Source: Arcobacteraceae bacterium (GTDB taxonomy: Bacteria > Campylobacterota > Campylobacteria > Campylobacterales > Arcobacteraceae). Taken from it: DNA of 64,000 nt. Below are positions 1 through 64,000 of the stretch, one piece after another. How positions within the stretch are numbered: position 1 is the stretch's first letter; each line of letters begins with the position of its first letter. The stretch is taken from NCBI GenBank assembly GCA_963662945.1, contig OY759974.1, positions 1,952,001-2,016,000 of the forward strand, in the 5' to 3' direction. The position numbers and the translations under genes are program-made. The notes beneath the pieces are model-generated. The model saw nothing but the letters and a program-made list of their open reading frames with translations, did no database searches and was not told the DNA's origin.

Positions 1-2322
1 GAAACTAATCATCCCTACAATTATGTATGGAAGTTGTTTTCCTATTAAAAATTCTAATTTTGTAACAGGTGTTGCATAAAAATTTGTTATTGAACCTAAC
101 TCTTTTTCTCTTACAACACTCAGTGCCATTAAAATAGAGGGAATAAAAATAAGTAACATAGGTATAACGGCTGGAACCATAGAGTAAATACTTTTAAAAT
201 CTTGATTGTATCTGAACCTTGATTCTATATTTACTATACTTTTTGTATCTTTATAATTAGTAGATTCTTTTTGAAGTTGTTGTAGATAAGTATTATGTAT
301 ACCTGCAACATATCCTTTTATTGTTTCTGCACGAAAAGGCATTGAACCATTAATCCATACAGCAATTTGGGTATTGTAACCTTTGGTTAAGTCTTGACCA
401 AAATTTGGCGGTATAACAAAAGCTAAATTTATATTGCCACTTTTCATATTTTGATCAAGTTGTGTTTGTGAATTAAGTTCAGGTTGTTCTAGAAAATATC
501 TTGAGCCAGATATATTTTCTATATATTCTCTACTTTGAGGAGATTTGTCATAATCTAATACAGAAAATTTTAAATCCTCTACATCCATAGAGATACCGTA
601 TCCCATAATAAACATTAAAATAACACTTCCTAAGAGTGCAAAAGTTAGTCTAACAGGATCTCTTGTTAATTCTAAGGATTCACGATAACTGTAGCCAAAT
701 AGTCTTAGCAAATCAAATTTTTTGTGTTTTCTTGATTGTTTTTTTACAGTTATTGTATTTTTATCTTGTGAAATAGTAGTTGAATCTTCTATTGGATTAG
801 ATGCTTCTTCTAAATATGCTATAAAAGCATCTTCTAAATTCTCTTTTTGTTTTGACTTTATTAGTTGTTCTGGAGTATCGCTTGCTAGCACTTTTCCTTG
901 ATGCATTAAAGAGATTCTATCACACCTTTCCCCTTCATTCATAAAATGCGTTGAAACAAATATTGTCACATTGTCATTTCTCGCAAGATCAATAAGTAAT
1001 TCCCAAAAATTATCACGAGATACAGGATCAACTCCTGAAGTTGGCTCATCTAAAATTAGCATCTCTGGTTTATGTATTACAGCAACTGCTAAAGATAGTC
1101 TTTGTCGAATACCAAGCGGTAATTCCTCTGCTAAAGTATCTTGATACTGTTTTAGATTAAATCGAATAAGTGTCTCTTCAATTCTTTGAGTTATGTTTTT
1201 TTTATCAATATGAAATAATTTTGCATGAAGTGAGATATTTTGCAGTACGGTGAGTTCAGTATAGAGTGAAAATGATTGTGTCATGTAGCCCACTTTTTTT
1301 CTCATCTCTAAAGAGTTCTCTTTTACATACTCTCCAAATAATTTTGCTTTTCCATTTGTTGGCTGTAAAAGTCCAGTAAGCATTTTCATAGTGGTAGTTT
1401 TTCCACAACCATTTGAGCCTAAAAAGCCAAATATCTCCCCTTGTTTTATCTTAAAACTAACATTATCTACAGCTGTAAAATCTCCAAATCTCATAGTTAA
1501 GTTATCTGCTTCTATAGCAAAGATATCATTTTCTTTTTCAATTTTTTTAGGAACTATAAGTTTTTCATGTCCTTTTCTTTTTTCTACTGGTAAAAGTTCA
1601 ATAAAAGCTTCATCAATATTTGTGGTATTTGTTTTTTTTAATAACTCTTGCGGTGTTCCAGATGCCAAAATTTTACCATCATCCATAGCTATAATTAAAT
1701 CGTAAGTTTGGGCTTCTTCCATATATGCAGTGGCAATTAATACACTCATATTTGACATTCGTTGGCGAATTTTTCCGATGAGTTCCCAAAATTGTCTTCT
1801 TGAAAGTGGATCAACTCCAGTAGTTGGTTCATCAAGTATTAACAGATCTGGATCATGTATCAAAGAACAACAAAGTCCTAGTTTTTGTTTCATTCCTCCA
1901 GAGAGTTTTCCTGCTGGTCTATCTTTGAAAGGTAAAAGTCCTGTACTCTTTAAAAGTTCATCTATTCTAGCTTTTCGTTCACTTTTTTCTTGTCCAAATA
2001 ATCTTGCAAAAAACTCTACATTTTCATATACCGAAAGTGACATATAAAGATTTTTTCCTAACCCTTGTGGCATATAAGCAATTTTAGGACAATTTGCATC
2101 TCTAAAGTTTGAGTTTGTAATATCTCCACCTAATACTTCTACATTACCAGTTTGAACTTTTTTTATACCTGAGATGATTGATAATAGTGTAGATTTACCA
2201 ACACCATCAGGACCTATAAAACCTATCATTTTTCCAGATGGTATTTCTAAAGTGATATTATCTAAAGCAACAACATCATTATAATGGTGTGATAGATTTT
2301 CTAACTTAGCTATAAAGTTCAT
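1..2322 (-). CDS. rbbA: Ribosome-associated ATPase / ABC transporter with two ATPase domains and an ABC-2 permease (RbbA/YhiH-like), 3'-truncated by the window edge
   Basis: Missing from the ORF track because it runs off the window. ATG at 2322. Two Walker A motifs ([16 protein letters not shown]), two DEPT motifs, C-terminal [14 protein letters not shown] permease segment. Directly follows the HlyD gene. Confidence 0.9.
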
Positions 2323-2323
2323 A

Positions 2324-3328
2324 TTATTCTACACTAGTTGTTGTACTCTTTGGAAGTTTATTTAAACTCGCTGGCCAAGGTGTATTTGAGTTAAGTCTTA
2401 CATATGCAATACCAGGGAGTCCTGTTTTAATTTTATCAAAATATTTTTCAAGTAATTTTGAATCTATTTTAACTTTTATTCGAAACATTAACTTTTCTCT
2501 TTCTGTCTGTGTTTCTATCTCTTTTGGAGTAAATTGCGCTTGTGGAGAGACAAAGGTAACAGTTGCTGGGATAGAAACATTTGGTAAAGCATCAAGGACA
2601 ATTCGAGCTTGGGAACCTATATTTACCAATCCAGCTTGAGATGTAGGAAGAAAGATAGTCATATAAGTATTCATTAAATCCAACACCACTAATACTCTTC
2701 CACCATTTGAGATGATTTCTCCATTTTGTGCTATTTTATATAATACTCTCCCTTTAATAGGTGAATATAATTTACTTTCATCTATTTGAACTTGTATTGT
2801 TTCAACTTGCGCAAGTGCAGCATTAATTGCAGCATTGGCACTAATAACTTGAGCTTTTGAAGCTGTAAGGGCAGCAATAGCTGTTTGATATGCAGTTTCA
2901 TCTCTTTGTAACTCTACAAGAGGAATACTTTTGTTTTTGTACAGAGTTTTTGATCTACTATAATTATTGTTAGCTAAATTCAATTCACTTTCTCTTTGTG
3001 TAACAATCGCTAGTGCATAATTTTTATTTTGTTTGGCTTGTTCGACATACGCAAGTGCTTCTTGGAGTTTTGAGTCGAGTTGTTTCGTGTCAAGAGTTGC
3101 TAATAATTGATCTTTTTCTACCGTATCTCCCTCATCTACATTGATGTTTAATAATCTTCCCGAAAGTTTTGAAGAGATATCCACTTGTGTTGTTTCAAGT
3201 CTTCCATTTCCTACTGCAAATTCTTTTGGAAGTTGTGGAACTTGTAGGTAATTGTAAATAAAATATAGAGCTATAGCACAAACTATTAAAATTATAAAGA
3301 GGAATATTTTTTTGAAGTTATCAGACAT
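2324..3328 (-). CDS. HlyD-family efflux periplasmic adaptor (YhiI-like)
   Basis: N-terminal TM, GNGRLE, barrel-sandwich and coiled coil, [22 protein letters not shown] motif. Confidence 0.9.
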
Positions 3329-3358
3329 AAGTTTTCCTTAGTATGTAAGTTGAAAGTT

Positions 3359-3381
3359 ATAAATGACTCTTAGTCACTTAT
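3359..3381. promoter_or_regulatory. Imperfect inverted repeat, possible repressor operator upstream of hlyD-rbbA
   Basis: ATAAATGACT-CTT-AGTCACTTAT (one mismatch), 30 bp upstream of the hlyD start. Confidence 0.4.
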
Positions 3382-3603
3382 AATAAAATGGTAATATCAA
3401 TTTGCTGTTTTATAGCTTAAATAATTCAAAGGATACTTTTGAAATATACACTAAATTGTTACATTTTATCTGAAAAATACTTTTTATTGCTATTAATTTT
3501 ATAACTAAAATTTCTTAAAACAGATGTTCAATAAAATTATAATATAATCCGTTGAACGTTTAAATAGAGATTTAAAATTTTTAATAAAGTATATGGAGTA
3601 AAT

Positions 3604-4536
3604 ATGAAAAAAGTAGCATTTATTTTCCCTGGTCAAGGGAGTCAATCTGTAGGTATGGGAAAAGATTTTTTTGAAAATAGTGATATTGCAAAAGAGATGA
3701 TAGCAAAAGCTAGTGAGAGATTAGGTTTTAGTTTTGAAGAGTTGTTATTTACTGAAAATGAAAATTTAGGTAAAACAGAGTTTACACAACCTGCAATTTT
3801 ATTGGTTAGTTGTATTGCACTTGAAGTTTTCAAATCAAAATATACTATAACACCACAATTTGTTCTAGGTCACTCTTTAGGTGAGTTTTCTGCACTTGTA
3901 GCAAGTGGTGCTATATCGTATCTTGATGCTGTTGAGTTAGTTCATAAAAGAGGATTATTTATGAATGAAGCTTGTGCAGGAGCAGGGGCTGGTATGATGG
4001 CACTTGTTGGACTAGATGATGCAACAGTGGAAGCTATGACAGAAGCTCAAAGAGCAGAGGGTAAAAAAATCTGGGCAGCAAACTACAATATGGATGGTCA
4101 AATTGTTGTAGCTGGTATTAAAGCAGATTTAGAAAGCTTAGCAGATGCATACAAAGAAGCAGGAGCTAAAAGAGCAATCGTACTTGATATGAGTGTAGCT
4201 AGTCACTGTGAACTTTTAAATAGTGCAGTAGAGAAGTTAAATCCATACCTAAATGAGTTTGTAACAGATAACTTTGAAACATCTGTTATCTCAAATGTTA
4301 CAGCGGATGCTTATAATACAAAAGCAGAAGCTATAGAATTATTAGGAAAACAACTTGTAAGTCCTGTAAAATATAAACACTCTATTGCTTCAAAAGAGAG
4401 TGAAGTAGATATGTTTATTGAGTTTGGAAATGGGGCTGTTTTAAAAGGATTGAACAAAAAGATTTGTAAAGATGTACCTACATTAAGTGTATCTGATATG
4501 AAGTCTTTAGAGGTTACTTTAGAAACTTTGGCATAA
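3604..4536 (+). CDS. fabD: Malonyl-CoA:ACP transacylase
   Basis: FPGQGSQ, TQPAIL, GHSLGE catalytic motif. Confidence 0.97.
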   Translation: MKKVAFIFPGQGSQSVGMGKDFFENSDIAKEMIAKASERLGFSFEELLFTENENLGKTEFTQPAILLVSCIALEVFKSKYTITPQFVLGHSLGEFSALVASGAISYLDAVELVHKRGLFMNEACAGAGAGMMALVGLDDATVEAMTEAQRAEGKKIWAANYNMDGQIVVAGIKADLESLADAYKEAGAKRAIVLDMSVASHCELLNSAVEKLNPYLNEFVTDNFETSVISNVTADAYNTKAEAIELLGKQLVSPVKYKHSIASKESEVDMFIEFGNGAVLKGLNKKICKDVPTLSVSDMKSLEVTLETLA

Positions 4537-4561
4537 TATTTTTATAGAATATATAGTTTTT

Positions 4562-4590
4562 AAAAGCTCTATGGAAACATAGAGCTTTTT
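4562..4590 (+). terminator. Intrinsic terminator after fabD
   Basis: AAAAGCTCTATG-gaaa-CATAGAGCTTTT hairpin with T tract. Confidence 0.75.
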
Positions 4591-4684
4591 TAATATAAGT
4601 TACTATAGAGCTAACTTAAGGTTAATAAGCCACTTTTACAAACAAATATGTTAAAATTCAAACAAAAATTTACAAGGCTTTTAA

Positions 4685-5377
4685 ATGACAAAACTAGCAA
4701 TAATGGGTGCGATGGAAGAGGAGATAACTCCACTTTTAGAGTACTTTACTGATATAAAGAAAAATGACTATGCAAACAATACTTATTATGAGTGTAAACT
4801 TGGAAATCTTGATGTAGTTATCGCGTATTCTAAGATTGGGAAAGTATTCTCTACTTTAACAGCATCAACTATGATTCAAAAATTTGGTTGTGATACTTTA
4901 CTATTTAGTGGTGTAGCTGGTGGAATTAATCCTAAGTTAGCAATAGGGGACTTAATCGTTGCAAATAAACTTTCTCAACACGATTTAGATATTACAGCAT
5001 TTGGTCATCCACATGGATATGTACCAGGTGGAGAAGTGTATGTAAACACTGATGAAAAGTTAAAAAATATTGCTCTTGAAGTTGCAGCTGAAAATAATAT
5101 TAAAATTATTGAGGGTATTATAGCTACTGGTGATCAGTTTGTTGCAGATGAAAAAAGAAAAGAGTTTATTGAGACTACTTTTAAAGCTGATGCTTTAGAG
5201 ATGGAAGGTGCGTCAGTTGCAGTTGTATGTGATGCTTTACAAGTTCCTTGTCTTATTTTAAGAGCTATTAGTGATACAGCTGATATGGATGCTGGATTTA
5301 ATTTTGATGAATTTTTAGAATCAAGTGCAAAAAACTCTGCGCAATTTTTAATGAAAGTTATTGAAAAGTTAGTTTAG
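4685..5377 (+). CDS. mtnN: 5'-methylthioadenosine/S-adenosylhomocysteine nucleosidase
   Basis: GAMEEE, SKIGKV, TGDQFV, EMEGA, RAISD motifs. Confidence 0.96.
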   Translation: MTKLAIMGAMEEEITPLLEYFTDIKKNDYANNTYYECKLGNLDVVIAYSKIGKVFSTLTASTMIQKFGCDTLLFSGVAGGINPKLAIGDLIVANKLSQHDLDITAFGHPHGYVPGGEVYVNTDEKLKNIALEVAAENNIKIIEGIIATGDQFVADEKRKEFIETTFKADALEMEGASVAVVCDALQVPCLILRAISDTADMDAGFNFDEFLESSAKNSAQFLMKVIEKLV

Positions 5378-5395
5378 AATTTAATATAAGAAACT

Positions 5396-5432
5396 AAAAA
5401 AGGGTTCAACTGAAAAGTTGAACCCTTTTTTT
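5396..5432. terminator. Bidirectional intrinsic terminator between mtnN and the BFD-like gene
   Basis: AAAAAAGGGTTCAACT-gaaa-AGTTGAACCCTTTTTT. Confidence 0.85.
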
Positions 5433-5446
5433 ATAGAAGAAAAATT

Positions 5447-5644
5447 TTATGCTAATTCTTCTACAGCTTTTTTGATAGCTTGTTTTAATGGTAAATCTAC
5501 CATATCACAATCATCTTCTAAACAACACTCACAAGCAGTTCCAGCACTTGTTTCTTCTTTGATAATTTCAATATCACTACCGTGTTTTGCTACGGCATCT
5601 TTTATTTCATCATATTCTACATCGTTACAGTTACATACTTGCAT
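5447..5644 (-). CDS. BFD-like [2Fe-2S]-binding protein
   Basis: VCNCNDV...TSAGTACECC cysteine pattern. Confidence 0.85.
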   Translation of the reverse strand: MQVCNCNDVEYDEIKDAVAKHGSDIEIIKEETSAGTACECCLEDDCDMVDLPLKQAIKKAVEELA

Positions 5645-5654
5645 TTATTATCCT

Positions 5655-6179
5655 TTATTTCATATATGCTTTTATGATTTTTTGTTCAACTCTTGGTCTA
5701 TCCATATATCCTGTTGGTACATTTTCAAGTTTTTTTACAATAGCAAAACTTTGCTTATCTTTTACATATCCAAAAATAGTATGTCTTCCATTTAAGTGTG
5801 GAGTTTCTACTGTTGTTATGAAAAATTGACTTCCATTTGTATTTGGACCAGCATTTGCCATAGCAAGTATTCCTGCTCTATTAAACATAGCTTTTGATGT
5901 AAATTCATCTTTAAAAGGTTTTCCCCAGATTGATTCACCACCACGACCAGTTCCCGTTGGATCGCCACCTTGTATCATAAATTGTTTAATGATTCTGTGA
6001 AAAATAAGCCCATTATAATATCCATTTTTAATATGTGTTTCAAAATTTTCAACTGCAAGAGGTGCTAAGTCTGGTCTTAGTTCTATCTCTATATTTCCTT
6101 GTGTAGTTTCAAGAACTGCAACTGGATTTGCTGCTTGAAGATAAACTATACTTAATACTAAAAGTATAAATTTTTTCAT
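5655..6179 (-). CDS. Exported cyclophilin-type peptidyl-prolyl cis-trans isomerase
   Basis: Signal peptide; FHRII, MIQGGDPTGTG, AMANAGPNTNGSQFFIT. Confidence 0.95.
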   Translation of the reverse strand: MKKFILLVLSIVYLQAANPVAVLETTQGNIEIELRPDLAPLAVENFETHIKNGYYNGLIFHRIIKQFMIQGGDPTGTGRGGESIWGKPFKDEFTSKAMFNRAGILAMANAGPNTNGSQFFITTVETPHLNGRHTIFGYVKDKQSFAIVKKLENVPTGYMDRPRVEQKIIKAYMK

Positions 6180-6357
6180 TGGTTTCCTTTGTTTTTAAAT
6201 TAGGTTTTAATCATAACAAAAAAAAATTAAAATTAGGTAGTAAAATATTTTTACACGAGTTTAAATAAAAATTGACTCATAGTTCTAGCTTATAATATTT
6301 ATTTAATTTTGTTTAGGTAAAATCACACGATTTTAGTTAAAAAAGAAAGGAAGTTAG

Positions 6358-7518
6358 ATGTTATTAAAAGAAAAATACTCACCAATGTATTTTTTAGCCG
6401 CGTTAGGAGCAGGTGGATTATCTGTATCATTTTTTATGTATTTGATGTTTTTGATTCCACATCCAAAAACACCAATGGCAACATACGATCAGGTTATGCC
6501 AGCACTATTGAGAGGAGATTGGTTGTCATTTGTGACAGCTTTTTCATTAGTATTTATTATTGCTTTTGCATATTTTCATTTCAAACTTTTGATATGGAAT
6601 ATTAAGCAATATAAAGCGTTCAAAGAAACAGAAGCATTTAGTGCTTTAAAAAATAGTAATGCAGAGATTACATTGATGACAATGCCTCTTACATTTGCTA
6701 TGACTATCAATGTTTGTTTTGTTTTGGGTGCAGTTTTTGTACCAGGACTTTGGAGTATAGTTGAGTATCTATTTCCAGGGGCTTTAATAGGATTTATGGT
6801 TACTGGATATTATGCAGTAAAGATATTTATGGATTATTTTAGTAGATTGATCACAACTGGTGATTTTGATTTTACAAAAAATAATAATCTTTCTCAAATG
6901 ATCTCGATATTTGCATTTTCTATGGTAGCAGTTGGATTTGCAGCACCTGGGGCAATGAGTCATAATATTACTATTAATGCTATAGGTATTTTTGGTGCAA
7001 TATTTTTTGCAGCTATCTCAATATTGTTAATCACTATTAAACTAATACTTGGATTTAAAAATATGTTTGAACATGGTATTGGAAGTGAAGCTAGTCCATC
7101 TTTATGGATAATGATACCTATTTTAACACTACTTGGTATTACATTTATAAGAGTAAGTTTTGGACTTGATCATCATTTTAATCAAGCTTTAGAAAATGCT
7201 TCATTATTTACACTTACAAGTTTAGTTTTTGCACTACAACTTATTTTTGGTATGTTAGGATTTTCTGTTATGAAGAAAATAGGGTACTTTGAAGAGTTTG
7301 TACATGGTGAGAAAAAATCAGCAGTTTCATTTGCATTGATTTGTCCAGGAGTTGCATTTTTTGTATTTGGTATGTTTTTTATCAATCTAGGGTTAGCGAT
7401 GAATGGAGTAGTTGCAAAATACTCAATAGCTTATTTTATACTGATGTTACCATTTATATTTGTACAATATAAAACTATAGTCTATTTCTTTAAATTAAAA
7501 AATAAATTTGCATTATAA
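6358..7518 (+). CDS. Polytopic membrane protein, probably TsoY-family (Cys form)
   Basis: About 10 TM helices. YSPMYFLAALGAGGLSVSFFMYL and ALICPGVA recognised from memory. The codon at that Cys is TGT and there is no in-frame TGA. Confidence 0.6.
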   Translation: MLLKEKYSPMYFLAALGAGGLSVSFFMYLMFLIPHPKTPMATYDQVMPALLRGDWLSFVTAFSLVFIIAFAYFHFKLLIWNIKQYKAFKETEAFSALKNSNAEITLMTMPLTFAMTINVCFVLGAVFVPGLWSIVEYLFPGALIGFMVTGYYAVKIFMDYFSRLITTGDFDFTKNNNLSQMISIFAFSMVAVGFAAPGAMSHNITINAIGIFGAIFFAAISILLITIKLILGFKNMFEHGIGSEASPSLWIMIPILTLLGITFIRVSFGLDHHFNQALENASLFTLTSLVFALQLIFGMLGFSVMKKIGYFEEFVHGEKKSAVSFALICPGVAFFVFGMFFINLGLAMNGVVAKYSIAYFILMLPFIFVQYKTIVYFFKLKNKFAL

Positions 7519-7557
7519 AGAGGAAAGAGGGGAGAAACGTCCCTTCTTTTTTCTATT

Positions 7558-7920
7558 TTATTTTTCTTTCATACTCTCTTCATAAATAGGTCTACAATCA
7601 ACACAAAATCTTGCGTGGGGTTTTGCTTTTAGTCTTTGTAAACCAATCTCTTCATCACACATATCACATATTCCGTAGGTTCCATTTTTTATTTTTTCCA
7701 AAACGATATCTATATCTTTAAGTTCATCAAGTTGTTTATTTCTTGCACTAGTCATATTAAAACTATCTGAGGATATCTCTGCATAATCTAGCTCATCATA
7801 AGAAGCTTCGCTTAATAGATTTTTGATAAGAATTTGACTTGAAGAGACTTCTAAAAGAAGTTGTTCTCTCCTTATTTGTAGTTGTAATTTTAATTTTTCA
7901 ATTGATTTTTTTGTTAACAT
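7558..7920 (-). CDS. dksA: DksA/TraR C4-type zinc-finger RNA polymerase-binding protein
   Basis: Coiled coil with DxxD tip, YGICDMC...RLKAKPHARFCVDC. Confidence 0.8.
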   Translation of the reverse strand: MLTKKSIEKLKLQLQIRREQLLLEVSSSQILIKNLLSEASYDELDYAEISSDSFNMTSARNKQLDELKDIDIVLEKIKNGTYGICDMCDEEIGLQRLKAKPHARFCVDCRPIYEESMKEK

Positions 7921-7929
7921 AATTGTCTC

Positions 7930-8502
7930 CTATTCAAGTAAATGATTCATTGATTCTTTTTTTGTTTGTAAATATTTTTCATTATAAATATTTGAGGGTG
8001 TGATAGCTTTTATTCTGTTTACAACGATTATGCCATTTTCTTTTAAGAACTTTATTTTTTCTGGATTGTTTGTAATTAGATTGAGTTTTGTTACCTTTAA
8101 ATTTTTTAATATAAAAGCTATAGGGGTATAGTCTCTCTCATCATCTTTGAAGCCTAGTTTTCTATTAGCTTCTATAGTATCTAAGCCTTGATCTTGGAGG
8201 TAGTAGGCATTGATTTTATTCACAAGTCCAATATTTCTTCCCTCTTGTCTATGGTAAATTACAAGACCACCAAATTGATTAATATACTTTAAAGCAAGAT
8301 GAATTTGGTTGCCACAGTCACATTTTAGACTTCCTAACGTATCTCCAGTGAGACACTCAGAGTGGATTCGTACATTTGGTATCTCCATACTATTAAACTT
8401 TTCACTCATAATTGCCAAATGTTCTTGGCAACCATCTTTAAAAGCTTTTACAAAAAAGTTCCCGTATTTTGTAGGTAACTTTGCAACTTTTGAAAAAGTC
8501 AT
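7930..8502 (-). CDS. ribA: GTP cyclohydrolase II
   Basis: RIHSECLTGD, CDCG, QEGRNIGL, TNNPEK. Confidence 0.96.
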   Translation of the reverse strand: MTFSKVAKLPTKYGNFFVKAFKDGCQEHLAIMSEKFNSMEIPNVRIHSECLTGDTLGSLKCDCGNQIHLALKYINQFGGLVIYHRQEGRNIGLVNKINAYYLQDQGLDTIEANRKLGFKDDERDYTPIAFILKNLKVTKLNLITNNPEKIKFLKENGIIVVNRIKAITPSNIYNEKYLQTKKESMNHLLE

Positions 8503-8707
8503 AACTCAATTGTCCTTTTATTACACAAGAGTGTGAAATTTTATAAATGCAACTTAGTCGCATTTTGTGAATAGTAGGAGATAATCACTTAAAAATAACT
8601 TATATTTATAATAAAAAGCTATTTGAATAACTATTTTATTATATTTTTTGATAGTAATTATGTAAAAATGTATATATCTAATGAAGTTTTAGAAGCGATA
8701 AAAAAAT

Positions 8708-8863
8708 TTATTTTCTCTCTTTTTTTGTTTTTAAAATATTTCTTATTAATAATCCTATAAAAAAGAGAGCAATACTCCCATTAATCAAAGCATTTGTAGT
8801 TTCTCCATCTATATAAAAACTATAGGCTAAATAACTAAAAACACCACTTATAATTAAACACAT
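8708..8863 (-). CDS. Small 51-aa two-TM membrane protein (below the ORF-track cutoff)
   Basis: MCLIISGVFSYLAYSFYIDGETTNALINGSIALFFIGLLIRNILKTKKERK*. AAGG RBS; ATG 3 nt after the radical SAM stop. Confidence 0.7.
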   Translation of the reverse strand: MCLIISGVFSYLAYSFYIDGETTNALINGSIALFFIGLLIRNILKTKKERK

Positions 8864-8866
8864 ATT

Positions 8867-10384
8867 TTACCTTTTTTGTTGTCTTTTATTTTTCAGTTCT
8901 ATATCTTTGATATTTTCATTATTTGAACGAATTCGTATATCACTATACTCTTTTAAAAATTTTGGAAGTTTTCGTCCATTTACTTTTAGTATATCTTCCA
9001 CTAAAATAGCAGCAACTTTTTGTTTCTCTAGACCCTGAAGCTCTACCATAAAATCAAATAAAAATTTAGCAACTCTATCAAGGGATATTTGCCAAGTTGA
9101 AAATGTCTGAGAATAGAGCCAATCACTAAAAGCATAAAAAGTTTCAAAGACACTTTTGTCTTTTACTAAAAGTTCAAAAGTTTGTATAAAATTTCCACTG
9201 TTATAAACAATATCCCAAAACCGTGCAAATCTTTTGAGTTTTTGCATCGTTTCAAAAGGGATTAAATCGTTTGCTAATATATCATAAGGTGGTATATCGC
9301 TATAAACCATACCATAAATTTCATCATGTCTATTAAGAGTTGTTCCAGAGAGTTTTTTTAATACTCCAAGTTGTATTTCACATTGTGTTATTGCAGATAA
9401 TTTATCTAGATTTTCACCAAAACTTTTCATACTCTCACCTGGTAATCCGATAATTAAGTCAACATGAATATGTGCATTGGTTTCATTTTCCAAAAAAGCT
9501 AAATTTTCTTCTATCTTGGGGATATTCAGATTTCTTTTAATATTTTTTGCAATATCTTTTTTTAGTGTTTGTATACCAACTTCAAGTTGTAAACTGTGTT
9601 TGGGAAATAGTTTTATTTTTTCTCGCAATGGTGCTGGAAAATTATCAGGTATCACTTCAAAGTGTGTAGTATAAGGTTCTTTCTTTTCTAAAAAAAAGTC
9701 AAGAAGTTTTGTCGCAACTTTAATATTAAGATTAAATGTTCTATCGATAAACTTAAATCCTCTAGCACCTCTTTGCCATAAAAGTTCAAATTCTTTTAGA
9801 AGTTCATCTATATTAAAATCCCGTACTTTTTTATCTATTGAAGATAAACAAAATTCACAATTATAGGGACAACCTCGTGAAGCTTCCACATAAATATGTC
9901 GATTTTTAATATCATTTTCCGTATAGTATTTATAGGGAAGTACAATTTTGCTTACATCTAAAATTTGTGGAGGGAAGATTTTTTGTTCAATAATTTTATT
10001 TTCTAAGACATCTTTACATAAGTTGTAAAATTGAATTTCACCTTCACCTTGTATAATATAATCAGCAACATCTAAATTGACACGAAAAGGTGTATAACTA
10101 ACTTCAGGACCACCTAAAATTATAATAGTATTAGGACTTACTTTTTTGATGATATGAATAAGTTGTGCTACATCAGAGACATTCCAAATATAAACACCAA
10201 TTCCTATTATTTTAGGATTTAGTCTTAATAACTTTTCTGCAATATCCTGCATATTTTCATTTATAACATATTCTTGTATTGTCGTGATTGGCTGTAATTC
10301 GTGCAAATTTGCATAGAGATATTTTAAAGCTATACTGGTATGAGAATATCTTCCATTGAGGGTTGTGAGTATAATATTTGACAT
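8867..10384 (-). CDS. B12-binding radical SAM protein (DUF4080-type C-terminus)
   Basis: N-terminal cobalamin-binding domain (LGGPEVS), SRGCPYNCEFC motif. Confidence 0.9.
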   Translation of the reverse strand: MSNIILTTLNGRYSHTSIALKYLYANLHELQPITTIQEYVINENMQDIAEKLLRLNPKIIGIGVYIWNVSDVAQLIHIIKKVSPNTIIILGGPEVSYTPFRVNLDVADYIIQGEGEIQFYNLCKDVLENKIIEQKIFPPQILDVSKIVLPYKYYTENDIKNRHIYVEASRGCPYNCEFCLSSIDKKVRDFNIDELLKEFELLWQRGARGFKFIDRTFNLNIKVATKLLDFFLEKKEPYTTHFEVIPDNFPAPLREKIKLFPKHSLQLEVGIQTLKKDIAKNIKRNLNIPKIEENLAFLENETNAHIHVDLIIGLPGESMKSFGENLDKLSAITQCEIQLGVLKKLSGTTLNRHDEIYGMVYSDIPPYDILANDLIPFETMQKLKRFARFWDIVYNSGNFIQTFELLVKDKSVFETFYAFSDWLYSQTFSTWQISLDRVAKFLFDFMVELQGLEKQKVAAILVEDILKVNGRKLPKFLKEYSDIRIRSNNENIKDIELKNKRQQKR

Positions 10385-10399
10385 TGTGAAATTATACTG

Positions 10400-10435
10400 T
10401 AAATAGGATAAACATAGCTTGGTTTATCCTATTTA
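10400..10435 (-). terminator. Hairpin downstream of yceI, probable terminator
   Basis: TAAATAGGATAAAC-8nt-GTTTATCCTATTTA. Confidence 0.6.
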
Positions 10436-10442
10436 ATGATAT

Positions 10443-11030
10443 TTATAGAGCGACAGTTTCTAATTCTATAGTGATTTTTACTTTATCTCCAACAAGAACT
10501 CCACCCATTTCTAAAGCTTTATTCCAAGTAAGACCAAAGTCTTTTCTATCTATTTTTGCTTCTAAAGTAAATCCTAGTCTAGTATTCCCCTGTAAATCTT
10601 TTATAATACCATTGTTTTCTAGTTCAAAACTAATTGGTTTTGTTATGCCATGAATAGTTAAGTCACCATGTAAATAACCATCTTCGTATTTAGTCATTTT
10701 AAAAGTAAGTTTTGGATATTTAGAAACTTCAAAAAAATCTGGACTTCGTAAATGATTATCACGTTTTTCTATGCCTGTATCAATACTTTTTGCGACTACA
10801 AATGCATCAAATTTAGTAAATTTTTTCGCTTTTAAATCATATTCTAAATCACCATCAAACTCCGTAAATTTTCCTTTTACATTACTTATCATCAAATGTT
10901 TAATAGAAAAACCAACTTCTGAATGACTTTTATCAATTGCAAGTGTTTCACCACTTAACTGTGATGAACCAAATAAAAATAATAAAGCTACAACCATACT
11001 TTTGAGTGTTTTATTTACATAGTTAAACAT
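10443..11030 (-). CDS. YceI-family polyisoprenoid-binding periplasmic protein
   Basis: Signal peptide; IDKSHSEVGF, RDNHLRSPDFF, GDLTIHG. Confidence 0.93.
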   Translation of the reverse strand: MFNYVNKTLKSMVVALLFLFGSSQLSGETLAIDKSHSEVGFSIKHLMISNVKGKFTEFDGDLEYDLKAKKFTKFDAFVVAKSIDTGIEKRDNHLRSPDFFEVSKYPKLTFKMTKYEDGYLHGDLTIHGITKPISFELENNGIIKDLQGNTRLGFTLEAKIDRKDFGLTWNKALEMGGVLVGDKVKITIELETVAL

Positions 11031-11171
11031 AATCTCCTCCTTATTGAATATTACACTATTAAAAATGTATTATAATAATTATTAAGGAACTATTAATAAA
11101 ATAGTTTAGATTTAATAAACATGTAAGGTTTTATATAAGATTTGAAGGGAAAGGAAATAAAAAAGGCAAGC

Positions 11172-13169
11172 TTAAAAGCTTGCCCATTCATCATCGTCAC
11201 TCTTAGAAGCTTTAATAGGTTCTATTTGTTTAGATGGTTTAGATTGTGATACAGGTTTTGGTGTATCGTGTTTTGGTGTTGTAGATTTTGTTTCTACTGG
11301 TTTAGTTGGTATAGAATGTTGATTATCCATTACTTTAGCTTTTACAGTATTTTTACCAATAAATTCTTTTGTATTAGCATCACTTACAACTAATTTTGCA
11401 ATCTTATCTGTATCTAATGCAACATCATGAGTTTGAGAAGCTATCATTGCATTTTGTTGTGTTTGTTGGTCTAAAGAGTTAACTGCATCATTGATTTGTT
11501 CAATTCCTGTAAGTTGTTCTTTACTTGCCATCTCTACATCTTTGATTAAATCTATTGTTTTAGTGATGTTTTCATTAAGTGCTGTATATCCACTTATCAT
11601 CTCATCTGAGATTTTTTTACCACTGTTTGCTTTTTCTGTTGCATTTTGAACTAGAGCTTTAATCTCATTTGCTGCTTCAGCACTTCTTGAAGCTAAGTTT
11701 CTAACTTCTTGAGCAACTACGGCAAATCCTTTTCCAGCTTCCCCTGCAGTTGCAGCTTCAACTGCTGCATTTAAACTTAAAATATTTGTTTGGAATGCAA
11801 TTTGATCAATAACTGTAATTGCTTCATTGATTGCATTTACCTCTTTATCTATCTCATTCATAGCTTGTGTTGTTTGATTTGCTAATGCTTCACCTTTTGA
11901 AGCTGATTCTGTTACATTTGAAGCTAGTTTAGACATTTGTACAATATTAGATGTATTACTAGATATATTACCTGTAATCTCTTCTAGAGCTGCTGCTGTT
12001 TCTTCTAGTGCTGCTGCTGCTTCATTTGAGTTTTGGTTTAGGATATCTACATTTTTAAGTAATATATCACTACTATTATCTAATGTTAAACCGTTTGCTT
12101 TATTTTCTATTAACATAGCTGTAACTGCATCACCAAGTGTATTTACACCACTTGCAAGTTTTAGAAGATGTTCTTTAATACCATCTGTTTTTACTCTACT
12201 CATATAATTACTATGTGAATATTGTTCTAATACATCTAATACATTATCAATATTTGTTTCAACATTATTAGCCATTTGATTTAATAGTTTAGTTAACTCT
12301 TGTAATGCTGGGTTATTACTTTGTGTACTTACTCTTTTACATAAGTCACCTTGTTCAAATTCACTTAAAACGGTAATAGTATCGTTGATAACTTGTCTAT
12401 CTTCTTCTATGCCTTTTTTAGTCTTAATAATATTTTCATTAACTACTTTTGCCATCTCTCCAAATTCATCTTTTGCTGAATCATTTAATAAATTTGTATC
12501 TTGTGTTTCTCTATTGAGATAAGAGAAGAAAGAATTTAATCCAATACTAAATTCTTTAATAGAATTTACAATCATTGATGAGATTAGAATAGATATAATA
12601 ATAAATACAACTACTACAACAATTGAGATAATAAGTAAAACATTATTCAATTCATTTGCTGCTTCATTTTTTAATTGTATAGCACTATGATTAATTTGAG
12701 CTAATTTCTTTTCTAAAATAAGACCCGTATTTGCCATTTTACTAATGATTGCAGATATCTCTTTTGATTCTTTATCTATTCCATTGGCATGTTCGTCTAT
12801 TCGTAACTGTGCAAAATCATCAAAATATTTTATATAGCTTTGAGATAATGATAAAATTTCATCACATAAATCTCTATTGTCTTTTAAACTTAAATGAGGT
12901 TTTAATGTAGATACTTGATTATCTAAAACATTAAAATCTTTTCGCACTTGATCTGCTTTTTGAGTATTTGGTATTCGTAAAAATTGATAAACTGAGATTC
13001 GTCCTTTAAGTATTTGTTGTATAAAGACATCAGTTTGTGAAGCTGCTGCAACACGGTTATTTACCAAGGTGTTGTAGTGCATAAACACTCCACTTAAAAC
13101 GAGCATAACTAAAATAATTAACACAGGGAAACTCAATAACTTATTTTTTGTTGACAAATTTTTAAACAT
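11172..13169 (-). CDS. Methyl-accepting chemotaxis protein
   Basis: Two TMs; [34 protein letters not shown] hairpin; C-terminal DEWASF peptide. Confidence 0.95.
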
Positions 13170-13222
13170 TCAACATCTCCTTACAATATTTTGCTACGAA
13201 TATTATAGAAAAAGATTATTTC

Positions 13223-13918
13223 TTAAAAATTTCCTTTTAGTTTATAACCAACATTATAAATAGAATCAAAGAGATTACAAGAAAGTTTTGTTTTGAGTTT
13301 TGAAAATATTATTCTTAGTTTATTGGGATTATATGTATCTTCATCATCTTCCCAAATATAGTTTAAAATATCTTCATTTGAAAATATTTTTTGTTTATTT
13401 TCACAAAAAAGTTCTATAAGTAAAAATTCTTTTTTTGTTAGTTTGATTTGTTTTTTAGTTTTAGAATAAAGTTGTTTTGTAACTTTATCCCAATAATAAC
13501 CAGAATCAAGAGGTATAATATTTTCAATAAGTTGATTTTTTTTCAGTTTACAAATAGCTTCTGAAAGTATATCTTCTAGTTCAAAAGTTTTTATTGGTTT
13601 TATAAGATATTTCATAAGATTTAATTCTATAGCATCTAACAATTTTTCTGTATCTGAATAAGCTGTTAGCATAATTAGTAGAATGTTATCATTATCTTTT
13701 CTAATTTTATTTGCGACTTTAAGTCCATTGATTTTTGGAATATTGATATCTATTATTGCTATGTCAGGTCTATAAAGTGAATACTTTTCTATGGCTTCTT
13801 CCCCATCAGCTGCAGCATAAACATTTTGGAAATATAATTTAAATAATTTTGTATATTTATCTCGTAAACTTTCATCATCTTCTACATATAAAATTGAAAA
13901 GTTATTTTGAGAGATCAT
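13223..13918 (-). CDS. OmpR-family response regulator
   Basis: REC domain (YVEDD, DINIP, KP) plus winged helix (VGYKL). Confidence 0.9.
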   Translation of the reverse strand: MISQNNFSILYVEDDESLRDKYTKLFKLYFQNVYAAADGEEAIEKYSLYRPDIAIIDINIPKINGLKVANKIRKDNDNILLIMLTAYSDTEKLLDAIELNLMKYLIKPIKTFELEDILSEAICKLKKNQLIENIIPLDSGYYWDKVTKQLYSKTKKQIKLTKKEFLLIELFCENKQKIFSNEDILNYIWEDDEDTYNPNKLRIIFSKLKTKLSCNLFDSIYNVGYKLKGNF

Positions 13919-15380
13919 TTTGAATCCTTATGGTGAATTTTACACCTTGATTGTAATTGGTTACAAAAATATTACCTTTAAAATGTTGAGTTAAAATCTT
14001 TTTTGCAATATAAAGACCAAGTCCACTTGCAGCTTTTTTATTTTTTGTAGAAAAGTATAAATCAAACACTTTAGAAATATATTTTTGTGGTATTCCTCCT
14101 CCATTGTCAGATATTTCAATAAAAGTAAATTGATTGTTATCATATGTTTTGATTGTAATATTTGGATTAGTGATATTATTTGCATTAAAAATATCAATTG
14201 AATTTGAAATAATAGATAAAATCACTTGTTGAAAAAGTGTTAAGTATCCATTTATATGACCACGGCTTTCGTAACTTAAGTGTAAATGAATATGGTTCAT
14301 AGATGGATTAATAATACTAATACAGTGTTCTATAGCATCATTAACAATAAAATTTTTGGCTTCTGTTTCTGGTACGAAAAAGTTACTAAAATCATCTATT
14401 GTTTGTGATAAATACTGTGTAGTATTTTCTATAGAATTAATTTTGTTTTTTAAATTATTTTCATCTAGAGAACCATTTTTTTGTTCTAAATACATATCCA
14501 AAGTAATAGAGTTGATTTGGGATAATGGTTGTCTCCATTGGTGAGAAATCATATTAATTAGTTCACCAATTACTACCATTTTTGATTGATGATAAATGAT
14601 TTCATTTTTTTGTATATTTTCTTGTTCTGAAATAAGTATTTTATTTTTATAAGCAGTAAAAATATTTTCAATACTTTTTGAAAGTAATAAAAGTATACTA
14701 CTTAAAATAACTGTAATTGCAATAGTTATAATAATCAGTTCTGTTAAATATTTGTGATGTTCTTGTTTTAAACTTACTATTTTTTCATCAATTGTAGTTT
14801 GTACATCGCTTGGATGAAAACCATATCCTATAGCCCAATTCCAAGGTTTAAAGCTTTTAATATAAGAAATTTTTAGTGTTTCTCCTATATGTGTGCCAGA
14901 GATAGCAATATAGGAAATATAACCTTCCCCTTTTTTTGCAGTTTCTATAATTTGTTTCGTAACATGTGTCCCTTTTTTATCAGTTAAATTGATTTGATTT
15001 TCTGAGAGCAAACTTTGTTTGATATTAATAAGAAAATTACCATCATAATCTACGATAAAGATATAACCATTTTTATCATATTCTATAGAACTAATAAGTT
15101 CTAAAATATTTTTTTGTATTTGCTCTTCAGATAATTGATATTCGGTTTTATTTTCATTATATTCAATTTCAATTATTTTGACTATTTTATTAACTTCTTT
15201 TTTTATTAACTCTTTATTGAGATTAATATAATCATTTTTTACATTTACTGTTTCTCGTTCGAGTTGTTTCTTGTGAGAATTTATTATTATTGTAGTAATA
15301 ACAATAGAAAATAAAATAAATACTACAATAGGTATAATACTCATATTTCTAAGTAAATTAGTTTCGTTGTATAATTTCAT
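13902..15380 (-). CDS. Cache-domain sensor histidine kinase
   Basis: Single Cache domain (GYIFI, WAIGYG), ISHQWRQPL H-box, DNGGGI, GLGLY. Confidence 0.9.
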   Translation of the reverse strand: MKLYNETNLLRNMSIIPIVVFILFSIVITTIIINSHKKQLERETVNVKNDYINLNKELIKKEVNKIVKIIEIEYNENKTEYQLSEEQIQKNILELISSIEYDKNGYIFIVDYDGNFLINIKQSLLSENQINLTDKKGTHVTKQIIETAKKGEGYISYIAISGTHIGETLKISYIKSFKPWNWAIGYGFHPSDVQTTIDEKIVSLKQEHHKYLTELIIITIAITVILSSILLLLSKSIENIFTAYKNKILISEQENIQKNEIIYHQSKMVVIGELINMISHQWRQPLSQINSITLDMYLEQKNGSLDENNLKNKINSIENTTQYLSQTIDDFSNFFVPETEAKNFIVNDAIEHCISIINPSMNHIHLHLSYESRGHINGYLTLFQQVILSIISNSIDIFNANNITNPNITIKTYDNNQFTFIEISDNGGGIPQKYISKVFDLYFSTKNKKAASGLGLYIAKKILTQHFKGNIFVTNYNQGVKFTIRIQNDLSK

Positions 15381-15455
15381 AGAAAAATTATAACACTATT
15401 TATGTAAAGAGGTGTTGAGTAGTGGGAATATTACAGATAACTAAAAAAAGGTCTT

Positions 15456-16841
15456 TTAATCTTCTTGTAGTTTGATAGTAAAAGTTGAACCTTCATTTTC
15501 GACACTTTGAATGTCTAATTTAAATTTATGGAATTTAACAATATTTGATACCAAAGATAATCCTACACCTAAAGAGTTATTCCAAGTGTTATTTGATACA
15601 CGATAAAATTTATTTGTAATTTTTTGGATATCTTTTTGTTTTATACCTATTCCATTATCTTTAACACTTATCTCTTTTTCTGTAATAACGACAAAAACAT
15701 CATCTTGAGAATATTTTAAACCATTTTCTATTAAATTTTCAATAGCTATACGTATCATAGTTTCATCTGCATCAATTTTAATATCATCAGCTTCCAAATA
15801 TATCTCTCTTGATGGATAGGAGATTTTTAAATCATCGATTATAGCCTTTGTTACTTTTACTAAATCTACTTTTGTAAAATTTTTTACCTGTTTACCATCT
15901 TCTAATTTAAGAGTTAAGCGAAGCCTATCAATCATAGTTGTTAACTTATCTGAGTTAGATGATATTTTTTTAAGAAATTTTTCTCGTATTGTTGGATTAA
16001 TATCTTCATCTTCAAGAAGCGTTTGAGTATATCCACTAATTACTGCAATAGGATTTTTAAATTCATGGGAAATTGCAGAGATGATATCATCTTTTTGTCT
16101 ATTTGAAAGTTTTAATTTTGCAGTATACTTAGATTTTTGTTTCTCTTTTTTCATCAATGTTTTAGAAACTTCACTTAAAACTTGCGTTATTTTATGAAAC
16201 TCATAAGAATAGTTTGATTCTATCTTTGTATCTTTGTTTTGTTTTGCAAGATTATTTAAAAATTCCAAAATTTCTGTAGTCTCATATTCTACTTTTTTAC
16301 TAATATATCGCGCAACCCAAAAAGCAATAGCAATAAAAAAAAGAAATAAAATTCCAATTTTTATTGAAAGATAAAAAAACTCTTGATTGATTTGTTCAAT
16401 ATCTCTAGCCATTCTAATATAATAATCTTCACCATGAAGTGTAAATTTTTTTGAAACATATAAAAGTTTTTTGTTGAGTGTGTCAGATTTTCGAATAATT
16501 GAACCATATTCTTGATATTTTGAATTGATAACTTCAGCTCTATCTGAATGATTTTCCATTAATGTTTTATCTTCATCACTCTCTCCAATAACTACACCAT
16601 TTTTATTTATAATAGTAACTCTTAGGGCAATTGAGTGTTTGATATCTGCAACTATTTGATCAACATCGTTAAAGTCTTTAATACCAAGTGAAAGTATATT
16701 TATATTATGAAGAAGGTCAATCTTGGTTTGTTCTATATAAATATTTTTTATCCATATATAAACTACTATTCCTAAAATTAAAAAGATTGTTCCAAAAAGT
16801 ATTATAAATTTTCTTAGGAATATATCATGGAGTCTAAGCAA
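15456..16841 (-). CDS. PhoR-like sensor histidine kinase
   Basis: ISHEFKNP H-box, ENHSDRAEV periplasmic motif, last gene of pstB-phoU-RR-HK. TTG start at 16841 chosen for its RBS. Confidence 0.8.
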   Translation of the reverse strand: MLRLHDIFLRKFIILFGTIFLILGIVVYIWIKNIYIEQTKIDLLHNINILSLGIKDFNDVDQIVADIKHSIALRVTIINKNGVVIGESDEDKTLMENHSDRAEVINSKYQEYGSIIRKSDTLNKKLLYVSKKFTLHGEDYYIRMARDIEQINQEFFYLSIKIGILFLFFIAIAFWVARYISKKVEYETTEILEFLNNLAKQNKDTKIESNYSYEFHKITQVLSEVSKTLMKKEKQKSKYTAKLKLSNRQKDDIISAISHEFKNPIAVISGYTQTLLEDEDINPTIREKFLKKISSNSDKLTTMIDRLRLTLKLEDGKQVKNFTKVDLVKVTKAIIDDLKISYPSREIYLEADDIKIDADETMIRIAIENLIENGLKYSQDDVFVVITEKEISVKDNGIGIKQKDIQKITNKFYRVSNNTWNNSLGVGLSLVSNIVKFHKFKLDIQSVENEGSTFTIKLQED

Positions 16842-17505
16842 AAATGTATCCTTCACCTCGTACAGATTTTATATATTCTTTTTCCCCTGTTGGGTCAATT
16901 TTTTCTTTTAGTCGTTTAATTGCAACATTTACAGTTTTTGATTTTACATCTGTAAAATCTTCCCATACATTTTGAAGAAGTACCTCTCGACTTAATAAAA
17001 CATCTTTATTTTTAAAAAATTCTAACAATAAGTCATGTTCAAGATGTGTAAGATTTATCTCTTTATCTGCAATAAAAAATTTTTTTTGACTTGCTTTATA
17101 AACAATATCTTTGATTTTTTCTATTTCAACATCTTTTGTAGATCTTTTAATAACAGCATTTACTCTAGCTTTGAGAACTTCTAGATTAAAAGGTTTTGTA
17201 ATATAATCATCAGCACCTCTACTAAAGCCTTCAAGGATATCTTCCTCTCTATCTTTAGCAGTTAAATAAATTACAGGATGATTATATCCTTTTTCTCTAA
17301 TGCTTTTTATGAATAAACTTCCTTCAATATTTGGAAGGTTTCTGTCCATAATTATAAGACTAATATCTTCTTCTTCTAATAATTGTTCAACAAGTTTTGT
17401 ATCTAAGCAAGATATAACATCATGACCATCTTTTGTCAATGTATACTCTATTAAGTCTAAGATATCTTGTTCATCTTCAACAACTAAAATAGTACTATCT
17501 TGCAT
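16834..17505 (-). CDS. PhoB-like OmpR-family response regulator
   Basis: REC domain plus winged helix (TVNVAIKRLKEKID, KSVRGEGY); next to phoU and pstB. Confidence 0.85.
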   Translation of the reverse strand: MQDSTILVVEDEQDILDLIEYTLTKDGHDVISCLDTKLVEQLLEEEDISLIIMDRNLPNIEGSLFIKSIREKGYNHPVIYLTAKDREEDILEGFSRGADDYITKPFNLEVLKARVNAVIKRSTKDVEIEKIKDIVYKASQKKFFIADKEINLTHLEHDLLLEFFKNKDVLLSREVLLQNVWEDFTDVKSKTVNVAIKRLKEKIDPTGEKEYIKSVRGEGYIFA

Positions 17506-17542
17506 TAATAATCCTTTTTTATATAATTATAGCAAGTTAATA

Positions 17543-18205
17543 TTATACTTGGTGTATCTCACCACCATTGTTTGCAAATAATAATAAGCTAGCAATACTA
17601 ATAGCTCTATCTGCCACTTTTTCACTTTTTCTAAGTGAAGAAAGCATTTGGTGATATCGTGAAAAGTTATCTGCTTTATCTGCTTGTTTGATTAATGTAT
17701 TTTCAATCATTTCATATAAATCATCAGTTTTATTTTCAGCGATTAATACTTTATTAAAATGTTCTTGAATCTCATCTACACAATCAATATCAAACATTTT
17801 AACAGCAAACTCCAAAGCTTCAACTGTAGATTTTTGCATTGGTATTGCATATTCATTAATAGTTTTTATATCAACTTTTTTACAAACTTCTTGAAACCCT
17901 TTTATAAAACTTCTTGTATTAGAACAAGCTCTCACTAACTCGTTTGTAATTTTTAAATAAGAGACCATCGTTCGTAAATCTTTAGCTTCTGGTGCATGAA
18001 GTGCTAATGTTGTTATAATATCATTATCAATTTCATTTGTTTTATTACTTGTATTTTTTATAGCTAATTTAGCTTCGTTAAATTTATCTAGTTTACAATC
18101 TTTTAATGCATTAATAATAATGATATTTGCTTCAATAAGATTATGTCCAATCTCTTTAATGTTTTTTTTAATTTCATCAAGTTTTTCTTTATAATTTACT
18201 AACAT
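17543..18205 (-). CDS. phoU: Phosphate signalling protein PhoU
   Basis: ALHAPEAKDLR, ENKTDDLY, EKVADRA repeats; start set at the RBS-preceded ATG 18205. Confidence 0.9.
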   Translation of the reverse strand: MLVNYKEKLDEIKKNIKEIGHNLIEANIIIINALKDCKLDKFNEAKLAIKNTSNKTNEIDNDIITTLALHAPEAKDLRTMVSYLKITNELVRACSNTRSFIKGFQEVCKKVDIKTINEYAIPMQKSTVEALEFAVKMFDIDCVDEIQEHFNKVLIAENKTDDLYEMIENTLIKQADKADNFSRYHQMLSSLRKSEKVADRAISIASLLLFANNGGEIHQV

Positions 18206-18215
18206 ATTTTTCCTT

Positions 18216-18983
18216 TTATCCAAATCTTCCAGTGATATAGTCTTCTGTCTTTTTCTCTTTTGGGTTTATAAATATTTTTTCTGTTTCATCATATTCTATT
18301 AAATCACCTAAATGGAAAAATGCTGTCATATCAGCTACCCTAGCTGCTTGTTGCATATTATGAGTAACTGTTACAATCGTATAGTCTTTTTTTAGTTCTA
18401 ACATAAGTGCTTCAATTTTTTCTGTACTAATTGGATCTAGTGCTGAAGTTGGTTCATCCATCAAAATAATATCTGGTTGTACTGCAATAGTTCTAGCTAT
18501 ACAAAGTCGTTGTTGTTGTCCACCACTTAGACCTGTCCCTGGTTCTTTTAAGATATCTTTTACCTCTTCCCAAATACCAGCACCTCTGAGTGATTTTTCA
18601 ACAAGTTCATCACACTCCTTACCTTTTTTGACAAGACCATGTTTTAAAGGTGCATAAGCAACATTTTCATAAATAGACTTTGGAAATGGATTTGGTTGTT
18701 GAAATACCATACCAACTCTTTTTCGTACACTTACTTCATCAACATCTTTATCATATATATTTTTTTCATCAATTATAACTTGACCATCAACTCTTGCAGA
18801 ACTAACTAAGTCATTCATTCTATTTAAACATCTTAAAAATGTTGATTTCCCACACCCAGAAGGTCCTATAAGTGCGGTGATTTGGTTTTCATATATTTCA
18901 ATATTTAGACTATGAAGAGCATGTTTCTCTCCATACCAAAGGTTTAAATCTTTTACATCAATTTTTGTTTTATTTTTTCCCAT
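18216..18983 (-). CDS. pstB: Phosphate ABC transporter ATPase
   Basis: [38 protein letters not shown]. Confidence 0.97.
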
Positions 18984-19013
18984 TTATACTACTTTTCTAA
19001 ATTTTTGTGTTGA

Positions 19014-19046
19014 ATTGTACAAATTATTAATTACAATATGGTTACA
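19014..19046 (-). promoter_or_regulatory. Pho-box promoter of pstB-phoU-phoB-phoR
   Basis: TGTAAC-CATAT-TGTAAT, 10 nt, TACAAT. Confidence 0.8.
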
Positions 19047-19171
19047 TCCATTTTTGCAATAAGACTTTGAAGACAAATTTGGCAATTTTTAAGAAAATTA
19101 TTATAGATAATAGTAATAAAATAAGTAACTATCCTATATTTTATGATTTACTTAACGGGAAGGTTTAAGAA

Positions 19172-19191
19172 TATGGATTGTACAATCCATA
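19172..19191. promoter_or_regulatory. Perfect 20-bp palindrome in the pit promoter
   Basis: TATGGATTGT|ACAATCCATA. Confidence 0.55.
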
Positions 19192-19201
19192 CAATAAAAA
19201 A

Positions 19202-19218
19202 GTTACAAAATAGTTACA
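19202..19218 (-). promoter_or_regulatory. Inverted Pho box just upstream of pit, putative repression site
   Basis: TGTAAC-TATTT-TGTAAC on the antisense strand, downstream of TACAAT -10 candidates and 14 nt before the ATG. Confidence 0.65.
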
Positions 19219-19232
19219 TTGATAAAAGGTAA

Positions 19233-20870
19233 ATGAATATGGAAATACATACAGTAAAGAAAATGGAAAAAGAGGCAATGAAAAGCAGTAGTTTTGATTT
19301 TATCAGACTAGGCTTTGCTCTTTTTTTTATGGTTGTTGTATTAAGTTATAGTTTTATTAATACAGGCGGTATTCCAAACAATGTATTTTTAGCAATAGCA
19401 GCACTTTTTGGTGCATATATGGCTATGAATATTGGTGCAAATGATGTTGCAAACAATGTAGGACCAGCTGTAGGTTCAAAAGCTTTAACAATGGGTGGTG
19501 CAATTGTTATTGCTGCTATTTTTGAAGCAAGTGGTGCATTAATTGCAGGTGGAGATGTTGTAAATACAATTAAAAAAGGTATTGTAGATATTTCTGCTTT
19601 TGGAAGTCATACTGATTCTTTTATCTGGGCTATGATGGCTGCACTTTTAGCAGCAGCTATTTGGTTAAATTTTGCAACTTATTTTAAAGCACCTGTTTCA
19701 ACTACACACTCAATAGTAGGTGGAGTTATGGGAGCTGGTATTGCAGCTGCAGGATTTAGTATTGTTGCTTGGGGTACAATGGGAAAAATTGTATTGTCTT
19801 GGATTATTTCACCTGTGTTAGGTGGAATTATTGCTGCATTGTTTCTTTTTGCTATTAAAAAGACTATGGTATATAAAGAAGATAAAATAAGTGCTGCTGT
19901 AACTTGGGTTCCAATATATGTAGCTATTATGTCTTGGGCTTTTGTAACATATATTACATTGAAAGGTTTAAAAAAAATATGGCCTACAATTGTAGATATT
20001 CTGATCTTTTTACCTGATAGTAAACAACCAACATTTTTAGTGGCTGCAACACTTGGGCTTGTAGTTGCAGTAGTTGTTTTTATCATTGTAAAGTCATCTG
20101 TAAATAAAAAGTCTTCAAGAATTAAAAACACAAGAGTTGGTGTTAATAGACTTTTTACAGTACCTCTAATTTTTGCTGCTGCACTTCTTAGTTTTGCACA
20201 TGGTGCAAATGATGTTGCAAATGCAATTGGACCATTAGCTGCAATTAATGATGCTGTTATGAGTGGTGGTATTTCTGCAAAAGCAGGTATACCATTATGG
20301 GTTATGGCTGTTGGTGCTATTGGTATTGCATTAGGACTTGCCTTGTATGGACCAAAACTTATAAGAACAGTTGGAAGTGAAATTACGGAGTTAGATCAAA
20401 TACGAGCATTTAGTGTTGCTATGGCTGCTGCTATTACTGTTATTATTGCTTCTCAGTTAGGATTGCCTGTATCTTCAACACATATTGCGATTGGTGGTAT
20501 TTTTGGAGTAGGTTTTTTAAGAGAGTATTTAACACAAGCAGAAAAATTTGATATAGTTGCAAAAGAGAAAGAGATAGTAGATGATGAGAAAAAGTTTTTA
20601 AAAGCTTTAAGTAGTGAACTCAAAACTTTAGAAGGTAAAAAAGATAAGAAAAAAGATGATTATGAAAGAATAGTTGTTTTATATAAAATGATAGATGAAG
20701 AAGAAGAAAAACTTAAAGAGGCAAAAAGACAGCTAAAAGATGCCGAAAAAATACAATATGTAAAAAGAGATGCAGTTAAAAAAATAGTTGCAGCTTGGAT
20801 TATTACAGTACCAGCAGCAGCTGTTCTTTCGGCAATGTTATATTTTATGATTAGAGGAATTGTTCTTTAA
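19233..20870 (+). CDS. pit: PiT-family inorganic phosphate transporter
   Basis: Two GANDVAN signatures, PVSTTH and PVSSTH, charged C-terminal insert. Confidence 0.95.
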   Translation: MNMEIHTVKKMEKEAMKSSSFDFIRLGFALFFMVVVLSYSFINTGGIPNNVFLAIAALFGAYMAMNIGANDVANNVGPAVGSKALTMGGAIVIAAIFEASGALIAGGDVVNTIKKGIVDISAFGSHTDSFIWAMMAALLAAAIWLNFATYFKAPVSTTHSIVGGVMGAGIAAAGFSIVAWGTMGKIVLSWIISPVLGGIIAALFLFAIKKTMVYKEDKISAAVTWVPIYVAIMSWAFVTYITLKGLKKIWPTIVDILIFLPDSKQPTFLVAATLGLVVAVVVFIIVKSSVNKKSSRIKNTRVGVNRLFTVPLIFAAALLSFAHGANDVANAIGPLAAINDAVMSGGISAKAGIPLWVMAVGAIGIALGLALYGPKLIRTVGSEITELDQIRAFSVAMAAAITVIIASQLGLPVSSTHIAIGGIFGVGFLREYLTQAEKFDIVAKEKEIVDDEKKFLKALSSELKTLEGKKDKKKDDYERIVVLYKMIDEEEEKLKEAKRQLKDAEKIQYVKRDAVKKIVAAWIITVPAAAVLSAMLYFMIRGIVL

Positions 20871-20888
20871 TTGGATACTATTTTCAAA

Positions 20889-20921
20889 TAAAAAAGGGGT
20901 ACTTTGTGTACCCCTTTTTTT
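20889..20921. terminator. Bidirectional terminator between pit and pstA
   Basis: AAAAAAGGGGTAC-tttgt-GTACCCCTTTTTT. Confidence 0.85.
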
Positions 20922-22101
20922 ATTGCCATTTTACTTCAAATTTTTTTCGTAAATAAACGGCAAGTGCATTGAGTGATATAAGTATTGAGAGTAGTACTAA
21001 AATACCAGCAGCTGTTCTTTCAATATATGCTTTCTCTGGCATACCAGCCCAAGTAAATATTTGTGCTGGCATAACAGTTGCAGCATCCATAATAGAAGAT
21101 GGACTATCAGGAATAAATGCAATCATACCTACAATAATCAAAGGTGCAGTTTCACCCATAGCTTGTGCAAGACCAATAATAGAACCAGTCATTACTCCTG
21201 GAAATGCTAATGGTAAAACATGGTCTCTTACAACTTGTATTTTTGTTAATCCTAAACCGTAACCAGCTTGTCTAATACTCGCAGGAACACTTCTTAATGC
21301 AGCTCGTGAACTTACAATTATAATTGGTAACGTCATAAGTGCAAGTGTAAGACCACCAACTAAAGGAGAACTTCTTGGTAGACCAAACATATTGATAAAA
21401 ATAGATAAACCTAAAAGACCAAAAAGAATTGAAGGAATAGCCGCAAGATTGTTAATATTAATCTCAATTAAACTTGACCATCTACTATCTGGATTTGCAA
21501 ATTCCTCAAGATAAACAGCAGTCGCAACACCGATAGGAAAAGCAACAGCCATAGTAACTATCAGTGTAAATATTGAACCAATAATTGCAGATGCAAGTCC
21601 TGAATTTTCAGCTATTTTGCTATCTCCTTGAGTGAAAAATAGGGTATTAAATCTTTTTTCAACTCTATCATTGTCAATTAAGCCTTTTAAAGTTTTTAAG
21701 TCTTTGTTTGAAAGTTTATAATATTGTTGTTTCATATACATATCAACTTGGTCATCAGCTAAAATCCAAAGAAGTTGTTTTGTCCCCATAAGTGATGGGT
21801 CTTTTTTTGCATTCATTGGTATATCTCTGATTGCAGAACGACTTACTAGGTTAAGATATTTTCGTTCAATTGCTTTTCTGTAACTTTGAATACTTGCTTC
21901 ATTGTATGTTACTTCAACTTGAATATATGTTTGCATAAAAGCACTCTTACCTTTTGCAACCATATCACTTAAAAATATTGCTAAAAAGATTAATGATAAA
22001 ACAAGCGCACCTAAAGAGAGTCCTTTAAATACTTTTGCTTTTCTGTGTCTTTTTGCTAATGTTGGATCGTAGAATACATTATTATTGTTTGTGTTTTTCA
22101 T
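20920..22101 (-). CDS. pstA: Phosphate ABC transporter permease PstA (long N-terminal form)
   Basis: YLEEFA, NINNLAAIPSI, AMGETAPL. Confidence 0.95.
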   Translation of the reverse strand: MKNTNNNNVFYDPTLAKRHRKAKVFKGLSLGALVLSLIFLAIFLSDMVAKGKSAFMQTYIQVEVTYNEASIQSYRKAIERKYLNLVSRSAIRDIPMNAKKDPSLMGTKQLLWILADDQVDMYMKQQYYKLSNKDLKTLKGLIDNDRVEKRFNTLFFTQGDSKIAENSGLASAIIGSIFTLIVTMAVAFPIGVATAVYLEEFANPDSRWSSLIEININNLAAIPSILFGLLGLSIFINMFGLPRSSPLVGGLTLALMTLPIIIVSSRAALRSVPASIRQAGYGLGLTKIQVVRDHVLPLAFPGVMTGSIIGLAQAMGETAPLIIVGMIAFIPDSPSSIMDAATVMPAQIFTWAGMPEKAYIERTAAGILVLLSILISLNALAVYLRKKFEVKWQ

Positions 22102-23033
22102 TATAAATTACTCATTTTATATTTTTCTTTAAATTTTTTAATCATCATAACCGATACTATATTCAGTACAAGTGTTACTACAAATAAAACAAGCCCAAGA
22201 GCAAAAGCACTTAATGTATCAGGAGAGTTAAATTCGAAATCTCCTGTAAGTGCGGTAACAATTTGTACAGTAACTGTTGTCATATCTTCTAATGGATTGA
22301 TTGAAAATTTATTTGCATTCATACCAGCTGCCATAACAACAATCATCGTTTCCCCTAAAGCTTTAGAGATAGCTAAAAGTGTTGCTGAGATGATACCTGG
22401 AAGTGCTGATGGTAAAACAATATCTTTGATTGTCTCAGATTTTGTCATTCCAAGTGCAAGGCTTCCTTTTCTTAAACTATCAGGAACCGCATTAATAACA
22501 TCATCACTTAAACTTGAAATTACAGGAATAATCATAATCCCCATAACAACACCAGCAGCTAATGCACTATTAAAAGAAGCTTCTAAACCAAAGAAGTCAG
22601 CTATGTTAACAATAGCAGGTGCAACAGTAATAGCTGCAAAGAAACCATAGACAACAGTAGGTATTCCTGCAAGTATTTCTAAAAGTGGCTTCACCGTTGT
22701 TCTTACATTGTCAGTTGCATATTCACTCATATAAATTGCACTAAATACCCCAATAGGTAATGCAACAGCTATAGCAATAAACGTAATGATAAAAGTTCCT
22801 GCAAAAATAGCACCAGCACCAAATTCACTGTGTGCAGTACCAGGAGACCAATGTGAACCTGTGATAAAATATGTAAAGCTTCTTAAGTTAAAAAACTCTA
22901 TAGCTTCAAAGAGAATTGAAAATAAGATACCAAAAGTAGTGAGTATTGATATAATAGCAGCTGCTATAAGAAAATATTCAATAATAGTTTCTTTTAGTAG
23001 TGTTTTTTTATTTTTTGGTTGAAATGATTCCAA
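22101..23033 (-). CDS. pstC: Phosphate ABC transporter permease PstC
   Basis: KPLLEILAGIPTVVYGFF, ALGETMIV; TTG start. Confidence 0.95.
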   Translation of the reverse strand: MESFQPKNKKTLLKETIIEYFLIAAAIISILTTFGILFSILFEAIEFFNLRSFTYFITGSHWSPGTAHSEFGAGAIFAGTFIITFIAIAVALPIGVFSAIYMSEYATDNVRTTVKPLLEILAGIPTVVYGFFAAITVAPAIVNIADFFGLEASFNSALAAGVVMGIMIIPVISSLSDDVINAVPDSLRKGSLALGMTKSETIKDIVLPSALPGIISATLLAISKALGETMIVVMAAGMNANKFSINPLEDMTTVTVQIVTALTGDFEFNSPDTLSAFALGLVLFVVTLVLNIVSVMMIKKFKEKYKMSNL

Positions 23034-23061
23034 AATAATCCTTTAACGTTTTGTTAAAGTT

Positions 23062-23094
23062 ATTTTAGAATATTTTAGTTACATATTGATTACA
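23062..23094 (-). promoter_or_regulatory. Pho-box promoter of pstCA
   Basis: TGTAAT-CAATA-TGTAAC, 10 nt, TAAAAT; first half-site contains the psiE stop codon. Confidence 0.8.
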
Positions 23095-23527
23095 TTGTTG
23101 TATTTGTTTTGTTTTCCTCATCAATCCATCTATCAGGTGAGGTAAAGACAGCTAACCATCTTAATATAAAAAGAAATAGTAAAACACCGCTGAAAATAAG
23201 AATATGAAAATTTGTACTATTTGAGAGTAACATCTCAAAACTAGTGATATCTTCTTTGTTTATTTTAATAACATTGACAATAAATTCTCTTAATGTCAAA
23301 ATTATAAAAGCATCTATCAAAATTCTTATTTTAACACGTTTTTCTCGTAAAAAACTCATTACAGCTCTAACAATTTCAAGCATAATAATAAAGTATAGTA
23401 AATAAATTATAACTAGTACAACGCTATCTGTAACAACAGCTACAATAAATAATACTGTCGCAACAATAAGTTCAATATAAAATTTACTGTAAAAAAACTC
23501 TTTTAATTTTCGCATACTGCTATACAT
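23090..23527 (-). CDS. Phosphate-starvation-inducible PsiE-family membrane protein
   Basis: Four TM helices, LEIVRAV and ILIDAFIILTLRE motifs, pst context; start uncertain. Confidence 0.75.
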   Translation of the reverse strand: MYSSMRKLKEFFYSKFYIELIVATVLFIVAVVTDSVVLVIIYLLYFIIMLEIVRAVMSFLREKRVKIRILIDAFIILTLREFIVNVIKINKEDITSFEMLLSNSTNFHILIFSGVLLFLFILRWLAVFTSPDRWIDEENKTNTTM

Positions 23528-23531
23528 CAAA

Positions 23532-23930
23532 CTAGTCCCTTTTTCTAAAATAGTGGTATTTTTGTTCTTCAAGTAACTCTTCTACATATTTTTTAACTGC
23601 TTTATTTGCTTTTTGCCAGATACCAGAAGGTAATCGTACTTCGAGTTTTTTCTTTTCTCTAAATTTAATAATTTTCTTAGGTGTTAAAATTTTATCAATT
23701 GGCGTAAAGTCATATTCTGTTAAATCAATATCATTTTTATAAAATAGTGTTTGTTCTTTAAATTTTCCCCAACCTGGAATTCCTTCTTCTGTATATGGTA
23801 CTTCATAATCATTTTCAAATGTTACCATTAATTTATAATGCCCATCATCAAATACTGTTGTGACTATTCCAAGTCCAAATACTAAACCAAATACTTTATC
23901 ACCCTTTTTTGCTTTTTCAAAATAACCCAT
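23532..23930 (-). CDS. Hypothetical protein (possible SH3-like N-terminus)
   Basis: 132-aa ORF with AGGA RBS; GDKVFGLVFGLGIV beta-rich start. Confidence 0.75.
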   Translation of the reverse strand: MGYFEKAKKGDKVFGLVFGLGIVTTVFDDGHYKLMVTFENDYEVPYTEEGIPGWGKFKEQTLFYKNDIDLTEYDFTPIDKILTPKKIIKFREKKKLEVRLPSGIWQKANKAVKKYVEELLEEQKYHYFRKRD

Positions 23931-23957
23931 TTAAAATCCTTATGTTACATTTTTAGA

Positions 23958-23990
23958 ATTATACCGTACTATTATTACATATTGATTTCA
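23958..23990 (-). promoter_or_regulatory. Pho-box promoter of hypothetical-psiE
   Basis: TGAAAT-CAATA-TGTAAT, 10 nt, TATAAT. Confidence 0.75.
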
Positions 23991-23996
23991 ATTTTG

Positions 23997-26450
23997 TCAA
24001 GCTTTACAATTAAGAATTTTAATTTCATTAAACTTATCAAATAGCATTAAAGTATTACTTTCTATTCTTGCTGCAATTTCTCTTAACTCATCATTAGAAG
24101 CTCTTTTGGCATTGCTGTCAACATATCTTTGAATTGAACTGTGGACATTTCCATGTATTGTTTTTAATTCATCCCATTGTGGCGTATTGACAAAATTTTT
24201 ATTTTTATTTTCTTGTTCTTCTATCCAAGTATTCATATTACAATGTTCGTCAACTTCAACTTTCCATTGTTCATATGTACCTAGTTTTTCAAAATTTTTA
24301 GATTTTAATAATATATGTTCATTTTTAAGTTCAGCAGTTTCATACACTAGTTCTATATCACAAACTTGTTGTCTAATTTCATTTTTAAAAGTAGCTTTTG
24401 AAGAGGCATTGATCAGGTCTTCTGCTAGATTCGAGATAGATTGTGAAAGTTGTGCAATATATTGCGAGTTTTGAGCATTTATTTGTGTATTTTTATCTAA
24501 GTTACCAATTGCATCGTTGATTTGTTTGATACTTTCATGTTGTCTTGTACTTGCCGTTGATACATCTTGAATAATTTTTGTTGTTAATTCCACTTTGGTA
24601 TTCAGTTCCTCATAGCCTGTACTCATTTGTGTAGAGATAGTTTTCCCTTCATTTGTTTTTGTGATTGCTGTTTGTACCAGAGCTTTTATCTCATTTGCAG
24701 CATCTGCACTTCTACTAGCTAAGTTTCTAACCTCTTGAGCAACAACAGCAAATCCCTTTCCAGCTTCTCCAGCAGTTGCAGCTTCAACAGCAGCGTTGAG
24801 TGAGAGAATATTTGTTTGGAATGCTATTTGGTCTATTACTGTTATTGCTTCATTAATTGCTGTTACTTGATTGTTTATCTCATCCATAGACTCTAATGTT
24901 TTTGTAGCTAATACTTTTCCATCATTAGAAGCAAGTGTTAATTCTTGAGCATATTGTGCCATTTGTTTTGCATTGTTTGTATTATCTAAAATATTTTTTG
25001 TAACTTCTTCAAGGGAAGCTGATGTTTCTTCAAGGGAAGCTGCTTGCATATTTGAAGCATTTGAAAGTTCATTTGCACTTTTATTGAGTGTTGTTGTATC
25101 ATTATTGAGTTTATCACCTGTATTTAAAATCATTGCTAAAAATTCAGATACATTGTTTCCAATGAGTTTTGTACTTGCAACTAATGAACCAAAATCTCCA
25201 TAAAGCCCAAGTTCATTTTTCTTTGGAATAGTATGTTCAAAGTTATATCTTCCATACGCTTCAAGGGCATTGTTTAAAATCGTAAACTTACTTTTGGTTT
25301 CATCTAACATTTTATTGATATTGATAATAAGATCTTTTACATCAGGAGAAACATTATTGTGATGTGGAATTTTATAACCATAGAAACCATTTGATACTTT
25401 TTGTAAAATATCATTTGCTTCTTCTAATACCTCTTTATTGTGGTTGATTAGATTTACACTTCTCGTAATATTTTGATTAATATCAGTTGCAATTGTATGA
25501 AATTCATCTTTTGTATTTATTATGATTTCTGTTGCAGAATCTTTTTTATAAGATATTACATCAAAGAAATCATTGAGTCCATGATGTACTAAACTTAAAT
25601 TTTTAACAATATCTTTTGATATAACTGTAGCTATAATAAATTCTACAAGTCCTATAATACAAGATATACCTAAAATAAGATAAAGTAGGTTTGTATCACT
25701 TTGCTCTATCTCTTCATTTATAAGTTTTTTATTTGTTTCTAAAATTTGTAAAGTAGTTTTAAAATCTTGTTGTAATTGTTGTTGTAATTTATTTATATTT
25801 CTTTGACCAGATACTACGCTTTCAAGCATATTTTTATATTGAATTAGTTCTTCATTTATCTTTTTTTGCATTGGTTTATTTTCAGTAAAGTTTTCACTTC
25901 CACGTACAGATCTTCTCATTTTAAAATGTACTTTCCCTAATTCAACTAAATCTATCGTGTTTGTTAAAAAAAATGTTTTTTCATAAAGTTCCAATTGCAT
26001 CATATATTGGATAAGTTTATAATCATAGACTTTTTGAAATATCTCATTAATCATATCTTTTGATTTATGCATAAGTTCTAAATGTTCATCGATTTTTTTT
26101 TGTGTATCAAAAACAGTTTGATATGAGCTTTTAGAAACTTCAAGTTGTTTTGTTAAGTTGTTAAGAGAAGTAGTATTGAGATTACTATTATCCATTGAGT
26201 TTTTAAGATTTGTCAGGTTCTGAGTAACTTGTTTATATTCATCAAAAAATATTTGATTTGCCTTTTGTTTTGAAATGTAATCAAGTTTCATAATTGATGT
26301 TTGTAATAAATTTGAATGATATTTTATGTTTGAATAATTTTTTTGCGTTTGTGAATAAAAGATGATAAGACTTATTAATATGGCAAAACCTAGAATGGTT
26401 ATTGCTGATATGGATTTTAGTTTTGTTTCTACACTGTTAAATATAAACAT
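23997..26450 (-). CDS. Methyl-accepting chemotaxis protein with large helical periplasmic domain and C-terminal CZB-like domain
   Basis: Two TMs, MCP hairpin, C-terminal H..HC..W..H..H zinc-binding pattern. Confidence 0.9.
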
Positions 26451-26473
26451 ATATAATTCCTTTTTTTGAGCGA

Positions 26474-26506
26474 ATAATATAGTTATATTGTTACAAATTG
26501 ATTACA
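26474..26506 (-). promoter_or_regulatory. Pho-box promoter of the chemoreceptor
   Basis: TGTAAT-CAATT-TGTAAC, 10 nt, TATTAT. Confidence 0.8.
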
Positions 26507-26594
26507 ATAGAAAAGGAGTTTGCTTTTTAAATAAGGGATAGTTAGTAAGTATATAAAAAAATTATTTTTTTAAAGCATAGAAGAAAAACTTCTT

Positions 26595-26828
26595 CTATGC
26601 TGAAATTTTAGATTTTGTACTATAGTGTCTTTCTACTTCTTTAGCAGCACTTTTGAACGCTTTTTTTGTAGACTTACCTACACCTCTAAAAATTCTATCT
26701 TCATTGATAAATTCAACGATATCAAGATTTTTCTTTACTTTTGTGTCAACAACTCTAAAAATGTGAAACTCTTTTTTGAGTTTTTTAATCTTTGGGAACT
26801 CTTGACTTTTTAGTACTTTTGTTTCCAT
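26595..26828 (-). CDS. Small basic hypothetical protein
   Basis: METKVLKS..., AAGGA RBS before ATG 26828. Confidence 0.65.
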   Translation of the reverse strand: METKVLKSQEFPKIKKLKKEFHIFRVVDTKVKKNLDIVEFINEDRIFRGVGKSTKKAFKSAAKEVERHYSTKSKISA

Positions 26829-26919
26829 TTTTATATCCTTTAGTAATAATATATTACTAATATACATAATTTAAGCTTAAAGTTTGATTAGTTATAAGAA
26901 AAACGAATATGTAATTATA

Positions 26920-28596
26920 CTACAAAAAAACTTCATAAAGTATGTTTTTTATATCTTCAATCATATTTTTAGATAAAGTTGATTTGTTTGAAAAAATATA
27001 AAATGGAACAGTATTTAAAATAGATTTTTTTAATCGTTTTCTCAATGTTGAAACTTGGTCTATTTTGACAAGTTCATCACCATCAAAAAGGCAAAACTCT
27101 TTATCAATTCCAATATTTAATGAAACAATTCTATAGGTATAAAAAGTATTGTTGTCTATATCTTCATATTTCTTACATAAAGCTTCTAACTTATCTTGAA
27201 GTTTTTTATAATTGTTTTTACTTACATATCCAAAGCTCTCTCGAAACTTGTATCTTTGAATATCTGGAAACTCCAATAGATTATATAAGTCATTGAGATT
27301 TCTCCAAGCACTGTTGTAAAATTTTTTTCCAAATAATATCTCTTCAAATGAACAAAGATATTTTTTATCTTTGAAGTTATAAGTTTCTTTATATTTTATA
27401 GTGAAATACTCTTTTTTAAAAAGTGTGATAATCCAATTTTCATCTAACTGACTTATGATGTCTAGTTTTTTTTCATTGTTTTCTTCATCTAAAAACTTCC
27501 ATAACATTGAGATAGAGTTGATTTGTTCATCATCTATGTTTGTGGATTTGAGATATTTTTTAGCAAGATAGAGTATGACATTTTCTAAAAGTGAGTCAAT
27601 AACAGATATTTTATGGTTATAGATGATTTTTTTATAGAGATTAAATCGCATCTCGATCATATGTTCTATATCTATAAGTTCACTATCAAAAAAAGATATT
27701 GTAAATTGTTTTTTATTTTGGACGAGGATTGCTCTTTTTGCTATTCGTATAAAATCTATACTTCCACCAATATAACCACTTGCAAGCATATCACGATTGA
27801 TATAATCAAGTCTATCAGCATCTACAGTTCCATCAATAAATTTATGCAATACCCCATAATCAAAGATTTCATCATCTTTTTCATTTAGAATATTTTTTAC
27901 TATTAAGTAGATAAGTTTTGTGTAGTTTTTATCTTTTGTATTTGAGGTAAATTGCTGCATCTCATGTTCAAAAAGGAGTTTTACAAGCTTTTCTCCAATA
28001 GCTTCATGTAAGACTAATGAAGAGTTTTTTGTTATCTTTTCATAGAAAGTGATAAACTCCTTCTCTTTTTCATTTTGTGTTGGATTTGCTTTTAAAATAT
28101 CATACAATTTTTCCATCGCATATTCCACTTGGTGCGAAAATGGAAAATGTCCCACATCATGAAGTAAGCCAACTATTCTTAAAGCTTGTAAAGCTACTAG
28201 ATAAATATCTTTGAAATTGTTCGATTTAAGAGGTATCATAAACTCATAGAGTGTTTTATCACTAAGATTATCAATATCTTTGATGGTCAAATCAAGTTTA
28301 TTTTCTTTGATAATATTTTTGATAGATTTTTTGAGTTTTTTTAAAAAATCATATTTAACATTTTCATTTGCATTTAATATGGCATTTTTAAACATATGCC
28401 CACTCATATGCATAGTTCCTAAACTGTGGATATATCTTTTTGTATTGATAGAAGGATAAGCAAAATAGGCTAGGGCATTTTGTGTCACAAAGAAAAGGCG
28501 ATTGACAATTTTAGTTTGCAGTAGTAAACTTTCAAATTCACTACACTCTATATGTTTATATATGGTGTCATTTATAAGTTTTGTTCTATTTAACAT
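26920..28596 (-). CDS. HD-domain phosphohydrolase (dNTP triphosphohydrolase-like)
   Basis: RYIHSLG, LLHDVGHFPFSH, DADRLDY. Confidence 0.88.
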   Translation of the reverse strand: MLNRTKLINDTIYKHIECSEFESLLLQTKIVNRLFFVTQNALAYFAYPSINTKRYIHSLGTMHMSGHMFKNAILNANENVKYDFLKKLKKSIKNIIKENKLDLTIKDIDNLSDKTLYEFMIPLKSNNFKDIYLVALQALRIVGLLHDVGHFPFSHQVEYAMEKLYDILKANPTQNEKEKEFITFYEKITKNSSLVLHEAIGEKLVKLLFEHEMQQFTSNTKDKNYTKLIYLIVKNILNEKDDEIFDYGVLHKFIDGTVDADRLDYINRDMLASGYIGGSIDFIRIAKRAILVQNKKQFTISFFDSELIDIEHMIEMRFNLYKKIIYNHKISVIDSLLENVILYLAKKYLKSTNIDDEQINSISMLWKFLDEENNEKKLDIISQLDENWIITLFKKEYFTIKYKETYNFKDKKYLCSFEEILFGKKFYNSAWRNLNDLYNLLEFPDIQRYKFRESFGYVSKNNYKKLQDKLEALCKKYEDIDNNTFYTYRIVSLNIGIDKEFCLFDGDELVKIDQVSTLRKRLKKSILNTVPFYIFSNKSTLSKNMIEDIKNILYEVFL

Positions 28597-28601
28597 AAGA
28601 T

Positions 28602-28634
28602 ATTATAGCTAGTTTTTATTACACTTTGGTTGCA
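28602..28634 (-). promoter_or_regulatory. Pho-box promoter of the HD hydrolase, probably giving a leaderless mRNA
   Basis: TGCAAC-CAAAG-TGTAAT, 10 nt, TATAAT, 5 nt, ATG; no SD. Confidence 0.7.
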
Positions 28635-28648
28635 TATAAAATGTAATT

Positions 28649-28949
28649 TTATTTTTCATCGTGAGATATTTTATTTGCTATATCTTTGTAGTTTAAAGCA
28701 AATTCTCTCATTTTTGTAAATGTTCTCATAATTTGTTTTGTAACTTGTGTTGCTATAGAATTATTTATAACTGTTGCTAACATATAAACACCTTGTTCAG
28801 TAAAAACAAATGGTAATTTTCTTTGACCACCACAACTTGAAGTGCCAATTTGGCATTTCAAGTTTTCAAACTCCTCTTTTGTGAGCTGAAACATAAAATC
28901 GGATTCATCAAATTTATCAAAATGTCTTTTTACTTGTCTGTTTAAGTAA
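28649..28949 (-). pseudogene. 5'-truncated ORF6N-domain DNA-binding protein fragment
   Basis: LNRQVKR...DFMFQLT...PFVFTEQGVYMLATV. The N-terminal part of the domain is missing and the frame begins at the attC boundary. Confidence 0.7.
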
Positions 28950-29018
28950 GTATAACGTTTAAAATGAGCCAATAAATGTCCCGCAGGGTAATTTATTGGC
29001 TCCTCTGATTTGTTATAT
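28950..29018 (-). mobile_element. Integron attC site
   Basis: ATATAAC-AAATCAGAG-GAGCCAATAAAT-TACCCTGCGGGAC-ATTTATTGGCTC-ATTTTAAAC-GTTATAC, 69 bp. The GNAT stop codon lies in the inverse core. Confidence 0.8.
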
Positions 29019-29453
29019 TTTCTTTAATTTCATGTGTATTAAAGGAAATGGGTTACCTTGTCCATCAAGTACAGAGCGACCTGATTGAACAAATCCCATT
29101 CGCTGATAAAACCCAATTGCATCGGGATTTTGTTCGTTTACGTCAACTTTTGATGCGCCAAGATTCTCAATGGCGTATTTAGTTAACTTTCGACCGATTT
29201 TTTGACCGATATAATCTGGATCTACAAATAACATTTCAATTTTCGAATCAGCAACACCAATAAATGCTAATATCTTATCGTTACTATCTTTAAAACAATG
29301 CAAATCAACAGCATCAAAATACTGTTCCAAAATCAGAAGTTTTAACTCTGCAATTTTTCCCTCTGGTAAAAATTTATGTGTTGCTCTAACAGAAGCTTCC
29401 CAGACATTGATTAATTCCTGATAATTTTCTTTTGTAACTTTTTGAATATTCAT
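29013..29453 (-). CDS. GNAT-family acetyltransferase (YjaB-like)
   Basis: WEASVRATHKFL, IEMLFVDP, VDVNEQNPDAIGFY, DGQGNPFPLIHM. Confidence 0.92.
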   Translation of the reverse strand: MNIQKVTKENYQELINVWEASVRATHKFLPEGKIAELKLLILEQYFDAVDLHCFKDSNDKILAFIGVADSKIEMLFVDPDYIGQKIGRKLTKYAIENLGASKVDVNEQNPDAIGFYQRMGFVQSGRSVLDGQGNPFPLIHMKLKKI

Positions 29454-29457
29454 ACGA

Positions 29458-29748
29458 TTATTTTCCGCTTTTGACTATAGGCAGTAAATTCGATTGACCA
29501 TATTTTTCAAATATATCCCGAATCTGTTTATTCGTAACTTCATAACAATCACATACTCCATCTTTACGAAGTTTTAACGATGCAATATGTCTTAGTGTCG
29601 ATATTTGTATAGGTGCAAGTTCTTTTGCAGCTTCAAAAAGTAGTTCATGCATAGCATCAATCTTTTCTTGTATATTAGGCAAATTTTTACGTTTTTCAAT
29701 TTCTTTTTCCAACAAATTTAAAAGCTCTTGTAATTCATCAGCTAACAT
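29458..29748 (-). CDS. Hypothetical cassette-borne protein
   Basis: 96-aa ORF with AGGAG RBS, 4 nt before the GNAT gene. Confidence 0.7.
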   Translation of the reverse strand: MLADELQELLNLLEKEIEKRKNLPNIQEKIDAMHELLFEAAKELAPIQISTLRHIASLKLRKDGVCDCYEVTNKQIRDIFEKYGQSNLLPIVKSGK

Positions 29749-29773
29749 ATCATTTCTCCTAGTAAGGTTTTAA

Positions 29774-29824
29774 ATATAACTCTTTATTGAACATACATTA
29801 TATATAAAACACCCTAAAAATCAA
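29774..29824 (-). promoter_or_regulatory. attI-like site with Pc-like promoter
   Basis: TTGATT-16nt-TATAAT, then GTATGTTCAATAAAGA-GTTATAT core with no attC-type hairpin. Confidence 0.45.
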
Positions 29825-29863
29825 TAAATAACATACACAAAATATGTCGTATATTAAAACAGC

Positions 29864-29891
29864 GAAAAATACCTTAGATAAGGTATTTTTC
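29864..29891. terminator. Perfect hairpin downstream of phoH (terminator or operator)
   Basis: GAAAAATACCTTA-GA-TAAGGTATTTTTC. Confidence 0.5.
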
Positions 29892-29926
29892 CATATATTA
29901 CTATAAAAAATAATACTATTTAATAA

Positions 29927-31300
29927 CTATTTTTTATTCTCAAAAATTCTCTCTGTAAACTCTGCAAATTTTCCTCTTACAGCTTTATCTAACTCTATAG
30001 CAAACATACTAAGTTCTGGATGTTGATGACTTGTATGTTTAAGAAGTGTTGTAAGACCATTGTTGTATTTATTTAGGTACAAGTTATCTATTTGTCTATT
30101 TGACCCGATAACCACACCCATACAACTTTCATCAAGTCTACTTAAAATAAGTTGCGTTGTATTTTCACTACTATTTTGCCATTCATCCATTATTACTATT
30201 GCATCACTTAGAGTTCTACCCCTTGCTTCCCCAGGCCAAAGCATCTCTATATTGTATTTGTTTATTAGCTCTTCTATTTTTGATTTTATTGATTCTTGAT
30301 TTTCTTTGTTTTCATTCTTTTTGAGTCGTTTTTTTGCTATGAACTCTAAAGTATCGTATAAAGCCATATTGTAGATTCTAAATTTCTCATCATTTCCAGC
30401 TAAGTATCCTACATCTGCACCTTTATCAAGTGACTCTATAGAGTTTCTTACATATACTATCTTTTCATAAGCTCCAATATCTATAAGTCTCATAGCACTT
30501 GCAATACTCATCAGTGTTTTTCCACTTCCAGCTTTTGCATCTATAACCATAAGGTTGTACATATTTGAAAGCATAGCTTTGAGGAAAAACTTTTGTTTGA
30601 GATTTGCAGGTCTTATTACAAGTGAGTTAAACAGTGCATCTTCTATGATATCAATTTTTTCATTGACAATAATTCCATACGTTGAGTTTCCATCTTTTGA
30701 CAAAAACTTATAACAAAAGTTTTGGATATGATAATCTGGGTCTATATCTTTGATATTTGATAAGTTTAAAGAGTTAAATCGTGATGAGTCCAGCTCAATC
30801 TCTTTTACAAATTCAAATGTAGGAATATCAGCTTTGTCTTCATGTAAAGTTTCTGTTTTTATATTTGCAAAAAGTGCAAATGTTCGTGCATAAATATCAA
30901 TTGAGAGGAAAACTACTTTTTCCCCTGTATAGTATTCTTTTGCTACTTTTGCAACCTCTATGATTCTTTTATCATTGCTTTCAGCGATATTGTGTGCTAA
31001 CACTTCACTTTCATATTTATCTTTTGAAATAATATGTATCTCAATATTGTCATCATAAAGTTTTACTACTTTGAAATCTTTTTTATAATCAATTTCTTTG
31101 ATTTTTGTTTGTGCTAAAAATCTTGCGAATTGTCTTGATTGATAACCAAGTTCATTAAAAAGTTTTTTCTTATCTTCTAACTCTATTAAAACCGTTTCTG
31201 GTATTACAACAATGTTTGTGCCATTATCTGCAATATTATAAATATTTTGGATATTTTGTAAAATAACATTTGTATCAACTACGTAGATTTTTTTTCCCAT
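29927..31300 (-). CDS. PIN-domain PhoH-family ATPase
   Basis: VVDTNVIL PIN start, AKAGSGKT Walker A, RGRTL, DEWQN. Confidence 0.92.
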   Translation of the reverse strand: MGKKIYVVDTNVILQNIQNIYNIADNGTNIVVIPETVLIELEDKKKLFNELGYQSRQFARFLAQTKIKEIDYKKDFKVVKLYDDNIEIHIISKDKYESEVLAHNIAESNDKRIIEVAKVAKEYYTGEKVVFLSIDIYARTFALFANIKTETLHEDKADIPTFEFVKEIELDSSRFNSLNLSNIKDIDPDYHIQNFCYKFLSKDGNSTYGIIVNEKIDIIEDALFNSLVIRPANLKQKFFLKAMLSNMYNLMVIDAKAGSGKTLMSIASAMRLIDIGAYEKIVYVRNSIESLDKGADVGYLAGNDEKFRIYNMALYDTLEFIAKKRLKKNENKENQESIKSKIEELINKYNIEMLWPGEARGRTLSDAIVIMDEWQNSSENTTQLILSRLDESCMGVVIGSNRQIDNLYLNKYNNGLTTLLKHTSHQHPELSMFAIELDKAVRGKFAEFTERIFENKK

Positions 31301-31349
31301 AAGAAGCCTTTTTTTATTTGGTTAGTGTTTTATTTTATCTGTTTTAATT

Positions 31350-32369
31350 TTACTGCAAAAATACTTTAGCAATCTCATCACTAAGTTCTAGTTGTGTGGA
31401 TATACCTACACAAGAACAGTTAATCTCACTTAAAACGAGTCTATCTTTCCCTTTTTTATCATAATCAAGAATATAATCCATAGTCCAAAGTAGGGGATAG
31501 CTTTGTTCGTTGAGATGTTTTTTTATATCTTTTAAAGCTTTGTTTGTAAGTTCTACCACATCTTTATATTTTGAATTATCAGGTTTGTGATATTCATACT
31601 GTGCACCACTAAAGAGTGTAGCTGAGAACTCTCCATTTTGTGGTTTTTTGTGAACGATACTTACAATTTTATCATTTACAAGGATTGCTCTTATTTCCCC
31701 TTCATTGATTCTAGGTAAATATCTACAACCTACAAAACCACTTTTCCCTTTAAAATATACTTCATTTGAATCATCATAATCAAATTTTTCTTTGAAGCTT
31801 TTAAGAAACTCATCTATATTTGTATAAAAGTATTTAGTATTATCAACAGCTTCTGTACAAACAATACTCTCATCATCTCGCAAGTTTATAAGATAAACAC
31901 CAACTCCTGTTGAGCCATAGTTTGTTTTTAATACTCTAACTCTATACTTTTCAAGGATTTGTGGAAACTCTTTTTTAAACTCTTTGTATGTATGAAAAAA
32001 CATAGTTCCTTTGTCTCCAACAAGTGAGTTTTTGAGTTTTTCTAAAATATCTTTAAAATCAAGATTTATCATCACATCTGGATGAGTATGTACATCAACT
32101 CCTGCATCACTTAAAGATTTTAAAAATACAAAATATTCATCTACCTCTTTTAGGTTTCCAGGATTGATTCTACTGATAACAATAGTTGCAGTTGATTTGA
32201 TATATTTGTATAATTCAAGTTTTCTTTTTGGATTGTAAAAAACAACTTCACCATCTATATTGGCTATGTTTTTTAATGATTTTAAAATTGGTTTTGTATC
32301 TGGTCTAAAGCCGTCGAAATTTTTGTCACTACCTTTTGCATACTCTATAATAATTGCATATCTCTTCAA
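31350..32369 (-). CDS. Cj0069-like ATP-grasp protein
   Basis: GSDKNFDGFRPDT, SRINPG, RVLKTNYGSTGVG, YLPRINEGEIR, LSEINCSCVG. Confidence 0.8.
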   Translation of the reverse strand: MKRYAIIIEYAKGSDKNFDGFRPDTKPILKSLKNIANIDGEVVFYNPKRKLELYKYIKSTATIVISRINPGNLKEVDEYFVFLKSLSDAGVDVHTHPDVMINLDFKDILEKLKNSLVGDKGTMFFHTYKEFKKEFPQILEKYRVRVLKTNYGSTGVGVYLINLRDDESIVCTEAVDNTKYFYTNIDEFLKSFKEKFDYDDSNEVYFKGKSGFVGCRYLPRINEGEIRAILVNDKIVSIVHKKPQNGEFSATLFSGAQYEYHKPDNSKYKDVVELTNKALKDIKKHLNEQSYPLLWTMDYILDYDKKGKDRLVLSEINCSCVGISTQLELSDEIAKVFLQ

Positions 32370-32380
32370 TAATATTTCCT

Positions 32381-32578
32381 TTAGTATTCTAGTTCTTTTT
32401 CAATTTTTTCAATAGTTTTTTTAATGATTAGAATCTCTTCTTGTGATTCTTCATCTTTTTTACCATCTAAGTCTTTGAGTTTTTCTTTCATCTTTAGAAG
32501 TATCTCTTCATGGAGGAGTTTTTTAGTATCTTTTTTTTTGAGAAGTTTTTTGATTTTTTCTCGAAGTTTATGAAACAT
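32381..32578 (-). CDS. Small Lys/Glu-rich coiled-coil hypothetical protein
   Basis: 65 aa, tightly packed in the operon. Confidence 0.65.
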   Translation of the reverse strand: MFHKLREKIKKLLKKKDTKKLLHEEILLKMKEKLKDLDGKKDEESQEEILIIKKTIEKIEKELEY

Positions 32579-32581
32579 AAC

Positions 32582-32830
32582 TTAGGCAGCTTCTAACTCA
32601 TAAAGGTCAATAAGTTTTTCTGTTTTATTTATAAAATCTATCAGGATAAATTTATCCCATCCATAGTCATTTGCTACTTCTACAATATAATCTTCATCAT
32701 CAATATTATTTAAACAATAAATATCTAAATCACACTCAGTAGGTACCATCACAGCTTCATAACTATTTGCTTTTGCCTGTGATATATCTGCACTATAATG
32801 TGATTTGATTTTGTTTAGATTGATTTTCAT
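32582..32830 (-). CDS. Small acidic hypothetical protein
   Basis: 82 aa, AAGGAAG RBS, first gene of the operon ending in phoH. Confidence 0.7.
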   Translation of the reverse strand: MKINLNKIKSHYSADISQAKANSYEAVMVPTECDLDIYCLNNIDDEDYIVEVANDYGWDKFILIDFINKTEKLIDLYELEAA

Positions 32831-32856
32831 AATCTTCCTTTGTTTTAAGTTGGAAG

Positions 32857-32911
32857 ATTATAAAAGAAGTTGATTGCAATTTGATTACTAGAAGGTTACT
32901 GTTTGATTACA
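32857..32911 (-). promoter_or_regulatory. Double Pho box (four half-sites) promoter
   Basis: TGTAAT-CAAAC-AGTAAC-CTTCT-AGTAAT-CAAAT-TGCAAT, 10 nt, TATAAT. Confidence 0.8.
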
Positions 32912-32932
32912 TTTAAGTAAGTGAGATTGTAT

Positions 32933-34747
32933 CTATATTGGAATAATAATTTTAAAATTTGCACCTTTGAAATTTTGATTTTCATAGCTATATGCTTCAT
33001 TTGTAGCTATTATTTTTCCATTGAATCTATTTGTAATAATTTGGTAACTCATATAAAGTCCAAGACCTGTTCCTTGAGAGTTGTGTTTTGTTGTAAAATA
33101 GGGATCAAATATTTTATCTATTATTTTTTCAGAAATACCACCTGCATTGTCTTTGATAGAGATAACTGCATTATTATCTTCTTTGTATGTTGATACAAAA
33201 ATGAGTCTATTTGTTTCTCGATGTTCTTTGAGTGCATCTTTTGCATTATTTAATACGTTGATAACTACTTGTAAAAGTTCATTTTCATTATTATTAATCA
33301 AGATATCTTCAAAATTTGAAATGATTTCAATATCATTATTTGAAAATGCTTTTCCAAACATATCAAAGTTTTTTGTGATAATATCTTTGATATTAAATTC
33401 TTGATTATTTTGTTGTGGTTTAAGATAATTCTGAAAATCATCTATAGTTTTTGAGAGAAATTGCACTGTATCATTTACTTTAGTTAAATTTTCTGATAAT
33501 TCATTTTTTTCTACATCCAGTCCATATTCTAGTTTAAAGTTAAGTCCAGTTACAGATGCACTAATAACACTTAAAGGCTGTCTCCATTGGTGGGCAATAT
33601 TTCCTATCATCTCTCCCATACTTGCCATTTTTGCTTGTTGGTATAAGAGTATATCTTTTTGTCTTAGTTGTTCTTCTGCTATTTTTCGTTCACTTATATC
33701 TCTTGATGCTGCATATAAATACATCGTATCATTAAGCATAACTCCTGCCGTTCTAATCTCTACTGGGAATGTTGAACCATCTTTTCGAGTATGGCGTGCT
33801 TCAAAAGTTGTGGGATGTTTGATTAATTTAGAGATTTCATTAAGTTTAAAATTATGATCCCAATCTAAAACATTTAAAGTCTGAATTTCTTCATCTGTAT
33901 ATCCTAATGAAGTTGTAAATGAATCACTATACATAATGAGTTTTCCATCAGCATCTAAAATATGAATAGCATCACCAGCATTTTCTAAAATTGTTTTTAC
34001 TCGACTGTTTTCATCGTGTAGTGAATGTATTAAATCTTGTTGAATTTTGTTTTGTTTTTGTATAGTTGAAAGTTGGTTTGTAATTTGAATAATCATTTTA
34101 TTAAAAGTTTTAGCCAATAATCCTATTTCATCATTTGTATTTATATTTAACTTTACATCATAATTATTATTGGCAATGTTTTCAGCAGCATTTGTTAAAA
34201 GCAAGAGATGTTTTGTAAGGAGATAACCTATCGAAAAAAGTAAAACAATACTCAATATAATTTCAAATAAGGCGATAATAAAACTTTGTGTAATAAGTTC
34301 ATCTTTCGCATTTTGAAGAAAAGTTGTATCGATACCAAAATATACTTCTCCAAAGTTTTGTTCTTGAAAACTAACAGTGGTTTTTGTATTGTAAACTAAT
34401 GAATCTGCATTAAATTCGGTATCTATTTTGGGAATGGCGTTCTTTGAATTCCAGTTTGATGAAGCAATAATATGTTGATCTTTTTCAATAAAGATATATA
34501 CTATTTTTTTTGAGTTTGTATATTCTTTTAAAATAGAATCCAAACTGGCATAATCTCTTTCAGCAAGTAAGGGTAATAATGAAGCTTGAAAGTTCGCTTT
34601 TATCTCTTGAAGTTGTATTTTTGCTTGAGAGGTAAGATGGTTTTCTATAAGTCTTAAACTATTCATAATAAGTAGACTTAATATAGTTACTTCTATAATG
34701 ATAGAGAATATTATAAGTTTAAATCGTATACTTTTAAAAAAATTCAT
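32933..34747 (-). CDS. HAMP-PAS sensor histidine kinase
   Basis: Two TMs, DEIGLLAKTFN HAMP, RKDGSTFPVE PAS, IAHQWRQPL, GTGLGLY. Confidence 0.9.
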   Translation of the reverse strand: MNFFKSIRFKLIIFSIIIEVTILSLLIMNSLRLIENHLTSQAKIQLQEIKANFQASLLPLLAERDYASLDSILKEYTNSKKIVYIFIEKDQHIIASSNWNSKNAIPKIDTEFNADSLVYNTKTTVSFQEQNFGEVYFGIDTTFLQNAKDELITQSFIIALFEIILSIVLLFSIGYLLTKHLLLLTNAAENIANNNYDVKLNINTNDEIGLLAKTFNKMIIQITNQLSTIQKQNKIQQDLIHSLHDENSRVKTILENAGDAIHILDADGKLIMYSDSFTTSLGYTDEEIQTLNVLDWDHNFKLNEISKLIKHPTTFEARHTRKDGSTFPVEIRTAGVMLNDTMYLYAASRDISERKIAEEQLRQKDILLYQQAKMASMGEMIGNIAHQWRQPLSVISASVTGLNFKLEYGLDVEKNELSENLTKVNDTVQFLSKTIDDFQNYLKPQQNNQEFNIKDIITKNFDMFGKAFSNNDIEIISNFEDILINNNENELLQVVINVLNNAKDALKEHRETNRLIFVSTYKEDNNAVISIKDNAGGISEKIIDKIFDPYFTTKHNSQGTGLGLYMSYQIITNRFNGKIIATNEAYSYENQNFKGANFKIIIPI

Positions 34748-35571
34748 TTGATGTTTAAAAACCCTTTAGTCTCTTCTAAAACGGGAGACATTGCTTCTAG
34801 ATCCTGTTTTGAAATTTCAATGTAGCCTTTATATCCTGTTTTTGTAAAAAAAACTTGTCCCGTGTTAGATTGTTCAAATGCTAATAAAGCATTTTTTAAC
34901 AGTTCGATTTTTTCTTTTGATAACTGTGGATTAGCTATAGTAAAAAGATGTGGCATTGAAAAACCAGATGGAAAAATTTTGATTTCACTTTGAATATCTT
35001 TGTTTGTTAGTTGTTTAATCGGTGTATATGTTGTAATTGCAGCATCTGAATCACCTAATATCACACTTTTTATAGCACTAGTATGTGAGTTTGAGTTAAT
35101 CAGTTTAAAATCAACATTATTTTTAAATCCTTCATCTAGAAGTGCTTTAATTCCTCCAATTGAAGATACAGAAAGATAATTTGACATTGAGATTTTTGTA
35201 TTTTTTAAATCTTTTACTTTGAAGTATGGACTATTTTTTAATACTACAAAAAGAGGTTCTAATTGTGTATTGTATCTAAATAGGGGAATAAACCCATCTT
35301 GTATATGTATAAGACCAAAATGTGGCCCTGTTATGATAATATCGAATTGACCTTTTTTTGTATCTTCAAAAAAATGTTCATAACTATTCGCTGTATATAT
35401 TTCAACTTTCTGTTGTAGTTTATTTTCTAAGAACTGTTTATATGGTTGATAAACTTTAAGTATTTTGAGAGTATCTGTGTAGGGTAAAATACCTATTTTA
35501 ATAGTATCTGCTGCAAAAGAAGAAGTTACAAATAAAAAAAATGAGAAGATGATATTTTTGAATAGTGACAT
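34744..35571 (-). CDS. PhnD/SsuA-family periplasmic substrate-binding protein
   Basis: Signal peptide, IKIGILPY, SHTSAIKSVILGDSDAA; overlaps the kinase start. Confidence 0.8.
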   Translation of the reverse strand: MSLFKNIIFSFFLFVTSSFAADTIKIGILPYTDTLKILKVYQPYKQFLENKLQQKVEIYTANSYEHFFEDTKKGQFDIIITGPHFGLIHIQDGFIPLFRYNTQLEPLFVVLKNSPYFKVKDLKNTKISMSNYLSVSSIGGIKALLDEGFKNNVDFKLINSNSHTSAIKSVILGDSDAAITTYTPIKQLTNKDIQSEIKIFPSGFSMPHLFTIANPQLSKEKIELLKNALLAFEQSNTGQVFFTKTGYKGYIEISKQDLEAMSPVLEETKGFLNIK

Positions 35572-35663
35572 AAGATACCTTACATGAAAAAATATACTAA
35601 GATTATATGATAAAAATAATGTATTATTCTTTAAATATCTTAAAAAAGTAAAATGAGGTAATA

Positions 35664-37370
35664 TTACCCCATATATCGTTCAAGTTTAGATTTTTTTATT
35701 TTTTCTAGTTCTACTACAATAAAACTATCAATACAGTTTGAAAAATCTGGGTCTATGTTAAAATCATAGAACTTAATTCCTCCATCTTCACAGAGTTCAC
35801 TATATTGTTTATAAAGTGTTGGTACAGTTAAATCCATACCTTTAAGTTTTGTTTTTAAAAGCTTGAAGTCCTCTTTGTAGTCATCATAAGTAAAAGGATT
35901 TTCTAAAGCTATTGCTTGTGTTTCAAATTCAAAAGGAAGATTTGCTTCTACAAGTTTATCTTCACTTCCAAAATAATTGCTATAAAAATCTACAATTAAC
36001 TCTTTTGCATATTGTGGATAATTTCCACTAAGGCTTACAGGTCCAAACATATATTTAACTTCTGGATTATGTTTTAAATATGCACCAATTCCATACCAAA
36101 GATAATCTAAAGCACGTGTGCCCCAATATTTTGGTTGTACAAAACTTCTTCCTAGTTCAATAGAGTTATCAAGATATTTGATGAATGGTTTTTTAAATCT
36201 AAAAAGTGTATTTGAGTAAAAACCATATTTTCCATAAGTTGCATTTATAGATTTTCCTTCACCAATTCTATAAGCACCAACAATTTCTAAATCTTCATCA
36301 TCCCATAAAACAATGTGTTTATAATATTGGTCATATTGGTCTAAGTCTCTTTTTTTATTGACACCTTCATTTACTTTTCTAAAGCTTAGTTCTCTTAATC
36401 TTCCTATTTCATTCATAACAGCACTATTTTCTACATAGTCATACAGATAAATTTTTTTCTTATCTGAGGTTTCCCCAATAAGTTGAGAGTTTTTAAGCTC
36501 TTTTTTTAGATTTTGTCTATTTTCACTATGAGCTATAGTATTGATTGTTGTAAAATATTGTTTTTTCCCTTTTTTTAGTCCATAAAGATGTTTTTTATAT
36601 TGATCTACAAGACTTAATTTTTTTGAAGTATTATCTAAAATATTTTCATAAGATATTAGTTTTCCAACTTTTACAGTGATGTTTTTGTCTCTTTGTTTAA
36701 ACATTTCATCCGATAAAAGAATAGTTGAAAATGTTTTATTTAAAATTGAAACTGTATAAAATGTTTTAGAATTTTTTGCATCTACAAGTATTGGTAGAAT
36801 AGGGCTTTTTGAACGTTTTGCAAAGTTTAAAAAACCTTTTTGCCATTTTCCATCTTTGATTCCTGTAGGAGAAACACGACTTACTTCTCCAGCTGGAAAT
36901 ATGATTACTGCTTCATCATTGTCTAGTGCTTCATATATTTTTTTGATATTATCTTTTGATTGTTTTGTTTTAAAATTATCAATTTTGATAAATAGTGAGT
37001 TTAAAGAATCGATACCTGCTAGAAAGTCATTTGCAACAATTCTTACATCTTTTCGAACACTTCCTACAAGTTTTAATAAACAAAGTGCATCTAAAGCTCC
37101 AAGTGGATGATTTGAAATAATAACAACTCTTCCTGAAGATGGAATATTTTCAATATCTTTACTTGAATAAGAAAAATCAAATTTAAAATAATCTAACACT
37201 GCTTCAACAAATTCAAACCCTTTAAGATGGGAATGTTTTTTTAAAAAATCATTTATTTTATCTTCATGTACAAGTTTTTGTGCTATTTTGAACAAAGACT
37301 TTTGTAACATTGGTGTTTTTGAACTAAGTTTTGGAAATTTATTTATTATCTCTTTTTCGATATTTATCAT
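35664..37370 (-). CDS. olsF: Bifunctional acyltransferase, OlsF-like ornithine lipid synthase
   Basis: N-terminal PlsC-like domain (NHPLGALD, FPAGEVS) plus C-terminal N-acyltransferase (EIGRLRELSF, DLDQYD, VGAYR, ELGRSFV). Confidence 0.8.
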   Translation of the reverse strand: MINIEKEIINKFPKLSSKTPMLQKSLFKIAQKLVHEDKINDFLKKHSHLKGFEFVEAVLDYFKFDFSYSSKDIENIPSSGRVVIISNHPLGALDALCLLKLVGSVRKDVRIVANDFLAGIDSLNSLFIKIDNFKTKQSKDNIKKIYEALDNDEAVIIFPAGEVSRVSPTGIKDGKWQKGFLNFAKRSKSPILPILVDAKNSKTFYTVSILNKTFSTILLSDEMFKQRDKNITVKVGKLISYENILDNTSKKLSLVDQYKKHLYGLKKGKKQYFTTINTIAHSENRQNLKKELKNSQLIGETSDKKKIYLYDYVENSAVMNEIGRLRELSFRKVNEGVNKKRDLDQYDQYYKHIVLWDDEDLEIVGAYRIGEGKSINATYGKYGFYSNTLFRFKKPFIKYLDNSIELGRSFVQPKYWGTRALDYLWYGIGAYLKHNPEVKYMFGPVSLSGNYPQYAKELIVDFYSNYFGSEDKLVEANLPFEFETQAIALENPFTYDDYKEDFKLLKTKLKGMDLTVPTLYKQYSELCEDGGIKFYDFNIDPDFSNCIDSFIVVELEKIKKSKLERYMG

Positions 37371-37395
37371 CTATTACTCCACATTATAATATGGA

Positions 37396-37428
37396 ATTAT
37401 AAAACAGACAAATTACTTTTTGATTACA
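37396..37428 (-). promoter_or_regulatory. Pho-box promoter of olsF
   Basis: TGTAAT-CAAAA-AGTAAT, 10 nt, TATAAT; embedded in the last codons of the upstream gene. Confidence 0.78.
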
Positions 37429-39176
37429 GAAGAATCTTCATTTATAGATATACCCAGTGGTGTGAGATATTTTTTAGATTCTTTTTTTATTATCCCTAAA
37501 ACTTTATCTAAATCTGTATGTGTCTTAGGATTTTGAATCTCTATTATAGCACTACAAACACCTAGAAGTTTGAATTTTCTTAGTACTCCAAATCTATCTT
37601 TTGTTTGGATAAATTCATTTTCTTTATCAACAGCATTATATAATTCTTTTACTTGATTACGAAATTTGATTTGTATATTATTAATAGTATTATACACATC
37701 TTCATAGGCTTGATTAACAAAACCTACAAAAAAATCATCACCACCAATATGTGCTATAAAAGTATCTTTAGTTAACTCTTTTTTTAAAATATCAGTAAAC
37801 AAAATTATAGCTCTATCCCCTTGCCTGAAACCATAAATATCATTAAAAGGTTTAAAATCATTAAAGTCAAAATATACAATATGGTATGTTTTATTCTCTT
37901 CACAATGTAAAGCATTGGTAATGTAAAGTTCAATTTGTCTATTTCCAGGTAATTTACTCAATGGATTTTGATCTTTTGCTATTTCAATATTTCTATTATA
38001 AGAGATTGCTAAAAGATTATTTACATCAATAAAACCATAATATTGACTATTTTTAGTAATAAAAATACCATAAGAACTACTAGTATCCATATTATAAATT
38101 TCTAATATTTTATCAACTCCCCATGTTATTTCTGAAGAGATTGTATCTTTAATGAATTTTTTTAATTTTTCATTTGTTTTATCATTTTTTGCCAAAGAAA
38201 CACCAAATTGTGAGTAAGATAATTCTTTAATATCTTTTTCATAGATAACACCATAAAGTTGACCTATTTTATCAATTATTGGTACAAAAGTATTTGTAGG
38301 ATGATTTTTAAAATATTCAAAAAGGTCATTTAATGTAGCATCTAATTTTAATGGTTCTATAATCTCAATTTTTGATTTATCTACTATATTTGTAGTATAG
38401 CTTCTTTGATCATTTTTATATAAATCACTGATATAATGATATTTCATTCTTATTTTTGAAATATCAGTTTTAGGTTTTTGGATAAGATATCCTTGTACCA
38501 AATCTACACCAATATCTTTACAAGTGAGATATTCTTCTTTAGTTTCTACACCTTCTGCTATAACTTTCATACTCATAATATGTGCCATATTTATAATAGA
38601 GGAACAAAACAACCTTTTTTTTGCATCTTTTTGAATATTTTGGATGAAAAATCTATCGAGTTTTATAAATTTTGCTTGTGCATAATAAAGAAGTTGTAAA
38701 CCAGCAATACCTGTTCCAAAATCATCTATTGCTATATCATATCCCTCTTGTTGGTATCTTGTAACCATATTAGTTATAGAACTTGGGTCTTGAAGAGTTC
38801 CTCTTTCACTCAGTTCAAAACAGATTGATTTTTTATCAAAATTAAGTTCTTCTAAAATATTTGAAGTATTTCCAGTCGTAAAATCTGGCATATACATTAT
38901 TCTGTTGTCAAGATTATAGAACATTTGTAAGTTTTCTATCTCTATTTTAGAAAATTTTTTTAAAGCCATTGCTCGTAATTCTAAATCTAGTTGATAAAGC
39001 ATTGCATCGTGAAATGCTTCATCAAAAAGATTAAAAATAGAATAGAAACCTCCAGCTTCATGATAATTTCGTAAAAGTGCTTCTACAGCATAGATCTTTC
39101 CACTTTTTACATTTACTATTGGTTGAAAAGCATAATCTAGTTTTGAAATGATAGTTGTCCATTTTTTATCTAACAT
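37413..39176 (-). CDS. EAL-(CBS-like)-GGDEF c-di-GMP metabolism protein
   Basis: FQPIV, VEALLR, DDFGTG, AEGVET; C-terminal FKPFNDIYG and HIGGDDF. Confidence 0.9.
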   Translation of the reverse strand: MLDKKWTTIISKLDYAFQPIVNVKSGKIYAVEALLRNYHEAGGFYSIFNLFDEAFHDAMLYQLDLELRAMALKKFSKIEIENLQMFYNLDNRIMYMPDFTTGNTSNILEELNFDKKSICFELSERGTLQDPSSITNMVTRYQQEGYDIAIDDFGTGIAGLQLLYYAQAKFIKLDRFFIQNIQKDAKKRLFCSSIINMAHIMSMKVIAEGVETKEEYLTCKDIGVDLVQGYLIQKPKTDISKIRMKYHYISDLYKNDQRSYTTNIVDKSKIEIIEPLKLDATLNDLFEYFKNHPTNTFVPIIDKIGQLYGVIYEKDIKELSYSQFGVSLAKNDKTNEKLKKFIKDTISSEITWGVDKILEIYNMDTSSSYGIFITKNSQYYGFIDVNNLLAISYNRNIEIAKDQNPLSKLPGNRQIELYITNALHCEENKTYHIVYFDFNDFKPFNDIYGFRQGDRAIILFTDILKKELTKDTFIAHIGGDDFFVGFVNQAYEDVYNTINNIQIKFRNQVKELYNAVDKENEFIQTKDRFGVLRKFKLLGVCSAIIEIQNPKTHTDLDKVLGIIKKESKKYLTPLGISINEDSSVIKK

Positions 39177-39205
39177 ATTTCATCCTTATGTTCAATACGA
39201 CTGAA

Positions 39206-39238
39206 ATTTTAGTAAAGAATAGTAACAGAATGATTACA
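39206..39238 (-). promoter_or_regulatory. Pho-box promoter of the EAL-GGDEF gene
   Basis: TGTAAT-CATTC-TGTTAC, 10 nt, TAAAAT. Confidence 0.72.
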
Positions 39239-40436
39239 CTTTAGAGGTGAGTTTATTGTATCCTTTTTTTATATATTGAAGAAGAGGAAATTTGTAACGG
39301 ATAAAGACATATTGTTTGATACAATGACCAATAAAACCTTTTACTTGTACAAGACCATAAAGATCACATACAGCATATCTTCCACCTAAAGCTATCAATG
39401 TACCTTCGAGTTTTGGATTACAGGCATGGAGTTTTTTATTAGCAATTTGATTTAAAATATTTTGTGCAGAACAAATTCCACTTGCACGTGCAATTGTTAC
39501 ATTTGCAGGCATAATTTTCCCAGATTTATCTTTAACTTGAGCGATATCTCCTGCTGCAAAAATATCTTCATACCCTTCTACTTTAAGATATTCATCAACA
39601 ATTATTTGCCCTTTTTTATTTTTTGGTAAATTTGATTTTAAGATGAGGTTTGCCGCTTCAATACCACCTGCAAAAATTATAAATGAGTATTGAATTTTTG
39701 TGCCATTAGTAAGATAAAGATATTCTTTATCACAACTTTGCATTTTTGTATCAGTGATAATATTGATATCTAACTCTTTTAATCTTTCACTTGACATCCG
39801 AATCATTTTTGCATCAAATTCAGGTAATATGGTACTTCTTGAACTAATAAGAGAAATTTTAAAATTATCACAATGAAAACTTCCTCTTTTGAAAAACTGT
39901 TTTGCATAGTATGCCATTTCTGCTGCTATCTCAACTCCCGAAAGTCCAGCACCTACAACAGCAATGTGTGTTTTGTCACATTTTTTTGCTTCATCTTCTA
40001 TTTTGTTGAAAAGTTGTTTTTCAAAATTTTGTTTAAAATATAATGCTCTATGAAGTTTTTTTAAGTCATTTGTATTGTTCAATCCCTCAATATTTTGTGG
40101 GAAAAAAGTTCGTGTTCCAACACAAAGTAAAAGATAATCAAACTTAATAGTTTCTAATTCAGCGGTTGAAATTTGTTTATTAGTATAATCTATATCTGTA
40201 ACTCTTAGATTTTTATATTCTAAAAAAGGATGTTCAAATCCACTACAAAGAGAAGATAAATCAATAGTTACATCAGCTATTGTTCCCTTGTTTGCGATAA
40301 GATCATAAACTTCAGGTTGGAGATTATGATATGTATGTTTATCGATAAGTGTTATTTTGACATTTTTATTTTTTACGAGTTCTTTTAAGGCATAGATACC
40401 AGCGTATCCTCCACCAATTATTACAATATGTTTCAA
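39234..40436 (-). CDS. NAD(P)/FAD-dependent oxidoreductase, type II NADH dehydrogenase-like
   Basis: IIGGGYAG, VGAGLSGVEIAAE, IFAAGDIA; TTG start at 40436 after AGGT. Confidence 0.85.
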   Translation of the reverse strand: MKHIVIIGGGYAGIYALKELVKNKNVKITLIDKHTYHNLQPEVYDLIANKGTIADVTIDLSSLCSGFEHPFLEYKNLRVTDIDYTNKQISTAELETIKFDYLLLCVGTRTFFPQNIEGLNNTNDLKKLHRALYFKQNFEKQLFNKIEDEAKKCDKTHIAVVGAGLSGVEIAAEMAYYAKQFFKRGSFHCDNFKISLISSRSTILPEFDAKMIRMSSERLKELDINIITDTKMQSCDKEYLYLTNGTKIQYSFIIFAGGIEAANLILKSNLPKNKKGQIIVDEYLKVEGYEDIFAAGDIAQVKDKSGKIMPANVTIARASGICSAQNILNQIANKKLHACNPKLEGTLIALGGRYAVCDLYGLVQVKGFIGHCIKQYVFIRYKFPLLQYIKKGYNKLTSKV

Positions 40437-40466
40437 TTTTTTGTACCTATTTTTTAAAGTTTTGTT

Positions 40467-40499
40467 ATTATAACATAACAAGATTGCTAATTAGTTACA
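40467..40499 (-). promoter_or_regulatory. Pho-box promoter of the NDH-2-like gene
   Basis: TGTAAC-TAATT-AGCAAT, 10 nt, TATAAT. Confidence 0.68.
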
Positions 40500-40522
40500 A
40501 AAATTAAGAATTAGAATTTTGT

Positions 40523-40789
40523 TTAATCTTTATCTTTTTTCTTTTTTGAGAATCCTGCTCCCTCTTTTGTTTTTGCAGTTAGTTGTAAATCCTCAATTAA
40601 AGTTCTATAATCTACACCAGTTTTATGCATAGAAGAAAAACAAGTAACTATAACTGCAATAGCGTTTGGAACATCACCTTTTTTCTTGTATGCTTGTAAG
40701 TTTTTTTCACTTACTTTTATAAGTTTACTAAATTTTGGTAGGCTAATATCTGCATCTAATAGATGTTTTTTGAAGTCTATAAAAGTCAT
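40523..40789 (-). CDS. Small XRE-like HTH protein
   Basis: ISLPKFSKLIKVSEKNLQAYKKKGDVP helix-turn-helix pattern. Confidence 0.65.
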   Translation of the reverse strand: MTFIDFKKHLLDADISLPKFSKLIKVSEKNLQAYKKKGDVPNAIAVIVTCFSSMHKTGVDYRTLIEDLQLTAKTKEGAGFSKKKKDKD

Positions 40790-40943
40790 AAGATTCCATT
40801 TGAATTGAATTATTTTTTGGAATTGTACCATATTTTATTACTATTATCAATATAAGTCATTCAGTTACAATTAAAGTAGATGATGTCATAATCACTATAA
40901 TTTATTACTAATAGTAATAAAATTAATACATTAGGAGACCTTC

Positions 40944-41132
40944 ATGGCAAAAGAATTAAAGAAAAAAGCAGTAGCGAAAGTAGCTAAAAAAGCAGTAGCA
41001 AAAGCAGGTGTTAAAAAGAAAAATACTAAAAAAGTATTAAAAGTTGTTACAAAAGCAGTAGCAAAAAAATCACCAAAAAAAGTTAAAGTAGCAAAAAAAA
41101 TAGCAAAAAAAGCAGTTAAAAAAGCTGCATAA
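40944..41132 (+). CDS. Histone H1-like Lys/Ala/Val-rich basic protein
   Basis: 26 Lys in 62 aa, KKAVA repeats, AGGAG RBS, TATAAT at 40896, downstream hairpin. Confidence 0.8.
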   Translation: MAKELKKKAVAKVAKKAVAKAGVKKKNTKKVLKVVTKAVAKKSPKKVKVAKKIAKKAVKKAA

Positions 41133-41139
41133 TTATTTG

Positions 41140-41162
41140 GTATAGACTTTCAAGGTCTATAC
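41140..41162 (+). terminator. Hairpin after the histone-like gene
   Basis: GTATAGAC-tttcaag-GTCTATAC. Confidence 0.55.
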
Positions 41163-41178
41163 TATATCTCTTTTCATC

Positions 41179-41211
41179 TGTAACTTAAGTGTTATTTTCT
41201 TCAGATAATAT
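41179..41211 (+). promoter_or_regulatory. Pho-box promoter of the SLC13 permease
   Basis: TGTAAC-TTAAG-TGTTAT, 10 nt, TAATAT. Confidence 0.65.
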
Positions 41212-41306
41212 TCTATAACTTATCTTAAAAATTATTTATTTTATTATAAAATTTACCTATACAATGATACAATCATATATTCTTAATTTTAGAGGACTTT
41301 ATTCTT

Positions 41307-42761
41307 ATGCTTGATACTAGACGACATTTAAAACAATTTTTTGATAAAGCATATACTATGTCTTTACAAGTTGTTTTTGCAAGTTTTTCAATCTCATTTT
41401 TCATTGCTTTTGTAGTTGCTTTTATTCCAGATTATGGGATAGATGCAAATATGACCTATACACTTTTTATTTTACTTTTTGCTGCTGGACTTTGGATAAC
41501 TGAAGCGATACCTGCTTTTGCAGTTTCTTTGTTAGTAATAGCCTTAGAAATGGTTTTGTTAGGTTTTAATAATTTTGATTTTTCTAGTGGAAGTAAAGAG
41601 TGGCAAGTATATTTACAGCCTTGGTCATCGCCACTGATCTTTTTATTTTTAGCTGGTTTTATTATGGCAGCAGCTGCATCAAAAACAAAACTGGATGTTT
41701 GGTTAGCTAAAAAAGTTTTATTTTTTGTTGGTGGACGACCACATAATATTGTCACAGGATTGATTGGTATTACCTATGTGTTGTCGATGTTTGTATCCAA
41801 TACAGCAACAGCTGCTATGATGATGACAATACTTTTACCACTTTTGGGACATATAAAAGAATCAAACCCATTTCAAAAAGCTGTTTTACTCTCAGTGGTA
41901 ATTGGAGCAAATTTAGGAGGAATGGCTACAATCATTGGAACACCACCAAATGCCATTGCAGTGGGAATTTTGGGAGAAAATGCTCCTTCATTTATAGGAT
42001 GGATTGCTTTATCATTACCGCCATCTTTATTGGTAGTTTTTATTTTACGGCTTGTTATTTTAAAAGTATATCCTTCTAGTGAACCTTTTATTGATTTAAA
42101 ATCTATAAAAGAAGTAGAGCATTTTGATGATTCTACTAAACAGTTTTCAAAAATTCCAACAATTCCAAGTTGGAAAAAAAATGTAACAGTAGCTATTTTT
42201 ACTATGACGATTTTATTATGGCTTACGGGACCTTTACATCATATACCTACAACAGTTGTATCTCTTTTACCAATTATTGGTTTTACACTTTTTGGGATTC
42301 TTGATGCAGACGATATGTGTAAAATAAGATGGGATGTGATTATCTTAATTATAGGTGGATTAAGTTTAGGTTTAGCAGTTTCTAAAACAGGACTAGATAT
42401 CTGGCTAGCTACACTTATATCGACAGATGGTATGTCAATACTATGGATTATGTTTATATTTTCCTATTTAGTTGTAGTAATTTCAAATTTTATGAGTAAT
42501 ACTGCTGCTACTAATATTATGCTTCCTATAGTGATTGCAATTGCAACAACAATATCTCAAGAAGCTAGTTATTTGGCAGTTGTAGCTGTTGCACTTAGTG
42601 CTTCTTTTGCTATGAGTTTAGCAGTATCAACACCACCAAATGCTATAATTTTTTCAAGTAAAAAAGTTCAGTCAAAAGACTTTTTAATTTTAGGTATAAT
42701 TACAGCTATTATTGGACCAGTTATAGTAATAGGATGGCTTTATCTTATTCAACTATTTTAA
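41307..42761 (+). CDS. SLC13/DASS-family anion:Na+ symporter
   Basis: WITEAIP, two SNT motifs, GTPPNAI and STPPNAI. Confidence 0.9.
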   Translation: MLDTRRHLKQFFDKAYTMSLQVVFASFSISFFIAFVVAFIPDYGIDANMTYTLFILLFAAGLWITEAIPAFAVSLLVIALEMVLLGFNNFDFSSGSKEWQVYLQPWSSPLIFLFLAGFIMAAAASKTKLDVWLAKKVLFFVGGRPHNIVTGLIGITYVLSMFVSNTATAAMMMTILLPLLGHIKESNPFQKAVLLSVVIGANLGGMATIIGTPPNAIAVGILGENAPSFIGWIALSLPPSLLVVFILRLVILKVYPSSEPFIDLKSIKEVEHFDDSTKQFSKIPTIPSWKKNVTVAIFTMTILLWLTGPLHHIPTTVVSLLPIIGFTLFGILDADDMCKIRWDVIILIIGGLSLGLAVSKTGLDIWLATLISTDGMSILWIMFIFSYLVVVISNFMSNTAATNIMLPIVIAIATTISQEASYLAVVAVALSASFAMSLAVSTPPNAIIFSSKKVQSKDFLILGIITAIIGPVIVIGWLYLIQLF

Positions 42762-42770
42762 AAAAATAAA

Positions 42771-42803
42771 TGTAATCATTATGTTATTATAAAAGATTAT
42801 AAT
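42771..42803 (+). promoter_or_regulatory. Pho-box promoter of glgP-pgk-mgtE
   Basis: TGTAAT-CATTA-TGTTAT, 10 nt, TATAAT. Confidence 0.75.
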
Positions 42804-42832
42804 TTACAAATCACAAAAACAAGGAAACATAT

Positions 42833-44473
42833 ATGCAGATTGAACAGTATGAGTTTAGTAAAGATTATGACAAGCCAGTAGCTTATTTTTCAATGGAATT
42901 TGCGATCCATCAAGCATTGAAAATATATTCAGGAGGACTCGGATTTTTAGCAGGTTCTCATATGCGAAGCGTATATGATTTAAGACAGAATGTTGTAGGT
43001 ATTGGAATTTTATGGAGTTATGGATATTACGATCAAGCTAGAGATGAAGATAGAAATCTAAAAGTTGAATTTAGAAGAAAGTATTATCATTTTTTAGAAG
43101 AGTTAAATATTAGTGTTACAGTAGATATCAATGGAAAACCTGTTGTTGTAAAAGCATTTATGGTTCCAGCAGAACTTTTTGGTAGTGCACCTTTAATTTT
43201 ACTGACTACTGATGTTCCTGAAAATGATTATCTTTCAAGAACAATTACACATAAACTTTATGATATGCATGAAGAAACACGAATTGCACAAGAAATTGTA
43301 CTTGGTATTGGTGGGGTTAAAGTGCTTGAAGCTTTAAATCATAAAGTTGATATTTATCATATGAATGAAGGACATTCTTTACCTATGGTTTTTGAACTTT
43401 ATCATAAAATTAAAGATTTAGAGCAATTAAAAGAGATGGTAAGATTTACTACTCATACACCAGAAGCTGCTGGAAATGAAGTTCATGATATTCATCTTTT
43501 AAATAAAATGGGTTTTTTTAACTCTACACCATTAGAAGAGGTGCGAGAATTAACGCAAATACAAGATGATAGTTTTAGCTTGACAGTTGCTGCATTAAGA
43601 ATTGCAAAACTTGCAAATGGTGTATCAAAAATGCATGCAAAAGTTGCTACTGATATGTGGAAAGGATATGGCAATATTTGTCCAATTATTCCTATTACAA
43701 ATGCACAAAATAAAAGATTTTGGGCAGATAAACCGATGCTAAGAGCGTTAGATGAACATGAGGGATATGAACTTATAGCTAGAAAAAAACATTTGAAAAG
43801 AGTTTTATTTGGAGAAGTAGCAGACCAAACAGGAAAAATGTTTGATCCAGATATTTTAACAATTGTTTGGGCAAGAAGATTTGCAGAATATAAAAGACCA
43901 GGATTATTAAAATATGATTTTGAAAGATTTGAAAAACTTATCACTCGATCAAAAGAACCTATTCAAATCATTTGGGCAGGAAAGCCATATCCTCATGATA
44001 CAAATGCAATTAATATATTTAATGAATTAACATATATTTCAAGAAACTATAAAAGAGTTGCAGTATTGATTGGATATGAGTTAGAACTGTCAAGACTTCT
44101 TAAAAAAGGTGCTGATATTTGGTTAAATACTCCAAGAATCACAAGAGAAGCCAGTGGTACAAGTGGTATGAGTGCCGCTATGAATGGTGCAATTAATTTT
44201 TCTATTGCAGATGGTTGGCATCCTGAATTTTGTAAAGAAGAGGTAAATAGTTTTACAATCACAGGTGCAGATGCAAGTTTAAGTATCGAGGAACAAGACA
44301 AAAATGATAATAAAAATATGATGGATATATTAGAAAACACAATTATTCCAACATATTATGAAGACCAAACAAAATGGGTTGAGTTGATGAAAAACTCAAT
44401 GAGTGATGTTTTGTTTGAGTTTGATTCAGGTTCTATGGCTCATAAGTATTATGAAAAAATGTATAAATTCTAG
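42833..44473 (+). CDS. glgP: Alpha-glucan (glycogen) phosphorylase, short form
   Basis: AYFSMEF, YSGGLGFLAG, HMNEGH, ARRFAEYKR, EASGTSGM. Confidence 0.93.
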   Translation: MQIEQYEFSKDYDKPVAYFSMEFAIHQALKIYSGGLGFLAGSHMRSVYDLRQNVVGIGILWSYGYYDQARDEDRNLKVEFRRKYYHFLEELNISVTVDINGKPVVVKAFMVPAELFGSAPLILLTTDVPENDYLSRTITHKLYDMHEETRIAQEIVLGIGGVKVLEALNHKVDIYHMNEGHSLPMVFELYHKIKDLEQLKEMVRFTTHTPEAAGNEVHDIHLLNKMGFFNSTPLEEVRELTQIQDDSFSLTVAALRIAKLANGVSKMHAKVATDMWKGYGNICPIIPITNAQNKRFWADKPMLRALDEHEGYELIARKKHLKRVLFGEVADQTGKMFDPDILTIVWARRFAEYKRPGLLKYDFERFEKLITRSKEPIQIIWAGKPYPHDTNAINIFNELTYISRNYKRVAVLIGYELELSRLLKKGADIWLNTPRITREASGTSGMSAAMNGAINFSIADGWHPEFCKEEVNSFTITGADASLSIEEQDKNDNKNMMDILENTIIPTYYEDQTKWVELMKNSMSDVLFEFDSGSMAHKYYEKMYKF

Positions 44474-44479
44474 GAGAAT

Positions 44480-45691
44480 ATGATGTTAAGTAATATTGAA
44501 TTAATGCAATCAGTAAAGTCTTTAAAAGATATAGATATAAAAGATAAAAGAGTTTTAATACGAGTTGATTTTAATGTACCTTTAGATTCTCACAATAATA
44601 TTTCAGATGATAATCGTATCAAAGAAGCACTTCATACTATAAATTATTGTATTGATAATGAAGCTAAGAGTATAGTTTTAGTCACTCATCTTGGAAAACC
44701 TAAAAATGGATTTGAAGAGAAATTTTCATTAAAGCATATTATTAAAAGACTAGAAAGATTACTTGATAGAAAAGTTGAACTTGTTGATAACTTTATGGAG
44801 CAAAAAGAGCTTTTAAACAATGCAACTAATGCAAAAGTATTTTTACTAGAAAACATTAGATTTTTTGAGGGTGAAACTAAAAATGATGATATCCTTTCAA
44901 AAGAATTAGCATCACTTTGTGATGTGTTTGTAAATGATGCTTTTGGAACAAGTCATAGAGCTCATAGCTCAACAGTTGGAATTACAAAATATGTTACTAC
45001 AAAAGTCGCAGGATTTTTACTAAAGCGTGAGATAGATGCTTTTGCTAAAGCACTTTTTAAACCAACACAACCAATATGTCTAGTTGTAGGTGGGGCAAAA
45101 GTTTCTTCAAAAATTACACTTTTAAATAATATCTTGCCTAAAATTGATAAGCTTATTATTGGTGGGGCTATGTCTAATACTTTTTTAAAAGCTATAGGAT
45201 ACGATACAAAAGCTTCATTAGTTGAAGATGAGTTTTTAGATGAAGCAAATAGGATTTTAAAAACTGCACGTGAATTGAATGTGAATGTTTATTTACCAGT
45301 TGATGTGGTTATTACAGATGGTATAGATCATCCAATTGATGTTAAAATAGTACCTTCCCAAGATATGTTAGAAGGTTTTAAAGCTGTTGATATTGGACCT
45401 GCAACTGTGAAGCTTTTTGAAGAAGCAATTGGGTTATCAAATACTATTATTTGGAATGGACCAATGGGTATTTTTGAAGTAGATAGATTTAACAAAGGAA
45501 CCTTTAGAATAGCTCATGCCATAGCAGATACTTATGCTTATAGTATCGTTGGAGGTGGAGATACTGCTAGTGCTGCTGAAAAAGCTGGAGAGAAAGAAAA
45601 TATAAGTTTTATCTCAACTGGTGGGGGAGCAAGTTTGGAACTCCTTGAGGGTAAATTACTTCCAGGATTTGAAAATTTAGAGAAAATCTAA
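44480..45691 (+). CDS. pgk: Phosphoglycerate kinase
   Basis: RVDFNVP, NDAFGTSHRAH, GGAKVSSK, WNGPMG, STGGGASLE. Confidence 0.96.
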   Translation: MMLSNIELMQSVKSLKDIDIKDKRVLIRVDFNVPLDSHNNISDDNRIKEALHTINYCIDNEAKSIVLVTHLGKPKNGFEEKFSLKHIIKRLERLLDRKVELVDNFMEQKELLNNATNAKVFLLENIRFFEGETKNDDILSKELASLCDVFVNDAFGTSHRAHSSTVGITKYVTTKVAGFLLKREIDAFAKALFKPTQPICLVVGGAKVSSKITLLNNILPKIDKLIIGGAMSNTFLKAIGYDTKASLVEDEFLDEANRILKTARELNVNVYLPVDVVITDGIDHPIDVKIVPSQDMLEGFKAVDIGPATVKLFEEAIGLSNTIIWNGPMGIFEVDRFNKGTFRIAHAIADTYAYSIVGGGDTASAAEKAGEKENISFISTGGGASLELLEGKLLPGFENLEKI

Positions 45692-47037
45692 TGAATATCA
45701 AAGCTATCGATCTGTATCTTCAAAAGCTTAAAAATGGTGTAAAAGATCATGAAAGAATTGATGATGCAGATTTAGCTGATTATTTAGAGGATGTAAAACA
45801 AAAAGATGAGGATAAGTTTTTTGAATATCTGAATTCTTTACCATTAAAAATTCGTGCAGAAACTTTTATCGAACTACCAACTCCTTTTCAAATTGATTTG
45901 ATTTTAAAATATGATGCAAAAGGTTTGGCTGATATTATTGAAGTTTTAGATAGTGATGATGCAACAGATCTTTTTATAGCAATTACTAAAACAGATAAAG
46001 AAAAAGAGGAAAGTATCTTTTCTCTTTTAAGCGATACAAAACAAAAAACAATCGAAAAACTTATTAGTTATGAAAGCAATGAAGCTGGTTCGTTAATGCA
46101 AACAGAGATACTCAAAGTATCTAATTTTAGAACCATAGCTTATGCAATTGAAAAACTAGGAAAGTTAAAAGAAAAAGGGATAGGAACGGTTCAAAGTGTA
46201 TTTGTTACAGACAATACAGGAAGACTTATAAAATCAATCTCTATTGATGATTTAATTTTAGAAAAGACAGATAAAACTTTTGATGAAATTTTAGAAAAAT
46301 ATCCAGAATCTTATTCTGTAATCTCACATGATTCTGTAGATAATGTTGTAAATATCATAGAAAAATATGATTTAACAACTTTAGCAGTAGTAGATAGAAA
46401 AGGGCATCTTATAGGGAGAATTACCCATGATGATGTTATTGATATTATGCAAAAAAGAGCTACGCAACAAATCTATAATCTTAATAAAATTAATGCTGAT
46501 GAACATATCTCTGAAGAGTTTTCAAAAACAAGTAAGACCAGAGCCGTATGGCTTACGATAAATTTAGTCAATGCTATTATTGCTTCATTGGTAATAGGGC
46601 TTTTTTCTCACACTATAGAAACAATAGTTGCACTAGCAGTTCTTATGCCAATAGTTGCAAATATGGCTGGTACTGCATCTGTACAAACTATGACAGTAGT
46701 TGTAAGACAGATGGCTTTAGGTGAAATTGAGTTTAGTGATATTAAACCAATATTTATAAAAGAGATAAATATTGCAGCTATTAATGGCCTTTTATTTGGA
46801 AGTTTAGGTGCTGTTATGGCTTATGTAAGATTTGAAAATTGGCTTCTTTCTCTTTCTATTGCATTGGCAATGCTAATAAGTTTTTTATGTGCAGGTGTTT
46901 TAGCTGTAGTTGTACCAATGGTTTTGAAAAAAGTTAATTTAGACCCAGCTGTTGCAAGTTCTGTTGTAGTCTTAACTTTAGTGGATATTGTTGGATTTTT
47001 TAGTTTTTTATGGTTAGCGCAGGTAATAATGCTATAA
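45691..47037 (+). CDS. mgtE: Magnesium transporter MgtE
   Basis: MgtE N-domain, CBS pair, TM domain with DPAVASS and TLVDIVG. Confidence 0.92.
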   Translation: MNIKAIDLYLQKLKNGVKDHERIDDADLADYLEDVKQKDEDKFFEYLNSLPLKIRAETFIELPTPFQIDLILKYDAKGLADIIEVLDSDDATDLFIAITKTDKEKEESIFSLLSDTKQKTIEKLISYESNEAGSLMQTEILKVSNFRTIAYAIEKLGKLKEKGIGTVQSVFVTDNTGRLIKSISIDDLILEKTDKTFDEILEKYPESYSVISHDSVDNVVNIIEKYDLTTLAVVDRKGHLIGRITHDDVIDIMQKRATQQIYNLNKINADEHISEEFSKTSKTRAVWLTINLVNAIIASLVIGLFSHTIETIVALAVLMPIVANMAGTASVQTMTVVVRQMALGEIEFSDIKPIFIKEINIAAINGLLFGSLGAVMAYVRFENWLLSLSIALAMLISFLCAGVLAVVVPMVLKKVNLDPAVASSVVVLTLVDIVGFFSFLWLAQVIML

Positions 47038-47044
47038 TAACAAA

Positions 47045-47097
47045 AATAACTGTTTTATAACTTTTATAACTGTTTTGTAACCATTGTATGTTAGAAT
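47045..47097 (+). promoter_or_regulatory. Tandem Pho-box promoter of DUF4912 and the GH57 branching enzyme
   Basis: AATAAC-TGTTT-TATAAC, then TATAAC-TGTTT-TGTAAC, 10 nt, TAGAAT. Confidence 0.68.
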
Positions 47098-47121
47098 AGA
47101 TTTATAAATGCGGGGAGTAAT

Positions 47122-47742
47122 ATGAATAGTCAACTAATAAAAGATAGTTTAGAAGAAAATAATTTTTCAAGTAGTACTCACACTATTGAAGTGATATCAT
47201 TTGATAGTAAACAAGTAGCACGAAAAGAATATCCAATACCACATAGATACTATAAAGATCAACTCGTATTACTACCAATAAACAGTAAAAAATTCTATAT
47301 GTACTGGGAATTTACAGATACATTATTACAAAAATATCATCTAGAAAATGTTACTCAGATAAAATTTAAAGTAGTTGACAGCGAAGCACATACTATAAAA
47401 GATATTGATTGCTTGGGAGAGTTGGGTGAATATTTTGTCAATGACTTAAAATATACATCAAAAATAAAAGTAGTTGCAGGATATTATAAAGATGGTGTAT
47501 TTATAGAAATAATGCATTCAAATCAGATTGGTTCATTTAATACTGAGATAAATTATAAAGGTGCTGACAAGCTTGTATATCTAAAAAAAGAGCGAGGATT
47601 TACTGAAATTATTCGTTCATCATTACAACACTTTACATTAGGAATGTCATCAGCTTCTTATATCAAAGAGATAGAAAGATTGCAAGAGTTTTCAAAATTA
47701 TCAAAAGATTTATTGTCTTCACATACATTAGGGGAAAAATAA
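47122..47742 (+). CDS. DUF4912-domain protein
   Basis: IPHRYYKDQLVLLPIN..FYMYWE pattern; precedes the GH57 branching enzyme. Confidence 0.75.
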   Translation: MNSQLIKDSLEENNFSSSTHTIEVISFDSKQVARKEYPIPHRYYKDQLVLLPINSKKFYMYWEFTDTLLQKYHLENVTQIKFKVVDSEAHTIKDIDCLGELGEYFVNDLKYTSKIKVVAGYYKDGVFIEIMHSNQIGSFNTEINYKGADKLVYLKKERGFTEIIRSSLQHFTLGMSSASYIKEIERLQEFSKLSKDLLSSHTLGEK

Positions 47743-47743
47743 T

Positions 47744-49324
47744 ATGTTAAAAGGTTATTGGATACCAGTACTTCATTCTCATCTACCGTTTGTTAAACAT
47801 CCTCAATATGAGTACTTTTTAGAAGAACATTGGCTTTTTGAAGCAATCAGCGAATGTTATATTCCGTTATTGAAAAATTTAAAAAGATTATATGATGAGG
47901 GAGTTGATTTTCGATTAACAATTTCTGTTACTCCTCCATTGGCAGAGATGTTAGATGATAGACATCTTATGGAAAAATATGAAAGATATCTTGATAGACA
48001 AATTGAACTTGGGGTTAAAGAGTGTCAAAGAACACAAGATGATGAGGTTTATAGAGGCATTGCTCATTTTTACAATGATAAATTTGTAGAGATAAAAGAG
48101 TTCTTTACAAACTTTTTACAAAGAAATGTTTTGAACGGTTATAGATTTTTTAATGATTTAGGAAAAATTGAAGTTATTACTTGTGGAGCAACTCATGGTT
48201 TTTTACCACTTTTAAGTGTTAATGAAAAAGTAGTTGAAGTGCAAATAGAAGTTGCAGTTGCAGCACACACAAAACATTTTAAAAAACCACCAAAAGGGAT
48301 TTGGCTTCCTGAATGTGCCTATTATGATGGACTTGATAAGATTTTAAAAGCAAATGGGATAGAGTTTTTCTTTGTTGATTCTCATGCTTTAATTTATGGA
48401 GAACCAACAGCTTTAAATGGTGTATATGCTCCTATTTATACGGAGCAAGCAGTTGCAGCATTTGCACGAGACCCACACTCTGCAAAACAAGTATGGAGTT
48501 CAAAAGAAGGGTATCCTGGAGATTTTAATTATCGTGATTTTTATAGAGATATTGGGTACGATTTAGACTATGAATATATAAAAGATTATATTGATCCAGA
48601 TGGTACGAGAGTTTTTACAGGGTATAAATATCATAAGGTTACAGGAGACTCAGATTATAAAGAGGTATATAATCCTTATATTGCAAGTGAAACTACAAAA
48701 TCTCATGCAGCGGATTTCCACTATAAAAGAGAACAGCAGTTTGAACATTTAGGGCAATTTATGGATAGGACTCCAATGGTTGTTTCCCCTTATGATGCGG
48801 AATTATTCGGTCACTGGTGGTTTGAAGGACCTGAGTTTTTATATAATTTATTTAAAGAGATTGAGACACATCATGTTTTTAAAGCTGTAACACCTTTAGA
48901 ATATCTTACAATGTATCCCCAAAATCAAGTTATCAATCCCAGTGCATCTTCTTGGGGAGATGAGGGGTATTATGATGTGTGGTTAAATGAAGGAAATTCT
49001 TGGATATATAGACACCTTCATAATATGGCAGATGATATTATAAATCTTGCAAATATTTACCATAATGGTGCAGACTTTAATACTACGAGAATATTAAATC
49101 AAATGACAAAAGAATTACTCTTAGCACAAAGTAGTGATTGGGCATTTTTAGTGACAACAAAAACAGCAGTTGAGTATAGTATTTTAAGAACACAAGAACA
49201 TATTTCTAACTTTACAAGTTTAAAAAATATGATTAATGGAAATATAGATTTTGAACTTCTTGAAGAGTTAGAGTATAAAAATTCTATTTTTAATTTTGTA
49301 GATTATAAAATCTTTGCATCATAA
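47744..49324 (+). CDS. GH57 1,4-alpha-glucan branching enzyme (DUF1957)
   Basis: LHSHLPFV, GIWLPEC, PYDAELFGHWWFEG, LLAQSSDWAF. Confidence 0.92.
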   Translation: MLKGYWIPVLHSHLPFVKHPQYEYFLEEHWLFEAISECYIPLLKNLKRLYDEGVDFRLTISVTPPLAEMLDDRHLMEKYERYLDRQIELGVKECQRTQDDEVYRGIAHFYNDKFVEIKEFFTNFLQRNVLNGYRFFNDLGKIEVITCGATHGFLPLLSVNEKVVEVQIEVAVAAHTKHFKKPPKGIWLPECAYYDGLDKILKANGIEFFFVDSHALIYGEPTALNGVYAPIYTEQAVAAFARDPHSAKQVWSSKEGYPGDFNYRDFYRDIGYDLDYEYIKDYIDPDGTRVFTGYKYHKVTGDSDYKEVYNPYIASETTKSHAADFHYKREQQFEHLGQFMDRTPMVVSPYDAELFGHWWFEGPEFLYNLFKEIETHHVFKAVTPLEYLTMYPQNQVINPSASSWGDEGYYDVWLNEGNSWIYRHLHNMADDIINLANIYHNGADFNTTRILNQMTKELLLAQSSDWAFLVTTKTAVEYSILRTQEHISNFTSLKNMINGNIDFELLEELEYKNSIFNFVDYKIFAS

Positions 49325-49340
49325 GATAAAAGATTTACTT

Positions 49341-51347
49341 TTATCTTATCTCTAGTTGTAAACTATTTTGTTCTTTATTTGTAAAAGGATAGATAAATCC
49401 AAAAGTAAGACCTTGATTTGTTAAATCAACACCTTGCTCACTTTGACTTACACTATCAAGTGTACAAATAACTATCTCTATCTCTTTTGAAGTAGTGAAA
49501 ATCAACGTTTTCTCTAAATAACTATCATAAATTTCTAAAGAATTTGTTTTTATATTGTAAGGCTCTGTTTTAAGTTGTTCAGCGATGAATTTACCATTGA
49601 AAGTAAGATTTTCTAAACTTGCAAAGTGCAGATTCCATTCTTGAATGTATTGTAAAGGTTCGTTGTATTGTGCATTTACAACAATATCTAAAGTAATTGT
49701 GTTGCCTATAAACTTGTACTCTTTTTTTATTTTAGTATCATATTTTGTGTCTAAATATATTCCACCACTCCTTTGGAGTTGTAAACTGTTTTCAGTTGAT
49801 TTTATTAACTCAAAAGGTTGGTTAGTAAAGTCTGAAATTTCATGAAAATTATTATGACAAAAATCTAAAGTAGATGTTTCTTTTGACACTATATGGTCAA
49901 TAGCAGATTTTTTAAAATACCAATCTGTAGTTAAGAATATATCTTCGCTTACTTTTAATTTATTGTCATGAATAGTAGCAATCTCATCACTTACAAGTTC
50001 AACTTCAACTATCTCTTCGTGGTTTACTTCAATTTTACTATGATAAGCTTCTTCATATCTTGTAAGTGTATTTTGAAGATTGAAGTTTTTATCTAAAACA
50101 TCTAGTTCAAAAATTTGCCCACCATTTTTTAAAGAGATGATTGTAAGAAGTGTTTGTGTATTGTATTTATATTCTTTGTAACCATTACAATCTATGTCTA
50201 TTATTTCGTGTTTAGAAGGAGAAATGTTTTCACATTCTATGATATGTTTATAAGCATTATCCCTTAAATTTGGAAGATAAACTCCCCCAAAAACACCATG
50301 CCACAATACATCATTACATTGTGCCTTATAAAGTGCATCTATGTATTCTGGCTGTAGTGTTTGCTTTTTAGATAACTCTGTATATCTCTTATGAATCCAG
50401 TTACTCTCTTGATATTTTGTTAAAAAGTTTTTCCAAGTTCCACCTCTAATAAATTGTGTTGCCTGAGGGTTGTTTTCTAAAAGATGTTCTAAAGTAAGTG
50501 TATCTTGACTAGTTAAAGACCATTCTCCCATTTCGTAGTAAGAAACAGTTGGTAGGTAACTTAATCCTATTGGTGGATTGTTGAGATAAAATTCTTCAAA
50601 AGTATCAACACTTATATTTTTATTTTCCAATGTTTGTTTGAAAAAATCTCGCAACCACTCTTTTTCATAAACACTTTCATAAGTTTTTGGCCAGATACCA
50701 AACTTTTCACCATCATCGAAGATTATGGCTGCATTTTTTCCTGAAATATTAGAGAATGATTCTAAAATATTTTCTGTTTTTTCCAAACTATAAAATGGAA
50801 TTGCATATCTTAAAGCTTTATTGATAGGAAAGAGGGCGATTATTTCTCCCCCATCTTCTGTTAAGAAATATCCATTAAGATTTTCAGTTTTGATACCACT
50901 TGTAAGAAGATGATAATCATCAACAACAACATATTCTATACCACACTCTTTTAAATCTTTGATTATAGAATTATCCCAAACTCTCTCAGTTAACCATAAT
51001 CCTTTTGGTTGTTGGTTAAAATGTTTTTTAATATAACTATTGAGTTTTTGTATTTGTCCAATTCTATCTTTTGAAGAGATGGCACTAAGGACTGGTTCAT
51101 AATATCCACCAGTAAAAAACTCTAACTGATTTGATAAAGACTTCATTAAAGTGAAAAGTTCTTCATCATGTGTCTCAATATACTCTAAAAGCCAACCACT
51201 ATAGTGAACAGAACATTTAAATTTGGGGAACTCTTTTAAAACTTTAAAAAATGGTTTATAGGATTTTTCAATCGCTTCATCTAAAACCCAATCAAAATTA
51301 TCAACAGGTTGATGACAGTGGATTCCAAAAAGTAATGATGTAGTCAT
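49341..51347 (-). CDS. GH57 alpha-amylase / 4-alpha-glucanotransferase
   Basis: HCHQPVDNF, GLWLTERVW, DDGEKFGIWP, AQCNDVLWHGVFGG; start at the RBS-preceded ATG 51347. Confidence 0.9.
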   Translation of the reverse strand: MTTSLLFGIHCHQPVDNFDWVLDEAIEKSYKPFFKVLKEFPKFKCSVHYSGWLLEYIETHDEELFTLMKSLSNQLEFFTGGYYEPVLSAISSKDRIGQIQKLNSYIKKHFNQQPKGLWLTERVWDNSIIKDLKECGIEYVVVDDYHLLTSGIKTENLNGYFLTEDGGEIIALFPINKALRYAIPFYSLEKTENILESFSNISGKNAAIIFDDGEKFGIWPKTYESVYEKEWLRDFFKQTLENKNISVDTFEEFYLNNPPIGLSYLPTVSYYEMGEWSLTSQDTLTLEHLLENNPQATQFIRGGTWKNFLTKYQESNWIHKRYTELSKKQTLQPEYIDALYKAQCNDVLWHGVFGGVYLPNLRDNAYKHIIECENISPSKHEIIDIDCNGYKEYKYNTQTLLTIISLKNGGQIFELDVLDKNFNLQNTLTRYEEAYHSKIEVNHEEIVEVELVSDEIATIHDNKLKVSEDIFLTTDWYFKKSAIDHIVSKETSTLDFCHNNFHEISDFTNQPFELIKSTENSLQLQRSGGIYLDTKYDTKIKKEYKFIGNTITLDIVVNAQYNEPLQYIQEWNLHFASLENLTFNGKFIAEQLKTEPYNIKTNSLEIYDSYLEKTLIFTTSKEIEIVICTLDSVSQSEQGVDLTNQGLTFGFIYPFTNKEQNSLQLEIR

Positions 51348-51372
51348 AATTCCCCCTTTTTTGAGACATTGT

Positions 51373-51405
51373 ATAATAATCAAGTTTAGTAACATATCAA
51401 TTACG
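51373..51405 (-). promoter_or_regulatory. Pho-box promoter of the GH57 glucanotransferase
   Basis: CGTAAT-TGATA-TGTTAC, 10 nt, TATTAT. Confidence 0.6.
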
Positions 51406-51426
51406 AGGATAATTGTAAAGCTAATT

Positions 51427-51459
51427 TGTAATTAAGTAGTAATCAATAATGAGTAATAT
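51427..51459 (+). promoter_or_regulatory. Pho-box promoter of the REC-kinase gene
   Basis: TGTAAT-TAAGT-AGTAAT, 10 nt, TAATAT. Confidence 0.68.
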
Positions 51460-51486
51460 CAAGGAAAAAAATAAGGCAATATAATT

Positions 51487-52680
51487 ATGACGGAATCTTT
51501 GAGTAGGCTCGTAGAGTTTACAAAAAATTTAACACTTCTATATGTGGAAGATGAGCAGTATTCTAGAGAACAAACTTTGGGTATTTTAGAACTTTTTTTT
51601 GATAAAATTATTATTGCTATTGATGGTCAAGATGCCTTAGAAAAATATAATACACATACCATAGATTTTATTATTACAGATATTAATATGCCAAATATAA
51701 ATGGTTTGAAATTTATTGAAGTTGTACGAGATTCTAATAAATATATCCCAATAGTGATAGTTTCAGCACATAGTGATACAGATTTTTTTCTTGAATCTAT
51801 CAAGTTAGGTGTAGATGGATATTTGATTAAGCCAATAGAATCAGAGCAATTTATCTATCAAATAAGTAAAAATTTACATAATCTATATCTACAAAATCAA
51901 TTGAAAGATTATCATAAAAATCTAGAGATTCAAGTACAAAAGCAAGTTGAAGAGTTAAGAGAAAAAGATAAAATACTGATTCAACAAACCAAACTAGCAA
52001 CCATGGGTGAGATGATGGATGTTATAGCGCATCAATGGAAACAGCCTATTAACATTATAGCTATGCATACTTCACTTATTTGGGAATTATATGGAGAGTA
52101 TAATCTTCCAATAAATTCAAAAGATATTGAAAAATGTTATTCTTCTGTAAACGTACAAGTAAAACATCTTGTAAAAACTCTTGATGATTTTAGAAAGTTT
52201 TTTAGACCAAATGAAACGATGGAAATAATAAAGTTAAAATCTCTTTTAGATTCGGTAATGGTATTAATACATGATGATTTGATTAAAAATCTAATCACTG
52301 TAGAGTTAGATTGTGATGAGAGTATAGAGATTTATGTTAATGTAAGTGAGATAAAACATATCTTTATAAACCTTATCAATAATTCAAAAGATGCTTTTAA
52401 TCAAAATGAGATAGAAAAACGAAAAATACAAATTGCTTGTAAACATGATAATAACTCTGTGATAGTTCATGTTGCTGATAATGCTTGTGGAATACCAGAA
52501 GCAATTATAGGAAATATTTTTGAACCAAATTTTACTACAAAAGGTGAAATCGGAGGCACTGGTATTGGTTTGTATATGTCACGATTTATCGCTAAGAAAA
52601 ATAATGTAACAATAGATGTAGAAAACCTAGATAATGGGGCAAATTTTATTTTAGAATTTCAAAAAGCTAATTTGGAATAG
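51487..52680 (+). CDS. Soluble hybrid REC-histidine kinase
   Basis: YVEDE..TDINMP REC domain, IAHQWKQP, GTGIGLY; no TM. Confidence 0.9.
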   Translation: MTESLSRLVEFTKNLTLLYVEDEQYSREQTLGILELFFDKIIIAIDGQDALEKYNTHTIDFIITDINMPNINGLKFIEVVRDSNKYIPIVIVSAHSDTDFFLESIKLGVDGYLIKPIESEQFIYQISKNLHNLYLQNQLKDYHKNLEIQVQKQVEELREKDKILIQQTKLATMGEMMDVIAHQWKQPINIIAMHTSLIWELYGEYNLPINSKDIEKCYSSVNVQVKHLVKTLDDFRKFFRPNETMEIIKLKSLLDSVMVLIHDDLIKNLITVELDCDESIEIYVNVSEIKHIFINLINNSKDAFNQNEIEKRKIQIACKHDNNSVIVHVADNACGIPEAIIGNIFEPNFTTKGEIGGTGIGLYMSRFIAKKNNVTIDVENLDNGANFILEFQKANLE

Positions 52681-54343
52681 TTTCTGAGGGTTTCCCTGTA
52701 TAGTACCCTTGGGAGTATTCTATCCCCATAGATTTTACTTTTTCATATATTTCTTGACTACTGACAGATTCTGCGATAACTTTGGCGTGTAAAGATTTCG
52801 CAAATTGTATCATAGATTCTACAACTGCCTCTATTTTTTTATCAGATAGTAAACTCTCTATATAATATCCATCAATCTTTATATAATCTATTTTAATACT
52901 ATGAAGTTTTTGGATATTGCTATGGTTTGTACCAAAATCATCAATTGCAATTTGAAATCCCAAACTATTCAGAAGAGAGATGTTTTTTATGATGTTCTCA
53001 TTTTCTAAAATTGTTACAGATTCAACTATCTCAAAAATGATTTTTGATGGTTTGATATTGTGTTTTGAAGAACAATTTAATACAAAAGATATAAAACTAT
53101 CATCCAATAAATCATCTTGAGTGATGTTAATTGCAATATTAAGATTTTTATTTTTTATATTTTTAAAAACTTTAGAGGTCATAACTTTTGTAATATCTGG
53201 AAGTAGTTGAAATAATTTGGCATTTTCCAGATAGTAATAAGGTTTACTTACTCTATTCATTTCTAATACTCTTGCAAGGGCTTCATAGGTTTCAGTTTTT
53301 CCTGTTTGATTGTTTACTATGGGTTGATAATAAGGGATGATAGCATCAGTTTTTAATACTTTTTTTATTTTTTTCAACCATTTAAGATTGTCATCTCTTC
53401 TGTGTGTGAGTAGAGAATTACTTGAATAAAAACCATATTTATCTTTTCCTATTTGACGTGCTTCTTTGATGGCAATATGTGCTTTTCTTAAAATATCATC
53501 ACCTCTGCCATGTCCAACTCCAACAGTACATGATAAAGCAAAATCATCAATATTTGTGTCTATTTTTGTATTTTCAAGAGTTTTAATGATATTTATTACA
53601 AATGCTTTGAGTTCATCTTCTGTGATTTTAGAGAATAAAAATGCAAACTCATCTGATACAACACGAAATAGTTGTGAGTTTTCAGTATTTTGTTGATGTA
53701 ATAGTTCAGATATTTTAACGATAACTTCATCCCCAATACCATATCCATATTTACAGTTTATTACATCAAAATTATCAATGTTGACTAAAATAAGATGGTA
53801 ATAGTTAGTACTATGAAGATAGATGTCTAGTTTATTTTTATTTTCTAAATTTGTCAGTTTATCTATAAAAATATTTGGATTTGTATTACTAAGAGTTAAA
53901 GTATTTGTTTGAGTATTTAACTCTTTGTTTTTGATATATTGTATATAGTTGGTAGCTTTATTTAAGATATTAATCATATTTGTAGTTACAAGAGGTTTGA
54001 GTAAAATATCATTTATCCCCAACTCCAAGGCTGTTTTATAAGTATTTAAATCTTGATGGGCAGATACCATAACAATATATTCCAAAGGATTGATGGCTTT
54101 AAGCTCTTTAATTAAATCAAAACCTGATAACAATGGCATATAAATATCTGTAAAAACAAGATCAATAGAATCTAAATATGTAGTATAAAGTTCTAAAGCT
54201 TCTTGTCCATTTTGTGCCATATAAACATTATTAAAAAAAAGTTCAAGTAATCCTTGTAACTCTATTCTTGATTGTTCATCATCCTCTAAACATAATACAT
54301 TCAATCTTTTTGTATTAAAAGTGAGTTTTTTAATCTCATTCAT
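52667..54343 (-). CDS. REC-GGDEF(degenerate)-EAL protein, probable c-di-GMP phosphodiesterase
   Basis: REC domain, degenerate VSDEF, YQPIV, YEALAR, DDFGT. Confidence 0.88.
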   Translation of the reverse strand: MNEIKKLTFNTKRLNVLCLEDDEQSRIELQGLLELFFNNVYMAQNGQEALELYTTYLDSIDLVFTDIYMPLLSGFDLIKELKAINPLEYIVMVSAHQDLNTYKTALELGINDILLKPLVTTNMINILNKATNYIQYIKNKELNTQTNTLTLSNTNPNIFIDKLTNLENKNKLDIYLHSTNYYHLILVNIDNFDVINCKYGYGIGDEVIVKISELLHQQNTENSQLFRVVSDEFAFLFSKITEDELKAFVINIIKTLENTKIDTNIDDFALSCTVGVGHGRGDDILRKAHIAIKEARQIGKDKYGFYSSNSLLTHRRDDNLKWLKKIKKVLKTDAIIPYYQPIVNNQTGKTETYEALARVLEMNRVSKPYYYLENAKLFQLLPDITKVMTSKVFKNIKNKNLNIAINITQDDLLDDSFISFVLNCSSKHNIKPSKIIFEIVESVTILENENIIKNISLLNSLGFQIAIDDFGTNHSNIQKLHSIKIDYIKIDGYYIESLLSDKKIEAVVESMIQFAKSLHAKVIAESVSSQEIYEKVKSMGIEYSQGYYTGKPSETIPN

Positions 54344-56675
54344 GTTTTTCCTTTGGAAAATTAAGTGTAAAAATTGCACCATCTTCAGCATTTGTAGCAC
54401 TTATAGTTCCATTAAAATGTTTTTCAATAATTACTTTTGTCATATATAATCCTATCCCTGTACCTTCACCTTGTTCTTTTGTTGTAAAATAGGGATTAAA
54501 AATTTTATTGAGTATTGCAGTTGGGATTCCTCCTGCATTGTCTGTTACTTTGATGATGGTGTTTTCTTCTTTATCTTTAACAGTTATTGTGATGGTTTTA
54601 TTTTCTCGTTCATAGTTTTTAAAAGCATCTTTGGCATTATTGATAAGGTTTAATAAAATATGCTCAAATTCATTTTTAAAACCATATATTTTTACACCGT
54701 CACTATTTTTTATCTCTAAATGAATATTTTTACTTTTGAGTTGTGGTTCCAAAAATTCTAGAATTTTTTTATAAATATCAAGTACGAAAAAATCCTCTTT
54801 AAGTGTAGAAGGTTTAAAAAAGTTCATAAAATCACTAATAGTTTCAGACATTTTTACACTTTGTTGTTCTATAAATTTTGTTTTTTCTTGAATCTCTTCA
54901 TTTTCTAAAATGTTTAAATGACTAGAAAAATTGAGTTTCATAGCAGCAGCATTGATAGCATTAAGTGGCTGTCTCCATTGATGTGCAATTGAGCCTATCA
55001 TCTCTCCCATTTCTGCCATTTTCGCTTGTTGAGCTATAATTTTATTATTCAGTATCTGTTCACTCTCTAACTCTTTTAGTTTTGTAATATCTTCAAAAAT
55101 AAAAAGTCTTAATTGTTTGTTTTGTTCATCTTTAATAATAGTTGATGAACCTATACATATTTTTAAACTATTCTCTTTGGTAAGGAGTTTATATTCATTT
55201 GCAATAGCTTTTTGCACGATAAATAATGTTTGATTTTCTTCCATTATTGCTGGTTTGTTCTCCTCTAAAAATAGAGAATAAAAATCTTTTTTAAGAAACT
55301 CTTTTCTGTTAAATCCTAATGTTTTATAAAAACTTTTATTGTATTTGATAAGTTTTCCATCTTGGTTGATTACAGCTATTCCGGATTTAGCACTTTTAAA
55401 AATATTGGATAGAAGTATTTGTTGTCCTTTTTTCTCTTTTTTGAGTTTTAGTTTATCTTGAATCTCATCTAAAATATCGAGTTTTAATTGGATGTTATGA
55501 TTTGCTAATTCATTTTTTTTGAGAATTTCAGTAGTAATGTTTGTTGCAAATCCAAGTAGTAATTGTTCTTTTCTTGGATATTCTAAATCATTCATTGGAA
55601 TTAAAATAATTTTAAAATAACTCTTATGTATTTTTTGGATTTGTCGATAATATGTTGTTTGTAAGTGAAGAGTTTCCTCTTCATCTTGTTGTAATAGAGT
55701 AGAAAGTTTATGATCTATATTAAGTTCTTTATTTGTTTTTCCTATGAGTTTTTCTTTTGATTCAAGACCAAAAATATGTGCAGTTGCATTATTTGCAATG
55801 ATATATTCAAATTTTTTATTTTTAACAAAGATGGGATTTGGAGATTTTTCAATAATTGTTTTAAAAAATTCTTTTTGTGCTTTTATTTTTTCTCGTAGTT
55901 TTTTCTCTATTTTTACTTTAGTGTATAGAATATAAAAGAGAATTAATAAAAAAAGTGTACTTGAAAGAACTCTAAAAAGAAATTTTTTAAAAGAATCGTT
56001 AATTTCATCACCATTAAGATTAAATTGTAATATATACAATTGATTTGATGGTGAAAAAACCGACAAAGTACAAGTGTTTTTTTCTGAAATAATATTACGT
56101 ACAATTTTGATTTCACCTTCATATTTTGGTAAATAGTTTTGGATAAAATTGTCCAATGAGATTGTTAATTTTATAAAACCAACAATTTTACCCTGAAAAT
56201 AGATTGGATTTATCTTTGCATATTGATAGTTTTCCCCCATAACTTCTTCAAAAACAACTTGATCTTTTTTTAAAGTATTTTGAGAATAATTTAAATTAGT
56301 TTGTTGATGTTCCAACTCTTTTTTTATGGAAAGAAGATATTTTCCCTCATGGTTGTAAAACAATATATTATCAAGAATTGTATTGTTTCGAAATGGAGTT
56401 AAAACTAAACTTTTTAATAAAAAATCAATATTATTTTTATTAACAATATCATTACTATCTTGCAGTGTTTTAGCAATTGCAAAGGTATTAAAAAATTCCA
56501 AAAAAATATTTTTTAGTTTTTCATTGGAAAGTTTTGTAGCTAATTGGTAATCATATAAAACTTGATGATTTTTTTTTAATTTGAGATTGTGAATATCTGT
56601 TTCATAGTTGGAGTAAAAAAACAATCCAAATAATGAAGATGTGATAAGAAATGCAAAAATAAAGTATCGAATCAT
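54336..56675 (-). CDS. Membrane sensor histidine kinase with two PAS domains
   Basis: Two TMs, two PAS-like segments, IAHQWRQPL, GTGIGLY. Confidence 0.9.
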   Translation of the reverse strand: MIRYFIFAFLITSSLFGLFFYSNYETDIHNLKLKKNHQVLYDYQLATKLSNEKLKNIFLEFFNTFAIAKTLQDSNDIVNKNNIDFLLKSLVLTPFRNNTILDNILFYNHEGKYLLSIKKELEHQQTNLNYSQNTLKKDQVVFEEVMGENYQYAKINPIYFQGKIVGFIKLTISLDNFIQNYLPKYEGEIKIVRNIISEKNTCTLSVFSPSNQLYILQFNLNGDEINDSFKKFLFRVLSSTLFLLILFYILYTKVKIEKKLREKIKAQKEFFKTIIEKSPNPIFVKNKKFEYIIANNATAHIFGLESKEKLIGKTNKELNIDHKLSTLLQQDEEETLHLQTTYYRQIQKIHKSYFKIILIPMNDLEYPRKEQLLLGFATNITTEILKKNELANHNIQLKLDILDEIQDKLKLKKEKKGQQILLSNIFKSAKSGIAVINQDGKLIKYNKSFYKTLGFNRKEFLKKDFYSLFLEENKPAIMEENQTLFIVQKAIANEYKLLTKENSLKICIGSSTIIKDEQNKQLRLFIFEDITKLKELESEQILNNKIIAQQAKMAEMGEMIGSIAHQWRQPLNAINAAAMKLNFSSHLNILENEEIQEKTKFIEQQSVKMSETISDFMNFFKPSTLKEDFFVLDIYKKILEFLEPQLKSKNIHLEIKNSDGVKIYGFKNEFEHILLNLINNAKDAFKNYERENKTITITVKDKEENTIIKVTDNAGGIPTAILNKIFNPYFTTKEQGEGTGIGLYMTKVIIEKHFNGTISATNAEDGAIFTLNFPKEKHE

Positions 56676-56685
56676 AGTTTAAAGG

Positions 56686-57567
56686 TTATTCTATATATTT
56701 ATAAATATCTTCCATAATGGCATAATTTGTACTATTTGTTTTTTTGTACATTATTGTTTTACCAAGTCTTGGTACAAAGTTTTTAGGCATACTTATAAGT
56801 GCATCTTGTAAAGAGTTTTTGAGTTCTTGTGATAAACTTTTTTGAACTATTATTGGAGATTTAGGTATATCATCTGATTCCCAAATAATTATATTTGTTT
56901 TTGTGGAAATTTTTTTATCTTCTATAAGTTGATGATAAAACATCTCAGCAGTAGCTGCCATCGGAATAATATTATTTGCAACAACTAATTCAGCAGCATC
57001 ATGTGTACCTACAAAAGTGATTTGTTTAAAATAATCTTCAATTTTAATATTTGCTTTTTTCATATAATAGTTTGGTACAGCGTATCCTGAAGTAGAACTT
57101 TCATCTGTAAAAGCTAATATCCATTTTTGTTTATATTTTTCAAGTTTTGATTTTAAAATATTCATGCCAGCTTCACCTTTTAAAGGTGTTGAGATATTGA
57201 GTGTTTTTGCTACCTCTGGTGTAACAACAAAGAGTGATTTATAAGTTGCAAAACCATCTTTAGTTACCCCAGTTACTATTGGTTCAACTTCAGCTACTTT
57301 TTTTGTTAGGACATAAGAAAATGGTCCTACAAATGCAAAATCAAGTTCATTTTTTGAAAATTTATTGATAATTTCGCCATAACTATTTTCGTAATTAATT
57401 TTTATACATCTATGAATTTTTTTTTCAAGGTATTTTTTCCAATCTTGATAATAACTTTCTATTTCTGAGATATTAACATAAGGTATAACACCATATCTTA
57501 GACACTTAGTATCTGCAAGAATATTAGTTATTAAAAATACAGAGAGTAAAAAAACTACTTTTGTCAC
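56686..57567 (-). CDS. PhnD-like phosphate/phosphite/phosphonate-binding protein
   Basis: Signal peptide, GPFSYV, SSTSGY, GTHDA. Confidence 0.85.
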   Translation of the reverse strand: MTKVVFLLSVFLITNILADTKCLRYGVIPYVNISEIESYYQDWKKYLEKKIHRCIKINYENSYGEIINKFSKNELDFAFVGPFSYVLTKKVAEVEPIVTGVTKDGFATYKSLFVVTPEVAKTLNISTPLKGEAGMNILKSKLEKYKQKWILAFTDESSTSGYAVPNYYMKKANIKIEDYFKQITFVGTHDAAELVVANNIIPMAATAEMFYHQLIEDKKISTKTNIIIWESDDIPKSPIIVQKSLSQELKNSLQDALISMPKNFVPRLGKTIMYKKTNSTNYAIMEDIYKYIE

Positions 57568-57575
57568 ATAAATAC

Positions 57576-58574
57576 CTACATTTTAAAATGTTTGAGTGCA
57601 TACATATACGAGTTTCTCTCATAAGCTGAGGGATTATCTGTATGGTGTAATGAAATACTACCAATCATCTGTTTGATTGATTCATATTCATGTTCCAGCA
57701 TCCATTTTTCCATCTCAAAAAGCATATTGTATAAATACTTCTCTCCTCTTTCTAAAAGAATAGAAGCTATTGCAACACTATTAGCACCACTCATCATTGC
57801 TTTTAAAACATCTTCACCTGTTTTAATTCCTGTATTTACACATAAATCAGCATCTAATTTATTAAATAAAATAGCACACCATCGTAAAGATTCACTTTTA
57901 TCTTTAGAGTTTGTAAGGTGTGCTCTTTGAGTTGCACTCAATGTTTCTAAATCAATACTTACATTAATAGGATTATCAAAAAGTGTTAAGCCATTTGCAC
58001 CTGCTTCTACAAATTTTTTTGCCATATTTGCAGGATTTGTAAAGTAGGAGTTCATTTTTACATTTAAAGGAATAGAAATATGTTGTCGTAGATTTTTAAT
58101 AGTATTGATATACATATTTTCTATCTCCGCACCACTCATATCAATTGAAGTTGGGATATAAGTGATATTAAGTTCTAAAGCATCTGCACCAGCTTCTTCT
58201 AATTTAGAACCATATTTAATCCAACCAGCTTCACTTACACCATTTAAACTAGCAATTACAGGAACATTCGTAGATTTTTTTACTTCACTTACAAATTCTA
58301 AATAATGTTCACTATCTAAATTATCAAATTGCATATCTGTAGGAAAATACTCTAAAGCTTCCGCATAACTATCATTTTCTTTATATAAAAAGTGGTCTAA
58401 CACTTTTTGTTCATGATTGATTTGTTCTTCAAAAAGTGAATGAAGAACAACAGCAGCAATACCGTGGTCTTCTAGTCGTTTAATACCACCTAAACTATTT
58501 GTAATAGGTGATGCTGAAGCTATAATTGGATTTTTAAGGTTGAGTCCTAAATAAGTTGTTGTTAAATCAATCAT
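57576..58574 (-). CDS. Dihydroorotate dehydrogenase-like flavoprotein
   Basis: DLTTTYLGLNLKNPIIASASP, SLFEEQI, GADALELN, AYERNSY; coupled to PFOR. Confidence 0.88.
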   Translation of the reverse strand: MIDLTTTYLGLNLKNPIIASASPITNSLGGIKRLEDHGIAAVVLHSLFEEQINHEQKVLDHFLYKENDSYAEALEYFPTDMQFDNLDSEHYLEFVSEVKKSTNVPVIASLNGVSEAGWIKYGSKLEEAGADALELNITYIPTSIDMSGAEIENMYINTIKNLRQHISIPLNVKMNSYFTNPANMAKKFVEAGANGLTLFDNPINVSIDLETLSATQRAHLTNSKDKSESLRWCAILFNKLDADLCVNTGIKTGEDVLKAMMSGANSVAIASILLERGEKYLYNMLFEMEKWMLEHEYESIKQMIGSISLHHTDNPSAYERNSYMYALKHFKM

Positions 58575-61500
58575 TTTGTGTTCCTTTATTTTCAAATTGA
58601 TGTTGTAAATTTGTATATCTTTCATAAAGCGTTTTAGCTGCATGAGTTGCAGTATCAAGATATGTTATTGCAGAGTTTTTATCTATCTTTTCAACCATCT
58701 TAAATCGTGTTTCATTATACATATAATCTTTGACACTGATTTGAGGACCTTTATAGTCTAAAGTAAGTGGATTTTCTCCAATATCTAGAAGTTCAGGATT
58801 AAATCTAAAAATAGGCCACAATCCACACTCAACAGCTTTTTTCTGTTGCTCCATTCCATATCGTAAATCATATCCGTGCGCAACACAGTGAGAATAAGCT
58901 ATGATAATAGATGGACCATCATATTGTTCCGCTTCCATAAAAGCTTTTACAGTTGCTTTATCATTTGCACCCATTGAGACTTTTGCCACATAAACATTTT
59001 GATAATTAATAGCCATAGAAGCTAAATCTTTTGGTAAACCAGCTTTTCCACCAGCTGCAAATTTAGCAACAGCACCTGTCATAGTTGCCTTACTTTGTTG
59101 TCCACCTGTATTTGAATATACTTGTGTATCTAGCACTAAAATATTGACATTTTTCCCACTTGCTAAAACATGATCTAAGCCGCCATATCCAATATCATAG
59201 GCCCAACCATCTCCTCCCATAATCCATACAGATTTTTTCACTAAATACTCAACAATATTTTCTAATTCTTTTACTGTATCACTAGCCGGTATATTTTGAA
59301 GAGCATTTTGAAGTTTTAATACTCTTGCTCTTTGAAGGTTGATTTGTTCTTCTGTTTTTTGTTCGGCATTTAAAATATCATCAACTAAGACCATATCAAG
59401 TTGATCTTTTAATTGTTCTAGTAAGGTTCTGGCTTTTAAAGTATGACTATCAACAGAAAGCCTAAATCCCAAACCAAACTCTGCATTGTCTTCAAATAAA
59501 GAGTTTGACCAAGCAGGTCCTCTCCCTTTTGCATCTTTTTTCCAAGGAGTTGTTGGCAAGTTTCCACCATAAATAGAACTACATCCTGTAGCATTTGCTA
59601 TAAGCATTCTATCTCCAAAAAGTTGTGAGGCTAATTTTACATATGGTGTTTCTCCACAGCCTGGACAAGCACCACTAAACTCAAACAATGGCTCCAAGAA
59701 TTGAGAGTCTTTTACATTTGTATGGTCTAGCTGTTCCCTTGGTACATTTGGTAAAGAAAGGAAATAATCCCATTGTTTTATCCCTTCTTCTCTTAAAGGA
59801 AGTTGTGGTTTCATATTGATAGCTTTGAGATTTGTTTGGGATTTGTTTTTTGCAGGACAAACCTCTACACACAACTCACAACCAGTACAATCTTCAACGG
59901 CAACTGAGATATTAAATACATCATTTTCTCCAAAGTTTTTCCCTTTTGCTTTTTTGTAATGAAAACTATCAGGTGCCTTTTCTACTAATGTTTTATCAAA
60001 TACTTTTGAACGAATAACAGAATGTGGACAGACTAAAACACATTTGTTACATTGGATACAAGTATCAGCATCCCACACAGGAACTTCTTGTGCTATATTT
60101 CTTTTTTCATATTGAGTTGTACCTGTTGGCCAAGTCCCATCTGCAGGTATATCAGAAACAGGAATCTCATCACCTTTATATTCTGTGATTTTTTGGATAA
60201 CATTAGCAACAAAAGGAGACAAATCACCTTTTAGGACACTTTTAAGTGCAATGTCACTTGAAATTTGTGATGGTACTTGTATTTCAAAAAGATTTTCTAA
60301 ACTACTATCAACAGCAGCATAATTCATCTTTACAATAGAATCACCTTTTTTCCCATAAGTTTTATAAATAGAGTCTTTGATTTTTTCTATCGCTTCTTCT
60401 TTTTGAAGTATTCCACTTATTGCAAAAAAACAAGTCTGCATCACTGTATTTATTCTTGAACCCATATTACTTTTTTTAGCTACACTATAAGCATCTATTG
60501 CATAAAATTTTAGTTTTTTATCTACAATTTGTTTTTGTGTAGCTTTTGGTAATCTATCCCAAATCTCCTCTTTTGAATATGGAGTATTAAGTAAAAATGT
60601 AGCTCCATCTTTAGCAATCTCTAATAGATCCAACTTTTCTAAAAAGACCGCTTGATGTACACCAACGAAATCTGCTTTTTGAATAAGATAACTTGATTTT
60701 ATCTCTTTATTTCCAAATCGTAAATGAGAAGTTGTCATAGAACCAGATTTTTTTGAATCGTATACAAAATATCCTTGAGCATAATTATCTGTTTCCATCC
60801 CTATAATTTTGATAGAATTTTTATTTGCACCAACAGTTCCATCACTTCCAAGTCCATAAAATACAGCTTCATATTGATCGCTATTTTTCATAATAAGGTT
60901 TTTATCATATTCTAAACTTGTATGGGTAACATCATCATTGATCCCTATTGTAAAATGATTTTTAGGAAGTGGTTTGCTTAATTCATCAAAAATAGTTTTT
61001 ATCATACTTGGGGTAAATTCTTTTGAAGAGATACCATATCGTCCACCTATGATTTTTGGCATAGAAAATGGTAAATTATTTTGTGATTCAAAAAGAGCTG
61101 TTACAACATCGTGGTAAAGTGGTTCCCCTATACTCCCTGATTCTTTTGTTCTATCAAGAACTGCTATTGCTTGTACTGTTTTTGGTAAGGTACCTATAAA
61201 ACTTTCAATACAAAATGGAAGTGCTAGTCTTACTTTTATCATACCAACTTTTTCTCCATCTTTTGTAAGATGTTCGATAGTTTCATCAACAGCACTTGCA
61301 CCTGAGCCCATTACAACTATAAGTTTTGTAGCATCAGTTGCTCCTACATAGTCAAAAAGTTTGTAACTCCTTCCTGTTAATGTGGCAAATTTATCCATTT
61401 GTTTTTGAAGAATTTTTGGAGTTTCATTATAATATTTATTGACAGTTTCTCTCCCTTGAAAATAAACATCAGGGTTCTGACTAGTACCTCTTAAAATTGG

Positions 61501-62136
61501 TTTATCAGGTGTCATACCTCTTTGTCTATGAGCATTTACAAGTTGGGTATCAATCATTTTCTTTAAAATATCTTCATTTAAAACTTCAATTTTATTTACT
61601 TCGTGAGAGGTTCTAAATCCATCAAAAAAATGTAAAAAAGGGATTCTAGATTCTAAAGATGCTGCTTGAGATATAAGAGCAAAGTCGTGGGCTTCTTGAA
61701 CACTGTTTGATGCCATTAAAGCAAATCCCGTTTGTCGTACACCCATAACATCTTGATGATCTCCAAAGATTGATAAGCCTTGTGCTGCTAAACTTCTTGC
61801 TGCTACATGAAAAACTGTAGGTGTTAATTCTCCTGCAATTTTATACATATTTGGAATCATAAGGAGTAAACCTTGGGAAGCTGTAAATGTTGTAGTTAAA
61901 CTTCCAGCTTGCAAAGCACCATGAACAGCTCCACTGGCTCCCCCTTCACTTTGCATTTCATATACTTCAGGGATTGTTCCAAAAATATTTTTTTCATGTT
62001 TTGCACTATACAGGTCGCTTAGTTCTCCCATTGGAGATGAAGGAGTGATAGGATAGATTGCTATAACTTCATTTATTTTATGGGCTACTAAAGCTACAGC
62101 CTCATTACCATCGATTGTTTTAAACTCTTTATTCAT
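58567..62136 (-). CDS. nifJ: Pyruvate:ferredoxin (flavodoxin) oxidoreductase, single-chain
   Basis: IYPITPSS, GLGSDGTVG, two ferredoxin CxxCxxCxxxCP motifs, GACPGCGE, GGDGWAYDIG. Confidence 0.96.
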   Translation of the reverse strand: MNKEFKTIDGNEAVALVAHKINEVIAIYPITPSSPMGELSDLYSAKHEKNIFGTIPEVYEMQSEGGASGAVHGALQAGSLTTTFTASQGLLLMIPNMYKIAGELTPTVFHVAARSLAAQGLSIFGDHQDVMGVRQTGFALMASNSVQEAHDFALISQAASLESRIPFLHFFDGFRTSHEVNKIEVLNEDILKKMIDTQLVNAHRQRGMTPDKPILRGTSQNPDVYFQGRETVNKYYNETPKILQKQMDKFATLTGRSYKLFDYVGATDATKLIVVMGSGASAVDETIEHLTKDGEKVGMIKVRLALPFCIESFIGTLPKTVQAIAVLDRTKESGSIGEPLYHDVVTALFESQNNLPFSMPKIIGGRYGISSKEFTPSMIKTIFDELSKPLPKNHFTIGINDDVTHTSLEYDKNLIMKNSDQYEAVFYGLGSDGTVGANKNSIKIIGMETDNYAQGYFVYDSKKSGSMTTSHLRFGNKEIKSSYLIQKADFVGVHQAVFLEKLDLLEIAKDGATFLLNTPYSKEEIWDRLPKATQKQIVDKKLKFYAIDAYSVAKKSNMGSRINTVMQTCFFAISGILQKEEAIEKIKDSIYKTYGKKGDSIVKMNYAAVDSSLENLFEIQVPSQISSDIALKSVLKGDLSPFVANVIQKITEYKGDEIPVSDIPADGTWPTGTTQYEKRNIAQEVPVWDADTCIQCNKCVLVCPHSVIRSKVFDKTLVEKAPDSFHYKKAKGKNFGENDVFNISVAVEDCTGCELCVEVCPAKNKSQTNLKAINMKPQLPLREEGIKQWDYFLSLPNVPREQLDHTNVKDSQFLEPLFEFSGACPGCGETPYVKLASQLFGDRMLIANATGCSSIYGGNLPTTPWKKDAKGRGPAWSNSLFEDNAEFGLGFRLSVDSHTLKARTLLEQLKDQLDMVLVDDILNAEQKTEEQINLQRARVLKLQNALQNIPASDTVKELENIVEYLVKKSVWIMGGDGWAYDIGYGGLDHVLASGKNVNILVLDTQVYSNTGGQQSKATMTGAVAKFAAGGKAGLPKDLASMAINYQNVYVAKVSMGANDKATVKAFMEAEQYDGPSIIIAYSHCVAHGYDLRYGMEQQKKAVECGLWPIFRFNPELLDIGENPLTLDYKGPQISVKDYMYNETRFKMVEKIDKNSAITYLDTATHAAKTLYERYTNLQHQFENKGTQND

Positions 62137-62164
62137 AGAAAATCCTCGTAATGAAATGGAAGGT

Positions 62165-62197
62165 ATTATAAAAGAGTAGTATTACAGTTTAATTACA
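62165..62197 (-). promoter_or_regulatory. Pho-box promoter of the PFOR operon
   Basis: TGTAAT-TAAAC-TGTAAT, 10 nt, TATAAT. Confidence 0.8.
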
Positions 62198-62325
62198 CTT
62201 TGATAAATTAAATGATTATTCAGTTACCTCTTTTTATATACATTCAAGCTTTTATAGTAAAAAAGCCTATGACCTGTATTGTACAACTTACTTTCTTAAT
62301 AATAAAATTTGAGAATAGGGGAGAA

Positions 62326-63144
62326 TTAATAGTTTTGTAGTAGTTTTGTCCCTTGTAGAGAACCTTCATTGAGTGTAGATAAAGTTATAGAAAGTTTTTC
62401 TCTCTTAAAAGCACTTTGTAAAAATTGTTTTTCTAAAAAGCTTTTAATTTTGGGATGGTTTCCAACGCTACCACCTAATACTAAATGGTCAAAGTCAAAT
62501 AGATTTAAAGCAGTATGAAAAGCGTGTGATAATCCATTATAAAAATTTTCAATGATTATATTTGCATTGTCAGTATTGAGTGATTCTAGTAAATCTAATC
62601 TACTAAATTCTTTATCTATTTTAAAATAAGAGCACCAATGTTTAAGACCATTTCCACTTACATACAGTTCTAAACAATCGTCTCTTCCACATCCACAAGT
62701 AAATGGAGATTTTTTAAAAGGGATATGTCCTATCTCTCCAGCAGTGTTATTTGCACCTGTTACTAATCTGTTATTATCTATAAAAGCACTTCCAAACCCA
62801 GTTCCTATATAAAAAACTGCTAAAGATTTTACTTGCAAAGCATGATGTTCTGCAATTGCTGCACAATTTAAATCATTGTCAATAGCTACTGAAATTTTGT
62901 ATTTTTCCTCAATGTATTTTTTTACATCAAAGTTTGCTGTATGCGCATTTGGAGAGGAAATTATTTTTCCATTTCGTACCTGCCCAGCAAAAGATATACC
63001 TATAAAAGATATATTTGGATATTTTTTTATTATCTCATCAAGGAATTTTTTTAAATCTATTGTATCACTTGATAGTGTTGTTACGGAAGATTCATCAAAT
63101 TGATATCGAAAACTTGTTCCACCAAAATCAATATACAGATTCAT
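62326..63144 (-). CDS. ROK-family sugar kinase (glucokinase-like)
   Basis: IDFGGT, DNDLNCAA, GTGFG, GEIGH, CGCGRDDCLE; start at ATG 63144. Confidence 0.9.
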   Translation of the reverse strand: MNLYIDFGGTSFRYQFDESSVTTLSSDTIDLKKFLDEIIKKYPNISFIGISFAGQVRNGKIISSPNAHTANFDVKKYIEEKYKISVAIDNDLNCAAIAEHHALQVKSLAVFYIGTGFGSAFIDNNRLVTGANNTAGEIGHIPFKKSPFTCGCGRDDCLELYVSGNGLKHWCSYFKIDKEFSRLDLLESLNTDNANIIIENFYNGLSHAFHTALNLFDFDHLVLGGSVGNHPKIKSFLEKQFLQSAFKREKLSITLSTLNEGSLQGTKLLQNY

Positions 63145-63145
63145 T

Positions 63146-64000
63146 TTATGACTTATATAACTCAATATATTCTTTAGTTGATTGTTTCCAAGAGTGGTCA
63201 ACTTTCATATTGTGTTTTGAAATTTGTTCAAATTTTTTATGATTTCCATATAATGATAACGCTTTTGCAATTGCATGCATAAACCAAAAAATATTGTGTT
63301 CTTCATATGTGATACCAATACCCATATACTCTTTTAAGTGATTATAATCAACATCAGTAAAATCTGTAACAGTATCTCTAAGTCCTCCTGTTTTAGCAAC
63401 AATTGGTAAAGTCCCATATTTCATACAAATCATCTGATTTAATCCACAAGGTTCAAATAAAGATGGCATCACTAAAAAGTCTGCCCCTGCATACATTTTT
63501 CTTGCAAAACTTTCGTTGTATCCAACTTTGATATAAACATTTGGATAACTTACAGAGATATTATTAAAAACTGTATTATAGTGTTCTTCCCCACTTCCAA
63601 GAACGATAAAGTTTGCTTCAAAATCTTTAAAAAAGTTAAAGTTTTCAATTAAAAGGTCAATTCCTTTTTGATGAGTGAATCGTCCTATAAAAACAAAAAG
63701 TGGTTTATCACATTCTACAAAGCCAACTTCTTTTAAGAGGTTTTGTTTGTTGATATCCTTGTCTTCATAAGTTTTTACCCCAAAGTTTTTATAAAGCATA
63801 TCATCTTTTTTTGGATCAAAAACATCATAACTTATACCATTTAAAATACCTTTGAGTTTATAACTGTTTGCTCGTAAAACATCATCTAAATCACTACCAA
63901 AAAGTGGTGTTTGAATTTCATTTGCATATGTTGGACTTACCGTTGTTATATGATCACTATAATAAATTCCTGCTTTTAAGAAATTTACTTGGTCATGATA
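63146..64000 (-). CDS. glgA: Glycogen synthase (GT5), 5'-truncated by the window edge
   Basis: Frame open to the window end: NFLKAGI, TTVSPTYANEI, GILNGI, GRFTHQKG, PSLFEPCGLNQ. Confidence 0.93.
   Translation of the reverse strand, partial: YHDQVNFLKAGIYYSDHITTVSPTYANEIQTPLFGSDLDDVLRANSYKLKGILNGISYDVFDPKKDDMLYKNFGVKTYEDKDINKQNLLKEVGFVECDKPLFVFIGRFTHQKGIDLLIENFNFFKDFEANFIVLGSGEEHYNTVFNNISVSYPNVYIKVGYNESFARKMYAGADFLVMPSLFEPCGLNQMICMKYGTLPIVAKTGGLRDTVTDFTDVDYNHLKEYMGIGITYEEHNIFWFMHAIAKALSLYGNHKKFEQISKHNMKVDHSWKQSTKEYIELYKS

Follow-up and report, generated by a model that had tools for sequence, protein, structure and literature searches.

Gene content of the locus

The window, that is the whole stretch of 64,000 nucleotides which was analysed, belongs to a genome of 2.5 Mb with 28% G+C and a completeness of 99.99%. 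From position 15456 onwards it is occupied by a nearly continuous run of operons, which comprises about 70 kb and about 56 ORFs, starts with a phoR-like gene and ends with pstS, about 21 kb to the right of the window. Eighteen promoters of this block carry a box with the consensus TGTAAY-N5-WGTAAY. An earlier note had described a Pho block of about 48 kb with 15 promoters; the block is real, but it continues past position 64000 with two further promoter regions and pstS. Operon membership was deduced from strand and spacing only, and the operons named below are putative to that extent.

Phosphate uptake and signalling genes lie at the left end. On the minus strand (15456-18983) pstB, phoU, an OmpR/PhoB-family response regulator (16834-17505) and a PhoR-like histidine kinase (15456-16856) form a co-directional run behind the box at 19030. 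PstB scores above its cut-off (TIGR00972, 404 bits against 343), PhoU and the kinase below theirs (TIGR02135, 63.9 against 130; TIGR02966, 141 against 334), and no internal gene start of the run scores above -4. The promoter (19014-19046, minus strand, PWM 29.6) consists of the box, 10 nt and TACAAT, and its box is kept in the related genomes G013, G037, G009, and G006. As the regulator genes lie in this run behind the box, they are probably autoregulated. An extra strict box at 19202-19218 (minus strand), overlooked in the earlier list of sites, has no -10 hexamer at 10 nt. It is antisense to pit and lies between two TACAAT hexamers (19172 and 19181) and the pit start codon, 15 nt before the latter, and is kept with a changed spacer in all four close relatives just named. 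PhoB may repress pit through this box, or the box may serve pstB as an auxiliary site. The PHO4-family low-affinity phosphate transporter gene pit (19233-20870, plus strand; Pfam PHO4, 379.9 bits) is the sole sizeable gene of the block without a sense-strand box (best sense-strand score -3.8). The pstC-pstA operon (20920-23094, minus strand; TIGR02138, 282.7 bits, and TIGR00974, 212.5 bits, both above cut-off) has its box at 23078-23094 (PWM 29.1) and its -10 at 23062-23067. The best site in the genome, a box with zero mismatches, is found 31 nt before the start of pstS (PBP_like_2), which heads a run to FBPase that includes gaps of 119 and 215 nt. Genes for PhoA, PhoD, PhoX, and PPK1 and the phn and ugp genes were not found anywhere in the genome.

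Further boxed operons follow on the minus strand. The box at 23974-23990 (PWM 26.5), kept in G013, G015, and G036, precedes genes for a 132-amino acid protein of no family and for a small membrane protein with a likely start at 23527 (23090-23990); the earlier label psiE for this gene corresponds to a sub-threshold Pfam match only (PF06146, E 0.0062, 17.1 bits against a cut-off of 23.9), and the protein is weakly PsiE-like. Next come a methyl-accepting chemotaxis protein of 817 amino acids (23997-26506; Pfam MCPsignal, 127 bits; box 26490-26506, PWM 28.5) and, behind the box at 28618-28634 (PWM 28.2), a 558-amino acid protein together with a 90-amino acid ORF (26595-28634). The former, previously listed as an HD gene, can be refined to a SAMHD1-type HD-domain dNTP triphosphohydrolase homolog (SAMHD1 chains in the PDB, E 1.4e-11; Pfam HD just E 3.4e-4). 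The phoH operon (29927-32911) encodes ORFs of 82 and 65 amino acids, a Cj0069-family ATP-grasp protein (NF033816, 263.7 bits) and the PIN-PhoH protein PhoH2 (PhoH/PIN_4), followed by a terminator-like hairpin at 29891-29864; its promoter contains four consecutive 11-bp half-sites (32873-32911, PWM 23.6 and 22.2), which had also been overlooked. The box at 37412-37428 (PWM 27.7) precedes olsF, a PhnD-type binding protein gene and a PAS histidine kinase gene (32933-37428), and the ornithine-lipid synthase OlsF is well above its cut-off (NF052615, 830 bits against 620). An EAL-GGDEF protein (37413-39238; box 39222-39238, PWM 26.9) has an ortholog which is also boxed in G013 and G036. The gene of an NDH-2-like pyridine-nucleotide-disulphide oxidoreductase (39234-40499; Pfam Pyr_redox_2, 148.7 bits; box 40483-40499, PWM 25.0) has its true start downstream of the listed TTG. 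On the plus strand are a DASS/SLC13 anion symporter (41179-42761; TIGR00785, 253.9 bits; box 41179-41195, PWM 18.8), which has the longest leader with 95 nt from -10 to start and no box upstream of its ortholog in G013, and a receiver-histidine kinase hybrid (51427-52680; box 51427-51443, PWM 23.5).

Unusual for a Pho regulon, the block holds a complete gene set for glycogen, glycolysis and pyruvate oxidation, in which gapA, pgk, fba, and eno are second copies. The box at 42771-42787 (PWM 27.3; kept in G013 and G015) heads the alpha-glucan phosphorylase gene glgP, a second copy of pgk and mgtE (42771-47037, plus strand); the paralog of this pgk at genome position 1425246 is 49% identical. Behind the box at 47065-47081 (PWM 19.7; likewise kept in G013 and G015) lie genes for a DUF4912 protein and a GH57 branching enzyme (47065-49324, plus strand). 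A GH57 amylase/4-alpha-glucanotransferase-type enzyme (49341-51405, minus strand; Pfam AmyA-gluTrfs_C, 201.5 bits, and GH57, 158.3 bits) has a box with two mismatches at 51389-51405 (PWM 16.0), and the orthologous sites in G013 and G037 have just one. The box at 62181-62197 (PWM 26.2; kept in G013 and G015) precedes genes for pyruvate:ferredoxin oxidoreductase (PFOR; TIGR02176, 1789 bits), a DHODH-like protein, a PhnD-type binding protein, a PAS histidine kinase and a REC-GGDEF-EAL protein (52667-62197, minus strand), an extent deduced from co-directionality. A ROK sugar kinase gene and glgA (62326-64000, minus strand) are the tail of a long run which starts outside the window at genome position 2026098 with a box, followed by gapA, pfk, a pyruvate-kinase-like gene, a glgC/PGM fusion, a GH57 gene and a galT-like gene.

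The promoter element

All 15 sites claimed earlier are present at the positions given and in the sense orientation relative to their downstream genes, and from each box to a TAnnAT hexamer there are exactly 10 nt. The pattern claimed for the box stands as a consensus, not as an invariant sequence: it is exact at six of the 15 sites (pstB, pstC, MCP, olsF, REC-HK, and PFOR), seven have one mismatch, and the sites of the phoH operon (32873) and of GH57 (51389) have two.

A genome of 28% G+C, where TAnnAT hexamers and T/A-rich repeats are common, might produce such a pattern by chance or as a generic promoter style with no dedicated regulator, and a generic sigma-70 scan indeed found 102 promoter-like sites against 110 in shuffles. 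The behaviour of the specific pattern refutes this reading, to which we attach practically no probability. The window contains eight strict boxes where 0.24 are expected, and 20 boxes with at most one mismatch where 6.99 are expected; these counts were reached in none of 100 shuffles. Twenty strict boxes exist in the genome, including the eight of the window. The composite of a box with at most one mismatch, N10 and TAnnAT is found 19 times in the genome, 13 of these within 15456-64000, whereas ten second-order Markov genomes contained 0-5 each. When the spacer was varied from 4 to 17, 19 matches were obtained at spacer 10 and 1-6 at each other spacer, and those in the island numbered 13 at spacer 10, one at spacer 12 and none elsewhere; the enrichment is thus limited to spacer 10. 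Controls with the reversed pattern and the reversed genome were close to zero. The claim that the first 15 kb of the window lack the site was borne out, with no composite at up to one box mismatch and a top gene-start score of 9.7; in the block these scores are bimodal, with 18 starts at 16 or more and all remaining ones at 9.7 or less. An independent matrix, trained on 15 different sites from the pstS promoters of 16 genomes other than this one, placed 12 of its top 20 genome matches in the block, which makes up 2.8% of the genome (binomial tail 2.5e-14), and gave 19 matches with a score of at least 18 in the genome and none in the reversed genome.

PhoB dimers bind 11-bp direct repeats which stand in for the -35 element and lie about 10 bp before the -10. 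The box described here has this geometry. It is a Pho box, because it is located upstream of pstS (in 17 of 17 orthologs), pstC-pstA, the pstB-phoU-regulator-kinase run, two PPK2 genes and olsF, and the earlier interpretation of the concentrated sites as a Pho regulon holds on these anchors. Its half-site TGTAAY is one base away from the CTGTCAT given for E. coli in the accessible part of PMC3465305.

Distribution in the genome and in relatives

The proposal that a normally dispersed regulon is gathered in one island applies for the most part. Good sites were also found outside the block before the two PPK2 genes, pta (score 19.6) and a metallophosphoesterase/glycosyltransferase pair, and the regulon is therefore mostly, not wholly, gathered.

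Conservation in relatives, suggested earlier as a check, was evident. In 17 of 17 genomes with a pstS ortholog of at least 75% identity the box lies 26-33 nt upstream of the start of this gene, a count which excludes the 10 of 28 genus genomes without a match to the query. Island-type gapA (at least 83% identity) has it on both divergent sides in 12 of 12 genomes and in neither of two in G036 and G003, while housekeeping-type gapA has it in none of 13, which again speaks against chance, as does the retention of sites while spacers diverge. In G015, for example, boxes are kept before glgP, DUF4912, REC-HK, PFOR, gapA, and fba with proteins 42-87% identical and changed spacers, and the REC-HK box heads a run of REC-HK, olsF, phoH2, the 558-amino acid HD protein and DASS. 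Clusters are found in G013 (19 of 28 pattern matches within 73 kb), G006 (19 of 27 within 85 kb) and G037 (16 of 26 within 67 kb), and as two blocks of 13 and 5 matches in G015 and G038 (of 31 and 29). The pattern is not enriched over the control in G003 (4 versus 5), and the composite stays close to the control in 12 further families of the order (0-8 matches). Outside the genus, a pstCAB-phoU-regulator-kinase run of Arcobacter sp. YIC-310 (regulator 68% identical) has a box upstream of pstC, and in a Sulfuricurvum contig of 47% GC (regulator 49% identical) divergent boxes separate a PstS-like gene from phoU-regulator-kinase. Species without the carbon module retain the box on pst genes, and in G036, where the block measures about 21 kb and has seven boxes, island-type gapA and the AmyA-type GH57 gene are located without a box on another contig. 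An older, compact pst-pho block appears to have received the carbon module as an insertion, which was connected to the regulon one box at a time.

Regulator and signal

The regulator at 16834-17505 had been held to control the block. Its position in the pstB-phoU run behind a box supports this, but it falls below the equivalog cut-off for PhoB (TIGR02154, 168 bits against 296; NF007546, 123 against 471) and is about 34% identical to verified PhoB. Its context makes it the putative regulator of the boxes. The genome encodes 29 winged-helix OmpR-type regulators, and that one of the 28 others binds the TGTAAY repeats, with the phoU-adjacent protein having another or no role there, is a conceivable though very improbable alternative. 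When compared with two verified PhoB proteins, the candidate takes first place for one and second place for the other, with margins of 4-5 bits, and its overall similarity to PhoB exceeds that of five or six of the others only marginally. The sequence TVNVAIKRLK in its recognition helix is similar to TVDVHIRRLR in verified PhoB, with just 6 of 16 helix residues in common, and several of the other regulators match the PhoB helix as well or better, three of them with 7 residues; the 27 best relatives of known structure do not include E. coli PhoB. Immediately to the left of phoR there is another two-component pair of the OmpR type (13223-15380), but the recognition helix of its regulator (13223-13918) is unlike PhoB and gene-start scores show no box upstream. 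Against any other regulator stands that the candidate alone lies in the pstB-phoU run behind a box, and that this linkage of regulator and box recurs in G013, G015, G036, Arcobacter sp. YIC-310 and the Sulfuricurvum contig.

We therefore consider it likely that the boxes are PhoB-type Pho promoters driven by the regulator at 16834-17505 at low phosphate. The mechanism is textbook PhoB-type activation: the Pst/PhoU complex would report low phosphate to the PhoR-like kinase, which would phosphorylate the regulator; this would bind as a head-to-tail dimer to the two 11-bp-phased repeats, which take the place of the -35 and end 10 nt short of the -10, and would bring in RNA polymerase with sigma-70. 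Predicted to be switched on are phosphate uptake and signalling (pstS, pstCA, and pstB-phoU with the regulator's own genes), chemotaxis and c-di-GMP proteins, synthesis of phosphorus-free ornithine lipid (olsF) and the carbon module with glycogen synthesis and breakdown, extra glycolytic enzymes, PFOR and NDH-2.

The same regulator might respond to a signal broader than external phosphate, such as nutrient imbalance or carbon excess perceived by the periplasmic domain of the kinase, the block then being a regulon for storage and overflow metabolism which includes pst. More than half of the boxed operons concern carbon, redox or signalling rather than phosphorus scavenging, alkaline phosphatase and PPK1 were not found in the genome, and pta outside the block also has a site. 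The input of the kinase may not be phosphate flux alone because of a weak match of its periplasmic segment to a Cache-like domain (sCache, 25.2 bits, below the cut-off of 27). This reading nevertheless seems unlikely, since PhoU and PstB in the same run as regulator and kinase are the classical layout for phosphate sensing, the best site of the genome is that of pstS, the box of which is present in all 17 orthologs, and pst genes stay boxed where the carbon module is missing. Glycogen accumulation at phosphate limitation is moreover reported for other bacteria in work cited by PMC5193443.

Comparison with known systems

The arrangement found here resembles E. coli PhoB/PhoR in its two 7-bp direct repeats with a period of 11 bp, which replace the -35 about 10 bp upstream of the -10, in tandem boxes of four half-sites at one promoter, in targets including pstS, pstCAB-phoU and the regulator's own operon, and in the location of PhoU and PstB beside the two-component genes. 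The half-sites are comparable as well (CTGTCAT in E. coli according to the part of PMC3465305 available, TGTAAY here). The abstract of that paper places PhoB sites "throughout the genome", whereas the 18 promoters found here form one contiguous series of about 70 kb. Further differences from E. coli are the regulator's low identity to verified PhoB, below the equivalog cut-off, the separation of pstS from pstCAB, the failure of the genome search to find alkaline phosphatase, phn and ugp genes, and the glycogen, glycolysis and PFOR genes in the regulon.

Of the phosphate two-component systems in the same phylum, none but PhosS/PhosR of Campylobacter jejuni, reportedly studied by Wosten et al. 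in 2006, is known to have been examined by experiment. The PhosR box differs from TGTAAY in being a repeat of the GTTTC type, and the system is not known to be linked to phoU; gene arrangement and box are classical here. PhosS/PhosR controls pstS, pstC, and phoX (PMC6250842) and is called non-classical, according to the accessible parts of PMC4415409, PMC6250842 and PMC3197622.

Phosphate-related genomic islands are also said to have been described in Prochlorococcus (Martiny, 2006). Clustering of Pho genes is not unprecedented, as the available text of PMC10734472 describes phosphate islands of HIMB59 with up to 18.5 kb and 19 genes, defined by gene content and not by mapped Pho boxes; the word glycolysis is absent from that text. 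Common to these islands and the present block are the pst operon, phoB-phoR and accessory phosphate genes in one variable island, the content of which differs among relatives (PMC10734472, same text). What sets the present block apart from them is its size of about 70 kb and about 56 ORFs, a box at nearly every operon, and the central-carbon module.

Promoter architecture and its statistics

The source genome (G000) is a single contig of 2,497,315 bp with about 28% G+C. All 15 promoter sites that an earlier note had claimed for this stretch were found in their places on the sense strand of the respective downstream gene, and in 15 out of 15 exactly 10 nt lie between the box and the TAnnAT element. 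The formula TGTAAY-N5-WGTAAY is matched exactly at six of these sites, but with one mismatch at seven and two mismatches at two, and should therefore be taken as a consensus. Information content is highest at its two direct repeats, which recur with a period of 11 bp, and the consensus derived from the sites is TGTAAY-CA-N3-TGTAAY, N10, TAnAAT.

The strict 17-mer occurs eight times in the window, where 0.24 occurrences are expected and none of 100 shuffles reaches eight; its count in the whole genome is 20. The composite of a box with at most one mismatch, 10 nt and a TAnnAT −10 is found 19 times in the genome, 13 of these inside 15456–64000, versus 0–5 in ten second-order Markov genomes. When the spacer was varied from 4 to 17 nt, only 10 nt was enriched, with 19 composites as compared to one to six at each other length. 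A generic sigma-70 promoter scan was uninformative (102 found versus 110 in shuffles). Because the box pattern had been derived from the island itself, an independent matrix was made from 15 distinct sites in the pstS promoters of 16 other genomes only, and G000 was then rescanned. Twelve of its top 20 matches fell inside the block, which makes up 2.8% of the genome (binomial tail 2.5e-14), and 19 matches scored at least 18, versus none in the reversed genome.

Extent and layout of the block

The clustering described in the earlier note was borne out, but not its length of about 48 kb with an end at position 64000, as the block continues for 21 kb to the right of the window. With a position weight matrix, 18 of the 24 best matches (score at least 18.4) were located between phoR (15456) and this right end. 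Scores at gene starts were bimodal in the region scanned from 10 kb to 92 kb, 18 starts reaching at least 16 and the rest at most 9.7. The best pstS candidate of the genome, a PBP_like_2 protein encoded to the right of the window, starts 31 nt behind a composite without mismatch and yields 145 bits with TIGR02136, below the cut-off of 206.6. TIGR00975 was dropped as a PstS finder, since it gave a weak match only (genome 571096, 32 bits) and TIGR02136 the better candidate.

A divergent pair of boxes sits between gapA and fba. The gapA-headed run (minus strand; right end, re-entering the window) contains pfk, a pyruvate-kinase-like gene, a glgC/PGM fusion, a GH57 gene, a galT-like gene, glgA and a ROK kinase gene, and the fba-headed run, located right of the window in the opposite direction, contains eno, pyk and a Tll0287-like gene. 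About 50 of the about 56 ORFs from phoR to pstS belong to box-headed runs, where we infer the operon extents from strand and spacing. Outside such runs are pit, two small ORFs at 40523–41132, and a 96-aa ORF, a GNAT gene and an ORF6N gene located 3' of a terminator-like hairpin after phoH2. GNAT and ORF6N (28649–29748, minus strand) together with a Cj0069-family ATP-grasp gene (31350–32369, minus strand) form a variable cargo, for which the syntenic block of the related genome G013 has no counterpart.

At 32873–32911 (minus strand) four consecutive half-sites in 11-bp phase offer room for two dimers. The operon behind them opens with two tiny ORFs of 82 and 65 aa that match no known family; G013 and G015, two other genomes of the genus, have kept the 82-aa gene together with its box. 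A strict box at 19202–19218 (minus strand), on the strand opposite to pit, lies 15 nt ahead of the pit start codon and has no properly spaced −10. It is kept in all four of four close relatives and may be a candidate repressor site for pit or an aid to the pstB promoter.

That the regulon is gathered in one island holds for its bulk but not for all of it, as further good sites were found outside the block. One, with a score of 19.6, stands before pta, and two, with 17.7 and 15.0, before the divergent genes of a metallophosphoesterase/GT4 glycosyltransferase pair (genome 1696008–1698003, positions 508–2503 of locus L105). Others stand before the gene of a DUF4116 protein and a 103-aa ORF. The metallophosphoesterase of the pair is calcineurin-like. 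NCBIfam gave no name for the first gene of the pair and a sub-threshold match for the second; we presume a resemblance to the PlcP/Agt genes of phospholipid-to-glycolipid remodelling.

Identity of the box and assignment of the regulator

PhoB-dependent promoters carry two direct repeats of about 7 bp with a period of 11 bp, which replace the −35 element about 10 bp from the −10. Here the repeats, the fixed 10-nt gap and the position before pst transporter genes were all found. The box precedes pstS, pstC-pstA and pstB-phoU-regulator-kinase, as well as olsF (830 bits with the OlsF equivalog) and a PIN-PhoH gene, and a strong one at genome 144384 precedes two adjacent PPK2 genes (genome 144463–146559). 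At pstS orthologs of at least 75% identity the box was present in 17 of 17 genus genomes, 26–33 nt before the start, including species without the carbon module; 10 of 28 genus genomes had no pstS match with the G000 query. The island promoters are thus very probably PhoB-type Pho-box promoters, through which the candidate regulator would act as a low-phosphate switch, and the activation mode predicted from their architecture is that of the classical PhoB class.

The earlier note had the OmpR/PhoB-family response regulator at 16834–17505 control the block, which agrees with the genomic context but not with equivalog scores. PhoB is its best NCBIfam match, with 168.4 against a cut-off of 296.2 for TIGR02154 and 123.2 against 471 for NF007546, whereas the verified PhoB proteins of the loci L035 and L055 score 374 and 367 with TIGR02154. 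The adjacent kinase and PhoU are sub-threshold as well, and PstB, PstA and PstC are above their cut-offs. G000 contains 29 OmpR-type winged-helix regulators; among these the candidate ranks first and second in comparison with the two verified PhoB proteins, by a margin of a few bits. Its recognition helix shares 6 of 16 residues with verified PhoB besides conservative changes, as compared to 7 of 16 for three other regulators. As neither overall similarity nor helix identity is decisive, the assignment rests on context. The candidate is the only regulator in the pstB-phoU-regulator-kinase run behind the box at 19030, an arrangement which would imply autoregulation.

This linkage of regulator and kinase with pst and phoU genes, with boxes alongside, recurs in G013, G015 and G036 of the genus, in Arcobacter sp. 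YIC-310 (L009) and on a Sulfuricurvum MAG contig (L010). From 80 relatives of the regulator listed, mostly distant OmpR-family genes, four loci were used (L009, L010, L035 and L055), and Arcobacter sp. YIC-310 is the closest named one among the matches listed, with 68% protein identity. The Sulfuricurvum contig, with 47% G+C, has boxes at 1075–1156 and 5354–5386 beside a PstS-like gene, phoU-regulator-kinase and an ABC permease gene; as it belongs to another family, the motif is older than the genus. A second OmpR-type regulator, encoded with a Cache-domain histidine kinase at 13223–15380 (minus strand) directly 3' of phoR, has no box, and its helix is unlike that of PhoB.

Further contents of the regulon

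No homolog of PhoA, PhoD, PhoX or PPK1 was found in the whole genome of G000, which is rated 99.99% complete. The name psiE for the ORF at 23090–23527 could not be kept: PF06146 is the only plausible match and is sub-threshold (17.1 bits versus 23.9, E 0.0062). The HD gene (28618) of the earlier note has a sub-threshold Pfam HD match and appears to encode a 558-aa homolog of SAMHD1-type dNTP triphosphohydrolases (26920–28596, minus strand), which aligns to SAMHD1 chains at residues 4–68 and 138–353 with E 1.4e-11. Since a strong Pho box, scored at 28.2, immediately precedes this gene, the degradation of dNTPs may belong to the phosphate response. Bacterial relatives of this type are usually treated as anti-phage enzymes.

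Three periplasmic binding proteins of PhnD type, a phosphonate/phosphite-binding family, are paired with PAS histidine kinases encoded immediately behind them, at 34744–35571 with 32933–34747, at 56686–57567 with 54336–56675, and at 4523–5362 with 5362–8694 of locus L002. Two of the three pairs lie inside boxed operons. Because no ABC permease or ATPase adjoins them, a role as binding-protein-dependent sensors seems likelier than one in transport. Altogether about ten genes whose function is unknown or unexpected would be assigned to the phosphate response, comprising those of the 132-aa, 82-aa and DUF4912 proteins, the SAMHD1-like dNTPase, the chemoreceptor, the c-di-GMP enzymes and the binding-protein-linked kinases.

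The carbon module

For gapA, pgk, fba, eno, FBPase and phoH2 the block holds second copies, and for pfk, PFOR, the glycogen genes, ndh2 and olsF the only copies of the genome. Housekeeping gapA-pgk (genome 1424222–1426424), eno (2065875–2067122) and fba (2074113–2075174) lie outside, so that the organism has its lower-glycolysis enzymes in duplicate, and Pho boxes precede only one of the two sets. The accessory glycogen pathway consists of glgC/PGM, glgA, the GH57 enzymes, glgP, pfk, PFOR and the second gapA, pgk, fba and eno, with a boxed pta elsewhere in the genome. A phosphate-sparing bypass glycolysis as its rationale is ruled out by the ordinary types of two enzymes: the island pfk matches the model of the ATP-dependent type with 339 bits (NF002872, cut-off 253) and the island gapA is a type I phosphorylating GAPDH (TIGR01534, 413, cut-off 367).

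It is conceivable, though somewhat short of probable, that a module for making and fermenting glycogen joined an older pst-pho block in one Arcobacter subclade, each operon gaining a box. Glycolysis and storage would then have phosphate starvation as their master switch and not the supply of carbon, and phosphorus shortage would be met by re-routing of carbon and not by scavenging, without alkaline phosphatase. The resulting prediction is that glycogen metabolism and the duplicated glycolysis are under phosphate control.

Conservation and evolution

Most genomes of the genus are enriched in the composite (10–31 versus 0–6 for a reversed-pattern control), with G003 as an exception (4 versus 5). 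In 12 further families of the order its counts are close to the control. Clustering was seen in G013 (19 of 28 matches in 73 kb), G006 (19 of 27 in 85 kb) and G037 (16 of 26 in 67 kb); G015 and G038, with 31 and 29 matches, have 13 and 5 in two blocks. G013 is fully syntenic with 70–95% protein identity. G015 is rearranged and has kept boxes before glgP, DUF4912, REC-HK, PFOR, gapA, fba and the small leader genes. Island gapA carries a box in each of the 12 genomes where its identity is at least 83%, the two most distant island-type copies (G036 and G003) have none, and housekeeping gapA has a box in none of 13.

The block measures about 70 kb in G000, G013 and G037. G036 has a compact one of about 21 kb from pstS to phoR with seven boxes, which precede pstS, EAL-GGDEF, olsF, MCP, the 132-aa gene, pstC and pstB; a different contig of G036 carries the gapA of island type and the GH57 gene of AmyA type, both without a box. 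In G008, which has no carbon module, the arrangement is dispersed, with pstS 1 Mb from pstB and 11 matches versus 3 in the control. An origin of the block by insertion between an adjacent pstS and pstC finds no support in this distance. The simplest reading of these gene orders would be that an older compact Pho block grew in one subclade by uptake of the carbon module, the promoters of which became Pho-dependent. With regard to hallmarks of horizontal transfer, the window and the next 30 kb on its right side contain no tRNA gene, and G+C is uniform (0.24–0.33). The dispersed genes of G008, the block of about 21 kb in G036, that of about 70 kb in the G000 clade and the two blocks in the G015 clade constitute a natural experiment, and such a genome series would show the growth of a regulon by physical accretion and promoter rewiring.

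Comparison with known systems

The observation of the earlier note is confirmed, and its interpretation is supported with the amendments described. A literature search found no paper combining Arcobacter with "pho box", and as far as this search shows the present analysis is the first to define the Pho box and regulon of Arcobacteraceae at the sequence level. The geometry of the box is the same as in Escherichia coli, and the half-site differs in one base from the E. coli CTGTCAT (PMC3465305). Phosphate limitation has been tied to glycogen or phosphorus-free lipids in other systems, according to two reports (PMC5193443, PMC4415409). The block has the features of a phosphate island, pst and phoBR being clustered with accessory genes and its content varying among relatives; for HIMB59, phosphate-related genomic islands of up to 18.5 kb and 19 genes have been described (PMC10734472). 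What stands out in the present block is its size, its near lack of gaps, and a duplicated glycolysis, glycogen metabolism and PFOR that appear to be wired to the phosphate response. As the mechanism is textbook knowledge and similar islands are known, its value lies in content and evolution and not in a new principle.

Follow-up and report, generated by a model that had tools for sequence, protein, structure and literature searches.

In a 64,000-nt stretch of an Arcobacteraceae genome, hereafter the window, three glycogen transcription units (glgP-pgk-mgtE, DUF4912-GH57 branching enzyme and GH57 4-alpha-glucanotransferase) are each preceded by a direct repeat that is likely to be a true cis-element of the local Pho regulon, through which the OmpR/PhoB-family regulator linked to the pst genes would activate transcription at low Pi. 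Because the motif found before pst genes also occurs at promoter spacing before glycogen and second glycolysis genes, phosphate supply is probably the switch for both storing and breaking down sugar. The initial annotation had already placed the glycogen units under Pho-box promoters, an assignment now favored by a motif shared with pst, phoBR, PPK2 and olsF, by the activator-like geometry, and by conservation across genera.

A Direct Repeat at Fixed Distance from the -10 Hexamer

The motif combines the direct repeat TGTAAY-N5-TGTAAY with a downstream TAnnnT -10 hexamer, the distance between the two being exactly 10 nt. Intergenic matches of the repeat with at most one mismatch number 41 at spacer 5 versus 8-16 at spacers 2-4 and 6-9, the excess being confined to the spacer that gives an 11-bp period, and 13 of these 41 lie inside the window. 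TAnnnT is found exactly 10 nt downstream in 27 of the 63 intergenic matches scoring at least 9.5 bits, with 16 of the 27 combined sites falling within genome positions 1,962,000-2,058,000. The exact spacing recurs at glgP, DUF4912, glucanotransferase, the response-regulator/kinase gene, PFOR, gap, fba, pstB, pstC, PstS and PPK2. No -35 element is seen at these promoters, the box occupying that position, and metabolic and transport promoters share a single geometry, with no second class. The G+C content of the genome is 29%.

Sites were scored with two position weight matrices (PWMs), a first one trained on 20 sites from which the three glycogen boxes were left out, and a canonical one made of pst, ppk2, olsF and foreign pstS sites only. 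The three glycogen boxes score well with these matrices, from which they are excluded, and all of them lie 10 nt from TAnnnT, in keeping with the correct spacing attributed to them at the outset. In the box-alone test against 100 dinucleotide shuffles of intergenic DNA, 55 intergenic matches were observed at >=9.6 bits versus 14.0 expected, and 11 at >=20.8 bits versus 0.03. When TAnnnT at +10 was also required, the intergenic counts were 28 versus 2.0 in shuffles at >=6.85 bits, 23 versus 0.63 at >=9.55 bits, and 16 versus 0.04 at >=14.55 bits; the canonical PWM at >=8 bits plus the -10 hexamer gave 23 observed versus 1.45 expected.

Table 1. Features of the window, with the predicted boxes and -10 hexamers; positions count from its first nucleotide.
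Feature	Position	Strand	Remarks
Second regulator/kinase pair	13223-15380		directly after phoR
PhoR-like kinase	15456-16856	-	NCBIfam
PhoB-like regulator	16834-17505	-	NCBIfam; PDB relatives
phoU	17543-18223	-	NCBIfam
pstB	18216-18983	-	NCBIfam
Reference Pho box of pstB-phoU-phoB-phoR	19030-19046	-	0 mismatches; 22.2 bits; -10 hexamer TACAAT
Possible Pho box of DASS/CitMHS anion symporter	41179-41195	+	15.8 bits; -10 hexamer TAATAT; canonical PWM 5.4 bits only
DASS/CitMHS anion symporter	41307-42761		
Pho box of glgP	42771-42787	+	TGTAAT-CATTA-TGTTAT; <=1 mismatch; 20.8 bits, intergenic rank 13
-10 hexamer of glgP	42798-42803	+	TATAAT; 10 nt past box
glgP, alpha-glucan (maltodextrin/glycogen) phosphorylase, short archaeal-like type	42833-44473	+	TIGR02094 451 bits (cut-off 191.7); PF00343; ATG 42833
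pgk, phosphoglycerate kinase, second copy	44480-45691	+	PF00162
mgtE, Mg2+ transporter, one of three copies	45691-47037	+	TIGR00400 234 bits (cut-off 232.75)
Pho box of DUF4912	47065-47081	+	TATAAC-TGTTT-TGTAAC; 9.6 bits, rank 61 of intergenic matches
-10 hexamer of DUF4912	47092-47097	+	TAGAAT; 10 nt past box
DUF4912 protein	47122-47742	+	PF16258; ATG 47122
GH57 1,4-alpha-glucan branching enzyme	47744-49324	+	PF03065 + PF09210
GH57 4-alpha-glucanotransferase	49341-51347 (ORF to 51395)	-	PF09095, PF03065, PF09094
-10 hexamer of glucanotransferase	51378-51373	-	TATTAT; 10 nt past box
Pho box of glucanotransferase	51405-51389	-	CGTAAT-TGATA-TGTTAC; 6.9 bits; weakest of set
Pho box of response-regulator/histidine-kinase gene	51427-51443	+	TGTAAT-N5-AGTAAT; 14.6 bits, rank 29
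-10 hexamer of response-regulator/histidine-kinase gene	51454-51459	+	TAATAT
Hybrid receiver/HATPase signalling protein, divergent from glucanotransferase	51487-52680	+	PF00072 + PF02518
PFOR, pyruvate:ferredoxin/flavodoxin oxidoreductase	58567-62136	-	PF01855, PF01558, PF10371
Pho box of PFOR	62181-62197	-	TGTAAT-N5-TGTAAT, 10 nt, TATAAT; 0 mismatches; 21.3 bits
ROK-family sugar kinase (glucokinase-like)	62326-63201	-	PF00480; closes gap-to-glgA cluster
glgA, 3' part in window	63146-64000, on to 64573	-	full ORF L033:146-1573; TIGR02095 501.8 bits (cut-off 328.45)

Identity of the Motif and of Its Regulator

Judged by the genes it precedes, the repeat is the local Pho box, because it stands upstream of pst, ppk2 and olsF here and of pstS in other genera. 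The top-scoring sites lie upstream of pstB-phoU-phoBR, pstC(A), PstS (21.1 bits), a PPK2-PPK2 operon (20.7 bits) and an EAL/GGDEF-olsF operon, and the same repeat is present before foreign pstS in 5/5 genomes of four other genera, ending 41-44 nt upstream of the start codon. The pst-linked regulator has PhoB as its top family match and OmpR/PhoB-family regulators as best PDB relatives, and it reaches 168.4 bits against the PhoB equivalog TIGR02154, under the cut-off of 296.2; the case for PhoB is thus made by the gene neighborhood and by the motif upstream of the pst genes. Regarding ppk or ppk2, which the initial annotation proposed to look for beyond the 64 kb, three PPK2 genes occur in the genome, two of them forming the operon named above, but PPK1 (PF02503) was not found in this 99.99% complete genome, the search having matched 7 control genomes.

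The Three Glycogen Units

With the canonical PWM, the boxes of glgP, DUF4912 and glucanotransferase score 18.6, 13.1 and 9.6 bits, respectively. The pgk gene of the first unit shares 49% identity with the housekeeping copy at genome position 1425246, and the DUF4912 gene of the second always adjoins the GH57 branching enzyme gene in the synteny of the compared loci. For the glucanotransferase, ATG 51347 is the likely start rather than 51395, since an AAGGGGG ribosome site is conserved in the relatives L001 and L003 and ortholog alignments begin there. The case for its box is mostly the -10 spacing together with the stronger L003 ortholog (12.8 bits); in L001 the box is absent, the gene there lying directly behind a DHOD-like gene. 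The box of the divergent response-regulator/kinase gene also has an L003 ortholog, at 15.2 bits.

The Duplicate Glycolysis and the glgA Cluster

What had been noticed for three units extends further, with more predicted boxes at the response-regulator/kinase gene, at PFOR and, beyond the window, at the heads of the divergent gap-pfk-...-glgA-ROK and fba-eno-pyk clusters. The island carries second copies of gap, pgk, fba and eno, and mgtE also has paralogs; the housekeeping copies of all five carry no box, the best score within 300 nt upstream being <=4.6 bits.

The initial annotation located glgA and a glucokinase at the window end, where the 3' part of glgA and a glucokinase-like ROK kinase are indeed encoded, and it proposed to look for a box upstream of glgA. 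None lies directly before this gene, the nearest one heading its cluster before gap (15.2 bits); a hairpin stands between gap and pfk, past which transcription would have to read through to reach glgA. The GH57-type glycogen set is complete, comprising GH57 branching enzyme, GH57 glucanotransferase, GlgA and alpha-glucan phosphorylase. The proposed use of GH57 rather than GH13 enzymes applies to the island, with its three GH57 enzymes; one GH13 gene lies elsewhere in the genome. As for glgC, to be sought beyond the 64 kb, a glgC-like gene lies just outside the window, in the glgA-ROK cluster. Its product is an 830-aa NTP-transferase/phosphoglucomutase fusion which, from its sequence, is a relative in fused form, but its 115.6 bits against GlgC TIGR02091 fall under the cut-off of 424.9. 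Another protein of the cluster matches PDB 1Z84 and 2H39 over its full length with 184 and 179 bits, versus 57 bits for E. coli GalT 1HXP, and by this comparison is nearer to ADP-glucose phosphorylase (At5g18200-like GalT-family HIT enzyme) than to GalT proper. Both former entries are given as ADP-glucose phosphorylase in a portion of bioRxiv 10.64898/2026.09.13.751320.

Conservation Across Genomes

The boxes of glgP (18.6-21.8 bits) and DUF4912 (8.4-16.6 bits) are present in 4/4 close relatives with diverged flanks, each one forming an invariant block in 5/5 aligned genomes. Among 20-kb loci of other genera, box and -10 hexamer occur <=120 nt upstream of an island gene in 10/11 genomes, and in 7/11 loci at >=12 bits, with gene order differing among loci. 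L027 has no box at any island operon head, the box of L029 is weak (7.8 bits), and none was seen in L005. In other genomes the island retains its boxes though far from pstS. In other families of the order, whose own Pho box may differ, no such box lies <=1.5 kb of glgP in 18/18 loci.

Proposed Mechanism and Alternative Explanations

Low Pi would lead to phosphorylation of the OmpR/PhoB-family regulator from the pstB-phoU-phoB-phoR operon, and the phosphorylated protein, presumably PhoB, would bind TGTAAY-N5-TGTAAY as a head-to-tail dimer. The box would stand in for a -35 element, at 10 nt from the -10 hexamer, and transcription would be activated. The self-contained module so switched on would include, for glycogen, glgP, branching enzyme, glucanotransferase, the third GH57 enzyme, glgA, the nucleotidyltransferase/phosphoglucomutase fusion, the ADP-glucose-phosphorylase-like protein and the ROK kinase and, for the rest, a second lower glycolysis (gap, pgk, fba, eno, pyk) plus pfk, PFOR and MgtE. 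The module would operate in this genome and in related Arcobacteraceae with the island, and under Pi-limited growth carbon would be re-routed via glycogen and toward ATP formed at the substrate level. Its content is unusual for a Pho regulon. P-sparing storage can be hypothesized as its purpose, and Mg2+ might act as a counter-ion of polyphosphate. Nonetheless, the regulon includes a full second lower glycolysis, pfk, two pyruvate kinases and PFOR, so that breakdown is represented as well as storage, and both glycogen phosphorylase and GAPDH are Pi consumers, so that it is not obvious what a cell short of Pi would gain.

That the matches arose by chance in a genome of 29% G+C, or reflect a generic AT-rich promoter feature without regulatory meaning, is hardly credible. 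The boxes of DUF4912 and glucanotransferase are indeed weak by box score alone, at a level where 14.0 of 55 matches are expected, but the spacer control, the composite box and -10 shuffles, the invariant footprints amid diverged flanks, the reappearance of the box at operon heads of other genera despite rearrangement, and the housekeeping paralogs devoid of box all speak against it. A different OmpR-family regulator might instead bind the repeat in response to another signal (energy, carbon or general starvation), with pst, ppk2 and olsF merely sharing it. The many OmpR-family paralogs of the genome (~30 tblastn matches to the regulator), the regulator/kinase pair directly behind phoR, the pst-linked regulator scoring under the PhoB equivalog cut-off, and the amount of carbon and energy metabolism in the regulon would all suit this reading. 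We consider it unlikely, however, given that (i) the core sites are the textbook Pho set, namely pstS, pstCA, pstB-phoU, the regulator's own operon, ppk2 and olsF (phosphorus-free ornithine lipid synthase), (ii) the same box stands upstream of pstS in all five other-genus genomes, and (iii) the half-site TGTAAY is similar to CTGTCAT, the motif given for E. coli in PMC4415409.

Very unlikely, in our opinion, is that PhoB binds these sites but represses the glycogen and glycolysis promoters, or has mixed effects. Occlusion of RNA polymerase is conceivable in principle for a box over the -35 position, and PMC4415409 mentions repression of glycogen catabolism and gluconeogenesis by Streptomyces coelicolor PhoP. 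Against this, the geometry is identical to that of the pst, pstS and ppk2 promoters, whose genes low Pi would be expected to switch on, and no second geometry class parts metabolic from transport promoters.

Comparison with Known Systems

The E. coli Pho box lies at the -35 position, 10 nt before the -10 hexamer, with the same spacing as here, and the E. coli Pho regulon likewise includes pstSCAB-phoU and the regulator's own operon. To our knowledge, no whole glycogen/glycolysis/PFOR island belongs to the E. coli PhoB regulon, and a literature search found none. Direct repeats of 11-bp period and, under the proposed mechanism, a winged-helix response regulator bound head-to-tail are also common features, while the half-site TGTAAY departs from CTGTCAT (PMC4415409) and the regulator lies under the PhoB equivalog cut-off. 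S. coelicolor PhoP is similar as a phosphate response regulator reaching key glycogen and sugar-phosphate enzymes, but it belongs to another phylum, uses a GTTCACC-type box, has no dedicated paralogous pathway, and acts by repression, whereas the geometry here suggests activation. In Salmonella, glycolysis and glycogen proteins increase at low Pi, as stated in part of PMC6027262; Desulfovibrio alaskensis forms glycogen-like granules under Pi limitation (PMC5193443), and glycogen formation by Corynebacterium glutamicum in the same situation is cited within a passage of PMC5193443. Unlike in these three organisms, the wiring here appears direct, with a box at each operon head.

Polyphosphate/glycogen cycling (PAO/GAO) also couples polyphosphate enzymes (here PPK2) and glycogen enzymes in one programme, but PPK1 is lacking among the genes found here, and the coupling would be transcriptional, via one regulator, rather than a demonstrated feast/famine cycle. 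The box of Campylobacter jejuni PhosR differs in sequence from the present one, and we know of no glycogen genes in the PhosS/PhosR regulon, none having emerged from a literature search. Within this phylum, PhosS/PhosR is the two-component system that responds to phosphate; it is named in PMC4415409 and called non-classical in the title of a paper cited there.

A tentative and rather doubtful extension is that some Arcobacteraceae hold a transferable, self-contained second pathway (GH57 glycogen, duplicate EMP glycolysis and PFOR) wholly wired to the phosphate regulator as a phosphate-homeostasis device, with a polyphosphate/glycogen economy under one regulator. Hexose phosphates would be drained to glycogen at low Pi via the ADP-glucose-phosphorylase-like enzyme adjoining glgA, whose predicted activity (glucose-1-P + ADP -> ADP-glucose + Pi) would be pulled by low Pi and free Pi without ATP cost; PPK2 would meanwhile draw on polyphosphate, and stored glucan would feed ATP formation by the duplicate glycolysis and PFOR.

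Genes and Boxes at the Locus

The genome under study, G000, consists of a single contig (C1) of 2.50 Mb with 29% G+C; the window covers positions 1952001-2016000 of it, and the nearest public relatives of the window are Arcobacteraceae MAGs. Pfam and NCBIfam profile matches bore out the gene calls of the initial annotation, and its claim that three glycogen units each carry a correctly spaced box also held, a direct repeat being followed exactly 10 nt on by a -10-like hexamer in every case. Within glgP-pgk-mgtE, the first two genes are separated by 6 nt and the last two overlap. Since the gene model came from a simple longest-ORF caller, "intergenic" is approximate here, and the glucanotransferase box falls within the longest ORF. 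Nonetheless, alignments of the orthologs begin only at residue 12-17, and the in-frame ATG at 51347 sits behind a conserved AAGGGGG ribosome site; this box is therefore placed upstream of the likely true start.

Coordinates of genes and Pho boxes in the window
Feature	Position	Strand or direction	Sequence or remark
alpha-glucan phosphorylase (glgP)	42833-44473		
pgk	44480-45691		
mgtE	45691-47037		
DUF4912	47122-47742		
GH57 branching enzyme	47744-49324		
GH57 4-alpha-glucanotransferase	49341-51395	minus	ORF
PFOR	58567-62136		
ROK kinase	62326-63201		
glgA, 3' part	from 63146 onward		
glgP box	42771-42787		TGTAAT-CATTA-TGTTAT, then TATAAT after exactly 10 nt
DUF4912 box	47065-47081		TATAAC-TGTTT-TGTAAC, then TAGAAT after exactly 10 nt
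glucanotransferase box	51405-51389	minus	CGTAAT-TGATA-TGTTAC, then TATTAT after exactly 10 nt
receiver/kinase box	51427-51443	opposite direction	TGTAAT-TAAGT-AGTAAT, for the divergent gene at 51487
PFOR box	62181-62197		perfect repeat, 21.3 bits

Divergent back-to-back pairs of Pho boxes, about 16 nt apart, are frequent, as seen between the glucanotransferase and receiver/kinase genes (51386-51446) and between gap and fba (11111-11171 of L033, a piece of G000 that reaches past the window), and the same layout is displayed by the related loci L001, L026 and L028. Both in the window and in the related locus L003, a signalling block (51487-57567) containing a receiver/kinase hybrid, a receiver-GGDEF-EAL protein, a PAS kinase and a PhnD-like binding protein lies between the glucanotransferase gene and the DHOD-like and PFOR genes.

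Identity of the Motif as a Pho Box

When TGTAAY-N(x)-TGTAAY was searched with at most one mismatch, 41 intergenic matches appeared at x = 5 versus 8-16 at x = 2-4 and 6-9, and 13 of the 41 fall in the window. The best sites stand before pstB-phoU-phoB-phoR, pstC-pstA and PstS (20 kb past the window), as well as before a PPK2-PPK2 operon, a porin of the Campylobacter MOMP family and an operon ending in the ornithine-lipid synthase gene olsF, which is textbook Pho regulon content. The same repeat precedes pstS in all five genomes inspected from four other genera, ending 41-44 nt ahead of the start codon. The regulator encoded with the pst genes belongs to the OmpR/PhoB family and has relatives in the PDB; its best NCBIfam match is PhoB, below the equivalog cut-off (168 vs 296 bits). 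PhoB-type activation is described as relying on direct repeats with head-to-tail binding, the conserved E. coli motif being CTGTCAT (PMC4415409), whereas the half-site in G000 is TGTAAY; from its direct repeats and geometry, the architecture here is predicted to be of the PhoB type.

Several further genes of the window are also preceded by boxes. The top box of the genome (24.6 bits, at 26490) lies ahead of an 817-aa methyl-accepting chemotaxis protein (23997-26450, minus strand), whose position may point to phosphate-regulated chemotaxis. Among the strongest is also the box at 28618-28634 (21.1 bits, TATAAT at +10), ahead of a 558-aa ORF (26920-28596, minus strand) that lacks a Pfam or NCBIfam match and whose ESM Atlas neighbours, clusters of HD-domain phosphohydrolases at very high score, may serve as a lead. 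Upstream of pstC, the expected position of pstS is taken by two ORFs (132 and 160 aa; 23090-23930, minus strand) without family match, preceded by strong boxes at 23974 and 23078 (19.0 and 23.5 bits, respectively). The recognisable PstS is encoded about 20 kb past the window (G000 2036382-2037443). A lysine/alanine-rich ORF of 62 aa (40944-41132, plus strand) is similar to a histone-H1-like DNA-binding protein; after it come a terminator-like hairpin (41138-41164) and then the possible box of a DASS symporter. Elsewhere in G000, box-like sites precede two candidate members of the regulon, the ATP synthase b/b'/delta/alpha genes (1939407; 17.8 bits, without a -10 hexamer at +10) and a Proton_antipo_M/NADH-dehydrogenase-like cluster (2101941; 18.7 bits, TATATT at +10).

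Statistical Strength of the Glycogen Boxes

For the SIGNIFICANCE of the glycogen boxes, a position weight matrix (PWM) was built from 20 sites, leaving out the three glycogen boxes and the receiver/kinase box. It gave 20.8 bits for the glgP box (rank 13 among intergenic matches), 14.6 bits for the receiver/kinase box (rank 29), 9.6 bits for the DUF4912 box (rank 61) and 6.9 bits for the glucanotransferase box. For the box score alone, 100 dinucleotide shuffles of the intergenic DNA predict 14.0 sites at a threshold of 9.6 bits, where 55 were observed; raising the threshold to 14.6 bits gave 26 vs 1.2, and at 20.8 bits the counts were 11 vs 0.03. TAnnnT occurs exactly 10 nt downstream in 27 of 63 intergenic matches scoring at least 9.5 bits, and this fixed spacing is information independent of the box score; with box and -10 hexamer taken together, the shuffles predict 2.0 sites at a threshold of 6.85 bits, where 28 were observed, and 0.63 at 9.55 bits, where 23 were observed. 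A second, canonical-only PWM, made from six canonical Pho sites of G000 and five foreign pstS sites, scored the glgP, DUF4912 and glucanotransferase boxes at 18.6, 13.1 and 9.6 bits, respectively, and found 23 sites with -10 hexamer at 8 bits or more vs 1.45 expected. Considering (i) the excess over shuffled DNA, (ii) the -10 spacing, and (iii) the canonical-only scores, all three glycogen boxes must be more than chance, the glucanotransferase one being the least secure.

Iterative refinement of the PWM at a fixed 9-bit threshold drifted from 68 to 121 to 181 sites and was discarded, so the first and the canonical-only PWMs were used. Generic scans for sigma-70 promoters (68 sites vs 64.4 in shuffles) and terminators (100 vs 93.7) were uninformative.

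An Accessory Pathway Beyond the Window

Just past the window, a co-directional cluster comprises gap, pfk, a 602-aa pyruvate-kinase-like protein, an 830-aa nucleotidyltransferase/phosphoglucomutase fusion, a third GH57 protein, a GalT-like protein, glgA and ROK. At its head stands a 15.2-bit box, and the divergent fba-eno-pyk carries one of 18.6 bits. Together with the glycogen units and PFOR, these clusters form an island. Its gap, pgk, fba, eno, FBPase and mgtE genes duplicate others of G000, with which they share 35-65% identity. No box was found within 300 nt upstream of the housekeeping gap-pgk, fba, eno and FBPase or of the two other mgtE genes (best score at most 4.6 bits), and a pyk-like gene has an 8.2-bit match upstream. 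Thus, from the contents of the island and its boxes, the regulon comprises a complete accessory pathway, not scattered genes. 

Directly upstream of glgA there is no box, the nearest being that at the head of the eight-gene cluster. We only infer that glgA depends on it, because a hairpin (10-bp stem, 8-nt loop; L033 10031-10058, in an 83-nt gap) separates gap and pfk; this element may set gap apart from the seven downstream genes, either as a partial terminator or as a stabiliser. glgC and ppk, neither of them visible in the window to the initial annotation, were sought beyond it. The former is represented by a fused relative that scores below the glgC cut-off, while genome-wide PPK1 was not found and three PPK2 genes were, two of them adjacent under a 20.7-bit box (G000 144463-146559, in L041, outside the window) and the third at 90839. 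The proposed use of GH57 rather than GH13 enzymes describes the island well, with its three GH57 proteins, although one GH13 gene lies far away in the genome. 

Two other phosphate-related readings of island enzymes were discarded. The island pfk is not a P-sparing, PPi-dependent enzyme, as it belongs to the ATP-dependent subfamily NF002872 (339 bits vs a cut-off of 253), and the ROK kinase is not supported as a polyphosphate glucokinase (26-bit match vs a cut-off of 250).

Conservation and Reach

In four close relatives (GlgP 88-91% identical), which are kin and not independent samples, the glgP box and its -10 hexamer stand as an invariant block between diverging flanks, and the DUF4912 box is likewise invariant between diverged flanks. 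L003 keeps the divergent pair, with 12.8 bits for the glucanotransferase and 15.2 bits for the receiver/kinase gene. On the contrary, the signalling genes are missing in L001, where the glucanotransferase gene comes right after the DHOD-like gene and has no box, and L005, a locus with 81% identity that is labelled Sulfurovum, shows no box.

GlgP has a patchy distribution in the family sample, where 15 genomes out of 81, from 7 of the 22 genera, carry it (G000 counted). In 20-kb loci from 11 GlgP carriers of other genera, gene order varies, with arrangements such as ROK-glgP-DUF4912-GH57 or gap-pfk-...-glgA-glgP-pgm. In ten of these 11 loci, the 120 nt ahead of at least one island gene contain a box with -10 hexamer, and in seven of them at 12 bits or more; the box of L029 is weak, and L027 has none within that distance. 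Extrapolating from the G000 shuffle rate (2.0 per 158 kb of intergenic DNA), well under one chance site would be expected in the intergenic DNA of all 11. 

Of 151 genomes sampled across the order, 74 carry a glgP ortholog. None of the 18 loci inspected in other families showed a TGTAAY-type box with -10 hexamer within 1.5 kb of glgP, this box type being that of Arcobacteraceae and perhaps not theirs; an attempt to derive their own Pho box through a PstS query matched none of five genomes, and the upstream DNA of their pstC loci was too short for the purpose.

Proposed Mechanism and Biological Meaning

The cis-elements share a fixed geometry, are kin to the pst promoters, and are conserved. 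At low Pi, the phosphorylated regulator would bind the boxes and recruit RNA polymerase to promoters without a -35 element, which would induce the island jointly with phosphate uptake, PPK2 and the synthesis of P-free lipids. The gain for the cell is not readable from the sequence, because enzymes of both synthesis and breakdown are co-regulated. 

The GalT-like protein adjoining glgA (L033 1588-2562, minus strand) matches PDB 1Z84/2H39, reported as Arabidopsis ADP-glucose phosphorylase (bioRxiv 10.64898/2026.09.13.751320), with 184 bits vs 57 bits for E. coli GalT, and a GalT-family protein directly precedes glgA in 8 of the 11 other-genera loci, with none seen in L022 and L023. Its predicted reaction, glucose-1-P + ADP <-> ADP-glucose + Pi, would go towards glycogen when Pi is scarce, a direction compatible with the P-sparing idea.

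That Pi limitation and glycogen are linked is established at the level of physiology, having been described for Salmonella, with most proteome changes PhoB-independent (PMC6027262), and for Corynebacterium and Desulfovibrio (PMC5193443; Corynebacterium as cited there). Full-text literature searches turned up no report of glg or glycolysis genes being directly controlled by PhoB in Campylobacterota, nor of a Pho box in Arcobacteraceae, for which a defined one is now available. The usual concern of Pho regulons is acquiring or sparing phosphorus by means of transporters, phosphatases and P-free lipids. The regulon of G000 appears to include directly a complete pathway for carbon storage and sugar breakdown, which the genome carries in addition to its housekeeping enzymes. 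If so, the old observation of glycogen build-up under phosphate-limited bacterial growth would gain a clean genetic handle, GAPDH, PGK and phosphorylase would become candidate low-Pi isoenzymes, and an uncharacterised bacterial ADP-glucose-phosphorylase-like enzyme with Pi-dependent direction would be predicted. Phosphate supply would then be predicted to alter the carbon flow and the C:P ratio of marine and sediment Arcobacteraceae.
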